From contig QPGO01000198.1 in assembly GCA_008632985.1 (NCBI GenBank), forward strand, positions 1 to 64,000: a DNA stretch of 64,000 bases, read 5' to 3'. Position numbers and translations under genes: made by a program. The notes beneath the pieces were generated by a model. That model saw only the letters and a program-made list of their open reading frames with translations. It made no database searches and was not told the origin of the DNA. Shown piece after piece: positions 1-64,000 of the stretch; position 1 is the first letter of the stretch; the number at the start of each line of letters is the position of its first letter. The DNA comes from Psammoneis japonica. Lineage: Eukaryota.

Positions 1-699
1 GAAACGTTTGGAGGCGGCGTTACCAATCTCTCCTTTCGAATCCCTGCTGGCAAGACGGCAGCACTGGTAGGACGATCCGGCAGTGGCAAGACAACCATGA
101 TTCGTCTCGTGTTGCGCATGTACGATCCAGACGAGGGCACCATTACCGTTGACGGACAAGACGTCAAGACCTTGACACAAGAGTCGTTGCGAAGCAACAT
201 TGGTGTCGTTGCACAAGACACAGTCTTGTTCAATGCGACGCTCCGCGAGAACATTGTCTATGGCAAGCCAGATGCGACAGACGAGCAAGTGTGGGACGCC
301 ATTCATGCGGCGGCTCTTTACGATTTTGTCCAGAGTCTTCCAGACAAGCTCGACACGGTTGTGGGAGAACGCGGAATGAAACTCAGTGGAGGCGAACGCC
401 AGCGTGTCGGCCTAGCACGATGCGTCATTAAGGACCCCAAACTCATTCTCTTGGACGAAGCCACGAGCGCCCTCGATTCCGGTACGGAACGGACTATTCA
501 ACAGAACATTGCCGACATTTGCAAGTCCCGCACAACCTTGATGATAGCGCATCGTCTCTCAACGGCAAGGAATGCGGATGAAATTATTGTGGTGGAAAAG
601 GGGGAAATCGTTGAGCGTGGGACCCACGACGAGTTACTGGCCAAGAAGGAAAGTGGGAGATACGCCAAAATGTGGCAAGATCAAACTGGTTCTGAGTGA
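1..699 (+). CDS. ABC transporter (ABCB, ATM1/HMT1-like half transporter), C-terminal nucleotide-binding domain; 5' part lies outside the window
   Basis: Frame is open from base 1: Walker A GRSGSGKTT, Q-loop VAQD, signature LSGGERQR, Walker B ILLDEATSALD, H-loop IAHRLST; stop at 697-699. Confidence 0.92.
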   Translation, partial: ETFGGGVTNLSFRIPAGKTAALVGRSGSGKTTMIRLVLRMYDPDEGTITVDGQDVKTLTQESLRSNIGVVAQDTVLFNATLRENIVYGKPDATDEQVWDAIHAAALYDFVQSLPDKLDTVVGERGMKLSGGERQRVGLARCVIKDPKLILLDEATSALDSGTERTIQQNIADICKSRTTLMIAHRLSTARNADEIIVVEKGEIVERGTHDELLAKKESGRYAKMWQDQTGSE

Positions 700-1272
700 T
701 TGATTATCGTAATGTAAAGATACAAAAAGAATAAGGCTGCCATAACTCATAGAAAACTACTTGCTCTCAGTAAGATCATCCTGCATGTGATTGGATCACT
801 CTAGACTGCTCCTTTTCGACAGCGGTGACGATTGTTGAATTAGCTAACTCGGCACCGTATCAAGAGAGAGGGATAGATACTCTGCTCTACCAGAATGTAA
901 TACACACATCGTACATGGACAGAAAAGCTCGGACCAGGTAACCCGCACCGGTGATGAGTAAAGTACGCCTTTCACCTTTCATTGCTGAACCAGATACCTC
1001 CTTTAGAGTCATTTCAAGTATTGGCGATGATTGGATTATAGTTTACTCGGTACCGTATCATATGGCTTATAAAGTAGAGAAGGACACCCTGCACTCTGCA
1101 ACCGGCATATAATACACACATCATAGATAGAAGCGAGAGAATGGGCTACATTGATAAGAAAGCCATGTCAACGAAGGATGAAATGTACATGGGTGTTCTT
1201 GTCAGTCTGAGAACAGAAAAGCTCGGAAGAGGTAACCGAAGCCGGATAAAGCAAGAGATTAGAAAGTCCCAG

Positions 1273-2028
1273 CTATAATGCTTCCTCGATCACTTTTCGA
1301 ATGTAAAATAAATCAAGATCCAGTACTTCGCCCAATTCATCAGGCGGGGAAAGCGGGAGGTACAAAGACTTAATGGGGACATGGAGCTGCATCCCGGGAG
1401 ATCCAGGTTGAGTGGCCCCGTTGTTCGGACCATGGTTTCCAAACTCAATATACTGCACGGGGTTTTCATTTGCACCGCGCTCATAGCGCCAAGCTTTCAT
1501 TGTCCTGTGGCCATCTCCACGCACCGTCGATCCAATCTTGATGGCAAGCACCTGTTGAACGCCATGGTTTGGGTCAGCAGCTGTATTCAACCAAGCCAAC
1601 GCCTTGCCACGAAGGTGCGTTTCTGTCTCCTGATGCGCAACTTCAACAATGAGATTCGGCCATCGGTTTCCTGAGCTGTCAGCAGCGTCAACATGGTTGG
1701 GTCCTGGACGAAAATCGAGATTTGTCAGCGAAAAATCCGGCTCAAAGGACCAATTGGCATCATTGTTATCGCATCTGGGGCTTGCCGCGATCCTGAAATC
1801 ATCGGCGTTGTTGCCCAACTGCCGATCAAGCCTCCTGATAACTTCTCCCGCAGCACGATCATGTGCAGCATCTGGTATCTCGTAGATCCAGGCTCCACCG
1901 TCTCGAAACTCACAGCGAGAACACCCGACTCCTTCTAGAGCATTACATTGAGCGTGGAACTCTTCCAGCGTCAATTCTTTGTCAACAAGACAAAATGGCA
2001 AGGACTCGATCTGCTCCTCACGAGACAT
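1273..2028 (-). CDS. Uma2/DUF820-like PD-(D/E)XK nuclease-fold protein; may extend upstream to ~2276 across a 1-nt frameshift near 2032
   Basis: Motifs WIYEIPDAAHD, FEPDFS and WPNLIVEVAHQE are typical of Uma2-like domains. The upstream S/T-rich ORF 1971..2276 joins if one A is added in ATAAATCC. Confidence 0.65.
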   Translation of the reverse strand: MSREEQIESLPFCLVDKELTLEEFHAQCNALEGVGCSRCEFRDGGAWIYEIPDAAHDRAAGEVIRRLDRQLGNNADDFRIAASPRCDNNDANWSFEPDFSLTNLDFRPGPNHVDAADSSGNRWPNLIVEVAHQETETHLRGKALAWLNTAADPNHGVQQVLAIKIGSTVRGDGHRTMKAWRYERGANENPVQYIEFGNHGPNNGATQPGSPGMQLHVPIKSLYLPLSPPDELGEVLDLDLFYIRKVIEEAL

Positions 2029-2579
2029 GGATTTATACCGGCGTCCACAATTGAAATTTTGTGCTCGAATGAATCAACAACTGATCCTTCCCCGGCAACA
2101 GTCACCACGTTTCCAGTGCCGTCGCCCCTCCCTTCCCATGCTTGCCTGTTGGTAGCCTTGGTCGGAGTCGATGAAGACGTGCCCGCGGAAGGATTCGATG
2201 AGGAAGTGGCCAACAGAACTGAGTCGCAGGTCTGGTTTGACGGCGACTCCTCACTAATGGGCATTCTGTTTGACAAATTCGAACCTTACACTGTCAAGCA
2301 AAGCGAAAACAATGCATCAATTAGGCGTTATGTCTAACAGAGGGGTCGTGTGTCACTGTTGTTACAGCACCTGCTAAAAGAGGGTCTGCGGGTTTGAGAT
2401 GCACTGTCTCTCGCTCCATTCACATCGCTCCTCGCTCCATCATCGTGGACAGTGCGGAAAATACAGTAGACTAGTGGTTCGCCCGCCGCGAGCAGCTCGA
2501 GCGCTCCGCGAGCTCCATACTACTCTGCTCTATTCTAGTGACTGGAGCACAAACAGCACGAGCGCCTACCAGTAGCTAG

Positions 2580-5500
2580 AAACCACGAAGCCAACAAAGG
2601 CAGGCGGCGGATTGATTCAGTCAGGAATCCGCGACCAAGGAACTTGATGAGACAGATTCAGGAGGAAACAGCGCACTGGAAGATGAAAGAGCAAAACAAG
2701 ATGATGGCAGGGTCAGCTCATTCCAGAGCAGTTGTCAACTCTGGCACCCACTGGAGTGCACTGTGGTGCTGTGTCTTTTCCTGTGGGAAGTCAGACTGGT
2801 TGGAGCATCAAGCTTGAGGGCGCAGCATGTGACCCGGAAATGAAGTCATGTCTTTTAAACCCTGACATGGGGCATTGATGACTGTTCCATGGAGAATGTC
2901 CTCCAGTGTTGATCATGATCTCACCAACCTTTTTGTGCTCACTTTTTGGAGCGAATCTCATCTGGTGAAACAACAACATGGCAAGCGGCGCCTGTCGACA
3001 TCCAACAATCTGTCAGCATGTGTGCTCCATTGCATGATGTCAAGGCAAACCATGGCCAACACAGCAGCCAGGGCAAACACAATGAGTGTCACAGGATTCC
3101 CTTTTGGCAACATTGGTGTGCCGGCTCAACAAAGCTTGTGAAGATTTTGCAAATCCAAGCCCTCAAAGTGGGGGCAGTTGCTCTCACACAATTTGCCACA
3201 GAAATGATGCAGCCACAGGAGAGAACAGTGTTGCAGCCAGCTGCCAAACCCAATGACAGCAAACAATGGTGCCACATCTGGGTGATGCAAGCAGTCACTC
3301 AGCAAAGACATGATTTGAGAAAGAGCACAGATTTGAGAAGGGGGGGGGGCAGCATGTCACACCCAGCTGGCAGCGCCAGTCACGACACACGGTGCCAGCA
3401 TGCAATGACAGCACAGCACCACCAATGTCAGTGAAGACCCAATCAAAAATGGAAGCAGATGATCTGTAGAGCACATCATGTGTTTTGGGCATGGCAAGAA
3501 CAGTGGACACTCTGCCTCTGTGGCTGCCGCTCTGAGAACAAAATGACGTGCACCACACTGGACAAGCCAAAACCACACCAGCGCACACAATGGCAAACTT
3601 TTGCAGAAACCACCAAAAATTGAGAGTTGGGCAAACACAGAAGATGTTTGGAGGCTCTCTTGCTCTGTTGTGGCCTCTGCAATCTGTGAGTGCGGAGTTG
3701 TGAGTTGCCCCCTTTGTCATGAGGAGCCCATGTGTGGGCTGTTTGCCCCATGCTCATCATGCATGTGCAGATGCACAGCAAGCCCATGGCAAAAGCCCCC
3801 AACAAAGCGACATTTGGCAGAAAAGGCATGCTGTTCATTTTTTGACTGACTCTTGTCAGCTTCAGCCTTTCTTGCATTCTTGGCACCTTCTTTCATGCTT
3901 GTGCAAAAGCACGTTGACAAACCGGTGTCTGCAAAACACACACTTCTTTTGGCAGCCCAGCACAGTTTCAGGGTGGCTTTGAACTCCACAGAGCTCCTGC
4001 ACTTGCTGGCAACAGCTGGCTCAACACCCCTGGACATTGTTTGCACAAGTCTGTGTGCACACTCATGTGTGCAAACATCCTCACCTGCCAGACACCTGAG
4101 AATTCTCATGCTTGCTGTCAAAGCTCTGCAAAAGCACACCAACACCACTGCTGTGTTGACTGTGCTTTCTGTGGGGTGCAGCGGTGCCACCATGTCGAAA
4201 TGACCCACTTCTTGTTGTGTTGGAGATTGGCCAGACACCAAGCAAAGTGGAGGCAGTTGCTCCAACACAGTTGCTTTGAAAATGCTGCACAACCACGAAG
4301 GAGAGAACAGCAGTGGCCAACCACCAAACCCAACAAAGGGAAACAGCGCCAAAGCAGGATGACACAAGCAGGATGAGTGCCTTGGCAAAAACATTCAAGA
4401 ACAAAAGTGGGCTCAAGAAGGGGCCGCAGCGCACCATCCAGCTGGCAGGGCCAGTCCAAGATGCCCCACTCAGTGCCAACAGGCAATGATGCAGGGTGCA
4501 GTCTTCAACACCAGTGGAAACCCAGCCAAAAATGGAGGTGGATGATCTGCAGAGCACATCTTGTGCTTCCAGTGTGGCAAGAAGAGACATTCCTGTGCCT
4601 CTGGCTGCCCTTGGAATGACATGCCGCTGGACAAGTTGACTGAGCAAGAGCATGTGAATGCCACAGTCAGATCACCATGCCAGCAGGCAAAAGCAAACTT
4701 TGCAAAAGCCACCAAGAAGGATGAGTTGGAACAAACAGAGGATGTCAAGAGACGCTCTTGCTCCAGCATCATCATGGCCTCTGCAATCTGTGAGTGCAGA
4801 TTGAGTCACTCCCCATCATGATGAGGAGTCCATGTGCCAACTGTTTGTTGTGCTTGTGCACACATAGAGATGCACAGCATGCACATGGCAAGAAAGCCCC
4901 TTCCACAAGGCCCTCTGCTCATTTTTGACTGCTTTTCACCAGCTTCAGCCTTTCTTGCATTCTTGGAACTCCTGGTGCTTGCACAAGAGAAGAGCATTCT
5001 GATGAACTGCTGGTGTTTGTAACCCACACTTTTTCTGACTGCCCCAACAATTTCAGAGTCGCTGGAAACTCCAAAGCTCCCACACTTGCCAGCAACAGCT
5101 CCACATTGACTCTGGTGCCCATGCTTGACAACCTGGCTGGCTTCATTGTCCTTGCTCTGTCTCTCTGCAAACCATGCTGGGACCTTGCATGTGTTCTCAG
5201 GATTTAACCCTTGCCCTGCAACCCACTTTGCCACATCCAAAGCATTTTCTTTCAAATGTCTTGCCCCACTGCCACCGCCCTTTTTCTTGGGCTGCTTCAG
5301 CTTGGTGTGCTTGCACGCCTCATGCTTTTTCTCCTTGCAGCTGTGGCACATGACACTTGACTCTGTCACCATCAAACCAACTTCTTTGGTGCTCTCTGAT
5401 TTGGAATTTCTGCTTGCACTCCTCCATGAGAGCTGCACAACTGCTTCTTACAAATTCCTCATCTCCAAGGCATTTCTTGGATTGGCTGGTGGCTCCAGTC

Positions 5501-5890
5501 ATCACAACCAACTTGTGTGTCTTGGGCACTTTTTCAAATGCAAGAGCAATCAACTCATGGTCAGAAATGTTGTTGCATGGCACCATGCCAAGCTTGTCCC
5601 CAGCCAATCCACCTCAATGGCTGCTCAAACATTCTTTGAGATTCTTTGCTCTGTCTGAACTTTGGTGCATGAGGTGCAGCAGCTCAACCTTTAAAGTCAG
5701 CTCCTGCTGTGGCATGCATGTGTGCATCTGGTGGTGCAGTGCCGCCACCACCATTGTCTTCCATGCTGGCTTGCTGTGGGTCACTTTGTTGTCTGCGCCT
5801 TGGACATTGATTTCTTGGAACCGGGTGCAGATGGTGTGGTGAGCTTCGCTCGGGTTCGTTGGCCGATCTCTTGCACCAGCACATGCAGGA
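2580..5890. mobile_element. Degenerate TpA- and CpG-depleted repeat block, possibly an LTR retroelement relic (gag-like remnant on the minus strand)
   Basis: Near absence of TA and CG; Cys/His-rich spurious ORFs in all frames; minus-strand CHSCKEKKHEACKH near 5.3 kb resembles a decayed zinc knuckle. Confidence 0.55.
3300..5080 (+). repeat. Diverged direct duplication, period ~1.08 kb
   Basis: Anchors AAAAATGGA..GATGATCTG.AGAGCACATC at ~3446 and ~4527, TGGCCTCTGCAATCTGTGAGTGC at ~3670 and ~4775, and TTTTGACTG..CAGCTTCAGCCTTTCTTGCATTCTTGG at ~3840 and ~4922. Confidence 0.85.
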
Positions 5891-5969
5891 AGACGTCCCG
5901 GTGCCATACGACGGACGGACGAATGCTAAGTGGTCATCCATTTTTTGAGTGCACAATGAACAATCGACC

Positions 5970-7337
5970 ATGGCGACGACCCACCAAATTCCACCTAGAG
6001 GAGATGGACGACGAACAAATCGAGCCATTGTCCTTCTTGTATCTGTATGTATAATTTTCGTGGTGGTTTCGTTAGTCCTTCAAACGAGATCGATGGTCCC
6101 GTACGATGATCGACAATTGCTCCTTTCACCACGTCTTCGTACTTGCAGTAATAACGAGACGACGTTGCTACTTCAACGAACCAATGCTTCCCTCATGAAA
6201 TCTGTACGAGCACACGAAAAAACGATACAGGAGTTAAACTTGTTGAATATGACTGCCTCGATATTACATAAGGAACTTGAGCTCTTCAAGAATGCTTCAC
6301 AACAACAGCCATATGGGAAAGGTACATCAACAAATAGTCAGACAAAAACTACAGATTCATCCTGGCACGAGTTATTGCAACGACACGAACAAACAAAGCA
6401 ACAACTTGAAGAACTCAACAAAACGGCATCGATTCTACTGGATGAATTATATCGCTCGTACAGCAACTATCTCATTCACACTCCCAAAACCGGCGGCCAG
6501 TCGCTCATCAAATTGCTCAATATCGATCGCATAGAATTGAGTATCGTCCGAGAACAAGGCTTGCAGTGGAAAAATAGAGTTTGTAACCACGCCGTGGCGA
6601 ATACCGAAAGTTGGTGGCCCCGGTGGGTTACCGATAGATGTTGGCTACACGCCTCCGAATATCCCTATTCGTCACAACCCGACCATGTATATGCCGTGGT
6701 GCGGGATCCCTTTCATCAGGTACCGAGCATGTATTTCCACTGTACGGAATCCTTTAATCATGAGAAGAAGGCTCATCACATGCCCGACACCATGGACGAG
6801 TGGCTGCAAGAATGGGTCAAAGTTATGGAAGAGTCAAACAACAACCTTACCAACAGGACGCTGAAGCAAATGAAAACACGATTCAAATGTTACAATCCCA
6901 TCAATTTGCAATCCACATTCCTGGCCTATGATCCAAACGTTACAGATCTATCGGAGAAGTACGACGTGGTGGGTCTGACGACGGAACTGAGCAAAACTGC
7001 CTGCCTCATTTCAATTTCTATTCACGGAGGTTTGGTTCCCAAGAGATGCAATTGTACGGCCCAGTTGTCCACCCCCACCACCAAACGAGCGCATTTGAAG
7101 CGTCGACGAAACGAACTAAAGGAAAAGTTTGAGCAGAGAGGAGGCAGGCACGTACTAGTCAAGCGAGTCGACCATGGAGTTACAAATCACGGGGACACTG
7201 TTAATTTGACCGACAGTGAACGAGTTGCGATTGAAAAGCTGACGCAAAACGACGTGCTCTTGTATCAAGCTGCCGAACGGGCGTTTTGGAACAAGGTTGA
7301 GTTTGTAGAGAAACAATACTCTATAAAACTTTGTTAA
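5970..7337 (+). CDS. Type II membrane (Golgi-type) sulfotransferase-family protein
   Basis: N-terminal TM anchor (AIVLLVSVCIIFVVVSLVL), coiled stem, 5'-PSB-like motif IHTPKTGGQS, 3'-PB-like motif VVRDPFHQVPSMYFH; normal TA content. Confidence 0.75.
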   Translation: MATTHQIPPRGDGRRTNRAIVLLVSVCIIFVVVSLVLQTRSMVPYDDRQLLLSPRLRTCSNNETTLLLQRTNASLMKSVRAHEKTIQELNLLNMTASILHKELELFKNASQQQPYGKGTSTNSQTKTTDSSWHELLQRHEQTKQQLEELNKTASILLDELYRSYSNYLIHTPKTGGQSLIKLLNIDRIELSIVREQGLQWKNRVCNHAVANTESWWPRWVTDRCWLHASEYPYSSQPDHVYAVVRDPFHQVPSMYFHCTESFNHEKKAHHMPDTMDEWLQEWVKVMEESNNNLTNRTLKQMKTRFKCYNPINLQSTFLAYDPNVTDLSEKYDVVGLTTELSKTACLISISIHGGLVPKRCNCTAQLSTPTTKRAHLKRRRNELKEKFEQRGGRHVLVKRVDHGVTNHGDTVNLTDSERVAIEKLTQNDVLLYQAAERAFWNKVEFVEKQYSIKLC

Positions 7338-7799
7338 ATCAATCAGGCGTATGACTTCCCCAGCGCTCCAAGACTCTCTCTAGAGTAGATTACATTTGTG
7401 AAGTGAATAACCAGGCCTCCAAAGCAAACAAAGGCAACGTCATCTAAATTTTTCCCTTTGCTCTCTACATAGAGGATTGATGTTCTGCGTGCCGTGAGGA
7501 TCTTGCTACTGTAGTTCTCAGGAAAGATTCTCTACTCTAGCTAGAGGTCTGTCTGCCTGCCTGTCGACAACGATCTGTAAAGCACAGGGAACTATCGACG
7601 GTACCACACACACCTTCAACCTTCGCAAACTGACAACTGACTGAACACGATGTTGTGTCATCTTATCACTTCTATTCATCTCGCTGCTGTTTCCCTCCCG
7701 AGAACCTACTCCAGATCAATAAAGCCATCGTATGGACCAGCAGTCTCAACTCTAAACAGCCTCTTATGCGAGAGCAGTGCTCCACAAGTGCACTTCGTC

Positions 7800-8768
7800 A
7801 TGAAAAAACAATGCCTTCTCTGCGGCGCCATTTTGAGCGCAATTCTTTCCAGTCTCGTATGCAGCGCTTTCACGCCGCATTCCAATGCTGCGCGTTCGAG
7901 ATATGAATTCGTATTGCACAGGAGAAAACAACCGGTGGAGCAAGTGGACGTGATCACTGGTGAAGTTCTCGAAGCATTTTCGTCCATGAAAGAAGCTGAA
8001 AGAATGGTCGGTGTTTCCCAACAAAACATTTCTGCGGTTCTTGCGGGAAGAGCCAAGTCAAGTGGTGGTTATTGTTGGCGTCGCCCTGGCGACACAACGC
8101 CACCACCAAAAAGAAACAAGCACACGAAAGCAGTGGAACAAGTGGACATTGAAACGGGCCAAGTTCTTGCGGTTTTTCCGTCGATGGTTGCTGCCGCACA
8201 AGCCCTGGGAATCCGCATAGACGGAACATCACGCGTTGTGGGAGGTTGCAAAGATCATTGTTTCTACAAGGGTTTTTTCTGGAGAGAGGCAGGGGACACC
8301 ACAATGCCCAAGGTGCGGTCAGACAAGAACGCAAAAAGCATTTCCCGCTTGAGACAAAAAGTGGAACAGGTGTGTCCTGAAACAGGGACCGTTGTTGCCA
8401 CATTCAATTCATCACAAGAAGCAGCAAAAGAGTTGGGAACACCACAGCAGACAATCTCAAAAGTTGTGAGAGGGATGCGGAAGATGGCAAGAGGACATCA
8501 TTTTCGAAAAAAAGGCAAACCCGAAAAGTTCAAAAAGTCCAACACAGCACGTCCAGTGCAGCAGATTTGCCTCAAAAGTGGCAAACTCTTAGAAACATTT
8601 CCTTCCCAAAATGCAGCTGCAGATGCAGTGGGCGTGACCAGTGCAAGCATCAGAAGTGCCGCGATTGGTCACACCAAAAGCAGTGGTGGGTGTGGTTGGA
8701 GACACGTTGCGTTTCAAGACGAAGTTCGCAATGTGGAAAGCAATGTTGTGGGAAAGAAGAGAGGTTGA
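7800..8768 (+). CDS. Plastid-targeted 4x NUMOD1/IENR1-like HTH protein, copy 1 (ORF open but lightly hypermutated)
   Basis: Near-identical to 19769..20737, with LY>LH, YYW>YCW, KY>KH, GYH>GHH and GYG>GCG changes. Confidence 0.7.
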   Translation: MKKQCLLCGAILSAILSSLVCSAFTPHSNAARSRYEFVLHRRKQPVEQVDVITGEVLEAFSSMKEAERMVGVSQQNISAVLAGRAKSSGGYCWRRPGDTTPPPKRNKHTKAVEQVDIETGQVLAVFPSMVAAAQALGIRIDGTSRVVGGCKDHCFYKGFFWREAGDTTMPKVRSDKNAKSISRLRQKVEQVCPETGTVVATFNSSQEAAKELGTPQQTISKVVRGMRKMARGHHFRKKGKPEKFKKSNTARPVQQICLKSGKLLETFPSQNAAADAVGVTSASIRSAAIGHTKSSGGCGWRHVAFQDEVRNVESNVVGKKRG

Positions 8769-9737
8769 CTAGCACGTGTTGAGCGACGCGACGGCAACTT
8801 TGAGACATGCGTTAAAAACCGGTGTTCCGTTGCGAATTTGGCTGTTTCATTTGTAGAAACGCAAACCTCAGCTCTCGGGCATTCTACACTTGGCAAGCTG
8901 CAATGTGTGGATGGTGTTAGAGAAGATAGAAAAAGGCAGAGAAGAAACGTTCAGACTCCCATTTTCTTCCCAAACGAGAATCCAGAATGTGGAACAGGCT
9001 TCTTTTACGATCTGGGAGAGATGCGAGGGAAAAGTTTGAGCAGAGAGGCAGGCACCTGCTGGTCAAGCGTGTCAACCATGGAGTTACAAATCACAGGGCA
9101 CTGTCAATTTGACGACAGTGAACGAGTTGCGATTGAAAAGCTGACGCAAAATGACGCAATCTTGCACCAAGCTGCCAAATGGGCATTTTGGAACAAGGTT
9201 GACTTTGTAGAGAAACAACACTCCATAAAACTTTGTTGAATAAATCAGGCGCATGACTTCCCCAGAGCTCCAAGACTCTCTGGAGTAGATTGCATTTGTG
9301 AAGTGAACAACCAGGCCTCCAAAGCAAACAAGTGCAATGTCATCTCCCTTTTTCCCTTTGCTCTCTACATGGAGGATTGATGTTCTGCGTGCCGTGAGGA
9401 TCTTGCCAGTTCTCAGAAAGATTCTCTGCTCCAGCTGCTGGCAGCTGGTGGCCCAGCTAGAGTGGACTGAGTAAAAGAATGCACACCATGCCATCTGAAA
9501 CACAATGATCTCTAAAGCACAGGGAGCTGTTGACGGCAGATGCCACGCACTCCTTTGCAAATGCTGAGCACAATGTTGCAATGTTGTGTCATCTTTCATT
9601 GTTTCATTGTTCATCTCGCACCGCTGTTTCCCTCCCAAGAACCTGCTCCAGATCAACAAAGGCATCACATGGACTGGCAGTCTCAACTCTAAACAACCTT
9701 TCATGCAACAGCAGTGTTCAACAAGCCTGACTTTGTC

Positions 9738-11126
9738 ATGAAAAAACAGCGGCACCTTCTCTGCAGCGTCATTTTGAGCGCAATCATTTCCAGGTCTTGC
9801 GTGCAGCACTTTCATGCTGCATTGCAATGCCGCACATTTGAGATGTGAACTCACATTGTGCAGGAGAAAACAACTGGTGGAGCAAGCAGACATGAACACT
9901 GGCGAAGTTCTCATCTTTTTGCATGTGACAGAAGCTGGAAGAAGAATGGTCGGCACAGCCCAACCACACATTTCTGTGGTTCTTGCAAGAAGAGCCAAGT
10001 CAGATGGTGGTCATCATTGGTGTTGCCCTGGTGACACAACAAGACCACCAAAAAGAAACAAGAACATGAAAGCAGCAGAACAAGTGGGCATTGAAGCGGG
10101 CCAAGTTCTGAGTTTTTCCTGATGGTTGCTGCCGTGCAAACCCTGGGAATCCACCTGGGAGAACATCATGCATCATGGGAGGTTGCAAAGATCATTGTTC
10201 CTCCACTGTTTTTTTTCTAGAGAGAGGCGACATGTTCCAGCTCCAGGTGGGACCTTGTGCCACTGAACTGTGACATCAATGGTTTTTTTAAACGCATCGC
10301 ATGTCGCGCACGTGTGCATTTCTGCATGTGACATTCTACGAAATTGTTTCATGCTTCCTGTTTTGCAAAGCCAAAGGCTTTTTATTTTCAACATTTGTGA
10401 GAGTGAAAATGCACTGGGTGTGTTCTTTAATGTCTGCAGAACACACCCGGGCAAACTGTTGATGATGTGCTCTAGAAGTGTGAAGGAGAAGATGCGTTCA
10501 CAAAATTGCCTCTTTTTCTGTTGGCAATCATTTGTGCTCTCATTGCTTGACAAATTTACTGCAAAGCTTGCACGCAGAATTCCACGGGCCAAATGTCACA
10601 TGGAGTCCCACCCAGCAGGGCTGGAACCCGCCAGGTGGGGGACACCACAATGCCCAAGGTGCAGTCAGGCAAGAATGCAAACAAGAGCATTTCCCACTTG
10701 GGACAAAAAGTGGAGCAGGTGTGTCCTGAAACAGGGGCCATTGTTGCCACATTCAATTCATTGCAAGAAGCAGCAAAAGAGTTTGGAACACACCACAACA
10801 GACAATCTCAAAAGTTGTGAGAGGGGTGAAGAAGATGGCAAGAGGACATCATTTTCGAAAAACAGGCAAACCCAAAAAGTTCAAATGGTCCCACAGAGCA
10901 CATCCAGCACAGCAGATTTGCCTCAAAAGTGACAAACTCTCTTAGAAACATTTCCTTCCCAAAAGGCAGCTGCTGATGCAGTCAGCTGGTGTTTCCCATG
11001 CAAGCATCAGAAGTGCCATGATTGGTCACACCAAAAGCGGCGGTTGTTCTGGATGGAGACACATTGTGTTTCAAAACGAAGTTCACAATGTGGAAAGGAA
11101 TGTTGTGGGAAAAGAAGAGAGTTTGA
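9738..11126 (+). pseudogene. NUMOD1 gene copy 2: heavily mutated, frameshifted and interrupted by a MITE
   Basis: Colinear with copies 1 and 3 (RRKQLVEQADMNTGEV; VGDTTMPKVQSGKNANKSISHLGQKVEQVCPETG), with indels and a ~400-bp insert. Confidence 0.9.
10231..10630. mobile_element. ~400-bp MITE-like insertion with ~25-bp imperfect terminal inverted repeats
   Basis: Absent from copies 1 and 3. Left end GTTCCAGCTCCAGGTGGGAC; right end GTCCCACCCAGCAGGGCTGGAAC (reverse complement GTTCCAGCCCTGCTGGGTGGGAC). Confidence 0.75.
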
Positions 11127-12729
11127 CCAGCATGGCTTGAGCAATGCAACAACGGAAACTTTGAGACATGCAATGACAACCAGCACTCCACCGCAAATTT
11201 GGTTGTTTCATTTGTAGAAACGCAAACCACAGCTCTCGGGAATTCCACAATCAGCAAACTCCAATGCATTGATGGTGTTGGAAAAGACAGAGAAACAGGC
11301 AGAGAAGAAACGTTCAGACTCCCATTTTCTTCCTGAACGAGAATGTCCAGGATGTGGAACAGGCTTCTTTTGCAATGTGGGAGAGGTGCAAGGGAAAAAT
11401 TTGAGCAGAGAGGCAGGCACCTGCCAGTCAAGCGTGTCAACAATGGAGTCACAAATCATGTGGACACTGTCAATTTGACTCACAGCGAACAAGCTGCGAT
11501 TAAAAAGCTGACGCAAAACAATGTGCTCTTGCATCTGGCCACCAAACGGGCATTTTGGAACAAGTTTGAGTTTGTGGAGAAACAATCCTCTGCAAAGTTT
11601 TGTTGAACAAATCAGGTGCATGACTTCCCCAGAGATCCAAGACTCTCTGGAGCAGATTGCATTTTTGTGAAGTGAGCAGCCAGGCTTCCAAAGCAAACAA
11701 GTGCAATGCCATCTACTCAGAACACTGCAATTGCCACTTGGCCAATTGTTGAGTCCCTTCTCCGCACACACATTTAGGCATGTGTTGTGCACAGCATCAT
11801 CACACAGCATTTGTCCAACTCATCTCACTTTTTCCCTTTGCTCTCTGCATGGAGGATTGATGTTCTGCATGCCATGAGGATCTTGCCAGTTCTCAGAAAG
11901 ATTCTCCACTCTGACAGCTGGCAGCCTCTAGACTGAGCAAGAGCAAAGAACACACACCATCTGACACATGAGGTGTGTCTGTCTGCCCATCAACAATGAC
12001 CAGCAAAGTGCAGGGAACTGTCGACGGTGGATGCCACACACACCTTCAACATGACAATGTTGCGTTGATGTTGTGTCATCTTTCATTGGACTCTCTAGAG
12101 CAGTGCAGTCATTTTCAGCATCTGCGGAAAAATCATGTTTTTTGTGGTGGAGCCGCGTTTTCATGCAAAAGCGCAAAAACCCATGGGCCTTTTCGCACAG
12201 CACAGCCATGCAGAAGCACAAAAAGCATGAAAAGCACACATGCCTTGTGCAGCCAGAGCAATTTGTTGCACAAAATTGCACACGAGTGAAGCAGTGGTGG
12301 GACCATGATGATGCCATCTGACATGAATCACAACAGAGACCAAACAAGTGGGATGCTGCTGTTCATTCAACACATGCATGCTGCCAACAATGTCACCCTC
12401 AACATTGCCATGCCTGCAATTGTCATTTTCAGGGGCCTCCAAAAAACCACCTTGTGGACCCGAGTCTGGGAGGAGTTCCTTCTGGTGGCTTGGGCCTGTC
12501 TTGCAAAGGCAGACCGGGCTCACAATTGTCCAAGATTTTTTTCAGTTCATTCTTGTGCACACAAACTTGCCCACCAAGGGAAAGGCAAGCAGGAAGCTTT
12601 TGTTCTTGTCCTTTCCTGCTGCCCAGTTGTTTTCAAACCTCAGGGCTCACCCCCTCAAACTCTGACATCTTTGCCGCGCATCTCTCCTCCAGATGCTTTG
12701 CGCATGCAGACAGGTTGTTCTTGTCCACT

Positions 12730-14600
12730 TTTTTTATTTTAGAGTTGTCTTGTCCTCCTCATGGGCCACATGTTCAACAAGCTCCAATGTGTGCTTGAGC
12801 AGAGACTTCTCAGTTGTGCCTTGTGGAGCTGGGATGTTTTTCCAAGAGCCGGGGTCATTGTGAAACTGCCGGTCTTTGAACAAATCTTTCAACAACGTGG
12901 CAACCATCATTTTCTTGTTGTCCTTTTTCTCAGGCACAGCCTTGGCTGCTGAATTGTGCGCCAAAGTTCTCGCAGCTGCTGGAAACAAATCCTGTGGGGT
13001 GGTGGCAGTGGCAGCACCAGTTGCAGCAGTGGCAGCACTGGTTGCAACTGGCAGAGCTTGTGCAGGTGATGGCACTTCCAGTCTTGGGCTCTTGTTGCTT
13101 GTCTCTGTGTTGCTGGTTTCTCTGGGGCGCTGTCTTGATCCCCTGGCTCCCGGCAGTCTTTTCAACAGCAACAGCTTGCTTCATGACACCTGCAGTTCTT
13201 GTTGTTGCTCCTGCATTTGCTGTTGTTGCTGGTGCAGTGTCATTTGCAATGAGGCAACAGTGCAATGATCAGACTGTTTTTCTTGCACCAGGGTTGCCAT
13301 CATTTGCTTCAGTTTGAACAGCACATTTGACTGTTGATTCACAGCTGCTGTCACTTGGGCCTGCCCTCCGCCTGGAGCAATTTGGGCCATTTCTGGATTG
13401 TGCTCTCGGAAGTCTTTCATGATTGTGGCAGACCCCACTCATCAAGAATGGCCTCTGGAGAAATGCCTGGGAAGTGGGCATTGGAAAGGCTTGCACTTCT
13501 GGCAGCAGTGCAAAGTTTGGTCACCACTGCATTGTGGTCTTTGCATTCTTGGGTGACTCGGACATGACACATCATCAATGATGCAAGTCCTGTCTGAAGG
13601 ATTTGGTGCAGCCCTCTCTGCTTGTCTTTAAATCCTTGCATTGAAATGACAAAGTTTTTGTCAGCTGTTTCTCCACCTGTGCTGCAACATGAATTCCCAG
13701 GCTCTCGAGTCGGGGCACCCTTGTGTCGATGTCGACGTTGTCATGTCGATGAAGGGCCTTGGCAGCTCTAAGTCCCAGCACAAACAAAGTGAAGTTGGCA
13801 TGGGAATCCAAGGAGGTGCCAGCAGTGTGCCCTGATCAGGAACAAATGTCTGCAATTCCAATCAAAGGGTGAGCCATGAGTTCTGTGATGGAGCCGCGTC
13901 ATTCAGATTTGGCTGAAAACGTCTTTGCAAGATTTTCGGAACAACCATTGGGCAGATTTGTCCTTGCACTTGTGAAGATCTGGAAAGACAAAGTTGGCAA
14001 TGGCCTGCTTGTCTGCACCAGAATGAAATGGGCCACCCTCCATGGCCCAAAATCTTGCCATGCAATGACAGAAATCCAGGAGAAATTCAAGCCGGTGCGG
14101 GACCATTGCCATGGTGCACTTTCGGAGCAGCTTGAGCTCCACCCACCCAGTGTCTGTCACTTCAAAGAAAGGATGCCATTGCCAATCAATGCAGCTGTTG
14201 AACTTAATTTCAACACCTCGACCCACCACAAAATGCAGCATTGCAAGCCAACATTGCTGCTGCAAAGCTCCTTCCCTGTTGCACAGCAGGGTGGCTTTGT
14301 CAAAAAGCTTTTTGACAATGCTCAGGAGATCAATCTTCTGAAGCAAGGTTCCAATGTCATCATCAGGTGCAATGTGATTGCCGCAGAAGAGACGATTGTC
14401 CTGATGGGGTGGCTGGGTGGTGGCATTGCCAAAAACGTGCATTCGCCACCTGGAGACGTGTGGAGCCGAGTGCACTCTCTTTCAAAAGTGGGGTGCATTC
14501 TGCTCCACCACTCAGGCACCTCAGATGGCCTCAAGCCTTGAGTCCAGGTGGTTTGGAAATTTTTCATGCAAGAACTTGATGACCTTCCCAGTGCATTTTG
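12730..14600 (-). pseudogene. Decayed tyrosine-recombinase (Crypton-like) coding relic
   Basis: Minus-strand reading FSAKSE*RGSITELMAHPLIGIADICS*SGHTAGTSLDSH near 13.8-13.92 kb resembles YR box II (HSxRRG..T..RxGH/W..Y), with the catalytic Tyr position read as His. Recognised by eye only. Confidence 0.45.
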
Positions 14601-15239
14601 AGAGAGACGATGCCATCACTGGCTTGACGGGCTCATCTGCATTGTGACTCCTTGGGGGGGAAGGTTGGCATCAAAGTTTGCTGGAGTGGGAGTGGTGGAA
14701 ACCCACAAACAGAATTGAAACATCCTGCTTCCAAATTCTTGCTGTCAGTTTTGACAAAATGCATTTGAGCTGTTGGCAGCCTGCCCATAAAATGGCAAAA
14801 CACCTTGTGCAGCCTTGTTGCCACCCTGTTGGCTTGGGCCGTGCTGCCAGCATCTCCCATGTTGTGGCCCAACTGACCAGGCAGAGAAGGTTGCTGGCTG
14901 GACATGGTGTCCACAACCAACAACGCGACAATGCGATGACGACAATGCAACAATGATGCAACGTGCGACACACTGCTGCCAATTTGCATTGCCACCAATG
15001 ATGATGTCAATGCATTGTCTTGTGCATTGGCATTGGGCATTGTGCATTGTGCCCTGGAGGTGCCCCATGCGCAAAAACCACAGAAAGATTGCCACACAGA
15101 CTCTGGCACAAATTCCGTTTTTGCACAGTTGTCGTGTGAAAATGGGTCAGTGCAGAGGGAAAAATCTGCAACACCCCCCCCCCCCCCCCCCCCCCCAAAT
15201 TTGAGTTTGCCCAAAGCACAACTTTGACCACACATTTGC

Positions 15240-15885
15240 GCAGAATCACAAAGTCAAAAAACCACAAAAACATGCAGGACTCTGTGCAAATCCAGTGCAA
15301 AACAAATGCACGGCTGCCCTCTTCACACCACGGTGAAGCAAGGGGCAATCACAAAAATGTGCCAACAGCTTTGATCACTGTTGTTGGCATTGTCATTCAA
15401 CTGCACTCATTGCTGTGACATTGCAAGCCTCTGAGTCATCTGCCGGTGCCAAGATTGAGCTGCCGTGAATCATCAAACTGTCGTCATCCGCAGTGCAACA
15501 TCCTCAAGGTGACTGTGAGGTGTGACGGGCTTGAGGACTGAGGACAAAAAAATGCTGGGGTGCTCCAATTGCTTCCTCTGCTGGTGCTTTGGCATGTGCT
15601 CTGGTGAGCATGGCACACATCTTCTAATTGTTGCCACATGCTTCAATTCCAATGTTTTGCTTCGGCCAACATTTCCTCCATTTGGGCTTGTCATCCACCA
15701 CCACCCACAATCCACAATGCCCTGCTGCCATGCAATGTGAGAGGGTTCATTGCGTTTGGTTGCACAAGGGGTTGCAATGAGATGATGGACTGCGGCACCA
15801 TCCCGACTTGACAAAGGAAAAATGCACTAGACTTGTGTAGAATCCTGCATGTTTTGCTGTTTTTGGACTTCATGATGAGGAGCCT
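15240..15885. repeat. Inverted repeat pair (~60 bp) bounding ~640 bp; possible further nested MITE
   Basis: AAGTCAAAAAACCACAAAAACATGCAGGACTCTGTGCAAATCCAGTGCA (~15251-15299) versus the reverse complement of TGCACTAGACTTGTGTAGAATCCTGCATGTTTTGCTGTTTTTGGACTT (~15823-15870). Confidence 0.65.
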
Positions 15886-16399
15886 CATGGTGCACCAGGA
15901 GCATGAAATTCATCACTGAACAACACAGCTGCACTTCTTAAATTGACACTTTGGTTGGTTTAGAAGGGTTTCACAGTCTCAAAGTTGTTGCGTGCAAAAA
16001 GATTGAAGATTGGCGCAGCAACCCAACCACGCATGTTGCTGCCTCCAATCACAGTTTTTGTTTCACCAGACAAAAATCTTAGCACAACCAAACAAACCAA
16101 CATGTGAAATGGACCAAACTGACAGATGAAGAGTCATTCCAGTTGTTGTTGGGTTCCAAGTGGAGCAACAATGCAAAATCGACACACAGTGGGTTTTCTG
16201 GCGGACACATCCGCGAATGAGGGCGCAACGCAAATCACACCAAACCACAATGATGCATCGCCAAATGAGCCCAAAATGTGACGGAACAAATCAAATGTGT
16301 CAAAACAGCAAATGAGCAAATCATTCCAGCTGTTTTTGTTGTGTTCCCAAGTTGAGCCATCATGCACAATCGACTCAACACAGTTGCAGCATGCCACCA

Positions 16400-17120
16400 A
16401 TGAGGGTGAGACGTGAGATTGATCGCGCTCAATGGCAAGGACACACAAACAGATGATTCAAGTGTACAATGACACTCCACAATTGCTCCAAAAAAGTCAT
16501 TCCAGATTGTTTTGTCAAGTTCCAAGTCCAGCTCTTGTGCACTGTCAACGTGAAAGAGGTTCCTGCATGCTCAACTGTGAGGATGAGATGCAAGACCGTG
16601 AGGTCAACGCTCAGCTGCAAGAATTCATTGACAGATGATTCAAATGCATGACAGCACTCCACAATTGTTCCATGAAAGTTGTTCCAGAGTCATTTTGTTA
16701 AGTTCCAAGTCAAGCTCTCATGCACTGTTGACGTGAAGCAGTTCCTGGGCACCCAGCCACAAGGATGACACGCTAGACCACGAGATTGATGCTCAACTGC
16801 AAGGACACATTAACAGATGGTTCAAACACACGATGGCACTCCACAATCATTCCATGAAAGTCGTTCCAGAGACATTTTGTTGAGTGTCAAGTCCAGCTCT
16901 TGTGTGCTGTCAACATGAAGTGGTTCCTGTGCACCCAACAACAAGGATGACACGCTGGACCTCGAGATCGACACTCAACTGTAAGGACACATTAACAGAT
17001 GGTTCAAACACATGACAGCACTCCACAATTTTTCCACAAAAGTCATTCCAGAGATGTGGTGTCAAGTTTCAAGTCCAGCTCTTGTGCGCCATTGACTGGA
17101 AGCGGCTCCTGCATGCTGTG
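16400..17120 (+). repeat. Tandem repeat, 4 x 182 bp
   Basis: Anchor CACTCCACAAT at 16473, 16655, 16837 and 17019 (exact 182-bp spacing). Confidence 0.9.
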
Positions 17121-18289
17121 TCCCTGAATGATTGGCAGTGCTGGTCACTGAGGACACCCCCACAATCCACAACTCAATCCAACTCACTGACAAAGCATCA
17201 ACACTGCAAAAAATGCAATGCCAACACCTTGCTCTGGAACATGAAAAAAAACAAATGACTGTGAGCAGGTGACACAAGGGCAGACACCACCCCAAAAACA
17301 TCAAAACACGACTCTGCACCATGTGGTGCACAAACACAACTTAACATGATCAATTTTCTCACCATGATGTCATGATGTGTGCATGTCAGTCAAAGGATGG
17401 GGATTCTTGGCGAGCATCACAGAGACGAACGCCATTTTCACCATTGATGATTTTTGAATTTGTGCTCTTGTCATTGGAAATGCACCACATTCTGCGCAGT
17501 GCAGTCTGACAGTGATTGATTTTGGGCGGATGGACACTGGCAAACTCCCCCAGCAAATGAAATTGAGCGTGACGCACATCTGCGGGGCTTTCTACGGGGC
17601 GTGAGAGACTGCTTGTTTTCGCGGGAGGCTTGTGCAAAAGTTGTGCTTTCGGCAGTTGTTTTTTTATTTTGGGGGTGTGTCGCACAATTTTTTCCCTGTG
17701 CACTGACCCATTTTTGCACGACAACCTCACAAAAACGGAATTTGTGCCACAGTCTGCATGGCAATCTTTCTGCAGTTTTCATGCATGGGATGCAGGCTTC
17801 GCACAAGACGACAACACTCAAGACGACACATTCATCATCGTTGGTCATTGGTGCTGTGGCGCAAATCAGCGGCGCATCGTCATTGCATCAATCATGGCAG
17901 TGTCAACAATGAACCAAGAGCGGCATGTGCAGAACAATTGTGAGAGGATTCTCACTTGGCAACTGTCACTTTGAGGCTGCTGGATGAACTGGATGTGTCT
18001 GTGTCTCTCACCAAAGGCGTCCGCATTGTTTTTCAGATCAGACCATCTCTGCGTGTGACATCGCAGCGTCAGCGATTGACAATGATGTCTCTGACAACAC
18101 AATCAAAGCATGCGGTTGGTTGGATGATTAAAATGACAATCACATGAGCACTTGTTCGAAAATTGAAATTGCTGAGTTACAATGGAATGGTGTTGTTCAT
18201 GGGGTGTGGAGGGCTCCGTCGGGGTCTTGCAGCTCACTCTGTTGGCTGTGGCATTCGTGGTTTGGGATCTCCAAGTCAATGGCTTTTTC

Positions 18290-18760
18290 TCTCTTTAGAG
18301 TTTTGGAAGAACAAAGAGCAGCAGTGTTGGAAAAAAGGCAAGAGCGTGTCATTGAAATTGCCCCATGAAATGTTGTGCGTGCTCATTCATTCTGTTTCTT
18401 TTCTGCATCTGCTCCCAAAGGACACCACACCAGCTTTTGCGGACGGCGATGGTCTTTCTTCTCTTTGAAGTTTTGGAATGATGAAGAGCAGCATCATTGG
18501 GAAAACAGGTGCATGTGTGTGGTTGGAACTGCTGTGTGATGTGTGCGAGCACTCATTCACTCTGTTTCTTTCCTTCTTTTTTTCGTCTGCGCCTGCAGGA
18601 CACCGCAGCTCTCGCGGATGGCAGTGGGTCTTTTCCTCTTGGATTCTGGAAGAAGGAGCAGCAGCATTGCAAATGAAGCATGAGCGTGTCATTGTAATTG
18701 TGCACAAAGCACACGAATGCTCATTCATTCTGTTTCTTTCTGTTTGCGCTTGTTCTTGTG
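18290..18760 (+). repeat. Diverged tandem repeat, ~3 x 170 bp
   Basis: Anchor CTCATTCA.TCTGTTTCTTT at ~18382, ~18552 and ~18720. Confidence 0.75.
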
Positions 18761-19768
18761 GGTTTGGTTTCACATCGGCATTGTTGTTGGCGGGACCGGT
18801 GCACCATTTCTTTCATTCGTTTCCTTCATCATGTGTCTCTCTTGACCCATTCTTGATGGCTCTTTGGCAATGGAATGTGTCAAGGGAGAGGCAAAGCTTT
18901 GACAGCAACTTGTCGGGGAGTGTGGCTTGATTTTGGGGCGGCTTGTTTGCAAGAGAATTCCTCGTGTCACAGCTTCCACAGGAAACAAAATGCACTTGCT
19001 GGTTTCTGCACTGCCTGCCAAAAAAGGCACTCCTAAGATCCAAGCCTTGGGCGATGTTGCTTTGTTTAAACTTTCCCACAATGTTTGTCTCACAGACGTT
19101 GCTTTCCCTTTCCTGAACATTCCCACCAAACCACCATTGTGCGCGGCAAACATCATGCATTGAATGGCTCCCCCCGCTCAATTCTCGGTGATTGACATGT
19201 CACAAACAGTTGATTGGAGGGAAGCCTTCATAGCATTCTGACAATCAAGGCGTGAGATTCCCCCTTCTAGAGCATCGCACCATCGGCGGGTGGTGGATCG
19301 GCGGCAGCCGTTGTCGATTTGCTCGACATCATCATTGTTTGGACCGCAAACAACCAAATCTTCCGGCATGAGACGCAGCTGAAATTTCACAGCAATGTCT
19401 GTCGATCTGCAGTGTCCGAAGTTTTAAATCTCATTGCAGGTTTAGCGGCAGCAACGCAAGGTTCGTCATTGTCGACAACATGCCGGCACGGCAGTGACAC
19501 CAAACCGAGGTTTATTTTGGATCTTAGCCGCACAAGGCGCGCGTGCTTTTCGTGCTTCCGCGAGCTTCGCCGTGCAAAAGGCCGTGGGTTTTGCGCTTTC
19601 ACGTGAAAACCACGATTTTTCCACGGATGATGACGAAAATGACTGTGTTCATCTCGCGGCTGCTGTTGCCGAACCCACCCCAGATCAATAAAGCATCGTA
19701 TGGACCAGCAGTCTCAACTCTAAACAGCCTCTTATGCGAGAGCAGTGCTCCACAAGTATAACTTCGTC

Positions 19769-20737
19769 ATGAAAAAACAATGCCTTCTCTGCGGCGCTAT
19801 TTTGAGCGCAATTCTTTCCAGTCTCGTATGCAGCGCTTTCACGCCGCATTCCAATGCTGCGCGTTCGAGATATGAATTCGTATTGTACAGGAGAAAACAA
19901 CCGGTGGAGCAAGTGGACGTGATCACTGGTGAAGTTCTCGAAGTGTTTTCGTCTATGAAAGAAGCTGAAAGAATGGTCGGTGTTTACCAACAAAACATTT
20001 CTGCGGTTCTTGCGGGAAGAGCCAAGTCAAGTGGTGGTTATTATTGGCGTCGCCCTGGCGACACAACGCCACCACCAAAAAGAAACAAGTACACGAAAGC
20101 AGTGGAACAAGTGGATGTTGAAACGGGCCAAGTTCTCGCGGTTTTTCCGTCGATGGTTGCTGCCGCGCAAGCCCTGGGAATCCGCGAACAAGGAATATCA
20201 CGCGTCGTGGGAGGTTGCAAAGATCGTTGTTCCTACAAGGGTTTTTTCTGGAGAGAGGCAGGGGACACCACAATGCCCAAGGTGCGGTCAGACAAGAACG
20301 CAAAAAGTATTTCCCACTTGAGACAAAAAGTGGAACAGGTGTGTCCTGAAACAGGGGCCGTTATTGCTACATTCAATTCATCACAAGAAGCAGCAAAAGA
20401 GTTGGGAATACCGCAAACAAAAATCTCGACAGTTTTGAGAGGGATACAGAAGACGGCAAGAGGATATCATTTTCGAAAAATAGGCAAACCCGAAAAGTTC
20501 AAAAAGTCCACTACAGCACGTCCAGTGCAGCAGATTTGCCTCAAAAGTGGTAAACTCTTAGAAACATTTCCTTCCCAAAATTCCGCTGCCGATGCAGTGG
20601 GCGTGACCAGTGCAAGCATCAGAAATGCCGCGATTGGTCATACCAAAAGCAGTGGTGGGTATGGTTGGAGACACGTTGCGTTTCAAGACGAAGTTCGCAA
20701 TGTGGAAAGCAATGTTGTGGGAAAGAAGAGAGGTTGA
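19769..20737 (+). CDS. Plastid-targeted protein with four NUMOD1/IENR1-like HTH DNA-binding repeats (intact copy 3)
   Basis: Signal peptide MKKQCLLCGAILSAILSSLVCSA|F (ASAFAP-type); four repeats of the form (P/K)VxQ(V/I)xxxTGxVLxxFxSxxxAAxxxGxxxxxISxxxxGxxKxxxGYxW(R); retains Tyr codons. Confidence 0.85.
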   Translation: MKKQCLLCGAILSAILSSLVCSAFTPHSNAARSRYEFVLYRRKQPVEQVDVITGEVLEVFSSMKEAERMVGVYQQNISAVLAGRAKSSGGYYWRRPGDTTPPPKRNKYTKAVEQVDVETGQVLAVFPSMVAAAQALGIREQGISRVVGGCKDRCSYKGFFWREAGDTTMPKVRSDKNAKSISHLRQKVEQVCPETGAVIATFNSSQEAAKELGIPQTKISTVLRGIQKTARGYHFRKIGKPEKFKKSTTARPVQQICLKSGKLLETFPSQNSAADAVGVTSASIRNAAIGHTKSSGGYGWRHVAFQDEVRNVESNVVGKKRG

Positions 20738-21573
20738 CTAGCACGTGTTGAGCGACGCGACGGCAACTTTGAGACATGCGTTAAAAACCGGTGTTCCGTT
20801 GCGAATTCGGCTGTTTCATTTGTAGAAACGCAAACCATAGCTCTCGGGAATCCTACACTCAGTCAGCTCCGATGTATTGATGGTGTTAGAGAAGGTAGAA
20901 AAATCCTTGCCCAGTACTCTGTGCTGCCGCAATCAATGAGCGGGAATCATTTAAATGTAGGTAGAGAATAAACGTTCATTCCCCCATTTTCTTCCTAAAC
21001 GAGAATCCAGAATGTGGAACAGGCTTCTTTTACGATGTGGTTTCTTCCTAAACGAGAATCTAGAATGTGGAACAGGCTTCTTTTACGATGTGGGAGTGGT
21101 GCGAGCGAAACATTCAAGAAAGCACAAATGTCTGCCCCCCAGCATGGACGCACGCTTACATGATCTAATACCGGTATAAGACGTGTGGTACTGTAGTAAT
21201 AATCTTTTTGACATCCGAAAAGTCAGCAGCGTGCGTAATACTCGCAGTTATGTACATCGCGCCTTCGGATGTTTCACGCTGTAATATGCTGTCCAAGTGG
21301 GTCATTGTCTGTTCGTTTGGCATGGTGAGCTCATCAAAATTACATAATGTGTGCAACAACAGCGCAAGTCTTGCGCAAGTGTGTGATTTTGTACAGTATA
21401 ACAGTAGAGATCGTTTTCGAAGGCGTTCACCTGGATAGTCACCTGTCGCCTGAATTGTCGAGTACGAATAATCATAAACGCGGCGAGATCTATTAGAGAA
21501 AGCTCATCGAAATCTAGCACTATAGATTCCTCCCACACTGAACACTGATCCGCACATGGGTTGCAAGTTCTCC

Positions 21574-23481
21574 TCACGTCATTGGCAACGACTGTCGCTT
21601 CCCTGGGAGCGACCATGCCTGCCAGCAGAACCCTTCATCATCAAGCCTCTTCATTCGTTCATCCGTCAACTGCGATTTCTTACCATTCATTCTCAGAGTA
21701 AACTCAAGCCTCTGTTTGCGTACCCATTTCCCCAACTCTTTGTTTGCTTCATACGCATGAGGCACATTGCAATGTCCAAATTCCGCTTTGAATTCACGTA
21801 ACTGTTCAAACCGTGCTTCCCAACCTTGAGTAGGCCGCGGGATTTGCCACTCAAACCCAATGACTTCGAGACGTCTGATTTGTTCTGGTGTGAGGGGATC
21901 TAGTTTGCTGAAGCTCGGTGGCCCTGGCTTTCCTGTTGAAATGACGTTAGCGCACTTTTTCTTCCAACGCTGCGTCTTGACCCAGTTACCGATACCACTC
22001 TTACGAGGTGGGACATTACAATGCCCATGAACTCTCCTGAATTTTACCAAGTCGTTGAACCTGTCATCCCATGCCTTGTTCGTTTCAGCTTCATCCCAAA
22101 CGAAACCAAGCTCGTCCAGCGCCTTGATCCGTTCCTCTGTCAAGACCTTTTGCACATCTGAGTCACGATTCTTGTAAAAACCCCGTTGCTTTTCAACCCA
22201 GGCTTTCAGTGGATCTTGATGTACATTACAGTTTCCATGTGTCTCTTGGTATGCCTTCAACTCTACAAAGCGCATGTCCCAGTCAAAATCATTGCTTGAC
22301 CATTCAAAACCAATGCTGTTGAGCTTGTTGGCACGTTTCTCCGCCAACTCGACAGTATTCCCCAACTTTCCGTCATGAAAAAGTCGACGTTGTTCAAAAA
22401 CCCACAACCCAAGTGGCCCATCATGCAAAGACACGTTGCAATGTCCGTTTGTCTTTTTGTATTCTTGCAGTTCTGCAAAGGACTTGAACCAGTCCAACCC
22501 ATCGATATCCCAAACAAACCCAATTGCATCGAGTGCGTCAATTCGTCCCTGCACCAGAGCGTCGTTTTCCTTAAACCGCTTGTCGGCATACCGGCAACGC
22601 TGTACATCCACCCAAAACCCGAGCTCCCGAAGATTCCCATCTTTCTTGGGCACTTCGCAATGTCCATGTTCGTTATGGAACTTTTTCAATTCCTCTAATT
22701 TCATATTCCATTCATGCTCTTTCAAATCCCATACAAACCCAATGCTGTCGAGTAGCTCGATGCGTTCAATTGTCGCTCTATTGTTATACGTATTTCCAAC
22801 CCTGCCGCCGTAAAACTGCCTCTGGCGCTCCACCCAATGTCCAAGCGGGAACACGTTGGTTGGAACATGACAATGGCCATTTTTCATTCTATACTTTAAC
22901 AATTCCACCAGCATATCATTCCACGATGCAACGGGTTGTTGTGGTTCACTCTTATTCGTTGGATTTCGTGCATCCGCTGGAGGTGGTGCTGGTGCCGGCA
23001 CACTTTCCTTTGCTGGCTCTGTAGGAGTGTCATCGTCATCCATCCTATCCATCCTCATAATATTTGAATATGGCTGAGTATCAATAAACGGAGGAGGGCC
23101 TCGAGGAGCATACAAAGCAGGCCCCTGTGGAGGAGGAGGGCCTCTCCATGGCATCATTATGGGTTGGTGCCGAGGCGGAACATAATGATGTGTCGGTGGG
23201 TGTGGATGATATGGAGGCGGGTGGTGCGTAAAGAGCGGACTGTTTGTACGAACCGGTGGCGGAGGTTGTTGAAGAGTCACAAGAGCCTGAGCAGCAGGCA
23301 CAGATTCTGTACCTACTAGAGTTTGCCGTTGTGGTTGGTTTCGGTTAACACATGAGAGATCGTACGATCGAGAGGACTGATTGACTGACGATCTCTCGTC
23401 CGAAACATTCTCTTGATTGGAGGGATCTGGTGTAGCTCCGGATTGGTTCGGAAGCCGTGCTTTCTCAGAAGTAACACTCAT
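21574..23481 (-). CDS. Helicase-associated (HA, PF03457-like) repeat protein: six HA domains after a Pro-rich N-terminus
   Basis: Six W..xx..L..(Y/F)....GHC.VP....LG.WV..QR.....RI..L..IGF.W units; first ATG (MSVTSEK) at 23481. Confidence 0.9.
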   Translation of the reverse strand: MSVTSEKARLPNQSGATPDPSNQENVSDERSSVNQSSRSYDLSCVNRNQPQRQTLVGTESVPAAQALVTLQQPPPPVRTNSPLFTHHPPPYHPHPPTHHYVPPRHQPIMMPWRGPPPPQGPALYAPRGPPPFIDTQPYSNIMRMDRMDDDDTPTEPAKESVPAPAPPPADARNPTNKSEPQQPVASWNDMLVELLKYRMKNGHCHVPTNVFPLGHWVERQRQFYGGRVGNTYNNRATIERIELLDSIGFVWDLKEHEWNMKLEELKKFHNEHGHCEVPKKDGNLRELGFWVDVQRCRYADKRFKENDALVQGRIDALDAIGFVWDIDGLDWFKSFAELQEYKKTNGHCNVSLHDGPLGLWVFEQRRLFHDGKLGNTVELAEKRANKLNSIGFEWSSNDFDWDMRFVELKAYQETHGNCNVHQDPLKAWVEKQRGFYKNRDSDVQKVLTEERIKALDELGFVWDEAETNKAWDDRFNDLVKFRRVHGHCNVPPRKSGIGNWVKTQRWKKKCANVISTGKPGPPSFSKLDPLTPEQIRRLEVIGFEWQIPRPTQGWEARFEQLREFKAEFGHCNVPHAYEANKELGKWVRKQRLEFTLRMNGKKSQLTDERMKRLDDEGFCWQAWSLPGKRQSLPMT

Positions 23482-23769
23482 AATTAGACCTGCAGCGTTG
23501 GTCGAGTGAAGGAGAAACGAAGAGGGCTTCGTGACATTGAGCAGCAAGTGCTAACAGGAGTACCAATTGCCAATGTGCAGTTCGCAATTACAATAGCGTG
23601 TCTGCATCATTTTTTCTGCAATGCAATGCGCCGCGTCGCCGCGTCGCGTGCCGCTTCGCAACACGAGTAAATCCCGATGGAGTGGTCGGACAGACGAGAC
23701 GGTCAACGTGCAGTAAGTTAGACAGGGCCCTGTGCTCTAGCAGCAAGAGCGAATAGAGCAGAGCGAGCG

Positions 23770-26410
23770 ACCAACGGTGAATGAGAAAGGGCACTGTGGC
23801 CAGAGCCACAGCTCCAGCACATCATTGTTTGTTCAATTTGTCAGAGCTGCCATCAATGGTTGGGCTTCTGAGCTGCGTGACAAAACACAGCAAAATGGTG
23901 GCAGGGGTGGCTGGCATGAGTGTGAGATGTGCACCCCCCCAACCCCTCCTTGTTGCAAAGAACCACAAGAGAGTCAGCCATTGAAGAAAACATGTTTCAA
24001 CTGAGCTTTGGTTGGCTGGCTTTTTGCTCAGCCAGTTAGGCTGCTGTTTGTCATCCATTGAAAGGATGCGTGGTGAAGAGTGCAGAAGAAGGGGGGCAAG
24101 CCATTGGGTTTGTTGAGGGGAGAGAGAGGTGTGTGGCACAGAGCTCCACAGCATCTTCCTTGTTTTGTGGAGTCATTCAGTGTCAAGAGTGGTCATCAGC
24201 ACATGCATGCCTGCAAAGGCCACACATGAGTCAAGGACAGGATGTCAAGCTCTGGTTGTGATGGCACTCTCCTGCCTGCACACAGCAGTGCGTTGCACAT
24301 TTTGAAGAGGAGAGCCAGGCGGGAAAAGAAAACAATGACACCTTGCTGCTGTCCAAATGACAGATGAGTTGTCTCTGTGCAGAGACCACTGCAGGTGCCA
24401 ACAGAGATGATGTGCATGTCATCATGGGGTTGGCGTGCACCATTTTTTGTTTCTTGCACATTTGCCAAGACTGTCATCATTCTGACAGATTTTAAAAGAG
24501 AAGCTGGGTGGAAGAAAACAATGATGCCTTGCTGCTGCCCAAATGGCAGACAAGTTTTGTGCAGAGAGACTGTCACAGGGGCCAACAGATGTTGTCTGCC
24601 ATGTCAGCCAGCACTGCTGTTTGTTTCTTGCACATCTGCATGTGCAAACAAACAGCATGAAAAATTGTGCCACACCTTGCCACGCATCCCACTTGGCTTT
24701 GCCCCCCTTTCCCTCCAGTGTGTCTCAGCTGCACAGCAAAGAGTGTGGGAATTGTTGCTCATTGTGGCCAAAGTTTTGTCAGCATGCTTGCTTGTCTCCT
24801 GCATGTGTTTGGGATTTGATGGTGAGCACGAGATGAACAAGAAGAGTTTGCCAGATTGCCAGTTGCCCCATCTGTTTGCACTGCACATGCAGCTTTTTGC
24901 TGCTTTTGCTGGGGGTGCACATGTGTGCTGTCTCTCTCTCTCTCCTGCACAAAAACAGGGAGCACACAAAACAGTTTTTTAAGCAGCAGCTTGTCAGCAG
25001 CAACAAAAGCACAATGACAACACATGTCAACCTTGTGAGAGACAATGCAAAGAGCAGCAGGGCTTTTGTGAGTGCCAGCACATTTTTGACACTTGCAGAC
25101 AGAGGGAGGCAGATTTTGAACAGGAGAGCTGGGCAGAGAGAAGAGAACAATGACACCTTGCTGCTGTCCAAATGACAGATGAGTCATCACTGCTGTGCAG
25201 AGACCATTCTTTCAGATGCCAGTTGAAGCACATCATGACAAATTGTCACCACTTTTTGTTTCTTGTGCATCTGCTGAAACTGCCAAGATGGGCCACTGTT
25301 GTCAATCAGACAGGCTTTGAAAAGAGGGCCTGGGTGGAACAATGACACCTTGCTGCTGCCCAAATGGCAGACAAAAGTTTTTGTGCAGAGAAACTGTCAC
25401 AGGTGCCAACAGATGTGCACAATGACAGATGACAGCCAGCACTGCTGTTTTTTCTTGTGCATCTGCACGCAAAAAACAGCCTGAGCTGTGCAAAATTGCA
25501 CCACACCTTGCCATGTTTCCCACCTGACTTTGACCCCCACCTGAAGCTGGCCATGACAATTTTGAGAAAAAAGCTTTGTCAGCATGCTTGCTTGTCTCTC
25601 CTGCGTGTCTGTTTGAGATTTTGTGGTGAGCACAAGATGAACAAGAAGAGTTTGCCAGATTGCCAGTTGCCCCATCTGTTTGCACCACACACACAGCTTT
25701 TTGCTGCTTTTGCTGGGGTGCACATGTGTGCTCTCTCTCTCTCTCCTGCACAAAAATGGGAAACATGCAAAGCACAGTTGACAACACTCGCAAACCTTGT
25801 GAGACAACAAGAGCACAAAGCAGGGCTCTCTTTTGAGGAGCCATGTTTTTGATGCTCGCAGACAGAGGGAAGCACTGTGTGCTGCAAAAGATTTCTTCTC
25901 ACAAGGCAAAAAGAAAAAAAAACATGTCAGCCAGCAGCGCCCTTTGTTGCTTTGTTCTTGTCACCCAGGGTGTGTGGCATGCAGGACACCTGTGTGGGTG
26001 AGGAGCCGTGGGCGGCATCATCTGGAGCTGTTGTTGTGTGTGCAAGCACCACACATGGCTGAAGACATGATGACAACCAGCTCAGGCAGCAAAAATGGAA
26101 AGATGGCCCAAAGCTCCAGGTCTGGGGCCATGAGCAGGTGTTCTTGGAAGAGAGCAAGGTTTCCTCGCACCGACAGTGCACGTGCATTCTCAGACGAGGC
26201 TGCAGCGGCAAGTGGCGACAGCATGTGCTGGCCTGCGTGTGTGGTGGTTGGTGCATGTGGATGCACATCATGATGATTGTCAAGAGTGCAATCAGCTGTG
26301 TGCGGTGGTGTGCCCCTGGAAACGCCCCCCCCCCCCCCCCAACCAGTTGGGTCCTTCCCCAATGAATTGTCTGTCGTGTTGTGTCATCTGCATGCATTGC
26401 ACAGATTGGT
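23770..26410. mobile_element. TpA/CpG-depleted block with tandem degenerate LTR-like units related to the Copia LTR at 58749-59024
   Basis: AACAATGACACCTTGCTGCTG.CCAAATG.CAGA at ~24330, ~24517, ~25146 and ~25338 resembles AACAATGACTCCTCACTGCTGTCTAAATGGCAGATGAGT at ~58782; ~0.83-kb internal duplication (24.5-25.0 vs 25.3-25.8 kb). Confidence 0.65.
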
Positions 26411-26589
26411 TCCCGCTTTTTGCTCTCCCAGACTTGCGGGTATCCATGAATGTTTTTTGTACCACAACACGTAGAATGCTACGTGAGAACGACCGCGAAA
26501 CGCACACGACACACGATACCCTCTCCCACCCTCCCCACGAGTTGTTTTTGCTGTCATTTCACTTTTCTCTCCATCAAACCAACAACACC

Positions 26590-29500
26590 ATGCCCCCCAA
26601 AAACAATACGGGGTCCGCCTCGTTGGGCATGGCGTCTGAGAACTTTGGGTATTCCAATGTTCGATTACGTCGTGTTCAAAAGCTGCAATTCGGTGTGGTG
26701 AATCCTCAAGAGTTGGTATGTATGAAAACGGTGTTTTTGGGTGGTGCTGAAGCAGCAGCGTGACTGACTTTTGCTCTTCTGATCGTTATGCTTACTCCCT
26801 CTTCTTACTCTTACCAACTTACTGTCTAAAACTCTCTACTCGGTCACTACTGATTATCACTACAGCGTCAATACAGTGTCACACAGGCAATTACAATTAA
26901 CGGCCGCAAAATACCCGCTGGTATCACCCGCTACGAGACTCAAGTCCAGGGTCAACCCGTCTATGGCGGTGCCAACGATCCTCGCTTAGGCAACCTCCAC
27001 GACAAGTCGGATCCCGGTCATTTTGGTCACCTCGATCTCGCCAGACCCGTCTATCATCAGGGCTTTATTCAAGTCTGTTTGAAGACGCTTCGGAGTGTGT
27101 GTTTTCACTGCAGCCGCATTCGCATGAATCCCGAAGAATACAAGTACAAGCTTTGTACGAGAATTCAGGATCGCAAACGCCGTCTCGATGCCTTTCATAC
27201 TCTACTCCGAAATAAAAAAGAGTGTGACGTGTGTCAGGGCAAGCAGCCGAAAATTACAAAGGTGGGTTTATCGCTCGAGGTGGAGTTTACCGCTGATCAA
27301 GTGGTGGACGGTGGAGACTCGAAGCAATTTTTGAGCGGTCAAAAAGCGGTGGAAATATTGCGACGAATCCGAGAAGACGACATGAAGGTGTTGGGGCTGG
27401 ATTTGACGTGGGCACGACCGGAATGGTTGTTGGTTCAAGTCTTGCCCGTCCCACCGCTGCACGTGCGACCCGCGGTATCCATGGGATCGGCCCAGTCCGA
27501 AGACGACTTGACGCATCAATTGGTGAATTGCATCAAGTCCAACATTGCGCTCTCTCAAGCCATTCAAAATGGTGAACCCAACATTATTGTCGAGCAGTTT
27601 GAACAGTCCCTGCAACACAATGTTGCCGCCTTTATGGACAACGAATTGCGTGGCATGCCTCAAGTGACGCAACGTTCCGGACGTCCACTCAAGACGATTC
27701 AACAACGCCTCAAGGGAAAGGAGGGTCGGATTCGTGGCAATTTAATGGGCAAGCGTGTCGATTTTTCGGCACGAACCGTCATTACGGCCGATCCCAATTT
27801 GGGAATTCATCAAGTGGGCGTGCCGCGGAGTGTTGCGACCAACTTGACGGTTCCCGAACGCGTCACGGCGTACAATTTGGCCGAACTGTCTCAGCTTGTC
27901 GCCAATGGACCAACGGTCCATCCCGGTGCGAAGCACATTATTCGTTCGGACGGAACGCGTGTGGATTTGCGTTATGTCAAGAATAAGTCCGAATTGTTGC
28001 TTTCGCACGGTTGGATTGTCGAGCGGCATTTGCGAGATGACGATGTCGTCTTGTTTAATCGGCAGCCCAGTTTGCACAAAATGTCCATCATGGGACATCG
28101 GGTTAAGGTGTTGGATTGGTCCACCTTTCGACTCAATTTGAGTTGTACTGCTCCGTACAATGCCGACTTTGATGGAGATGAAATGTGAGCTTGTAGTAGT
28201 AGTTGTTGGATTGTTTTGGCGAATCATTCTTTCTTACTCACCGTTCTTCCTCCCGTTATTTCGAATGCAGGAACCTTCACGTTCCGCAGTCACTTCCCGC
28301 CCGCGCCGAGGCGGAGCTCATGATGTTGGCACCACGCGTTGTTGTCAGTGGTCAATCTAACAAGCCCGTCATGGGAATTATTCAAGACTCTCTATTGGCG
28401 GTGCAAAAAATGACAAAGCGTGACGTTTTCTTGGAAAGGGACTTGGTCTTCAACATTTTAATGTGGGTCAAGAATTGGGATGGGCGTATTCCGATTCCTG
28501 CCATTCTGAAACCAAAAGAGCTGTGGACGGGCAAGCAAATGCTCACTTTGATTTTGCCCAAGGTGAATCTCAAGGGTGCCGCCAATAACGGGCCGCCCAA
28601 GGATGCGTCTGGAAAGCCTTTGCCCAATACCTTTAATGGTTATGATCATTTGGTGACGATTCAAGAGGGAGAGTTGTTGGAGGGAACCATTGATAAGAAG
28701 ACCATTGGTAGTTCCATGGGCGGTTTGATCCACACGGCGTGGCTCGATATCGGTCACGAGGACAATGCGCGCTTCATGAACAATGTTCAGCAGTTGACCA
28801 ATCATTGGGTGTTGCAATCGAGTTTTTCGATTGGTGTCACGGACGCGGTTGCCGATGTTGATACCATGAAACAGATTGAAACCACCATTAACAATGCCAA
28901 GCTCCAAGTACTGGATTTGGTCCGCCGTGGTCAGCGCGGAGAGTTGGAAACGCAGCCGGGTCGAACCATGATTGAATCCTTTGAGCAGTATGTCAACAAG
29001 GTTCTCAACACGGCTCGTGATCATGCCGGTAAATCCGCTCAAGCGTCCTTGGACGAGACCAATTCCGTGAAAGCCATGGTGACGGCGGGATCCAAGGGAT
29101 CCTTTATTAATATCTCTCAAATTATCGCCTGCGTTGGACAACAAAATGTGGAAGGAAAGCGTATTCCATATGGCTTCAAACGGCGGACGCTTCCTCATTT
29201 TTCCAAGGATGATTTGGGACCCGAATCCCGTGGATTTGTCGAAAACTCGTACCTCCGAGGCTTGTCTCCTCAAGAGTTTTTCTTTCACGCCATGGGTGGA
29301 CGTGAGGGTCTCATCGATACCGCGTGTAAAACTGCCGAAACGGGATATATTCAGCGTCGACTCGTCAAGGCTATGGAAACCGTCATGGCGCGCTATGACG
29401 GAACGCTGCGTACCAGTGGAGGACAAGTGGTGCAGTTCTTGTATGGAGAAGACGGTATGGATGCCGTTTGGATTGAAAAGCAAAAGTTTGACTCTCTCAC

Positions 29501-32500
29501 CTTGGCCAAACGTGAGTTTGAAGAACGCTACTTGATGAACACGGCCAATGCGGACTTTGGTTACGACGACCAGAACTTGCCATTCTTGGAGAGTGAGGTG
29601 TTGGACGATTGCCGAAACGATCCCGAAGTTCAAATGTTGTTGGATCGGGAACTGGAATTGTTGAGAGAAGATCAAAAGATTCTTCGCATTGTCATGGCGA
29701 AGCGCGAGGCGAACCGAGAGAGCGATGAATGGTCGTATGCGCCCGGCAATGTCCGTCGTGTCGTTGTCAATGCGATTCGTCAATTCCGTATCGACAAGAG
29801 TGAACCGAGTGATTTGCATCCCAAGGATGTGATTGCCAAGGTGAATGCATTGTTGGACAAGCTCGTTGTGGTTGTGGGAGACGACGTGTTGTCGGTCGAG
29901 GCGCAGGCCAACGCCACTACACTGTATCGAATTCTCATTCGCAGCATGCTGGCAAGCAAGCGTGTACTGAAGGAGTGGCGTCTCAGCGAGGCTGCGCTGG
30001 AATGGGTGTTGGGTGAGGTGGAAACCCGTTTCCACCAAGCCAAGGTGAATCCCGGTGAAATGGCGGGTGTGTTGGCGGCGCAGAGTATTGGAGAGCCCGC
30101 CACGCAAATGACGCTAAACACATTCCATTATGCAGGTGTGTCCGCCAAGAATGTTACGCTGGGTGTCCCTCGTCTCAAGGAAATCATCAATGTGGCCAAG
30201 ACGCCAAAGACTCCCGGTTTGACAGTGTACCTGCAAGAAGAAGTCAGCGGCGACGCTGATATTGCCAAGCTAGTGCACTCCATGCTTGAGTACACGGTGC
30301 TTGGCGATGTGGTCAAGTCGACGGAGATCTACTATGACCCAGATATCAAGAACACGGTTGTTGCTAAGGATCGTGAATTCGTAAAGGACTATTACGAATT
30401 TAGTGAAGAGACCGATGATGATTTGCGTCGACTCAGTCCGTGGGTTCTTCGGATTGAGTTGAATCAGACTGTGTTTTATGATAAGCAAATCAAAATGGCG
30501 GAGATTGTGAGTGAGGTTGACAACGAATACATGGGTGACCTGAACGTCATGGTGACGGACGACAACGCTGACGATTTGGTGGTGCGTGTCCGAATCGTCA
30601 ACGACACGCCGGTAGGCGGCGGCGTTGGCCAGGTGGATGAAGATGGCAATCCTATTCCATTCATGCAAGAAGAAGAGGTAGAAATGGGGCAGGAAGACGA
30701 CGTCTTTTTGAAGCGACTGGAAAAGAACATGCTCAGCGGTCTCAAGTTGCGGGGTGTTGATCACGTCAAGAAGGTGTTTATGCGTGGTGGCGCCAAGCGA
30801 AGTGTTTGGGATGATGACAAAGGATTTGGCGTCAAGGATGAGTGGGTGCTTGAGACCGATGGTACCAACCTCATGGCGGTTCTCGGAGTGGATTACGTGG
30901 ACGCAGCACGAACTATTAGCAATGATATCGTGGAAGTCTTTATGGTGTTGGGTATCGAGGGTGTTCGAGGTGCGATTCTAAGTGAGCTCCGAAATGTCAT
31001 TAGTTTCGACGGTTCCTACGTCAACTACCGTCACTTGGCGTGCCTAGTTGATGTGATGACCATGCATGGCCACCTCATGGCTATTGACAGGCATGGTATC
31101 AACCGTGTGAAGGCCGGACCATTGCTGCGTGCGTCTTTCGAGGAAACTGTTGACATGCTCATGGATGCTGCGGTGTATGCCGAAGAAGAAATCCTCAAGG
31201 GAGTGACGGAGAACATTATGATGGGACAGCTTGCTCGTGTGGGCACCGGCGACATGGACTTGCTTCTCGATGAACAAAAGGTGATGCGTGACGCTGTCAA
31301 TGTTGTCGTGGACGACTTTGGCAAGGATTCGCTTGGCATGGCGACTGGTTCAGAGCTGGTTGGCGGGCCAAACACACCCTACGCTGCCACTCCATTTGGC
31401 GCGAGTCCCATGCACGACAGTGGAGGAAACATGACGCCATTCACTGGAAATGCTGCGTTCAGTCCTGCAGTGGGAACTTCTCAATTTTCTCCGGCCTACG
31501 TTCCAGCTTCTGGTTCGTATGGTACTGAGGACGCTGGCGCCTCCAGCCCCATGTACTCGCCCGAGTCGCCCATGTACTCCCCTACGAGCCCGGCGTATTC
31601 TCCGACGTGAGTTCTTTTACCTCTTTTTCTTCTTTCCCTGTGCATTTATTTGAAAGTTTCTAACTTCGTTGTCGACTTGCTTTTTGTGCTTTCAGCTCTC
31701 CGGCGTATTCTCCAACTTCCCCGGCATACAGTCCAACTAGCCCGCAATACAGCCCGACGAGTCCTGCGTATTCGCCAACGTGAGTTTTGATTTGTTGTAC
31801 CTGTGGCCTTTCATTGTTTCGTAGCTCAAGACTGATTTGTTGCTCGCTTTGCATGTTCCTCCAACAGCTCTCCGGCATACAGTCCGACGAGTCCCCAATA
31901 CAGCCCGACGAGCCCAGCTTACTCTCCGACTAGCCCGCAATACAGCCCAACGAGTCCTGCTTACTCGCCAACGTGAGTTTGTTTTGTTCCTGCGATGCGA
32001 TCTATTATTGTCTGATTTCTTGTTTCTCACCGCCCTGCTCCCTTCTGTGCTTTCGCGGCAGTTCCCCGGCGTACAGTCCCACGAGTCCCCAGTACAGCCC
32101 GACCAGTCCAGCGTATTCGCCAACGTGAGTGTTTCTTTTCATCGTTCTGAACTTCATTTTAATATTTATTGTTGCATCTGATCTTACTCGTGACTCTTTG
32201 TCTGCAACTCTCTCGCCTTCAGTTCCCCTGCTTACAGCCCGACAAGTCCTCAGTACAGCCCGACTAGCCCGGCTTATTCTCCAACGTGAGTTGATTTTTG
32301 CTGATGTCGTAATTCTTTTTCTTTGTGCAGACACTTTGCTCACTTTTGTTGGATGCTTGTTTCTCTGAACAGGTCCCCGGCCTACAGCCCGACTAGTCCA
32401 CAGTACAGTCCGACGAGTCCGGCGTATTCGCCCACATCCCCGGCGTACTCGCCGACGTCTCCGGCCTATTCTCCCGAGTCTAGTGGCGATAGTGGTGACC

Positions 32501-32508
32501 AAGAATGA
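26590..32508 (+). CDS. RPB1: RNA polymerase II largest subunit; exons 26590-26715, 26866-28184, 28271-31606, 31696-31779, 31868-31972, 32062-32124, 32223-32285, 32373-32508
   Basis: GKRVDFSAR, catalytic [20 protein letters not shown] trigger loop, ~22-23 YSPTSP(A/Q) heptads; all GT-AG introns restore the frame. Confidence 0.98.
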
Positions 32509-32684
32509 GTTGGTCAACACATGGTAGCAACGAACGATTCAGCATGGTGAAACCTATGGAGCCTTGGCTTGGGAAGGAAGAAAAACCTTATTGTGCTTTG
32601 GGGAAAGAAAAAAAGAAAAATTATACCATAGTCCACCTTTATGTAGATTATCATTATAAAATGCAGTTACACAGCACAATGAAT

Positions 32685-33305
32685 CTATACTTTTTCATCG
32701 TCTTCTTTCAATAGTTTTTGCAAGTTGTCTTCCAAATCTTGTGTTTGCGCATCCAACTTTTTCTTGACGTCTTCCATCCGATCCCAATCGGACTTGTTCC
32801 GCTCCAAATAATCTCGCAATTCCATGGTGTTTCGTGCTTGATCCAACGCATCCTGAGCAATCTTTTCTGTATCGACACGTTCTCTTCGATTACTTGCCGT
32901 TTTTGCAGTGCTTTCGTCCTTACCAAACAAGCTCGAAACAAAACTAATCGGGACGTCTCCATCCTCACTGTCCTCGTCGTCGTTGTCGTTATTTTCGGTT
33001 TGTCTCAGAGGTTTCAACACCATGTTGGCCGCGGGAGAACCCAACAAGATATCAATAATGACCAAACACGAGACCACCAGCGGAACGTATTGTCTCCATG
33101 ATTCTTCTGCAACAATTAGTGAGGAACTAGCTACGTCCTGAGGAAGCAGGCGCAGAGCGGAAAAAGTAGTTCTGCCGCCATGTTGAACGAATTGATCATG
33201 AGGAAGATTCGCTCGACTTTTCGACGGTGTGTGGATGTGGGATGAAGATAGTGGGACCCATGCGTTAGCCATGGAAGCAAAGACGAGTATAAGCGGAAGT
33301 ATCAT
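32685..33305 (-). CDS. Hypothetical protein, probably plastid-targeted, with one TM segment and a coiled-coil C-terminus
   Basis: MILPLILVFASMANA|W signal plus transit-like segment; TM YVPLVVSCLVIIDILLG. The start could instead be 33338. Confidence 0.7.
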   Translation of the reverse strand: MILPLILVFASMANAWVPLSSSHIHTPSKSRANLPHDQFVQHGGRTTFSALRLLPQDVASSSLIVAEESWRQYVPLVVSCLVIIDILLGSPAANMVLKPLRQTENNDNDDEDSEDGDVPISFVSSLFGKDESTAKTASNRRERVDTEKIAQDALDQARNTMELRDYLERNKSDWDRMEDVKKKLDAQTQDLEDNLQKLLKEDDEKV

Positions 33306-34033
33306 TGTCAAATTACGAGTCGTCCATGCGTTCATCATTCATCATGGTCACTTCTTGGAACTTGAATCTTGAAACGGTATCTTGTCAAAGTCATGATTCG
33401 ATATCTAACGGTACGACGTACAGACTTATACACCTGACGGGAAATGGATATAAAGATCTGTAGAAAATGTGAATGAAAACTTCAACACCTTCTTGGGTTG
33501 GCTGACGCAAGCGTTTTGGTGTCAGAATCGTGTCACTGGTGAGAGCCAATCAGATGGCGTGACAAAGATGAAGATATTTAAGTCTATATGATTTCATATT
33601 GACATAAATCATACGGCAATGAAGGTGTTATTAAACGGCATTAATTTAACAACGTAAGCGAGTCTTCAAGTACGCAAGTCATCTACTAAGTAATTTTCAT
33701 TTGATTCATCTTTTAATTTCGTATAAAAGTCAATGATGTGAGTTCGTAAGGACAGAAAGCAAAGAGTCGGTACGACAAAACGAAAGCGCGTCACGACGTT
33801 GCCTGCTGCTGTTAGCTGGCGCTTTGAGTCCCGTAGAAATTGCGTAGAACATGTACCAGCAAGTGCCGTGTTATTTGCAACGAAGGCGGAACGAAAGAAA
33901 AACGCAGTCACACACAAAAAAACTGCCAAACGCCAACGCAACATAACGATCGATCACTGCGTTGTTCTTATCACGATTGCCGTGTCAATTGCGTGTCATA
34001 AATTCAATCCAAGAAACGCGATACACCATCAAG

Positions 34034-35107
34034 ATGGTGTCTAATACAATAAATTGCATAGGCCATGACAGAAACTTCTTAAAGCAACGTCAACGACGGC
34101 TGAGCCTGCTGATCGTACTGACTGGACTTTTTGGGCTGTTTTCGGAGAGTTCTGGCTTTGCGTCTAGCAGCGTCCCGGCCACCCGCCGATCAACAAAGTC
34201 AACAAGCCCTCTTTTTGTTTCTCAAACAATAATTGATCCCTGTACAGAGTCTATAAAGCCAAAGAAACGACGTATTCGACTGCGGAACATAAAGCTAAAC
34301 CAGGAGCAAAGAATTAGATGGAGACGAAGGTTGGGTCTTTTATCTCGTCGAGAGCAGGAGGATTTTGATTATCAACTCCGAAAGGAAGAATGGGCGGAAC
34401 GCTTTACACACATTGACGCCTTGCGCGAGACCTTTGGGTCGAATCAACACAAACTGTGGGGAGATTTGGATGCCCGAACCGCACGGAGATTGTACAAGAC
34501 ATTATTGCCCCGATCCCTCCTGGCACTGTACAATGTGGGAGTTCGACCCGAGGACTTGGCGCCTCTGGCCTATCAGGCTCGTGTCGCAGCCAAGCTCTAT
34601 GCACGAGAGCGGTGTCAACTGCCAGCGCGGACGGTTGCGAATTTGTACGATGGGCTGAGACAGTGGAAACGATACGGAGAATTTCAGCCGAGGGGCATGT
34701 CGTATGATCAAGTGTGGTCCAAGTATGCGTCACAGATTCAAGAAGAGTTGGACTCAGAGGATGACTTGACAGAAGAAGATGTTACTGCCAAGATTTGCTT
34801 CAAGATATTGGAACGAAGCTGCAAAACCAATGAAGGGATTGATCGAATGGTGTTGAGAGGGGAGGAAGATGCTACTACCTCCTGTTTAATGCACCAGGGA
34901 GACGACTTTTTCGAAATTGTTCAGCAGTTGGAACGGGATGCCAAGGAACTGTTGAATCCAAGCACGGAAGCACCTGTCAACGGTCGTTCGATTCCCGCGC
35001 GACGTATCCGTACGCTACGAATGATTGCCAATGCGAAGAGACGTTTTGCAGAACGAAACAAGCAACGTCAGTGCGACGAGACCCTTTGTGACGAGGTCTC
35101 CCTGTAG
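34034..35107 (+). CDS. Hypothetical protein (hydrophobic signal-like segment followed by SGF)
   Basis: 357-codon ORF with normal composition; no domain recognised. Confidence 0.7.
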   Translation: MVSNTINCIGHDRNFLKQRQRRLSLLIVLTGLFGLFSESSGFASSSVPATRRSTKSTSPLFVSQTIIDPCTESIKPKKRRIRLRNIKLNQEQRIRWRRRLGLLSRREQEDFDYQLRKEEWAERFTHIDALRETFGSNQHKLWGDLDARTARRLYKTLLPRSLLALYNVGVRPEDLAPLAYQARVAAKLYARERCQLPARTVANLYDGLRQWKRYGEFQPRGMSYDQVWSKYASQIQEELDSEDDLTEEDVTAKICFKILERSCKTNEGIDRMVLRGEEDATTSCLMHQGDDFFEIVQQLERDAKELLNPSTEAPVNGRSIPARRIRTLRMIANAKRRFAERNKQRQCDETLCDEVSL

Positions 35108-35862
35108 CAGTCAAGAACACCAAGCTAGGCATGGTGCAAGAGAATCACATCTCACTAGAGAGAGACGAATCTGCATGTTGCTATGACTACGTCAACAAGA
35201 GCTAAATTATATATTTGATGGGTGCGGGTCGTGAAGCGCTGTTCTTTGCCACGCCGCACACCATTTTCATTCCATGTAAATAGTACATAAACTAAGAGAT
35301 AATTAGATGGCTGATTCAAGAAAGTGGGTTGTAACTCTATGATCTGAAGTAGGCCATGCTGTAAAGCAGGACACCGTGAAGAACTCTAGCAGTGTTGTTG
35401 TCAGGAGCAATGAGCTCTCTTTCCTTCTAGAGATCAACTCTACTAGAAGTTTAGTGCGGTGCTGCGAGTAGATCAAGGTACAAGCCACGTCCTGGAAATA
35501 TGCAGGGAAAGTTAGGCATAACTCTGCAGGTCCAGCGTCATCGCCTCTCTGAAGCTCGAGGCGGACACCCACCAGTAGATTTTTTACTTTTGCCACACCG
35601 GGTCCAGTGTTTTTGACGGGAGACTTCAACAACACAAAACGTTTGACCCTATATAGCTGGTTTATAGTTCTGGAGCACGACACGAAGTTGCCGTATCCGT
35701 AGGTTAAAATCAATACCTTCCCCATCATGCGTATTTCCGGGCATCAGTTGCTCTGTATGGATCAAAGATCTTTTTGAACGTCAGTGCACCAATCCTCGAA
35801 GACGACATGGGACTGAACGGGTGGCAGACTACGAATGTCAGAACGAGTTACAATACGTAGGG

Positions 35863-37647
35863 TCAATTAAAATATGTTATCAGTGCTGAAATGAAGCAAC
35901 ATGAATAAATGCACGGAGAAGGAGATTCTTCATCACCGAACTTCTCGTAAAGGTTGTTATACTCCTGAACAGCAGGCTTGAGGTAATGGAAAAAGACGAA
36001 ATAGGCAAGAAAAAGCTCAATGGAATCAAGAAAGCCCGCAGAAACAATCTGGCAAGTCCCAGCATCATTCTTGATGCATTCAACAGAGTGCAATACAGTC
36101 AAGGTCAGGTCCAAGGCAAGCTCAATCCAAACAACCGTTCGAAACTCTTCTAGTTGTCCCCGCACATCACCAATTTTCTCGTTGTCGACTCCGCTATCAA
36201 AACAATCGGCTCTAACAATGTTCTTTGCAGTTTCCACAGAATCGCTCCGAATCACAATGGCGAGGGCTGCGCAACAGAGGCCAAGATCAACCACTTCCAA
36301 GAACAACAATGCCGCCGCTAGATGGCGGCGCCTGCTGGGAATACAGGCATGGAGTATGACGAAGACAAACATCAAGGTAGAAATAGCAATATCGGTCTTT
36401 GACAAACGGACCACAGTGTCCAGAGTTGAGCCGAGATTCTTCGTAGCTTGACAGCTTGGGAACTCTGAGCACAGGTTAAAGTGCTGTGCTTCTTTATAGG
36501 ATATTGCTACTCCAAAGCAGAAATCAAGATCCCCACAATTTTGGTAACAGCATTTATTTTCGGGATCGTCCACTTCACGAAACTGACCTATAACACCACT
36601 GCTGGTAGTGCTTGGAGAGATAGAGGGGTTGGAAGTGCTGCCGGACGAGGATGGAGCTATCGTCGTGGATTGTCCAATGGGCGTTGCGCTAGTGGGTTGT
36701 TTTGACAGAATTAGACTTGGAGAAGGAGAAACTGTGGCTTTTGTTGGTGAGCGAGTAGTCGCCGGAGTCGTCATCATTTGAGTCGGCTGTTCTGTCGGCA
36801 GGGGTGTCGGAAGAGGAATGGGTTGGTTGGTCCTAAAAGTTGGCGGTGGTGTGACGGGGAGAGGTGATGGAGAAGTCGTGGGTCGGTTGGTCCTAAAAGT
36901 TGGCGGTGGTGTGACGGGGAGAGGTGTCGGAGGAGGCGTAGGCTGGTTGGTCCTAAAAGTTGGCTGGGGCGTCGGAGGGAACGTCGGCCAAGGTGTCGGT
37001 CGTTTGGTTGGAGCATCCGTCGGCCGAGGTGTTGGGCGCCTTGATGGATTCTCCGTTGGCCTTGGAGTTGGGTTCCTTGTGGGATTCGGTGTGATGGATA
37101 TCTGCACATTGTCACAGAGGGGGGTATCCCACTCTTTACATGAGTTGCCATCGGAGAAGGTCGAGAAACAGAATTCTTGATAGAATACTTGATTGAATTG
37201 GCATTTTGGCACAGACGAGGGGCAAGAGTCATTATGACAGCAACTGCAGTCCGAGAATTTTGTCGAGACGCATGAATCGTTGGCGACGCATTGTACACGG
37301 CTGGAATAGAACTCGGCGTTGCGGCAGGTATCTCCCGTGTCATAGCATGTCACGATAGATCGATAGAATTTGGCGTTGAAACAGGAGCCAGACCGTGGAT
37401 AGCAATCCACAATGGAGTCGTAGAATGCTGCCCCATTGCAGCCTCCACGACATGCTACAGCACAATCTGTGAAATCCATGCCATCGCATTCGCCGCTGTC
37501 GAAACAAACAATCGGATTAGTTAGACTGTTGCTGGTGCCCGTGCACGTAATGGCGTGAACGCTTTGCGGCGAAAATAATTCCGTCGCCGAAAGCAAAAGC
37601 AGACGAAGGATGACTTGACAGGCAAGATTGGGTTTTGGGGCTTTCAT
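35863..37647 (-). CDS. Cell-surface protein: signal peptide, Cys-rich repeats, Pro/Thr mucin-like stalk, ~4 C-terminal TM helices
   Basis: C..A.FY.S.V.C repeats, TPRPT/PTFRTNQPT repeats (60-bp units at ~36.82-36.97 kb), hydrophobic C-terminal helices. Confidence 0.8.
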   Translation of the reverse strand: MKAPKPNLACQVILRLLLLSATELFSPQSVHAITCTGTSNSLTNPIVCFDSGECDGMDFTDCAVACRGGCNGAAFYDSIVDCYPRSGSCFNAKFYRSIVTCYDTGDTCRNAEFYSSRVQCVANDSCVSTKFSDCSCCHNDSCPSSVPKCQFNQVFYQEFCFSTFSDGNSCKEWDTPLCDNVQISITPNPTRNPTPRPTENPSRRPTPRPTDAPTKRPTPWPTFPPTPQPTFRTNQPTPPPTPLPVTPPPTFRTNRPTTSPSPLPVTPPPTFRTNQPIPLPTPLPTEQPTQMMTTPATTRSPTKATVSPSPSLILSKQPTSATPIGQSTTIAPSSSGSTSNPSISPSTTSSGVIGQFREVDDPENKCCYQNCGDLDFCFGVAISYKEAQHFNLCSEFPSCQATKNLGSTLDTVVRLSKTDIAISTLMFVFVILHACIPSRRRHLAAALLFLEVVDLGLCCAALAIVIRSDSVETAKNIVRADCFDSGVDNEKIGDVRGQLEEFRTVVWIELALDLTLTVLHSVECIKNDAGTCQIVSAGFLDSIELFLAYFVFFHYLKPAVQEYNNLYEKFGDEESPSPCIYSCCFISALITYFN

Positions 37648-38365
37648 TCTCTGTGTACAGAGCCGTGTCGCAAAGTTGTTTGCAATTCTCGTAGTGTTCT
37701 TTGACACGCATTTTACCCACCCATTTCTTAGCCAAACAGATGCCATGTCCGCCCTTGTTCGCACCTCGTCGTATGGTTCTATAGCAGCACAATCAACGAG
37801 GTATACTCAAGTAGGAACGGACACACGAAAAGCGTATACGAAGAACGAAGAAGACGGATGCTTGAATGAAGACGAGACAGAAGAGAGAAAAGAAAATTCT
37901 GCCGACCGATGACCGATTCCAGATGCGCGACGCATACTGTATCATCGTGAGCGAGTGTTTGACGGGAAGCGCCGCAGACGCGCACCCATGACCCAACCCA
38001 CGACTCGCAAAACACGACCCAACGCACAACGCCAAGCTCGGTTGAAACTTGAAACATACAGTGCGAGTAAGTAGCTCCACGCCACAGAACCACCCTTCCA
38101 CCCTTGCTTGCAAGAGAGGAACACAATAGGAGCATTACTACTCACTTGTCAGGTCTAGTTAGCAGTCCCATGCTTGTTCCGTAGCAGTGAATGCTGCTTT
38201 TCTCGATGTTACAAACTTCCACGACTGAGTGACACTTGGCACACCGTTTCCACGACTACGTGGCACGATGCTGAGTCTCGCCACAAAATCGAAAAAAGCT
38301 TGGAATTGCTTGATACCGTTGTGGTTTTTGCTTACATTCTTGTATATGGATTCCAGAGAAGCGGC

Positions 38366-38941
38366 ATGAAGGATTTACGCGAGCGAAAAAGGGCCTTTGG
38401 ATATTGCGAAAGCTGCGAGACGAAAACACACAGTGTTCGCTTTTTGGGACTCGTTAGAGTCCCTCTAAACCGAACGAATCGAGTTTCGGAAGGAAGATGC
38501 TTGTCTTGCCACCCGATTGAGGATCGTGGTTTTGATACATCTGACACTGGTCCTTCTGATAGCGCCAGTGTTGAAAGCCAAGAAAAAGGATGCGTGATTT
38601 GTGCCAGTGACTCCATTGAACTATCCCGTATTGCGACCCTTGACGGATGTGAGCATTCTTTTTGCTATGATTGTATCAGTCAATGGGCCGCGGTGGAAAA
38701 CACGTGTCCTCTATGTAAGGTACAATTTAGCAAGATACTCCATAGGTCGAACGCGACATACGTCGCGCAACGCAAACAACCAGTTCATGACAACGATATG
38801 GCTATTTCAGAGGGAACTAATCTATTTGAAGTCGTAGAATTTGAGGACGAACCACAATTTGTAATGGAGGAGAGTGAAATCGAGCGTCGACTCTTACAGA
38901 TGCGCCGACGAATGCGTCGTCAACGTCGACGACAATCATGA
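38366..38941 (+). CDS. RING-HC finger protein with an additional N-terminal CxxC...GRCLxC putative Zn motif
   Basis: CVIC...CEHSFCYDC...WAAVENTCPLCK; N-terminal CESCETKTH...GRCLSCHP. Confidence 0.8.
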   Translation: MKDLRERKRAFGYCESCETKTHSVRFLGLVRVPLNRTNRVSEGRCLSCHPIEDRGFDTSDTGPSDSASVESQEKGCVICASDSIELSRIATLDGCEHSFCYDCISQWAAVENTCPLCKVQFSKILHRSNATYVAQRKQPVHDNDMAISEGTNLFEVVEFEDEPQFVMEESEIERRLLQMRRRMRRQRRRQS

Positions 38942-38980
38942 TCAACATAGAACACTAAATAGTGCATATTGTGTAAAGAA

Positions 38981-39838
38981 TTAACTGAAATCAAAAGTGG
39001 GAGATCGACGTAGCTGATGAATTGCATCGCTCGCCTCGTCGTCTTGCGCATTGACACTTGCCGGTGCGGACAACTCATCAAGACTTGCATAGACTTGAGC
39101 CATGAGCATGTCGACTTCACTGTCTGCAGAGTTGAGGCTAGAACTGGACATTGTTCTGGCTTCGAAGGGAGCCATGATGCTGTTAGAGCTTGGCTGCTTT
39201 CGTTTTGGTACAAATTTTGGCTGTTGACCCTTGATCGTGATTGTTTGAAAGCTCAACTTGCAGAGGGGGCACGTGTTTTCGTAGGCAGCCCAAGTGTCGA
39301 TGCACTGAAAACAGAATGCATGCTGACACGAGTTGATCGATGCCATCTCATGCAGCTTAAAATCGTCTCGAGTACATATACAGCAACACAAGTTTGCAGC
39401 TGCATGTTCTTCTGCTGTCTCCAGTGGTGTCACGTGGGGAGGAACAATCTTGTCCCAAGACAACTGCTCTTGGAGACCATGAGGCAGATCATCCCAAACG
39501 GATTCTGATATAAGCCTCGCATCAAGCGTCACCTCTGAGAACACACTTTGTGTGTCTTGGAGATTATCTCGTTGATGGTGTTGTTCTTCAGCATGACGAG
39601 TAGAGTCTTGTTCCTCTTGTCCGTTTTCTCGCGGATCTTGCCGAACAAGCACGATTTCTTGCGTCGGAGGATCTCGAAACGCGGCATATCTTCCATCCAT
39701 GCCACCCAATGCTTCATCTTGAACCGACGGTCGATTTCGTCCACAAAGCAACATTGAAAGCCTCATCATGTTTGTTTTCACGCCACACGAATCAGATTGT
39801 GTTTTCGTACGACCACGACGAGACCGTGTCCAGTTCAT
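38981..39838 (-). CDS. RING-HC finger protein, paralog of the adjacent gene in convergent orientation
   Basis: CCIC...CQHAFCFQC...WAAYENTCPLCK. Confidence 0.8.
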   Translation of the reverse strand: MNWTRSRRGRTKTQSDSCGVKTNMMRLSMLLCGRNRPSVQDEALGGMDGRYAAFRDPPTQEIVLVRQDPRENGQEEQDSTRHAEEQHHQRDNLQDTQSVFSEVTLDARLISESVWDDLPHGLQEQLSWDKIVPPHVTPLETAEEHAAANLCCCICTRDDFKLHEMASINSCQHAFCFQCIDTWAAYENTCPLCKLSFQTITIKGQQPKFVPKRKQPSSNSIMAPFEARTMSSSSLNSADSEVDMLMAQVYASLDELSAPASVNAQDDEASDAIHQLRRSPTFDFS

Positions 39839-40418
39839 GTTGGATCTTTATGGTACATCTACGCGTTGCTTCTGCTCACTGAACGTGCGACTTTTTTTCT
39901 TCATCGTTCCTATGGTACTGTGCTACTGACAGCTTTTTATTCCTCTTCGTACTATATGAAGGATCTTATCTGCCGTCTGACGTTCATGTTGTGGAGAAAA
40001 ACAGTGGCGATGAAAAGTGCCGAGCTCGGCAGCAACTTCAGTCGTGAATAATTTGCAAGTCCCGGATATGTATTTTTTAGTCGATTGAGTCAAACAATGG
40101 ACAAAAATGAGGTCATTCAGAAGAGGCATGGGCATAAATAGACTAGTCAATTTTTCAGTATAATATCAATATTTGTCTAGATATCTTTAAAAGACATTGT
40201 GGGCTATTGCCCAACATTGCTACAGTACGAGTGAAATTCGGGAATCCTCTATCGTTTCAAGGAACTCAGCAAACTCCCACAAAAACACGAACACATCAAG
40301 AAAAATAGGTACGCGCAAGAAGAATAGTAGAAGTTAGATACGTGAACAACGAGCGCCATTTATTCATAATTAGTTTCTTTGAAAGGAGAAGTTCTGTACC
40401 TTGTGTCTACAAAACAGA

Positions 40419-42723
40419 ATGAGAAGACGAGCCGTTCAAAGATCTCTTCACGCCTTGCTTGGGTTGTTTGCGCTTTTCGCAATGATCGGCCTCGCTCCGG
40501 CAAAGGTGAGTCCTTTTCGTAATCAAAATTGCTTTGTTAAATCCTAGGATTGCTCTAAATTCAGAACCTTGTTTACAGCCGACTGCTGGAGGACTCCGCT
40601 TCGACACCAAGGATACCCAGTATCGTGACCAGAAGGTTGAACACCACAGTGTTGGAGCTCGTCAGATCCAGGGCACGAATGAAGAAGAAGTGGTGAAAAG
40701 AGGTCTGGCTCAAGACACTGTAATCGTCAAGGCCAGGGGTGAATCGGCTGGTGGAGTTTGGCCGCTAATGGTTGTACGGGTGGATGGTGTTGTCGCGTCT
40801 CCTTCCATTGTTGAAGTGAATAGCGCGACAAATCAAGACTACACATTCACTACCGATGCCCTTTCGGCATCATCAGTGGTCGATGTGGTCTTTGTAAATG
40901 ATGGATCTTCTTCAACACAAGACAGGAACTTGATAGTTGAGTCCATTGTGGTAGATGGAATCACTTACATGTCTTGGGACCCAACGGTGTGGATTGACAA
41001 AGGTACGGGTGATGATGCTTTCGACGGGAAAGACATCATTAGCCCTGGTCAACCAAAACTTTGGTGGGACGCAGCTCTGCGCTTTTTCGTCATAAAAGAT
41101 GACAGTGGCGCTACGACTAGCGACACAACATGGACAGTGGTGGTCCGGGCCAAGGGCAAACTCGTTGATGGAAAATGGCCTAGGTTTTTCGTCCGGGTGG
41201 ATGGAAATAAGGCTTCAGAGGGGATTATTCAGGCCAACAGTGCTGACTATACAGACTTTACCTTTTCAGTGGCAGCATCTAAATCGTCTGATTCGCTAGT
41301 TGATGTGGTGCTCATCAACTGCGCAAGGAAACGGTTTCTGTGGGTTTCATCCATAATCGTGAATGGGAAGACGTACAGTCCTTCTGATGAGGGTGTCATT
41401 TTCGACAAAGGCTCAAAACAAGCGGCTTTTGACGGTAAGAGGCAACGTCGTGGTAAAAAGAGAATGGGGAGGAACGGTGCCTTGCGGTTCCCCGTGAAGA
41501 ACGAAGCCACAACTCCTAAGACAATCGAGGTTCGGGCCAAGGGCACGTTCGCTGTTGGCGCTTGGCCAGAAATGGTTGCAAGAGTAAATGGCAAGGTTGT
41601 CGGGACTGTCACTGTCGACAATACTTCCTTTAAGGATTTCACCTTTACGCCACCGACAATGCCGGACAAGCCGATAGTGGATGTTGTTTTTACCAATGAT
41701 GCATACGCCGAAAACGGACCTGGTACCGCCGACAATAGGGATCGAAACCTTTTTGTTGATTCGGTTGTTGTCGATGGGGCTAGAATTATGGCAGATGACG
41801 ACAGGGTGACAGTTGATTGGGGATGGAAGGCCATGGCATTTGACGGCATCGATACTGGGCCCGGCGTGTACGGACTTAAGCGTGCTGGCTCGTTGCAATT
41901 CAAAGCGTTTGATCTCCCGGACCCCAATTACGAGCCTCTCCCACGCCTGGAAGGCGATAACGTCGAACTGCTTTATGAGGAAACCTTTTCCAATGGTTCT
42001 ATTGACACTGACAAGTGGGAGATCTACGACGGACCGAGACAGGCCGGATGGGGCGTTCGCCGACCATCTGCATTGTCCTTGGTAGATCTTCCCGGAGCCA
42101 CCGGAAACAAGGCACTCAAAATTACTGCTCAAATGGGCCAAGGAGATGATGCCAATTTGATTGTCTGCGGTGGTATGGCACTGAACCGACGATCGTTGAC
42201 TCAACAGACCTATGGTAGATATACCGTCAGGGTACGAACGGAGCCTGACCCTGATCGGGTGACCACGGGTGTTGTCCTTCTTTGGCCCGTATCAGGATTG
42301 TTCCCAGAAGGCGGAGAGATTGACTTCTATGAATCATGGAGAGACCGTGAAACACGCAAGCCCGTGGATCTTGTGACACACTACGCTGTGAACGGCGTTC
42401 ACGATTCTGAGAAAATGTACGTAGAGGATGCCAACGGAGAGTGGGTCGATGGAACCATGTGGCATACCTTCGAACTTGACTGGCGTCCAAACTATCTCGC
42501 AGTCTCGGTTGATGGTGGTCCTCCCAACATTGTAACAACCGATCCAGCCAAAATCGCACAGTGGGATATGAAATTAGCCCTCCAAGTGGATGTATGGCCA
42601 GCGCCCTACAATCCGGGCTCCGAGCCTACAATATCAAAACCCGTCTCCATGTTGGTCGACTATGTCAAGATCGAGAGTTACCCTAACCTGGGGAACACTG
42701 CTGATATCGGAAATTTTACGTAG
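40419..42723 (+). CDS. Secreted glycoside hydrolase family 16 protein with three N-terminal CBM60-like modules; exons 40419-40505 and 40579-42723
   Basis: Signal-peptide exon MRRRAVQRSLHALLGLFALFAMIGLAPAK, GTGAGT..TTACAG phase-0 intron; three repeats V.A.G....G.WP...VRV.G...DVVF.ND...DRNL.V.S..VDG; GH16 catalytic motif EIDFYE. Confidence 0.85.
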
Positions 42724-43049
42724 GTGCGAGCAGGCTATTGACTTGATAGGTAATAAAAGTGCTCCTTGGCAGAATGCGACGACTGCACAGTACGATTGTT
42801 GTACAAAAAAGATGCAAAACTCGGCTAAAGGAGAACGCATCGGACCACTAAACTAGAGACACATGTTGATGGCCTTTCTGATAGAGCGCGATGAATTCCT
42901 TTTACTAGAACAACCGGTTCTCAAAAGCTTACTGGACTTGTTTTTTTTTTTGAACTTCTAGAGTAACATTTTTTTCCCGTTTTCATTGCGTAAGAGGCAA
43001 ATCCTACATGCTTGCAAGAGGCAAATCCTCAACTCGCGAGAAAACTTTT

Positions 43050-43379
43050 CTAGAAGCTAGGGCTGTGGTTTGTCCAGAGAGCAGTGGGATCAAATATTCG
43101 GTCCTTCTTTTCATCTTCTTCCTTTTCAGTGTCTTGATCGTCAGCATGCTTGAACTTGGCCTCCATGGCTTCCGGCGTGGTGTCTTCGAGAGTCTTCTTG
43201 ATTGATTCGGCAATGCCGTCCTCTGTTGCTTTTGAGGTTGCTTCCTTGTTGGTTTCCGCCAAGTCCTTAGAGACCTTGTCTCGCAAAATGAACGCCCTTG
43301 GAGTTGGGCTCCTCGTCGCTGGCACAAAGGCGGCCACAGCAGGAAGAGCAAGCAGAACAGCAGCCGAAAGCTTCATCAT
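43050..43379 (-). CDS. Small hypothetical plastid-targeted protein
   Basis: MMKLSAAVLLALPAVAA|FVP matches the diatom bipartite ASAFAP motif; charged mature part. Confidence 0.75.
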   Translation of the reverse strand: MMKLSAAVLLALPAVAAFVPATRSPTPRAFILRDKVSKDLAETNKEATSKATEDGIAESIKKTLEDTTPEAMEAKFKHADDQDTEKEEDEKKDRIFDPTALWTNHSPSF

Positions 43380-43821
43380 CGTGCCTTCTCGTTTTTTGCA
43401 ACTTTTGATGTGCCATGCTTCCGGTGTTCGCTTTCTGTGTCACGTCGTAGAATTGTACAATTGAGTGTCAGTACAATGACGTGTCAGGTTCAACTTTTGC
43501 GAGAGCGCCTTCTTCTCAATACCGGTAAAATTCTAAGGCCGGCCAAAGGCCACACGCCATGACACACCGTTGCCCGCTGCACCGCGTTTGTTTCCTGTGG
43601 CCTGTGGCTGTGGGGATGTTGGATCGCTGCTCTGCTTCTGCAGATGTTCTGTTTATTGTGCAACACAATATCGACCCATGAATCAGCATACACGGCATCG
43701 GTTTCATGTGAAAGGCTTGCTGAAAAATGAGGGATGAGGGGCATGAATAGAAAGAACGCAACAACTAGCACTGACAACACTGCATGCCATTCTCAAAAGT
43801 TCGACTCTGATAGCTTCTTGC

Positions 43822-44556
43822 CTATGAAGAAGAGCCAAACAACGGCGGTCCGACAACGCCTTGAGACAAGCTCTGTTGATCCGGGCGCGTCCACTGCTGG
43901 TCAAACTCCTGACTCAAAAATTGTGTCATCCGCTCCCAATGTTCCTTTGCCAGCAGCCTTCCACCCGCTGGAATCACGACTTTTCTAGCCGCAACGACTG
44001 CAGTCACGGGAACTAACACAGGACACACAGCTGCAAGTGGGACAGTGACTGTGAAACCCATCCAGCCAAAAACACCGGCGGCTGGCACAGCGACCGGAGT
44101 CATTGCCAAAGCTCCGGAAGCCGCAGTTGCTCCGAGCCCTACAGCCAAACTCGTCAAAGCGTCCAAGGTACAAAATTTTCCAGTCACACACCAGACCGCA
44201 AAGGATTTGCTGTTCGTCAAAACTGGATCATGCGCATCTAGAAACAAAGGTTCCAACTTGATCAAGAAATTCAAGCGACGAAGTGCCATGTCAGGATGAG
44301 CACAAGTCGAAGCCGCAGAAAGCCCGGTGACATTCAACAGATTGGAGTGAACCAAGCTGTCTCCGCATTGGACCTTGCGCCATTGTTGGGGCAAATCCAG
44401 TCTGACATTGTGGTGCATGTCAATGAAATTTGCTCCGCCGTTGCACAATCTCGGATTCAAAAACGCCGCAATGCTGAGTGTCTGGTGACCATCGTTTGTG
44501 GAGTCAACGCGAACAACAATGCCGTGGCTGTGACATTTTCGTGGAGCCCCAATCAT
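43822..44556 (-). pseudogene. LRAT/NC-domain-like gene, probably decaying (partly TpA-depleted)
   Basis: HSHGIVV near the N-terminus and HDPVLTNSKSFAVWCVTG resemble the LRAT HxGI and Y....N(C/S)E.FA.WC.TG motifs; 244 aa with no Tyr. Confidence 0.55.
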
Positions 44557-44579
44557 GAACCATTTGAAAACATGGTCAC

Positions 44580-46900
44580 CAAGTTGGAATGAACCCGTTC
44601 ACTTGTGTGTGGTGCTTCTTTGTTGTGTGCTTCAGCGCTGATGCTGAGTGAGGCTTGAATGGCATCCACGCCGACGTCAACTTTTGACCTCCATTGCAGT
44701 TGTCAAGCACCTGTGAGATCTGCGTGGGAGTTTCTGAAACAAGCTCCATCTCCAACTCATTTGCCAGTGCATCTTGGGAAGCTTCCATTTCATCTTGCAT
44801 TTTGGCATTGTCATCACTTTGTTCTTCCCAACCTCCTTCCTGTTTGCCATCGGTGTGAATGTCAACTTCACTGGTCAAACCACTGCTCGTGTCATCTGAC
44901 AGCTGTTTGTCACTGTCGCCAGAGCTCCAGTTGCCTGCAGCAGCTCTGTCTCTCAGAGACAGATTCTTTGTGAGCACCATGGTTCGCCAAAGCTTGATGA
45001 GAATGCCACCACCACTTGACAACTTCTTCAGACTGCCATCTCGCACAAGTGTCATCTGTGTGCATGGGCAATTTTTTCAGGTTTTCTGTGAAAGGCAGAG
45101 TTTGTGTGGAGCATCTTCCTCTTTGAGAATCTTCAACCAGGGCAAAAATGGAGCACTGCGTCACTGCTTTGCTCTGTGGCTAAAGAAACTAAATGAAGGG
45201 GAGCACAACAAGGCTCCTCTGGCAACAAAGCCAGTCTCTGTTGGCACCCCACTCTGCAGGCTCTCTCAAGCACAGACAGAGAACAGGTGTTGCAAGTGTG
45301 CCATGATTGACTTCAAAGTCAGTGTCCGGCAGTGCTCCAGTCCATGTGTCACAGTTGGTGGCTGCAAAGGAAGGAATCATGAGCTCCCAGGCCAGACAGC
45401 CAAAGAAATGATCTTCCGACACAATTTTTTTCTCTTTTGCCGGCTCTTTGTGGAGTCTGTCATGTGAGAGCCCCCCAGCAGGTTGAGAGGAGGAGCAGCA
45501 GCACACAATTGGTGCCCCCACAGCAGGCAATGACAACAAAAAAAAAGAAGAATGCCATGTGAAAAGAGACACAAGAGAGAGACAGAGAGACAGAAACAAA
45601 TGTGCAAGCAAGGGAAACTTCAGGTGATCAAAGTGTGAGCTGATGTTGGAAGAACTTGGAAGAGTCTGCATGCAGAAGGCTGCAGGAGGTCAGGGTGAGA
45701 AGAGTGCAAAGGCTTTTTCCCACACAAGCTTGACACATGATGTTGCCACATTTGTTTGCTGTGACAGCAAAACGGGGTCACTGCTCTGTGCTTGCTGCAT
45801 CTGTTTGCCTTGTGAGGCCTGGGTCCAACAGCAGAGATGATTGTTGGGGAAAAATGGTGGGCAAACAAGGAGAGGCATGGGAGTGTCAAGAAAAGCAACA
45901 AGGCAGCATGCTGAGCCAGAGCAGCTGACTTTCCTGTGTTTTTTTTTCTTGTCATTTTCACAACCATGCTTTGAGAGGATTGAAGACAAGTGGCGCTGGT
46001 GACCGCATGTGGAAAAAAAGAAAAAAGTGGTTTGGTGTGCTGCAATGGCGGTGTGGTTTTGCACACCACCTGCTCTCCAACATCCAAGCCCTGTGAGCAC
46101 AGTGCACCAGCACTCTCTTGTGAGTTGTCACATCTTTCAAGCAACATGGCAAAAACAGAAATAAAAAGGCTGTGTCATCTGCCAACTTAGTGTGTTTGCT
46201 TTCTATGTCATGTCATTGCAGAATTGCACAACTGCGTGTCAGTGCGATGATGTGTCAGGCTCGACATTGTTTGCTGTGTCACGCTCTCATTGTTCTTTTT
46301 TCCTTCCATTTTTGTCACAGCCCATGGTGCACAACACATCGCCACACTCATTTCCTGCAGCAGCAAAGTCAGATTGCTGTGGAGTTGCAGATGACATGGA
46401 CAGAGGCTCGTGCTCTGACGCTCCAGACCTGCAAGCATGGTGTGAGCTCTCTCATGCATGAGAGACACACAACATCTCATCATCGATCTCCACCAACCCC
46501 ACACCTGCTGGCACTTTTTGGTGAGCACAAGTGTTTTCAATGCAGGTCAAAACTTTCACTCAAAATGGTGTTGAAAAATGGATCATTTCTTGTGCTTGCC
46601 ACAGCCATCCTGCAAAACGCAAGCAGCTGGCTGTGGCTCGATTCACACAACACAGGGCTGGAGAGTTGACAAGAAGCGAAAAACACTCAGCACCCTCTCC
46701 CACAGCCACCAGTTGTCCACCATCATTGTTGCCTGTCATCAATCATGTCTCACTGGGTAAGATGAGCCAGTTCACAGCATCAAAGTGGGGTCGGAAGCAG
46801 CATGATGCAGTGGTTGCAAAGTTTTGCACACCACTGAAGGAGATTTTTTGTTTGAGCGAGCTCGGTCCCGGTGTTCGTTTGTCTGCGTCACGTGTAGATT
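44580..46900. repeat. TpA/CpG-depleted degenerate repeat or TE block, family not recognised
   Basis: Composition matches the other mutated blocks; only Cys/His-rich spurious ORFs. Confidence 0.55.
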
Positions 46901-47107
46901 TGCACGGCATCTTCACAGTAGACCACGCATGATGATTGGGTGAGGGTTCTCATTTCCACGACCTCGCACAAAATGTTTTCGCGGGGGGAGAGGTCGTGGA
47001 TTGCGAGCGGAGGGCAAAATAAAGAATAAAGAAGTGATGGATCGCAGAACAGACAAATGGTTTCCACGTTACAAACACAATAGAGGAATAAGTCGATCAT
47101 CAGTACC

Positions 47108-48857
47108 ATGTTGCGTGGTGTTTGGGGAAAGAAGCGTAAGATCAACAACCACAATGGTGTAGGACGGAAGAAGGACGACGACAAGTCCGACAGAAGGAGT
47201 AGGAAGAAAAAGAACGCATCCGTTGAGAAAGATACGACTATGGACGAGACACGCCGTCCCAAAGTTCAACTCTGGGAAGACTCTTTTGCCTATGAACAAG
47301 AACCAAGCAGCCCGTCTGATAATCGATCTGTCAATGACTTTGAGACAACTGAAGCTTTACGACAAGCTCTTCTGTCGAATACGCTAAGTGGGTCTTGCCA
47401 CGCGGTGGATCCAGCGCAATTGTTCTCCGATCAAGCCGTCTTGCAGGAACTCATGTCCAACAAGTGTGCTCACAAAGGTGATGATGCGAAGACTACAGAG
47501 ATCGATGTAAAGGACATGGATCAGAGTTTGGATTGGATTTTGGAAAATTACGACGCGCAAACCACCGCCGAGCAGTCGGTCGACCACGAGCTCCGGAGGT
47601 TGCTCGTTCTTAAATCATACCTGGTGTTGGATACCAAGCGCAAGATTTCCTTTGAACAAATCACGTCTCGTGCCAGCAAACAGTTTGACTGTCCGATTGC
47701 ACTTATAAGTCTAGTGGACCTTGGTCGACAGTGGTTCTTGTCCAGCCGGGGTCTTGGAGAAGTGCGTGAAACCACGAGAAAGTTGTCCTTTTGCGCACAC
47801 GCAATAATGTCCAAAAACGACGAGTGCCTCGTGGTTCCGGATGCCACCCAGGACTTTCGATTCAAAGATCATCCCTTGGTGACGGGGCCGCCGGAAATTC
47901 GCTTCTATGCGGGAGCTCCTCTCTTATCTCCCGAAGGACACAAGTTGGGAACTGTGTGTGTGGTTCATCACGAGACGAAAAGCTTTAGTACAGAGGAACA
48001 AGAGATTCTCAAGGACTTGGCGGCAGAGGCGGTGGACGTTCTGGTGGATCACCGACGAATGATGTCGGTGTGGTTCAACAACCTCGTGAAAACGAAATTC
48101 CCGCAGTTTGACATGCCCGAGTTGGTAGACGTGAGCGACGACGACGAATCTCTGCACAGTCGTGACGACCAAGACGACATGGAGATGACCCAAGACCATG
48201 ACGTCGCTGTTTTCCTGGAAATTACCAAGCGCATGTCCTTGAAGAATTTAATCTTTTTGTTGCAGAGCCAGGCTAGGGCACAGAACCTGGCGCCCGAGTA
48301 CGTGCAACCGCAACAAGTAGTTGAGTTAGAAACGAGAACAGAGACCGAGCCCCAGCCTGAGCCTGAGCCTGAGACCAAACAGAAGCGGGTTCGGTTTGCC
48401 AAGTTGGAAACGGACGATACCACAGTACGCTCAGAGGTTCATCACGTCGAGACAGTTAAGCACGTCAAGAATTGTGGTGGAGCCCCGAAGAAACGCAACG
48501 CATTCGTCAGCAAGCTGCAAATGCCGTGCAACACTATCGCAGTCATCAACCGCAATACACGCAGTCGGTCGAGATTGTAGCAAAAGGCACAGCACCGTCA
48601 GAATGTGTCGAAGATCACTTGCGGCGATTGACCGAGGATCGAGTGGCGCGTGGGTTCGAGTCGCATATCGTGGGTCTGCTGAGCAGCCGCCGACAAGCCG
48701 TCAGAAGCGCGGTCCTGGAAGAGCAAGCGAATGCAAACAGGCAGGTGACGATTTGGAAACGATTTCTTACTGTTTGCGAGAACAATCGCTTCTCCACAGC
48801 CAATTGTCTACCCGTTTTGCAGAGGCAATGGGAGAGTGTGACCAAGTGAATGCTTGA
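47108..48857 (+). CDS. GAF-domain protein; two apparent 1-nt frameshifts (~48468, ~48731) in the C-terminal part
   Basis: GAF motifs PIALISLVD..RQWF, SFCAHAI, VVPDATQDFRF..HPLV.G.P.IRFYAGAPL...G..LGTVCV. The tail RVRF..LWWSPEE..RGFESH..VLEEQ..ECKQ..FAEAMG is split over three frames. Confidence 0.85.
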
Positions 48858-49482
48858 AAGCAACCATGTCGCCGTGGCGGCGTAAACCATTGCTCCGTCG
48901 ATGGGGTCGGCGGTTTAGGCTCTTTAGCTAAACGGAGGTGTGAGGCTTAAGATACAAACCTGCAATGCATGAATTCGATGTTCTTTCGACCATCACACCA
49001 GAATGGCTTTTGTTGGAGAATGGGCTATATGTTGCATTATTTCTACATATGAGATGATGGAATGATTGTTTGGGCATTTATAGTCATGATTTCATGTTGT
49101 GTGACAAACGGGGTACTGGTATGCGCAAACTGTGCATGACGACAAATTAAAACGTAGAGCTTTTGCGCAGTTTTAAGACCCCTTTTTTAACCGGAAGTCT
49201 TGCACTAGTTGTACTATATTGTGTTGTTTCGGTTGGCCAAACCAACATTTGGCGTCTCACAGAGATAGAGTTCTCCTTACAGCTTTGCTATCCAGAATTT
49301 CGGTAAGCCAGAAACGAGTCACCTCTGGGGCCGTACGTACTGCTAGAGTCAAGAAGACTACTTGCTCTGTGTGCCCGTCACCAATTGTGGCCGTACATGG
49401 ATTTTCTTTTCAGTCCGAGAACAGAAAAGCTCCAGACCAGGTAACCGGCACCGGGATAAAGCACAACGATAGAAACGTCCAT

Positions 49483-49928
49483 CTAAAATGCTTCCTCGAT
49501 TGCTTCTCGAATTTAAAATAAATCAAGATCCAGCACTTCATCCAATTCATCAGGCGGGGAAAGCGGGAGGTACAAAGAGCTAATGGGGACATTGAGCTGC
49601 ATCTCAGGAGATCCAGGTAGAGCGGCCCCGTTGTGCGACCGTGGTTTCCAAACTCAATTTCCTGCGCGGGGTTATCATTTACGCCACGCTCATATCGCCA
49701 AGCTTTCATTGTCCTGTGGCCATCTCTGCGCACCGTCGATCCAATCTTAATGACAATCACCTGTTGAACACCATGTTCCGGGTTCTCAGCTGTGTCTAGC
49801 CAAGCCAAAGCTTTAGCACGAACGTGCTCTTCGGTCTCTGAATGTGCCACTTCAACAATGAGATTTGGCCATCGGTTTCCTGAGTGGTCCGCAGCGTCAA
49901 CATGGTTGGGTCCTGGACGAAAACCACG
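49483..49928 (-). pseudogene. 5'-truncated paralog of the Uma2-like gene at 1273..2028
   Basis: FRPGPNHVDAAD.SGNRWPNLIVEVAH.ETE...HRTMKAWRYERG is shared, as is the 3' flank (49411-49480 vs 1203-1270); homology stops at ~49928 where a mutated repeat block begins. Confidence 0.85.
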
Positions 49929-50699
49929 AATTCCATCCAGCCAGATGAGCCGATGCTGCCCCATGTGGGAAGACGGTGCAGGCTCATCCCTTCAGAACCA
50001 TTAAATCAACTGCCACCACTGTCAAGCAACCACTGGCCCATGATCAGGACTGCCACACGTCATGGACGAGTCCGCCAAAACAAGATTCAAATCAACGCCA
50101 TGGCGCACGATGTGCACACCAACACACATCTTTCCACCTTGGGCGGCACAACCTCATGTTGAGGAGTGCCGCCATTCCCACATGTCCTTGTGGCAGCATG
50201 CATGCACTGCATAAATCAGCTCCCCTTTCACCAAAAAAACTGGAAAGTTCTCATGTTGCCTCCCACACAAAATTTCACATTGCTCCAATGATGCACTTTT
50301 TGACATCAACAACCGTTGTTTCCTGCATCATCATGCCCAAAAAACCAAAAAGTGCAAGTTTGTTGGCCATCGGCACAAGCTTTGCACAAAATGCAACTTG
50401 AAAAGGAAACCCAACAAGATGTGGTGGCTCCTTCCAAAAGCAGAGCCGCAATGAGATTGGCGCCAGCACCCTGAAGCTGCACATCCTTCCCCAATGGGAG
50501 CTGCAGCTTGGGCTCAATGATGAGCTTCATTTCTCCATGGATTGCTTCAAATGTTGTCATGCAAATGTTGCCAAGTCCAACTCATTTTTTCTCTTGTCAA
50601 CAAACCAGAGCCATTTGGCTGCTTTTTGAACCACCCCAGCTTGGAGAAACAGTGGAATCCATGGAATCATGTTGTCAAGATTGTGAATGATTGCCTTTT

Positions 50700-51900
50700 G
50701 ATTTGTGAAAAATTTGAACCCCGACTGAGTTGTTGCGTAGATGATGTCATGTCATGGTGTCTTCGTGTGCTTGTGTGGTTGCATGAGAGCACTTGTGTGC
50801 ATCTTTTGAGTCCTGTCCAGCATTGTGCAAAACATGTGATTGACTCATCTCCGATGCTTGTTGTTGGCAGCTCAAGCAGCTTGGACCAGGCTGCAGAAAA
50901 GAACTGCCAGAGTGTGAAGCTCCCTTGTCACACCTTCAAGAGAGACAGCAGCTGATTTGATTGGTCCATGGACTGTCATTGTGCACCGGGGGCACAAGAT
51001 CCTTGAATTTAAAGAAATTGCTTTTGTGTTGGTGCTGTTGCCAGCTTGGCTGAACTTGTTTGCATTGACAATGAGATGTCTTGGCATGTTGCAAACTCTC
51101 TGCAATCTTTGATTGTCTTGACATCCCCACAACCAGGCAAAATCATTGCATCCGCCATCACAAAGGTGGCAAGTTTTTGGCTGGGAGGTGAGTTTCAAAT
51201 GTTGCTCAACCAAGTTGGGGTGAAAGACATGCCAGCTGCTTCACGCAACCCAACAGCCAACGCAATCTGCAAATGAGTGCACAACATGGCAGCTGACATC
51301 TTGTGTGCTCTGTTTGTTGTCCACCCTCTTGAAAATGTTCAACAGGCAACTGAAGTGGTGGACAATGCACCAGCTGCCATGCTTCGTGTGTGATGATGCG
51401 GTGGAACCACACCATGACTGTTCAAGATCTGTGGATGTTTCATCCAGCATGTTGATCTCACATCTGCTGACAACACAGCAGATGTGGCCACCACTCAAGC
51501 CAATCATCAAGTTCTCATCAATTAAAATTTTCAGCGACAGAGTGCAAAGCACCGTTCTTTTGGCTGTCAAGTTGGGGGCAAGACAATGCACCACTCAAGG
51601 TGGTCAATCCCTCCAAGATGGAAGCTCAAACAGCTGCTGAGCTGTTGGGCAGGATGGCAGCACATGTCCATGCCAGCAGGGTTGCATCAACATTGCACAC
51701 ACCTCATGTGTGGCAGAGTGGATTGAGGACAGATCTGCACACCATGGTGTGTTGCGTTTTTCAGCTCTCAGCACCAGCCAAGACAAGATTTTGGTGTGAC
51801 ACAAGTGCGCCAATGATGATTTTGGCCATGTGCATTGCTTGGCTCAGTGAATGCAGACATGCAAATGGCCAGTCAAGTGCCAATTGTCAGATGAACCCAA
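50700..51900 (+). mobile_element. Ty3/Gypsy integrase relic within a TpA-depleted block (~49930-54080)
   Basis: ADLIGPWTV (~50950), ELVCIDN..S.HVA and GGEFQMLLNQVGVKDMPAASRNPTANAICK*VH match rve-core motifs of Gypsy elements. Confidence 0.75.
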
Positions 51901-52189
51901 AAAGTTGCGTGGCTTCTTCTTTCCCACAAGAAAGCCAATTCTGCCTTTGTTTCACGGCCATGCCCTCCACATGGTTTTCTGCGCAAGCTCTGGCACAGAT
52001 GTCGCCTTTTTCTGACGGTGCAATGATGGTTCTTACCTGCCTGTTCAGATGTGTTCCTTTGTCGACATGCCATTGTTCTATGATCATTGACAATCTCATG
52101 CAGTGGAAAACGAATTGCACCCAGCTCTCTTGGCTCAATCGCTCGACGTTTTTCTCGGCATTTTTTGTTCTCGCGTGCAAAGTTTCTGC

Positions 52190-52900
52190 ACAGGTCTCAG
52201 TGCAAATTCTACGTGTTCTGCAAGTCATTTCAGATGGACAACTCGCCAAACTGCCGATTGCTCTCTCTCCATGCCTCTCAAGCATCAATGACCCCCCTTC
52301 TCTCCATTGTCCATTCAAGTTTCCTGTGTTGTGTGGTGAACATCTTCCTGTCGTTGTTCCTTTCAGAAGTTTGAAGAAGAGACCAATTCAGTGTGCATTG
52401 GCCAATCTTCCGCGTGCCGACAAGTCTGCACAAGTTTCAGCACAAGTTCTACGTGTCAAGGAAATGTTTTCAAACAGCCGATCTCCCAATCACTCGACTG
52501 CTCTCCATCCACACCTGCCAAGCTCCAAAGACCCCCCCTCTACCTGCTGTCCTTTTAAGTTCTCTGCTTTATGCAGCGAACACCCTTCCATCTTTGCTGC
52601 TTCCAGAAATGTGAATTTGAGATCGACTCGGCTTGATTTGGCTCTTTGCCTGTTTGCCGATGCTTCCTGCCAAGTTCCCACACGAGACTCAGTGCAAGTT
52701 CTACGTGTCATGAAAACATTTTCTGACGGCCCATTTTCCGATCATCCGATGGCTCTCCATCTGTGCCTGCCAAGCTCCAACAGCCCCCCCTTTCCTCAGT
52801 GCCTTTTTAAGTTCTTTGCTCCATGTGATGAACTCCTTTTTGTTGTTGCTGCTGCCAGAAGTTTGATTTTAAGACCAACTCGGTGGTTGGTGATGTTTTG
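52190..52900. repeat. Three diverged ~240-250-bp tandem units
   Basis: CAA.TTCTACGTGT at ~52203, ~52443 and ~52695; minus strand reads LE.GR..WRA....TRRTC.E three times. Confidence 0.75.
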
Positions 52901-54248
52901 GTCCCTGTTTGTGAAATTTACGGTGTTTGCTCTGTTTCAGATCCCTTCTCACTGTGGAGTGTTCCAACATGGCTTGCTTCAGTGGAATGATCAGATCCAG
53001 TCAGAAGCAAAGAGCCATTCTGTTGCTGTGGTTTCAAGTGCTTTGAAGGTGCTAAATCAATTTGCCGTTGCTGTCTACGACACTGCTCCCAACTGTTCCC
53101 GGCGGGCGTCATCATTTGTTGGTGACGCCCATCTTGGCCAATCGCAGTGCATTCCTGCCGCACACATGTGTGCTGGGGGTGTGGGTTAGCTTGTTGCCAG
53201 AGTTGCAGGGTGGAAGCACAGCAGCACTTTAAATGTAGAATTTTGGTTTTGTTTCCCACAAGAAAGCCGGCTTTGGCAAAAATCAGCAGTTTTGTCCACC
53301 CAGGAGCTGGTCACAGGCCAACAAACGGCATTTGAAGCATCAAATTTGCAGCTCTCACAGCCCTGATGAGAGCTTTTGATGTGGGGTGGGTGCTCCAAGG
53401 CAGGTCAACATGGTGTGGTGTGAAGAGTGTGGGAAGTGCGAGCTGCTGCCTCTGGGTTGGAGCACAGCACATGCATGATTTCATCCTTGATGCCCAGCAA
53501 GCAGCAGTGATGCATTGAGGTCCAGGGTTTTCTTTCCAACCCTTCTTGGGTCTCCCTTTCCTTGCACTTGAATTTGAGTTTGGTTCATTGACTCCATGGG
53601 GTGCGGTGTTCCTCGGACCAAAGAGGTGGAAGAACAAGCGCAGATGGAGCAGCGGTTGCCCACACTCTGTGGTCATGAGTGCCTCCACTGATGCACACAT
53701 GAAACCACCAACACACTGAACTTTGATGGGGAGACATTGGAGAAGGTTCTCCATCAGCGAGCCCTTCCAGGTCTTCCCACCACAACAATTTTGCTGAAAT
53801 CCCCAAGAAGCCTCAGCTGCACCAAGCTGGACATCCTTGCAAAAAAGCCCGCTCTGAGAGGCGGGGGGCAACTGCAGTCGTGGTCAAAGGTGTTTCTGTG
53901 TTGACAGCAGTGCCTCAGTTGCACCAGCAGTCAAAGTCATGTCCTTGTCCACCATTCATAATTGGTCAAGTCACAGTTTAGAGTGTGTCCTGTTCAGAAC
54001 AGACCAGCAACACACGTGCCGGCATACGGCAGCCACGACACACCCTGTGAAGCATCAGCGTGCGACAGCAGACGATTCATGTGCTACGATTGACGTTGTT
54101 GGTTGTTGGTTGAGTCGCAAAGATGCCAATGGCATTGCGATGCCCCTTCACGGTTGGCTTCTCGCTTTTCCTCACTGGTTTCAGCCTCCACAACAGTTGA
54201 AACAGTAGAAGTGCTTCTCCAGAGATCCGAATTCTTTGATGAATCATC

Positions 54249-55044
54249 ATGAATGGGTTCGATCCAACAAAAGATGATGACACTTTGCAAGCAGCGCTGA
54301 GGAACGTTGAGGCGTTTTACGCCCGGCATTCTCGGGTATTTCAAGATTCGCACGGGTTTGCTCATTCCATGGCGGTCTACATCACGCTCTTGAAGCGGTG
54401 CGCTGCTGTCAAATGCCACTTTCTTTTGACGAAACTCGATCAATTCTTCTGGCAGCTCTGCTACATGATGTGATGATCACAAATACTTTTCCGGGCAAGA
54501 CGACGAACATAAGAATGCAATCGAGTTGCTAGAGTCACTAGGCATTTCTGAGACGATGGTAGATGCAATAATTGAAATGATTTCATTGGTCAGTTGCACC
54601 AAAAATGGAAACAATGTCCCGAAGCACATTCAGGAAAGCAATCAGTATCATTTATTGATTCCTAGATGGTGCGATCGCTTGGAAGCGGTAGGGATCACCG
54701 GCGTCATCCGGTGCTTCCAGTATACCAAAGAGCATGGTGGACTTTTGTTCTCAGAGCAATCTCCTCGTCCAAAGACTGAAAACGAGGTGTGGGAGTTTGC
54801 TACACCCGAACGATTTGAAGCATATAGAAGGCAAGGTGGCAGCAGCTCCGACATGATCTCTCACTACTATGACAAGCTTCTTCACATTGCACGTCCTCCT
54901 AGCAATATTGTTCGAAACGCCTACCTGGAGAAAAAGGGGCAAGAGGGAGCAAAGCCTCTGATTGATATCTGTTTGCAATTTGGATTGACAGGGACCGTCG
55001 ATGAGCAAAGGATAGTTGGTCTAAAGAAGGTCAACCCATCGTAG
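54249..55044 (+). CDS. HD-domain metal-dependent phosphohydrolase; two apparent 1-nt frameshifts (~54381, ~54472)
   Basis: Reconstructed DSHGFAHSMAVY-HALEA...LAALLHDVDDHKYF...PRWCDRLEAVG..G..R (H...HD...D). Confidence 0.8.
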
Positions 55045-55597
55045 GAGGCAAGAATTCGCTAACGAACGGAAGATTATTTGCAGGCTCTGCTATTGTAGTA
55101 GCTACAACCTTGAAAGGCGCAGCTTTTAACTTCGTGCGAGTCTACATCATGTCCGATATGTGGGTTTTGTGCTTGTTCCGTTTTCACCCTGCTAACTTGC
55201 AAATGCTGAAACGAAAAGAGTGTCTCATGAAGTTCGCATTCGACATTTCGTTGCGAGAGAGCAGAGAGAACATAATAGGAGCAGAAGCAGTTTGATCATT
55301 GTAAAGAGGGAGTGAGATATTCATTGACACAATCAAAAGCGTACGCAAAGGGTGAGTGGCCATCTACACCGAACGTGAGGTCAAAGACTAAGTTAAGAGT
55401 GAAGATGAAATAGCAAATCGAAACCAGAATGTTCCGATTCCTCCCCACGATTTGGTGGTTTCCGAATCCATTCTGCTTTGCAGACCTAATGTGCATCTTG
55501 GTGCAGATGAACGCTCGTGCGCCCTGGAGAGAGAAGCTTGAATCCTCGCTATAACGCAGACAACAGTGGCAATTTCCCCTTTCGCCAGTCTCTTACA

Positions 55598-56710
55598 TCA
55601 TTGCCAGTCCAAAAGTGCTTTGCGGTATGCGTCTTCCGATCCCAAATCATTTCCACCATCCATTCGTTCCAGCGTTCTTTGGACTCGTTCCGTCAGCCTC
55701 TCCTTTTGTTGTGCATACATCGGCATGACTCTCGAATAAGCACAGAGAAACCGCATATAATCACAATAGGCCAGTTCAAGTGCCGCATTGAATTCTGCAA
55801 GAGTAACAAGTGGCGCATTCATTGACGATGGTGCCACCGCAGCCGGAAGTTTGGATGATAGAGCCTGGAAATACATCTCCACGAGCAAATCATGTTGTGT
55901 AGTATGGTCATTGGAAACCAAACCACTGGTACATAGAAAATAGGCCACATCCTTACACGGACATCCTTGCCCAACATACTGAAAATCGCAGAGAGCCAGT
56001 CGTCCATTCTTGAAAGTAGCATCCCACATTACATTATTCTCCTTGCAATCTCCATGGATCCAGGATTGGAGACGTGTTTGGTGGCACAACCATTCATCAA
56101 TGGGCTTGGCTGCACGTTTCAAACGTCCCTCCCATTCGTGACTCGACATTGTCTTCCACGCGTTGGGTCTTGTTTTGTAATGCCAAAAGGAACCCTGTAC
56201 TCTATCGTTGTTGTCATTGTCATGAGAGAAATAAGGCCGTTGCCAGGTGGCAGCGTGAAGGGTGGCCAACCATTCCAGTGTAAGGTGAATTTTGTCCGAG
56301 GGAGATATCGATAACGGAACGTTTTCCAAGATGCTAAGACTAATGATGGTTGTTTTGACGCCACTGCTGTCAGCTTCTATGAGCAACGATCGCGGCAGAC
56401 TGATTCCATGGTTGTTTCGGAGATCTTGCGAATAGAGTTGATAAAACCGTGCTTCGTTCTCGTAGCTCTCGATCAGCTTTTGTTTGTCACTGACCGCAAG
56501 TCGACAGGACCTGCACGCGTGGTCGATGAATTTGACCACAAATTCATCATCATCATCTTCTGCACTAGTGCTATTCGTTTTCACAGTAACTCGATAAATT
56601 CGACCCATTCCACCCCACAGGCATGTAATTTCGTTCGTCGCTACAGACGTCACCCCGGGGCCCACACAAATTCTGGCGAGACGCAATGCTTCATCGTGCG
56701 ACAAGGGCAT
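55598..56710 (-). CDS. Ecdysteroid-kinase-like / APH-choline kinase family phosphotransferase
   Basis: LWGGMGRIY, YENEARFY, WLATLHA, Brenner motif IHGDCKENN, DFQYVG.G....DVAYFL. Confidence 0.85.
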   Translation of the reverse strand: MPLSHDEALRLARICVGPGVTSVATNEITCLWGGMGRIYRVTVKTNSTSAEDDDDEFVVKFIDHACRSCRLAVSDKQKLIESYENEARFYQLYSQDLRNNHGISLPRSLLIEADSSGVKTTIISLSILENVPLSISPSDKIHLTLEWLATLHAATWQRPYFSHDNDNNDRVQGSFWHYKTRPNAWKTMSSHEWEGRLKRAAKPIDEWLCHQTRLQSWIHGDCKENNVMWDATFKNGRLALCDFQYVGQGCPCKDVAYFLCTSGLVSNDHTTQHDLLVEMYFQALSSKLPAAVAPSSMNAPLVTLAEFNAALELAYCDYMRFLCAYSRVMPMYAQQKERLTERVQRTLERMDGGNDLGSEDAYRKALLDWQ

Positions 56711-57357
56711 TTCTCAATTTTTTGACTGGCTTGGGTTACGGCACCACACGTTTCGAATGAGGATAAGACCTGTTGTCGCAGTTCCCTAGTTTCTTTGCTC
56801 TGCTGATGATGGTATGTTATTATGGCTTGACGGTTGACGGACTTGGATTTTTGTCAGGATCTTGTGGATCTTGTTGATTTATTTGCTAGAGGCTACCGTA
56901 GACTACTCTCTAGAGCTAGTATTAGGTACTGTAGGTGTGACAGATATATAGGAGACGTGAATTCAGTCCCGTCGTTCAACAATCCGCGACCCATGTCAGC
57001 ACTAACATCTATCCCGAAAGCTACTCTAGAGCTAGGTCTAGCTACAGTAGAGAGTAGAGCTAACCTTAGTAGAGCAATTACAACAATGTTCGTCTACTAT
57101 GCTGCTCAGTAGCTGCTGAACCATCTTGGGTTTTCAGCAGGAAAAGAATGACTCCCTGCTAGTACGTGTTTCCATAGTTGTCTTCGTAAAACAAAGTTAC
57201 GTGACGCCTTTCTCTTTCCTCAGTCTCTGCTTACTGGCACAAGGGCATAGGTATTGTACAGCCTCTGCTCTAGACTACTCTAGAGAGTATCATACTCGCA
57301 GCACATGAACAATGAAATCTAAACAGCTTCAACTACCAGCTTATGAATTGATTTTTT

Positions 57358-58295
57358 TTATGGAAACACTTCCTCCAACTTTCCAGTCGCAAGTAGTATT
57401 ATCCACATTATTCCAACCAGAATGCTCAAAGCCGCCGAGAAACACTCGACTCGGAACTCCCATTGTGAATATCGCCCAACCCTTGAACTACAACTTCCAT
57501 ATAGCGCAGCAAAGCAACCCATTACCAATGTAGACGAAAGGCAAAAGCTTCCCAAGTAGAGCGAGGAGAGTCTCCAGTCTCGGATTTGTACGGCTGGAAT
57601 TACTCCCAAAACTCCCCCTGGGCCGGCTAAGCCATGGATAAGTCCAATGCCTACCGAAACTGTTTTCGTAGATAGATTCCGAGCAAATCGTACAATCGAA
57701 TCTTTTATTGACACATCCATATCGAGGGGCTGCATTTCAATCTCCACACGATTCACTTCAACATCCTGGCAGGTTCTTCTGGAAGAATTTTCGTTTGTAC
57801 TTTCATGATCCGCCATTTTTTCATCCTGAACAGTCAAGGGCGCCTCGTCTACAGTCGAATCATCCTCTGATAACACATCTTGTGACGGTCGCTTTTGCCA
57901 AGCTCGAAACACACCGAACACTCCAAGAGCAAGCATGAATACTCCAACCAGGGACTCAAACACGATTGTCACAGTGTGCGGAACTTGCACCTCATCCTCA
58001 TCTCGACTACTGCTTACCACAATTAAAATCATCCCCACGAGCAAAAGCCCGGTCGAATGGCCGATACCCCATCGAACGCCCAACGAAAAGGCTTGACAAT
58101 AATTTCCCACATTGGCACTCAGTGTTGCCAACGCCGAGAGATGATCGGGTCCAGTCAAGACGTGTGCAGCACCAAGAGCCTGTGGTATAAAATGCAAAGA
58201 GTGAGCATGCTTTTTTCGTTGTAAATTACACGTGACAACACAACCGCACGCACCACTCCCGTTCCGATCAGCGACAACGAGGAACTTGCTCCCAT
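57358..58295 (-). CDS. UreH/NicO-like nickel/cobalt transporter-family membrane protein; exons 58295-58254 and 58179-57358
   Basis: HVLTGPDHL, RWGIGHS and G.IHGLAGPGG motifs, multiple TM helices; a GTGCGT..CAG phase-0 intron joins MGASSSLSLIGTGV to ALGAAHV. Confidence 0.8.
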
Positions 58296-58748
58296 GATTT
58301 GATCTCCACTCTTTTCAGAAACAATATCTACTGACTGGTCAAAGCTTATAGTGTCTGTGACTCGTGGACGACCAAAACGAAGCGAATCTACCGCAGTGTG
58401 GGATGGTAATGCGTCTGGAGCTCCCGATGATTCTATTGCGACATCATAGCACGGGCATGAAAGGTTGAGTATCAAGGGATTATCATACCGTACGTACATA
58501 CCGTACCTACACAAGGAAAAAAACCGGTCTGTCCTCTTCCGACCGGTCTGTCCTCTTGCAAGAGCAAACTTTGTAAAGCGACTTTTGGAGTGGCTTCCCA
58601 ATGTCTGACACGTGAACCCAATCTACAAGCATCCGTCAGAAGGTCAATGGAGATCTCGGCGAAAACAGCGGAATGAATGTATGTTGCATCACAGTGCAAT
58701 GGGGGGCCAAAAGCGGCACATCATCGCCACTTTCTAAGAAAAATCTGC

Positions 58749-59024
58749 TGACAGAAATTGAAGGCAAATGGCAAGAATTCAAACAATGACTCCTCACTGC
58801 TGTCTAAATGGCAGATGAGTCTCCGCTCAGAGACCGTTGCAGGAGCCGAAAGACGTGTAAGTCGGTATAATCGGGCTACTGTCATTATTCTTGTGAGCCT
58901 TGTGGCTCGAAAGCAAACTACATCGCGCGTGAACGCGCGGAACTAAAGCACACAAAACTGTGCGCGGTAAACTAAACAGCGCGCGATGCTTCGCGCGCAT
59001 CCAAATCCTGTTCAAATCCTGTCA
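58749..59024 (-). repeat. 3' LTR (~276 bp) of the Copia element
   Basis: Ends TGACAGAAATTGAA / TTCAAATCCTGTCA form an imperfect inverted repeat with TG...CA; preceded on the minus strand by the purine tract GGGGAG (59025-59030). Confidence 0.75.
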
Positions 59025-62000
59025 CTCCCCAGTTTGCTTGAGGAGCCACAGAAACAGATTCGACTTCGGATGGAATGAAGTTCCAGAACATGAGGGGCGG
59101 AGAAGGTCCCAGATTTGGGAGTGACCCCAATGCTTGCTGAGAATGTCAGCAGGGTTGCGGGAGCCTTCGATGAAGTGGAGCTCAAGGTGACCAGAGGCAA
59201 TTGCCTCACGCACACGGTGGAACGACAGTGCGGTGTGTCGCTTGTGTAACTTGGAGTGCGGGATGGTGGCACTGTCTACAACCGACTTGTTGTCACCGAA
59301 CATGCAACTGACATTGCGGATCGGGACGCCAAGGTGGCGCAGGGTGATGCGCAGGTCGATGATCTGCTCAACACAATTCCTTGCGGCAACAAATTCAGAT
59401 CCGCAGGTTGCAGTCTCCACGGTGGCTTGTTTCTTGGAGAACCAATCAGCCGGGAATTTGTTGAGGAAGTGGAGCATTCCCATGACAGAGCGTCCGGTGA
59501 GCATGCAATGGTGCAAGTTTGCATCGACGCAGTGGGTGGCAGTGACGAACTTGCCAAGGGGCGGTGGAGCGTCCTTCGGGATCATCTCTTCTGCTTCACC
59601 ATGCACGGAATGCATCCATTCACAGGCCGGAGCAGGGAGCTCCGAACAGTCGGGCTCTTCCGTGCGAACGCGGAGAGCACCGTGTCGCATCTTGGAGAGG
59701 CACCCACAGACGCGTTTGGCACGATCCAAGTGGCCTTGACGGGGTGCAGCTCGGAAGCTAGAGAGTGACATGACAGCCGTGGTGATGTCAATTTGACCAA
59801 GGGACACTGCCCATTGGAGTGAACCAACAAGAGACTGGAACTTGTGAATGCCATCGGGTCCCAGCAGTTCGGAAGTGTCCAGTTCGGGGTGGTCACCCTT
59901 CTCTAGAGGTGACAGGGCGTTGGTGGCAGGTTTCTCCCCAAACAGTCGGGCGCAGCTGTCGACCATGCGCTCGATGTACTTGCGCGGAGACAGGCACAAG
60001 GTTCCGTCGGGGTCCCGGGAAAAGTCGCAACCCAGATGGAACTCAATGGGTCCCGCACCCTTGAGCTTGAACTTGTGCTTTTCCGTGAGAGTGTCGACGA
60101 AAGATTGAGGGTCCTTCATGGCAATGGCCAGGTCATCCACATAAACGGCAATGTGTTCACAGTGGTCGCCGTTCCTGCGCATCCAAATGTCGGGTTCGGC
60201 GCGGCAGGGGAAGAAGCCTTCAGCTCGCAGGCAGTCGGCGAAGCGCTCGTGCCAGCGGAGACCGGAGCTGCGCAGTCCATGCAGTGCCTTGTGGATGACA
60301 AGGATGTGTCCTTCGAGTTTGCCAAATTCGGGTCCAGCTGCAATGTAAAGCTTCTCCTTGGTGGTGGCTTCAAGGCAGGCATTGCCAATGTCGGTGGCCC
60401 ATGTCTCCAGCTCGTTGAGTTCGGCCAGGAAAATCATCAGCCGAAGGCCACGGAGGGAGACTGCTCCGGAGTGGACACTGTCGATGGGTACGTCCGTGAG
60501 GTGCCCGTCGGCTACGAGTCGTGCCTTGTGGCGACCGTCGTGTTTCACGTCGCACACCAGGTGCACTCGGATCTTCTTGTGTCCCGCAGGAGGAGCGGAA
60601 GACTTGAGGGGCCCGCAGTCATGGAAGACTTCGCATTCGTCGAGTTGGTCCATCTCGAGATTAGTTGCGTCTCCCCACTTGCGGTTGCCGTTGCGTTCGT
60701 CTAGTGACATGGCGTGTTTGCAGTTCCGGGGAACTTCGCATCCGTACTTGTGGCGAGGTGCAGTGCGGAAGGAGCGAAGCTTGGCTTGGCTGGCCATGCG
60801 AAATAGCTTCTTTTGGCGCCTCGCGACAGTGCGGAACCGCTTCCAGCCATCCGTGTCGAGGAGTCCGTTCTCTCGTGCATAGATGGCACAGGTGACGGGG
60901 TCGTCCTTGGTGATGATGGCAAGAGGCTCGGACGTGATCTCCCCACTTTCCCATTCAAGCATGATGTTGTAGCTTGAGCCTTTCCAGGTTGGGTCGTGAG
61001 GCTTCAGAGGTCCTTCGTGTGACACGATGCGTCGAAATTTCCAAATGGTGGTGTCTTCGTCTTCTTGCTCAATGTGATTCATGATGTCATTGTAGGCAAG
61101 GACTTCCTCGTGTTCGTCATTGTTGACAGAGCAGACGAACTCAGTGAGCTCGGGATTGCCGTTCACTTTCCATTCGTGGTCTTCGACGGCCTTGATGATG
61201 CGAGCTCTGTGGCGTTGTCCGTCCTCTTGTGGCTGCATGAGGAAGGTGCGTCCAATGATGTCTTGCGGATCGAAAACTGGCATCTTGGGTGTCCTGATCT
61301 CCCCATCAGGAGAATCGACGGGGTTGTCGTCATGGCGAGATTTGATGATGGGTTCAGGTGGCTCCCCATCAGGAGGATCAAGACGCAGGTTTCGAACGGC
61401 AGGATCGGGGGCAGCAGAGCGAACGTTGGACCGGTGGAGGATCTTCTGAGTCTCGTCAGATGGGACCTTGAAGGTCATCTGGTGGCCGACGTGCTCAGCA
61501 ATGCCAACGAAGCGTCCACGCAACTCACGGGATTCGGACGGCCAATCGGAGTCATCGAGGTGGAAGTGCACTGGTTCCCACCAGTGAAAGCGAAGCAATG
61601 GGCTGATGTCCGGGGTGGATCCAGTGAGAGTCTCGAGGGGCATGCGCCAGTGGAGACGTGGGGACGCTGTGTGGTTGAGCATGAAGCACACGCACATGAG
61701 CGCCAGCAGCCATGTGTGGGCGGGCGAACCAAAACGATCCATGACAGTGTTCGCCATGCGCTTCACGGTCTGGTGTCGACGCTCGGCAAAGTTTTGGTGT
61801 TGCTGGTGAGGCTCACTTTGCCAGCTGGAGATGAAGAGGGCGCGTGGGATCCCGAGCACTTTGTTGCTGATCTCAACTTGAGCACGGTCGCTAATGAGTT
61901 TGGATGGGGCACCACATTCACGGATCTGATCCTCGAGTGTGTTGACAAACTCTTTGTCCGTCTCAGTGCCGTAGACGTCAGTGACGGTAGACTCGGTGCC

Positions 62001-64000
62001 AACAAACAGTTGGGCGCTGGTGCAACCAGAGTCGACGGCCGGGGTGTCGGCATGAACGGTGTCAGTGGCGACAGGCTCGTTGCGGCGGTGCACGTTAAGG
62101 GCGGGGTTGGGTGATTTGTAGGCCTTGCGAAGGTGTGTGCCGGCGGGCATGCGGGCGTGCTGCGTGGTGCAGTCAAAAGTGCGACGGACCGCATCGGCAG
62201 GTAGGAAGCCAAAGCAAGGCCGAAGAGACTCGAAGGGGGGGTCCTTGGGCTGTACAGTGCGCTCCGGAGGTGGAACGTCATCGCCCTTGGGGTCAATCGC
62301 ATGCAGATGACACTCGTAGAACACGTCATCGTTCGGAATGAGGTGATCATCGAGGGCGGACGCGTGATCGGCAGACAAGGAAGCGGACAAGATGGTCTCG
62401 TTGACAACGACACGGTGACGGCAGTTGCCGCATTCGTCAAATGGGTTGGCAGTGGGATCGTCCTGCAGGTCAGAGATTGCGTCGTGCCACTGGTCGTCGT
62501 CAGTGACAGAGTGATCGAGGACGGAAGGGTCCCATGTGTCATCACCGGTGAGGATGACATGGGGCAGGGTGTCCCATTCGGCGTCAGTGCAAGGTCGCAT
62601 GGCAACATAAGGCAGGCCAGCCTTGATGTCAATGGGGATGACATAGCCATCAGGAGTGGCAATGCGTTGCAAGCCGTTGGGCACCTTGACAGAGCGATCG
62701 TTGACATCCTGTTTGTGCCATTTGAGCTGGCCACAGGAATGGATGGTCTTGCCCTTTCCCGTGCATGCATGCTGATGGAGGATGGCGATGACGGGACCAC
62801 GCTGGGTCTCAATGACGGCACCAGCGGTGACAATGGGGATGTCCACCAATTGATGATCGTCAATGCCCTGAACGTCGACTTGGCGAGAGGTGCGTGCAAT
62901 GACGCGAACGTCGTCGCCAGCAATGCCGCCGTTGGCCCCACGATCGACTAGAGCGCCAGTGCGTGTGGAGCGATGAGCAGAGGCAGAGCAAATGACATTG
63001 TGGTTGTTGACGCGGCGGCAAGTGCGGCCGTCAAGTTCCATGTCATCTGCAGAAGCTGGCGGGGTAGAGGAAGCGGCGGATGGCCCCGGTCGACTGGCAT
63101 TGGGGGCTTGGTTAGGGGACAACAGACGTTGCAGATCACCGGGTGGCAGTGGCTTGCGCTTGGTGAGGTGCGCCAGGATGGGATTGTCCGAAGTGGCGTC
63201 CACATGTGTGGCGGAGTCACCACAGTCAGCAGGAGTCGTGTTGGACAAGTTGACATCTCCGTCACTCCCAAGGTGTTGGTCGTGAAGGTTGGCCGTAACA
63301 GACTCATGGCAGTCACTGGCTCGCGGGTTGCGGGGAGGCGGACGACAGTGCTCAAGGATGATCGCCTTGGAGGAATCGGGCAACGAATCCCAGAGCCGTT
63401 GGTGGTCGGGAGGGAGACGTCTCCATTGGACACCGGTGAGGCTGGGACCGCGGGTGTGGGCAGCATTGGCTTGAAGGACGTCAACGTCGCTGTCAATGTC
63501 ACAGAACACATCGTCGGACGGTTCCTCGGAGCAGACGTCATGTGCGCACATGGCGCGTCGGGGAGCTCGAGGTGTCGTCTTGGGTTGAAACGTGCTGTCG
63601 TACTGAGCTGCCGCGGAGAGGAGCAAGCCACAGCATTGATCGTATGTGAGGCTCTTGCCACTCTGCGTACGATGCTGATCAGCTTGGTTCTTGACAGCAC
63701 GGAGTTCCTCGACAGGGTGCACGGCATTCTCGAGCATGACGCGCTTCTGTCCTTCAGAGAAGTGGTCACTGGCGGGGATGAGTGCCTCGCACTTGCGCAA
63801 CTGATCTTGCCAATGAAGGATGAACCCGTGGGTCGGACCTTTCCAAGTGCCATCACCAAGACGTGCGGTGGTGAGGTACGTGAGCAGGGTGGAGGACTCG
63901 ACAGATGCACGGGTGGAGGCAAGCGCGCACTCAGACAAGGAGCGGCAGACGGTCTGTGCGTCAGAAGACCCCACATTTTCGCGAATGAGAGCCTTGCCCT
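59022..64000 (-). CDS. Copia gag-pol polyprotein, ORF open but hypermutated and probably inactive
   Basis: Protease LVDRGANGG, integrase ATDT..SDRAQVE..QNFAERR, RT YVDDL, RNase H VDAN..GSEF..GDNKSV..NPADILSK; many normally conserved Tyr read as Cys or His. Confidence 0.92.
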   Translation of the reverse strand, partial: GKALIRENVGSSDAQTVCRSLSECALASTRASVESSTLLTYLTTARLGDGTWKGPTHGFILHWQDQLRKCEALIPASDHFSEGQKRVMLENAVHPVEELRAVKNQADQHRTQSGKSLTYDQCCGLLLSAAAQYDSTFQPKTTPRAPRRAMCAHDVCSEEPSDDVFCDIDSDVDVLQANAAHTRGPSLTGVQWRRLPPDHQRLWDSLPDSSKAIILEHCRPPPRNPRASDCHESVTANLHDQHLGSDGDVNLSNTTPADCGDSATHVDATSDNPILAHLTKRKPLPPGDLQRLLSPNQAPNASRPGPSAASSTPPASADDMELDGRTCRRVNNHNVICSASAHRSTRTGALVDRGANGGIAGDDVRVIARTSRQVDVQGIDDHQLVDIPIVTAGAVIETQRGPVIAILHQHACTGKGKTIHSCGQLKWHKQDVNDRSVKVPNGLQRIATPDGYVIPIDIKAGLPYVAMRPCTDAEWDTLPHVILTGDDTWDPSVLDHSVTDDDQWHDAISDLQDDPTANPFDECGNCRHRVVVNETILSASLSADHASALDDHLIPNDDVFYECHLHAIDPKGDDVPPPERTVQPKDPPFESLRPCFGFLPADAVRRTFDCTTQHARMPAGTHLRKAYKSPNPALNVHRRNEPVATDTVHADTPAVDSGCTSAQLFVGTESTVTDVYGTETDKEFVNTLEDQIRECGAPSKLISDRAQVEISNKVLGIPRALFISSWQSEPHQQHQNFAERRHQTVKRMANTVMDRFGSPAHTWLLALMCVCFMLNHTASPRLHWRMPLETLTGSTPDISPLLRFHWWEPVHFHLDDSDWPSESRELRGRFVGIAEHVGHQMTFKVPSDETQKILHRSNVRSAAPDPAVRNLRLDPPDGEPPEPIIKSRHDDNPVDSPDGEIRTPKMPVFDPQDIIGRTFLMQPQEDGQRHRARIIKAVEDHEWKVNGNPELTEFVCSVNNDEHEEVLAYNDIMNHIEQEDEDTTIWKFRRIVSHEGPLKPHDPTWKGSSYNIMLEWESGEITSEPLAIITKDDPVTCAIYARENGLLDTDGWKRFRTVARRQKKLFRMASQAKLRSFRTAPRHKYGCEVPRNCKHAMSLDERNGNRKWGDATNLEMDQLDECEVFHDCGPLKSSAPPAGHKKIRVHLVCDVKHDGRHKARLVADGHLTDVPIDSVHSGAVSLRGLRLMIFLAELNELETWATDIGNACLEATTKEKLYIAAGPEFGKLEGHILVIHKALHGLRSSGLRWHERFADCLRAEGFFPCRAEPDIWMRRNGDHCEHIAVYVDDLAIAMKDPQSFVDTLTEKHKFKLKGAGPIEFHLGCDFSRDPDGTLCLSPRKYIERMVDSCARLFGEKPATNALSPLEKGDHPELDTSELLGPDGIHKFQSLVGSLQWAVSLGQIDITTAVMSLSSFRAAPRQGHLDRAKRVCGCLSKMRHGALRVRTEEPDCSELPAPACEWMHSVHGEAEEMIPKDAPPPLGKFVTATHCVDANLHHCMLTGRSVMGMLHFLNKFPADWFSKKQATVETATCGSEFVAARNCVEQIIDLRITLRHLGVPIRNVSCMFGDNKSVVDSATIPHSKLHKRHTALSFHRVREAIASGHLELHFIEGSRNPADILSKHWGHSQIWDLLRPSCSGTSFHPKSNLFLWLLKQTGE

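Follow-up and report, generated by a model that had tools for sequence, protein, structure and literature searches.

Probable in-place TA>TG/CA hypermutation of six chromosomal islands in the diatom Psammoneis japonica

TpA>TpG/CpA mutation has been reported from mutation-accumulation lines of the chlorarachniophyte Bigelowiella natans in a 2026 preprint (Mettrop et al., bioRxiv 10.64898/2026.01.13.699255). Two silent viral inserts acquired 231 de novo mutations according to the preprint's text; 230 of them were A>G or T>C, all of those lying on TpA, and they arose in these lines at ~6e-7 per site per generation, about 1000-fold above background. The long-term footprint described there consists of TpA-depleted, CpA- and TpG-enriched clusters in which RT and DDE genes are enriched, and an adenine deaminase (ADAT2-like) is proposed. 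RIP of ascomycete fungi likewise scrambles duplicated and mobile DNA in place by dinucleotide-specific transitions, leaving sharply bounded domains of skewed dinucleotides and dead TEs. It depends on a protein of the RID/DNMT4 type and acts at a premeiotic stage. In animals, APOBEC3 edits LTR elements by C>U changes at TC/CC, and ADAR hyper-editing acts on RNA and so on one strand of the eventual cDNA. Both inactivate retroelements through clustered, context-specific transitions. In diatoms, DNMT5a-dependent methylation of transposable elements is described for Phaeodactylum, and DNMT4 is recorded from many species in the text of the same source (PMC9998398).

The locus considered here is nuclear DNA of the diatom Psammoneis japonica. 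The named matches of its RPB1 are diatoms as well, with Attheya at 81%, Odontella at 80% and Chaetoceros at 77%, and the top match, which carries no name, stands at 85%. The window, meaning the whole stretch of 64,000 nucleotides analysed (contig QPGO01000198.1), holds six RTAY-poor domains of 2.9-11.8 kb, hereafter called islands, set between genes with ordinary TA. Its best reading is a first diatom case of TpA hypermutation of the B. natans type. In both organisms A:T>G:C change is confined to TpA and gives TpG or CpA on either strand, and the action is regional, falling on silent or foreign DNA; here the neighbouring genes are spared and the silence of the islands is putative. However, the host is a stramenopile and not a rhizarian, and the giant-virus (NCLDV) insert of B. 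natans has a Rho_TpA of 0.45 in the preprint's text, whereas TA O/E here is ~0.03-0.15. Among the targets here are tandem duplicates, a paralog of a host gene and a Copia element. CpG decay is nested in the domains, whereas the available text of the preprint mentions neither CpG nor flanking context nor diatoms. Moreover, the rate was measured directly in B. natans, while the present case is read from fixed differences and a few polymorphisms.

RIP makes C:G>T:A changes mostly at CpA, creating TpA and hitting all repeat copies, whereas TpA is destroyed here, CA/TG are made, and both a 94%-identical gene copy (c3, below) and positions 7118-7900 of another (c1) are spared. Unlike APOBEC3 and ADAR, the process alters A or T at TA, on both DNA strands and also in non-retroelement DNA. 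The original prediction knew of no such system described in diatoms; the B. natans report carries the same signature (10.64898/2026.01.13.699255), and for diatoms no report of TpA hypermutation was found in the literature searched. Considered jointly, the evidence makes it likely that six diatom islands have undergone heritable, in-place TA>TG/CA hypermutation, guided by chromatin domains and probably effected by adenine deamination in DNA.

Extent and make-up of the islands

Island edges were defined by RTAY-free gaps. Across the window the median gap between RTAY sites is 58 bp, and within the islands RTAY is absent over runs of 2.9-8.6 kb. The six islands, none of which has an assigned strand, are the following.

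Island 1, 2518..5907: RTAY-free, TA and CpG nearly erased (TA O/E 0.038, CG 0.153 over 2751-5750); diverged tandem duplication at 3164-4017 and 4243-5100
Island 2, 7912..19699: 11.8 kb long, its only RTAY at 16465; contains the 3' part of gene copy c1, the whole of copy c2, unidentified DNA at 12-19 kb and a 182-bp tandem array at 16318-17117
Island 3, 23561..26441: RTAY-free, flanked by an HA-domain gene and RPB1 (TA O/E 0.025, CG 0.157); diverged direct repeat at 24295-24976 and 25109-25779
Island 4, 44169..47104: RTAY-free gap
Island 5, 49693..54025: RTAY-free gap; ORF of tandem repeats of roughly 240 bp at 51600-53189
Island 6, 58866..64000: RTAY sparse, TA O/E 0.154, CpG 0.90, GC 0.58

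Within the 64-kb window, the blocks (28.5 kb) contain 138 TA and the flanks (35.5 kb) 1,278, and flank density predicts ~1,026 TA for the six islands (~28 kb). Per-kb O/E and per-250-bp counts place TA O/E at 0.00-0.17 inside the blocks and 0.4-0.8 outside, while TG and CA O/E are about doubled inside, reaching 1.5-2.1. In order from island 1 to island 6, TA O/E is 0.038, 0.082, 0.025, 0.030, 0.090 and 0.154, and CG O/E is 0.15, 0.40, 0.16, 0.32, 0.36 and 0.90; CpG is also mostly lost in five of the six (0.15-0.40), island 6 being the exception. The TA-poor, TG/CA-rich blocks originally predicted are thereby borne out, and their edges, redrawn from RTAY-free gaps, moved by about 0.3 kb at most.

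The prediction, which called nearly all blocks recognisable TEs or duplications, fared less well on the TEs. None of the 70 ORFs of at least 110 aa in islands 1-5 matched Pfam (E<=0.01), none of the 40 ORFs tried from these islands matched PHROGs (nor did two flank ORFs), and tblastn with six full-length Copia proteins as queries matched island 6 only. Island 6 alone is recognisable, as a Copia retrotransposon that continues beyond the window end. Internal duplications or tandem repeats are present in five of the six islands, and no internal repeat was detected in island 4. That the islands are foreign or repeat DNA is only partly shown.

The letters were compared with an accurate-read DNA run (X1), possibly the assembly's own sample, from which contigs were built out of exact 31-mers at a depth of ~60. 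These contigs span all 30 bins of positions 1-20000 and match the islands at ~99.7% or better, with eight other letters over 2002-4510 and none over 12904-13506. A sequencing or assembly artefact, in which a modified heterochromatin base is misread and TA is still present, is highly improbable. Only runs of one sample carry the sequence, which leaves room for such an error; however, the exact-31-mer contigs reproduce the island letters, and TG and CA are interleaved where strand-specific misreading would give all-TG and all-CA versions. Furthermore, the metagenome Copia protein discussed below shows matching Tyr>Cys/His replacement, and neither paralog gradients nor a context rule is expected from miscalls. 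As far as testable, the agreement of the X1 contigs with the window thus upholds the view that base calling is not at fault.

Some of the variation is still present. Between island 1 and the X1 contigs over 2822-5038, 12 variant events occur among the 40 of 112 differences that were listed. At inferred RTAY sites, two of these 12 show a CA<->TG doublet; another two are TA versus CA, which places 4/12 on present or inferred TA sites in an island with only 7 TA left. TA-related variants are still segregating in island 1.

A further run, X2, leaves positions 2669-6003 and the greater part of island 2 uncovered; its pattern of genic pieces, with an 80-base skip at 2290-2371, looks like that of a transcriptome.

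Direction, strands and sequence context of the change

The direction of change can be read from three copies of a NUMOD1 / I-HmuI-like gene.

c1, 7650..8768, plus strand: partly hypermutated copy that straddles the left edge of island 2
c2, 9028..11715, plus strand: heavily hypermutated tandem copy inside island 2
c3, 19745..20737, plus strand: spared copy with ordinary genic TA, used as a proxy for the ancestral state

Copies c3 and c1 share 94% identity across 1.26 kb (1,255 aligned bases), and c2 carries a high-copy insert of ~0.4 kb at ~10229-10637 (X1 word depth 13,222 in bin 10006-10672). Between c3 and c1, 16 of 37 TA sites are kept, 13 have become CA and 6 TG, with 1 change in the reverse sense; a second count gave 4 of CA>TA plus TG>TA against 19 of TA>CA/TG. 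In c2 the change has gone further: 3 of 38 TA sites are kept, 21 read CA and 8 TG, transversions are few, and in the second count 10 reverse changes stand against 32 forward ones. Because TA>CA/TG exceeds CA>TA plus TG>TA in both copies, the direction is not RIP-like. Additionally, eight outgroup proteins side with c3 where c1 differs, at Y>C, Y>H, I>T and I>V sites, and all eight have Tyr at the Y>C column 473.

The same loss is visible in the retrotransposon of island 6.

Copia polyprotein ORF, 59022..63974, minus strand: 1650 aa, RVT_2 (E 3.4e-24), reading frame still open

This polyprotein contains ~0.8-0.9% Y, 3.0% C and 5.4% H, and the median Tyr content across 150 homologs is 3.8%. Over 25 conserved-Tyr columns it has 6 Y, 8 H, 7 C, 3 F and 1 W; His or Cys has replaced 15/25 conserved Tyr, yet W is kept at 10/10 columns, H at 15/15 and G at 43/44. 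A second count, over 30 conserved-Tyr columns, gave 6 Y, 9 H, 10 C, 4 F and 1 W. A metagenome Copia protein (P0112) with no Tyr at 13 conserved positions, carrying 9 Cys, 3 His and 1 Phe instead, appears from its residues to be a second case of this pattern elsewhere. TA loss is not a trait of the Copia family, because 80 related metagenomic loci keep a TA O/E of at least 0.49 (median 0.71); their longest RTAY-free gap is 633 bp, and several of them show CpG O/E down to 0.10 with normal TA.

Between duplicates inside islands, the CA/TG-discordant doublet is the commonest adjacent double difference, accounting for 29/117 in the tandem pair of island 1, 17/49 in the direct-repeat pair of island 3, and 13/62 and 12/28 in the others, against 2/21 in a control pair lying outside the islands. 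Mutation in these duplicates followed the duplication and occurred in place. The spared paralog with the outgroup proteins, the Tyr loss of Copia and the discordant doublets all show that change runs TA>TG/CA, and the polarity first read from the paralogs therefore stands.

Both DNA strands are hit equally, and strand runs are absent. In islands 1-5 the counts of TG and CA are near-equal, and runs tests (z -1.9 to +0.35) revealed no strand-coordinated TG or CA tracts; the Copia codons yield both His (8, sense T>C) and Cys (7, sense A>G). It was correctly anticipated that both strands are struck and that the action is on DNA, not on RNA during retrotransposition, as the segmental duplicates changed in place indicate. 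That retroelement RNA was edited A-to-I by an ADAR-like enzyme ahead of reverse transcription, or else that foreign DNA is intrinsically TA-poor in composition, is scarcely credible and already contradicted. ADARs prefer a 3' G. T-A-G is less susceptible here than T-A-Y, which is the opposite preference; moreover, the strands are changed equally, and segmental duplicates and non-retroelement DNA are affected, the duplicates having diverged in place. These points outweigh the known 5' U preference of ADARs (as cited in 10.64898/2026.01.13.699255) and the retrotransposon nature of island 6, and the polarity against paralog and outgroups rules out a TA-poor origin.

Susceptibility tracks the base 3' of the adenine, with T-A-T and T-A-C hit far more than T-A-G, and T-A-G far more than T-A-A. 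With the gene-rich flanks as a stand-in for ancestral island composition, apparent TA survival is 0 for ATAC (~118 expected) and ATAT (~51 expected), 0.014 for GTAC, 0.18 for CTAG and 0.78 for TTAA. TA is kept in all three paralogs at three sites, in CTAA, TTAG and GTAG. Hardly any T-A-Y is left and TTAA is almost spared, a rule that read on the opposite strand becomes R-T-A for T>C. The Copia codons and the products at the c locus disagree on the strand of this rule: the former fit A-deamination at T-A-Y (x=Y: 5 Cys, 3 His; x=R: 2 Cys, 5 His), whereas YTAY sites of the latter became CA 11 times and TG 4 times, against that prediction. R..Y flanks occur at 17/48 discordant and 67/351 concordant doublets, an enrichment that is only mild because CG-derived doublets are mixed in.

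The R-T-A reading would equally suit a thymine modified at TpA, for instance by a TET/JBP enzyme to 5-hydroxymethyluracil or a J-like base, which mispairs or is misrepaired to give T>C. The 5hmU of dinoflagellates favours TpA and TpC. Such a route is nevertheless very unlikely, given that 5hmU pairs with A, so that mutagenesis needs a further step, and that the analysis brought up no evidence for such a base in diatoms.

Error-prone repair is also unlikely. It supposes that lesions of methylated heterochromatin, 5mC deamination among them, call in a Pol-eta-like patch repair that misinserts G opposite T at TA. Pol-eta-type errors at WA motifs form phase II of antibody somatic hypermutation, and their spectrum includes AA sites and numerous transversions. 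TA loss and CpG decay do share domains, CpG loss being nested, and correct repair of T:G mismatches could leave CpG untouched and damage TA close by, as in Copia and c1. However, the changes are almost purely TA transitions (29/38 sites between c3 and c2, with few transversions), and AA is not elevated (114/140 kept). Dinucleotides other than TA and CG are about 50-85% kept in that comparison, and outside TA neither A>G (13) nor T>C (9) is raised in comparison with G>A (11) and C>T (9). The B. natans spectrum, too, is 230/231 transitions, and CpG is absent from the preprint's available text (10.64898/2026.01.13.699255).

Targeting, CpG decay and significance

A homology trigger, the true mirror of fungal RIP, would sense duplicated DNA and mutate TA and CG in it. 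The repeats inside five of six islands and the independent mutation of duplicates after duplication are in keeping with it, as is the presence in diatoms of DNMT4, which the text of PMC9998398 relates to the RIP factor RID. It is quite unlikely all the same. Copy c3 is unmutated although it shares 94% identity with c1 across 1.26 kb, and the duplication unit of c1 keeps normal TA in its left 0.7 kb (7118-7900), which is duplicated in c2 (counts of 7, 14 and 13 in windows of 250 bp). No internal repeat was detected in island 4, and the B. natans target was single-copy in the preprint's text (10.64898/2026.01.13.699255). The label "repeat-targeted" in the original prediction is not borne out, as the two spared stretches show; in addition, the X1 31-mer depth of island 1 equals that of its single-copy flanks, and the edges resemble those of chromatin domains. 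Chromatin-type targeting is preferred because the affected domain stops at genes and spares a 94%-identical copy elsewhere.

Loss of CpG appears to be a process separate from loss of TA. The original prediction had cited CpG decay as an established process, and the co-depletion of CpG in five of the six blocks was absent from its observations. As expected of 5mC decay in diatom TEs, CpG has gone to TpG/CpA in these islands; between c3 and c2, 10/69 CG are kept, 31 have become CA and 24 TG, and the metagenomic relatives of the Copia element are often CpG-depleted. Such decay cannot alone remove TA, and TA loss here extends beyond CpG loss. Copia (CG 0.90) and c1 (59/72 CG kept) have lost TA without losing CpG, and so has the left 0.6 kb of island 4, where the windows of 44251-44750 hold 0 and 0 TA with 13 and 10 CG.

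The likely course of events is as follows. In six islands that are free of genes or hold pseudogenes, a real and heritable process turns 5'-TA-3' into TG or CA by A:T>G:C transitions on either strand and in place. It exceeds the background rate many tens of times over and is close to saturation. Its target appears to be the domain itself, which has edges sharp to a few hundred bases, stops at genes and takes in unidentifiable DNA as well as a retrotransposon, tandem duplicates and a gene copy turned pseudogene. Guidance would come from chromatin or silencing state and not from homology, and the most likely chemistry is that a TadA/ADAT2-like deaminase would turn adenine in DNA into hypoxanthine. 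The decay of CpG to TG/CA, which 5mC on silenced repeats of diatoms would lead one to expect, is nested in the TA-loss domains, either lagging behind or covering less ground. The likely consequence would be permanent inactivation of invading or duplicated DNA.

Tentatively, and with somewhat less than even confidence, diatoms and chlorarachniophytes might share a dedicated, chromatin-guided defence by DNA adenine deamination, an "inverse RIP". In silenced or new DNA, every T-A-Y of a bounded domain would be rewritten on both strands, faster than CpG decays, leaving ORFs open but proteins scrambled. If so, the T-A-Y rule would be the fingerprint of the enzyme.

Domain-bounded A:T>G:C motif mutation in double-stranded chromosomal DNA was previously the subject of one 2026 preprint, without mechanism, and a near-saturation case in a diatom adds another major algal lineage to its range. 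Ecologically, diatoms are dominant, and they include species open to genetic manipulation. The case also adds handles on the process, namely the rule that T-A-Y is hit and TTAA spared, separability from CpG decay, action in place after duplication, and domains rather than homology as targets. For annotation, long false ORFs are left behind because TAA and TAG are erased, and the loss of Tyr from TE proteins weakens homology searches. Among the possible pay-offs are a DNA adenine deaminase from nature, or a pathway equivalent to it, a genome defence of a new class, and an account of the unannotatable "dark" repeat DNA in algal genomes.

TA and CpG depletion in six islands

Judging from its genes and the relatives of its RPB1, the window is treated as diatom nuclear DNA. 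RPB1 lies at 27079-31610, with CTD heptad exons to ~32.4 kb; its top match is 85% identical, and its best named relatives are the diatoms Attheya (81%), Odontella (80%), and Chaetoceros (77%). The YSPTSPS-like heptads occupy a run of short exons at 31717-32449 (~150 bp each), each closing with a GTGAGT-like donor and thus forming a repeated exon-intron unit. Further nuclear genes encode an HA-domain protein, a GH16/CBM60 protein, a GAF protein, RING proteins, and a three-copy NUMOD1/I-HmuI-like product.

Dinucleotides were counted per kb and per 250 bp over the window. These counts upheld the six TA-depleted blocks of the original prediction, in which TA is near zero while TG and CA are about doubled. 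The blocks (28.5 kb) hold 138 TA, against 1,278 in 35.5 kb of flanks. The sharpest marker is the motif RTAY: the window holds 394 of them, spaced 58 bp apart at the median.

TA observed/expected (O/E) per counted block, and RTAY count over the listed coordinates, for the six islands
2518-5907, island 1: TA O/E 0.038; RTAY 0
7912-19699, island 2: TA O/E 0.082; RTAY 1
23561-26441, island 3: TA O/E 0.025; RTAY 0
44169-47104, island 4: TA O/E 0.030; RTAY 0
49693-54025, island 5: TA O/E 0.090; RTAY 0
58866-64000, island 6: TA O/E 0.154; RTAY sparse to the window end

Additionally, a strong CpG deficit (O/E 0.15-0.40) marks five of these blocks, a feature missing from the original observation. CpG is undepleted in the Copia retrotransposon block of island 6 (O/E 0.90), in NUMOD1 copy c1, and over the leftmost 0.6 kb of block 4. 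All CpG-poor stretches are nested within TA-poor ones, whereas the converse is false.

The blocks had been described as nearly all recognisable transposable elements or duplications, and the transposable-element part did not hold: Pfam matched none of 70 ORFs of at least 110 aa in islands 1-5, PHROGs matched none of 40 island ORFs, and Copia similarity is confined to island 6. The erasure of TA in islands 1-5 leaves many ORFs of 110-220 aa that overlap one another in different reading frames (for example, 3717-4394, 13876-14541, 24377-24982, and 44859-45467), because TA loss deletes TAA and TAG stop codons; such ORFs would mislead gene finders.

Direction, strands and timing of the changes

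The direction of change can be read from three NUMOD1 copies and one Copia ORF.

7650-8768: c1, NUMOD1 copy
inside 9028-11715: c2, NUMOD1 copy
19745-20737: c3, NUMOD1 copy, spared and taken as the ancestral state
59022-63974, minus strand: Copia ORF, 1650 aa, RVT_2, open

Among 37 TA of c3 aligned to c1, 16 are TA, 13 CA, and 6 TG, and the reverse change (CA in c3, TA in c1) was seen once only. Compared with c2, TA is retained at 3 of 38 sites (21 CA, 8 TG) and CG at 10 of 69 (31 CA, 24 TG), while the remaining dinucleotides are retained at ~50-85% and no excess of A>G or T>C appears outside TA. Eight outgroup proteins from a homology search agree with c3 at the TA-codon differences Y248C, I304T, I362V, I377T, Y396H, and Y473C, with Tyr in all eight at column 473; they again match c3 at R316H, a CG>CA change. 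Control paralogs outside the islands (1185-1714 and 49393-49923, 85% identical) lack the TA asymmetry.

Of the 150 homologs retrieved, 12 were aligned to the Copia ORF. The ORF contains 0.9% Tyr, 3.0% Cys, and 5.4% His, and its 25 homolog-conserved Tyr columns hold 6 Tyr, 8 His, 7 Cys, 3 Phe, and 1 Trp, with other conserved residues retained (W 10/10, H 15/15, G 43/44, P 35/36, E 26/26). A second alignment with 30 such columns gave 6 Y, 9 H, 10 C, 4 F, and 1 W. The predicted direction, TA>TG/CA, is thus borne out by the comparisons of c3 with c1 and c2, the outgroup proteins, and the Copia Tyr columns. Median Tyr content of the 150 homologs is 3.8%, and only P0112, a 381-aa Copia fragment from a metagenome contig of 10,018 bp, falls below the query. 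It is Tyr-free throughout, with 9 Cys, 3 His, and 1 Phe at 13 conserved-Tyr columns; the signature is therefore present outside this assembly.

In 80 related metagenomic Copia loci, TA O/E is at least 0.49 (median 0.71) and no RTAY-free stretch exceeds 633 bp. Several are CpG-poor (O/E down to 0.10) with normal TA, so that CpG decay without TA loss is common in other hosts; TA loss is thus not characteristic of the Copia family, nor does it follow from CpG decay. Loci L069, L005, L002, and L016 show CpG O/E of 0.10-0.24 beside ordinary TA of 0.49-0.57. The GC content of the Copia block (59001-64000) is 0.58, compared with 0.44-0.55 in the 80 relatives and ~0.48 elsewhere in the window, which fits a rise in GC through TA>TG/CA without offsetting CpG decay.

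An artefact in the letters would be a rival explanation. The sequence is present in runs of one sample, and contigs of run X1, at a 31-mer depth of ~60, leave none of the 30 bins of window 1-20000 empty; exact-word contigs at this depth imply accurate reads. They reproduce the islands almost exactly, with, for example, 8 other letters in 2002-4510 and none in each of 10601-11326, 12904-13506, and 15250-15716, an agreement that is not fully independent as X1, of unrecorded platform, is possibly the assembly's own source. Moreover, a base mispairing by strand would yield all-TG and all-CA versions, whereas the pattern seen is interleaved, which argues against a misread base. As far as can be tested, the island letters are real.

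Both strands are targeted equally. His and Cys arise in similar numbers in the Copia ORF, TG and CA counts are about equal in islands 1-5, and runs tests in these islands found no strand-coordinated tracts (z -1.9 to +0.35, flank-like). Between intra-island duplicates, the CA/TG doublet is the top adjacent double difference (29/117, 17/49, 13/62, and 12/28), compared with 2/21 in a control pair. This excess is expected if the ancestral TA or CG of each copy changed independently, and the process therefore acts in place. Similar His and Cys numbers, balanced TG and CA, and in-place duplicate divergence sustain the proposed DNA-level, both-strand action, to which RNA editing is the rival. Among the 40 differences listed of 112 between window and X1, island 1 (2822-5038) has 12 variant events, including two CA<->TG doublets with probable ancestors GTAT and ATAC and two of TA versus CA; only 7 TA are left in island 1. 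Over 1,186 bases of flank, the differences numbered 4, all ordinary. The TA process is probably still ongoing.

Context rule and possible mechanism

Context survival was compared between the five islands poor in both TA and CpG and the flanks, which only stand in for the islands' ancestral composition.

Apparent TA survival by context
ATAC/GTAT: 0 (~118 expected)
ATAT: 0 (~51 expected)
GTAC: 0.014
ATAG: 0.05
ATAA: 0.09
GTAA: 0.11
CTAC: 0.14
CTAG: 0.18
CTAA: 0.29
TTAA: 0.78

A model with the per-strand rate set solely by the base 3' of the adenine, fitted arithmetically to these values, is close in 9 of 10 classes (rates ~T 2.3, C 2.1, G 0.85, A 0.12); CTAC is the outlier (predicted 0.05, observed 0.14). 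TA common to c1, c2, and c3 remains at three sites, in CTAA, TTAG, and GTAG. CpG survival is nearly context-flat (0.18-0.52). As to which strand carries the rule, the two loci point different ways: the Copia Tyr codons agree with A>G at T-A-Y, whereas CA products prevail in all context classes at the c locus.

The changes are heritable, in-place, both-strand, TA-specific transitions confined to domains, with CpG decay nested inside. Deamination of adenine to hypoxanthine in DNA would be the simplest source of pure A:T>G:C transitions; thymine modification and error-prone patch repair in methylated chromatin are rivals to it. TadA/ADAT enzymes act on substrates with a U33-A34 context, which the 5' T at island targets matches, in line with an adenine deaminase. 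CpG loss would most simply reflect the usual decay of 5mC in silenced repeats of diatoms, though one dual-specificity deaminase may lie behind both losses.

Domain targeting and relation to known systems

A homology-triggered, RIP-like system is a further rival, and diatoms carry DNMT4, a RID relative described as of no known function (PMC9998398). However, c3 escapes despite sharing 94% identity with c1. The c1 unit, too, retains 7, 14, and 13 TA per 250 bp over its first 0.7 kb, a stretch that is duplicated in c2. Homology is probably not the targeting cue, and the 'repeat-targeted' part of the original prediction is not upheld. TA loss in c1 begins at ~7.8-7.9 kb and is total by 8.0 kb. Domain edges adjoin genes, and the islands resemble a chromatin domain that would have spread outward from a core.

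A c2 insert of ~0.4 kb (10229-10637), absent from c1 and c3, has an X1 word depth of 13,222 against ~60-100 nearby. This insert is likely a small element present in very many copies and may have nucleated the island 2 domain. Its TA content (5 per 250 bp) exceeds that of its surroundings, so that it may postdate most hypermutation. Several X1 contig joints there skip 112-126 bases. Island 2 also contains a 182-bp tandem array (16318-17117, 4-5 units, ~75% identical), distantly flanked by a 119-nt inverted repeat (15064-15182/17671-17789, 81% complementary); both may be mobile-element remains. The second run, X2, covers genic pieces only, at uneven depth (1-2293, 6668-7250, 19663-19986), with an 80-base skip at 2290-2371; one c3-like contig differs at 1 position from c3 and 55 from c1. 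X2, not on record as RNA, appears transcriptome-like, which hints that c3 is the expressed copy.

We infer that the island process is the same as in mutation-accumulation lines of Bigelowiella natans. According to the text of a 2026 preprint (bioRxiv 10.64898/2026.01.13.699255), two viral inserts acquired 231 mutations, 230 of them A>G or T>C and all of these said to fall on TpA, at ~6e-7 per site per generation in some lines only. TpA-poor, CpA- and TpG-rich clusters there are enriched in RT and DDE genes, and an ADAT2-like adenine deaminase was proposed; that text is silent on diatoms, CpG, and flanking context. The supposed novelty stands in part: a literature search found no report of TpA hypermutation in diatoms, but the B. 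natans preprint precedes. The diatom islands would join this very recently described hypermutation, to which they bring a new lineage, a near-saturated footprint, and the T-A-Y rule.

Follow-up and report, generated by a model that had tools for sequence, protein, structure and literature searches.

At the end of a 64-kb stretch of diatom DNA (the window, meaning the whole stretch analysed) lies a long retrotransposon reading frame in which cysteine or histidine stands at many positions where related proteins have tyrosine. An earlier note on this DNA had described the element as caught mid-inactivation. What process replaces tyrosines so selectively while the frame stays open, and on which form of the element does it act?

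Identity of the element and loss of its tyrosine codons

The minus-strand open reading frame (ORF) at 59022–63974 comprises 1650 amino acids and remains open up to the window end; the N-terminus of its relatives extends about 200 residues beyond it.

59022–64000, minus strand: Gag-pol ORF of a Ty1/Copia-type LTR retrotransposon, truncated on its 5' side by the window end
60471–60473, minus strand: codon 1168 of the ORF, Tyr in 60 of 60 relatives and CAC (His) in the window

A Copia-type reverse transcriptase (RT) places the element in Ty1/Copia: Pfam RVT_2 (PF07727) matches residues 1129–1340 (E = 3.4e-24; score 86 bits, cut-off 31.6). It is the sole Pfam hit at E values up to 5, with no match to the rve, protease or gag models. 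The RT lies near the C-terminus, with about 1100 residues upstream and about 310 downstream, the latter leaving space for an RNase H and being too short for an integrase. From this position and from motifs recognised by eye, the domain order may be PR-IN-RT-RH. A profile search of PDB sequences with the element's family gave no matching chain, and tblastn of the ORF against the 64-kb window found no second copy.

Residue composition sets the ORF apart from 120 relatives with 49–61% identity to it. Tyr occurs 15 times (0.91%; relatives, median 3.87%, minimum 2.86%), the number that the earlier note had estimated, Cys 49 times (2.97%; median 0.90%, maximum 1.28%) and His 89 times (5.39%; median 3.56%, maximum 4.28%). 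An alignment with 60 relatives yields 716 columns conserved to 80% or more, of which 41 are conserved Tyr. The window copy keeps Tyr in only 11 of the 41 and has Cys in 16, His in 11 and Phe in three, so that 27 of the 30 altered positions are Cys or His; every non-Tyr residue type is retained at 82–100% of its conserved columns (Fisher P = 9e-35). The replacements include Tyr that is invariant within the RT of all 60 relatives. The six peptides singled out earlier (LVCDVKHDG, SVHSGAVS, DIGNACLEA, KALHGL, HCVDANLHH and TATCGSEF) all have Tyr at the site in question in a 21-sequence consensus. Among 137 Tyr codons, kept and mutated ones showed no preference in their flanking bases.

Dinucleotide content reveals the direction of the change. 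Over 59022–64000 the observed/expected ratios (o/e) are 0.15 for TA, 1.55 for CA and 1.28 for TG, while CG, at 0.91, is as abundant as the earlier note had it. Relative to the closest relative (L001), the window copy has a deficit of 195 TA roughly matched by an excess of 225 TG+CA; CG is unchanged (367 versus 381). The GC content of the element is 57–60%, compared with 45–52% in the remaining window. The loss of TA extends over all three codon phases (15/10/9 in the window copy versus medians of 64/57/95 in 26 intact relatives), and it was thus not filtered by selection. Over six hypermutated copies, Cys and His products are balanced (43:50; binomial P = 0.53), which means that both DNA strands were mutated, even if the window copy alone tilts towards coding-strand A>G (TG excess 130 versus CA excess 95; 16 Cys versus 11 His). 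What happens at TpA is an A:T>G:C transition that leaves TpG or CpA. The conserved columns, together with the paralogue counts and the other copies of the family described below, bear out the view that Tyr was lost by the directional conversion of TAY to TGY or CAY.

As the earlier note had argued, such changes inactivate by missense: a TA>TG/CA change never turns a sense codon into a stop, and the stop counts agree, with neither stops nor frameshifts across 1650 codons. The open frame therefore says little about age or function; a limited age of the copy is suggested only by its intact CpG and its lack of frameshifts. The description "caught mid-inactivation" understates its condition, since about 34 TA are left in 4976 bp against a median of 216 in intact relatives, and 30 of the 41 conserved Tyr are gone, some of them invariant in the RT.

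The signature in the window and in other copies

The same signature appears elsewhere in the window, in sequence that carries no retroelement domain.

7641–8765, plus strand: paralogue A, a NUMOD1/I-HmuI-type DNA-binding gene, partly TA-mutated relative to C
9608–11295, plus strand: paralogue B, the same gene in tandem to A, heavily decayed (TA o/e 0.08, CG o/e 0.34)
19724–20734, plus strand: paralogue C, taken as the reference state (TA o/e 0.45 and CG o/e 1.03 for the segment, Tyr 3.3%)
8001–19500, no strand assigned: the largest TA-depleted domain, mostly CpG-depleted too, with its left edge inside paralogue A

Between C and A (74 differences over 1255 bp), TA in C corresponds to TG or CA in A 19 times and the reverse occurs once, and three of the 10 Tyr of C are kept in A. 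These paralogues are independent evidence from within the window. Directional pairwise counts were used in place of three-way parsimony polarisation, which is misleading here because the same TA sites mutated recurrently. A repeat pair at 1185–1714 and 49393–49923 gave no directional TA signal (2 versus 4; 77 differences over 529 bp). Similarity of RPB1 identifies the host as a diatom. The host genes (RPB1, GAF, kinase and HupE-like) have TA o/e of about 0.4–0.8, and the low-TA bins coincide with repeat blocks. The depletion is thus confined to foreign or selfish DNA, the exception being the element's own LTR, which is spared.

Loss of TA and loss of CpG are nested. Among the 128 bins of 500 bp in the window, 36 have TA o/e below 0.25 with CG o/e below 0.5, in line with the earlier statement that older blocks lack both dinucleotides; ORFs in these old TA- and CG-poor blocks had no Pfam match. 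A further 13 bins combine low TA with normal CG and eight combine low TA with intermediate CG, and none has normal TA with low CG. The picture is different in other hosts: of 80 metagenomic Copia relatives, 10 combine a CG o/e below 0.3 with normal TA, and six are TA-depleted (TA o/e at most 0.31), five of these with CG o/e of at least 0.76. In the window, CpG is never lost where TA is retained, whereas such CpG-only decay does exist in other hosts; TA loss and CpG decay are therefore distinct processes, with TA loss the earlier of the two, as had been proposed.

Among the 80 metagenomic Copia relatives, five carry the same TpA signature. The hypermutated copies are dispersed over the Copia tree next to normal sisters, and this scatter, together with loss in all codon phases, counts against selection as the cause. 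In two of these loci (L069 and L040) the stretch past the ORF is likewise TA-poor. In another locus, L047, every avoidable TA is gone (phases 15/0/0) and Tyr is normal at 3.6%, which indicates that selection-filtered TA loss does exist within this element group.

Other copies of the family were seen in contigs from one sample, which may be the source of the window assembly. Of sampled 31-mers of the stretch, 65% occur in contigs of run X1, and short contigs match the stretch with 0–1 differences. In the same-organism contigs the family is very abundant, and TGC, CAC and TAC occur as alternatives at the same Tyr codons. At codon 1168, base 1 is T in 69% and base 2 is G in 57% of summed depth, corresponding to about 57% TGC, 31% CAC and 12% TAC if no CGC is present; where the window copy retains Tyr, TGC makes up 61–65% of depth. 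The window copy thus does not stand out: mutations run through the entire abundant family and differ in outcome at the same sites. We took the differing states at one Tyr codon as independent hits. At some sites a single mutated state accounts for 86–100% of family depth, and inheritance from already mutated templates fits such majorities as well as independent hits do. Among the 30 inter-copy sites listed, 17 differences are TA-type and seven CpG-type, so among these sites CpG transitions neither equal nor outnumber TpA transitions, in agreement with the earlier note's expectation.

The 3' boundary of the element was placed as follows.

58749–59024, minus strand: 3' LTR, 276 bp, with 6-bp terminal inverted repeats TGACAG...CTGTCA, marked by a depth step and loose ends
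57358–58197, minus strand: single-copy host gene with a weak HupE/UreJ-like match, adjoining the LTR (depth about 58, TA normal)

The LTR begins at the TGA stop of the ORF and is preceded by a short G-rich tract. In the single-copy flank the summed contig depth is about 58, and over 58585–59018 it reaches 130k–402k. A depth of about 330–350 persists at 58657 and 58719, and loose contig ends accumulate at 58748; these observations set the end at 58749 and rule out an end at 58606, where TGTCA occurs by chance. None of the 40 variant positions listed falls in the LTR, though depth peaks there. The 5' LTR, the PBS and the target-site duplication fall beyond the window end, and with only one LTR inside it the insertion of the window copy is not datable by its LTRs.

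Unexpectedly, the LTR is not depleted in TA. It contains 10 TA (o/e 0.57), whereas 1.9 would be expected at the internal density (Poisson P = 3e-5). Such sparing would not be expected from a simple in-situ process covering the entire inserted element.

Candidate explanations

We consider it probable that a TpA-specific mutational process acting in situ on duplex repeat or foreign DNA accounts for these observations as a whole, the window element being a dead member of a very abundant Ty1/Copia-type family in a diatom. Such a process would have changed about five-sixths of the element's TpA to TpG or CpA, through A:T>G:C change on one strand or the other of the self-complementary TpA step. Its presence in tandem paralogues and the domain edge inside paralogue A suggest that it would act in situ, on chromosomal duplex DNA within silenced repeat or foreign-DNA domains. 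It may proceed as a fast early burst, with slower 5mCpG deamination following in the same domains. The most likely chemistry would be the one put forward for Bigelowiella natans, an enzymatic deamination of the TpA adenine to inosine, which is then read as G; the outcome would be missense inactivation, chiefly Tyr>Cys/His, with no new stops and a raised GC content, a mirror image of fungal RIP. A bolder version, to which we give somewhat less than an even chance, is a dedicated diatom mutator that deaminates TpA adenine in duplex silenced-repeat or foreign DNA. This "reverse RIP" would be shared with chlorarachniophytes and possibly ancient in SAR, would burst before methyl-CpG decay and kill through Tyr codons without stops, and would be engaged in an arms race with retrotransposons, in which L047 purged its avoidable TpA and LTRs may be shielded.

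Several features could instead reflect editing coupled to replication, in which an ADAR/ADAT- or APOBEC-like deaminase would act on genomic RNA and/or single-stranded cDNA and insertions would arrive hypermutated, like APOBEC3G-edited proviruses. APOBEC3G editing is minimal just 3' of the polypurine tract, the first part to become double-stranded, and the spared LTR would fit such a pattern; so would the great abundance of the family, the template inheritance suggested by the 86–100% mutated states at some sites and the slight coding-strand A>G excess of the window copy. However, one edited intermediate predicts one outcome, and the two outcomes are about equal: the strand asymmetry typical of APOBEC/ADAR-type editing is absent at 43:50 (16:11 for the window copy alone). 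The tandem paralogues without a retroelement domain share the signature, and the depleted domain ends inside one of them; the TA-poor stretches after the ORF in L069 and L040 also speak against editing during replication, as does resident chromosomal DNA being the target in B. natans (Mettrop et al., bioRxiv 10.64898/2026.01.13.699255). We judge such editing unlikely. Symmetry, and the sufficiency of the TpA step without any flanking preference in 137 Tyr codons, would also be expected if a region-limited modification or lesion at TpA (candidates are 5-hydroxymethyluracil, N6-methyladenine and the UV TA* photoproduct) were miscoding or mis-repaired and persisted in poorly repaired heterochromatin, with no dedicated deaminase. 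That depleted domains later lose CpG, as presumably methylated silenced DNA would, is consistent with this. Yet TA loss so close to saturation, with CpG and other sites almost intact, calls for a very high rate, and the B. natans process, running about 1000-fold over background and on in some lines only, looks regulated; a lesion without a deaminase is accordingly a still less likely source than replicative editing.

Low TA and the Cys and His residues might also be traits of an active, functional lineage that avoids TA adaptively. L047, with its avoidable TA gone and its Tyr normal, and 1650 codons without a stop or frameshift would be in keeping with this. An open frame is expected regardless, though, as TA>TG/CA makes no stops. 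Moreover, Tyr codons were lost about as much as synonymous TA (15/10/9 versus 64/57/95), the RT has lost Tyr residues shared by all 60 relatives, and family members differ in their residues at those sites, which leaves adaptive avoidance very improbable. An assembly or base-calling artefact at modified TpA in repeats is the least credible of the alternatives. The runs containing the stretch do all come from one sample, but the 31-mer matches in run X1 and the short contigs with 0–1 differences argue against such an error, and the signature recurs both in five metagenome contigs of other records and in old blocks whose amino-acid similarity is erased.

Significance and relation to known systems

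The closest parallel to the TpA-specific process favoured here is in B. natans, where mutation-accumulation lines yielded 231 mutations, 230 of them A>G or T>C, all at TpA, in integrated viral DNA, and where RT and DDE domains are enriched among TpA-depleted coding sequences; the same preprint also remarks on the 5' U preference of ADAR (Mettrop et al., bioRxiv 10.64898/2026.01.13.699255). B. natans and the window share A:T>G:C change only at TpA, giving TpG or CpA by strand, a sharply bounded local restriction to foreign or selfish DNA, and a coupling of TpA depletion to CpA+TpG gain. They differ in host, B. natans being a chlorarachniophyte and the window coming from a diatom (a stramenopile), a group that a term search did not find in the preprint text. 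In the diatom a high-copy Copia family and duplicated genes of cellular type are affected, as known from sequence comparison, whereas the targets in B. natans are known from mutation accumulation. The nesting with CpG decay, the spared LTR and a relative without avoidable TA have no counterpart in the B. natans account as consulted.

The only demonstration known so far of a TpA-directed, GC-raising hypermutation of selfish DNA is that in this one chlorarachniophyte (bioRxiv 10.64898/2026.01.13.699255). Our literature searches found no diatom report of TpA depletion or hypermutation, and a term search in Maumus et al. 2009 (PMC2806351) returned no mention of hypermutation, RIP, deamination or dinucleotides. 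The diatom signature would mean that the process is no peculiarity of a single species, that it targets retrotransposons and duplicated genes beyond integrated viruses, and that it is distinct from methyl-CpG decay and faster. Tractable diatom models would make the enzyme, possibly a natural DNA adenine deaminase, directly searchable. There are consequences for annotation as well: hypermutated elements retain long open frames in several reading frames and will be mis-annotated as intact genes, and dating by LTR or Kimura distance will be badly biased unless TA-type sites are removed.

Fungal RIP, known from ascomycetes, changes C to T mainly at CpA and so creates TpA, AT-richness and stop codons. 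The window resembles it in that repeats are riddled with one dinucleotide-specific class of transition on both strands and transposons are inactivated in place. Unlike RIP, the A>G change removes TpA and increases GC without making stops; in place of C>T at CpA, TpA enrichment and an AT-rich product, we find a TpA o/e of 0.15 and a GC content of 57–60%. A further difference from RIP is that in B. natans a single-copy insert is mutated.

Deaminases that hypermutate retroelements offer a second comparison. APOBEC3 enzymes convert C to U on minus-strand cDNA, and ADAR converts A to I on double-stranded RNA with a preference for a 5' U. This UA preference of ADAR matches TpA, and an editing minimum in the LTR would fit the spared LTR. 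Both leave a strand-asymmetric signature in the integrated copy, in contrast to the 43:50 found here, where non-retroelement duplicates are mutated as well. Diatom transposable elements also undergo CpG methylation, and decay by 5-methyl-CpG deamination has the same end products, TpG and CpA, in the same domains of the window. It differs from TpA loss in acting on CpG, in being slower and in occurring alone in 10 of the 80 Copia loci of other hosts.

Tyrosine loss in the Copia-type ORF

Within the window the element, of the Ty1/Copia type, comprises two features:

59022..63974, minus strand: long gag-pol ORF of 1650 aa, the sole long ORF of the region, open at the window end
58749-59024, minus strand: 3' LTR of 276 bp, with TGACAG...CTGTCA ends, beginning at the stop codon and delimited by depth and loose contig ends

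The only Pfam match of the ORF is RVT_2 (Copia-type reverse transcriptase; aa 1129-1340, E 3.4e-24). It aligns with its relatives to ~10-25 residues short of their C-termini, and the ~200 N-terminal residues of the relatives that it lacks lie beyond the window end. The host is identified by sequence as a diatom, since its RPB1 gene (27124-31610) shares 81-85% identity with diatom RPB1 sequences, named matches including Attheya, Odontella and Chaetoceros. The RPB1 heptad-repeat tail (31717-32453) is seemingly split over short exons that resemble one another (repeat family D5, 6 copies), each with a GTGAGT-type splice donor at its end and spaced about 150 bp apart.

The ORF contains 15 Tyr (0.91%), 49 Cys (2.97%) and 89 His (5.39%), compared with medians of 3.87% (minimum 2.86), 0.90% (maximum 1.28) and 3.56% (maximum 4.28), respectively, in its 120 best database relatives, which are 49-61% identical to it and mostly 1.7-1.9 kaa long. 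In an alignment with 60 relatives, 716 columns are at least 80% conserved. At the 41 conserved-Tyr columns the ORF retains 11 Tyr and has 16 Cys, 11 His and 3 Phe, whereas the remaining conserved residue types are retained at 82-100% (Fisher P = 9e-35). Observed/expected (o/e) dinucleotide ratios over 59022-64000 are 0.15 for TA, 0.91 for CG, 1.55 for CA and 1.28 for TG, and GC is 57-60% in the element region vs 45-52% in the rest of the window. The replacement of Tyr by Cys and His with CpG intact, as described in the earlier note, is thus confirmed (30 of 41 conserved Tyr gone), and for all six peptides quoted there the family consensus has Tyr at that place.

Relative to the closest metagenomic Copia relative (L001), the ORF has a TA deficit of 195 and a TG+CA excess of 225, while the CG count stays level (367 vs 381). 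By codon phase it holds 15/10/9 TA, vs medians of 64/57/95 (minima 52/28/37) in 26 intact-ORF relatives; Tyr codons, where a change is always nonsynonymous, were lost to about the same extent as TA positions that are largely synonymous. The TA loss is neutral decay, with no adaptation and no filtering by selection. On the coding strand, TAY to TGY results from A>G and TAY to CAY from T>C. With 16 Cys vs 11 His at conserved Tyr in the window ORF, and 43 vs 50 in six hypermutated copies pooled (P = 0.53), both strands are affected; no flanking-base preference was seen around Tyr codons.

TA>TG/CA turns no sense codon into a stop and destroys TAA and TAG. The coding frame of the element has 0 stops, and each of the other five has 6-10 TAA/TAG vs 9-74 TGA; owing to this destruction, ORFs of 248-394 aa occur in non-coding frames on both strands (59913-63998). 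Since the change makes no stops, the open frame is no evidence of function or youth, and the earlier note's reading of a young copy keeps only normal CpG and the lack of frameshifts in its favour, which speak for a limited age.

Order of TA and CpG loss

The whole window was split into 128 bins of 500 bp, with low TA defined as o/e <0.25 and low CG as <0.5. TA is low in 57 bins, among which CG is low in 36, intermediate in 8 and normal in 13; of all 128, none combines normal TA with low CG and one combines intermediate TA with low CG. Within the window, CpG loss is nested inside TA loss. Two further proposals of the earlier note stand: older blocks are short of both dinucleotides (the 36 bins), and the TpA process is separate from CpG decay and ahead of it (13 low-TA bins with normal CG, 0 of the reverse). 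The window copy has ~16% of TA and ~100% of CG left; in the old blocks, TA o/e is down to ~5% and CG o/e to ~15% of the typical values. In a rough rate argument, constant parallel rates do not reconcile these states, which therefore points to an early burst of TA loss.

In the old TA-poor blocks lie ORFs 200-570 aa long, in which Tyr makes up 0-0.5% and Cys 5-9% of residues and none of which has a Pfam match; these and the non-coding-frame ORFs of the element are likely traps for gene prediction. Tandem repeats of ~182 bp and ~240 bp, with copies 66-79% alike, sit within TA/CG-depleted blocks at 16318-17117 and 52176-52885.

A NUMOD1/I-HmuI-like gene (7121-12088 and 19646-21114) is present in tandem and dispersed copies with graded TA and then CpG decay. 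These copies, and a TA-normal ORF, are:

7641-8765: paralogue A, NUMOD1/I-HmuI-like DNA-binding domains; TA o/e 0.22, CG 0.85
about 9608-11295: paralogue B, NUMOD1/I-HmuI-like, tandem to A; TA o/e 0.08, CG 0.34
19724-20734: paralogue C, NUMOD1/I-HmuI-like; TA o/e 0.45, CG 1.03
21577-23550, minus strand: 658-aa ORF with six helicase-associated (HA, PF03457) domains; TA normal

Paralogues C and A differ at 74 places over 1255 bp. TA in C is TG/CA in A 19 times, with 1 reverse case (10 vs 2 for CG), and of the 10 Tyr of C, A retains 3, with 3 His and 2 Cys. Paralogue A is more densely changed to the right of about 7,800, into the TA-poor domain at 8,000-19,500, whose left edge therefore falls inside this gene copy.

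Other copies, relatives and the terminal repeat

Contig depth over 57500-64000 was taken from four runs (X1-X4) of a single sample, from which the window itself may derive. Depth is ~58 over the flank (57500-58367); summed depth, which does not equal copy number, is 58,000-123,000 over the ORF region and 130,000-402,000 in bins spanning 58585-59018. From this contrast, the family is very abundant and its terminal repeat even more so. Because depth is still ~330-350 at 58657 and 58719 and loose contig ends accumulate at 58748, the LTR was placed at 58749-59024 and a boundary at 58606 was rejected. The stretch between LTR and single-copy flank (58548-58748; depth ~330-800, roughly 6-14x flank) could be a repeat of low copy number or what is left of an older insertion.

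Run X1, between-copy evidence from one sample that is possibly the window's source, differs from the window copy at 327 places (A>G 71, T>C 71, G>A 86, C>T 55, transversions 44). Site classes rest on 40 of these 327, two of which were dropped (low-depth flank outside the LTR end); the other 38 form 30 sites: 17 TA-type, 7 CpG-type, 2 other transitions and 4 transversions. Among them, CpG-type sites thus neither equal nor outnumber TA-type ones, in line with the earlier note. Many are adjacent T>C and G>A pairs, TG in the window and CA in other copies, the product expected of putative independent hits on an ancestral TA. Codon 1168, Tyr in 60/60 relatives, is CAC in the window copy; in other copies base 1 is T in 69% of depth and base 2 is G in 57%, i.e., ~57% TGC, 31% CAC and 12% TAC if no CGC is present. 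Tyr codons 1077, 668 and 619, kept in the window copy, are TGC in 61-65% of the other copies' depth. At some sites a single mutated state reaches 86-100% of depth, which may stem from templates that already carried the mutation or from a bias at particular sites.

Among 80 metagenomic Copia loci, a set biased against mutated copies because one of two search patterns held Tyr, six have TA o/e <=0.31 (L040 0.01, L069 0.15, L047 0.24, L046 0.27, L061 0.31, L039 0.31) and the remaining 74 have 0.45-0.95. Bulk Tyr>Cys/His is found in five of the six (L040, L069, L046, L061, L039), with other conserved residues 85-93% kept; the other 75 loci have 0-1 Y>C and 0-3 Y>H each. A tree of the RT-RNase H segment, computed with Y/C/H masked on 79 sequences (L061 and a second locus do not cover this segment), places hypermutated copies at scattered positions, each next to normal relatives, with the normal L001 as the sister of the window copy. 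The sixth locus (L047:3-1241, a 413-codon Copia ORF) has TA in Tyr codons only (phases 15/0/0), 0 of ~30 expected in the other two phases, and normal Tyr (3.6%); its pattern is that of a selected and seemingly functional lineage exposed to TA-directed pressure, with every avoidable TpA purged. CG o/e is <0.3 with normal TA in 10 of the 80 loci (0.04-0.25), which means that other hosts have CpG decay by itself; therefore, TA-directed mutation is host-specific and CpG decay widespread.

Mechanism and precedent

The process is directional, TpA-specific, strand-balanced, region-limited, unfiltered by selection, and apart from and before CpG decay. Taking a mutation-accumulation study of the chlorarachniophyte Bigelowiella natans as the model, we infer that it would act in situ on duplex DNA within silenced domains; the chemistry is probably adenine deamination. 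The main point that in-situ action leaves unexplained is the spared LTR, which holds 10 TA vs 1.9 expected at internal density (o/e 0.57, genome-typical, beside 0.15 in the adjoining 5 kb of the element) and contains none of the 40 variant places considered of 327, though depth is highest there. Editing during reverse transcription, the rival to in-situ action, could produce this pattern, as could a chromatin boundary beside the adjoining single-copy host gene (57358-58197) or small RNAs targeting the internal region alone. Stretches downstream of the ORF are TA-poor in L069 and L040, not clearly in L046 and L039, so LTR sparing is not general. The NUMOD1/I-HmuI-like paralogues supply independent evidence of the TA process from within the window.

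In the B. natans study, two regions of integrated viral DNA had gained 231 mutations, 230 of them A>G or T>C and every one of these at TpA; the rate was ~1000-fold over background in some lines only, and an ADAT2-like candidate was proposed (bioRxiv 10.64898/2026.01.13.699255). Our literature search found this preprint alone reporting the TpA signature; its main text makes no mention of diatoms, stramenopiles or retrotransposons, and a term search of the CoDi paper (Maumus et al. 2009, PMC2806351) brought up nothing about hypermutation or skewed dinucleotide use. The diatom case is therefore a further instance of a very recently described process, in a different, ecologically dominant lineage. 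To the B. natans findings it adds retrotransposon and paralogue targets, the order in which TA and CpG are lost, a candidate counter-adapted element (L047) and LTR sparing.
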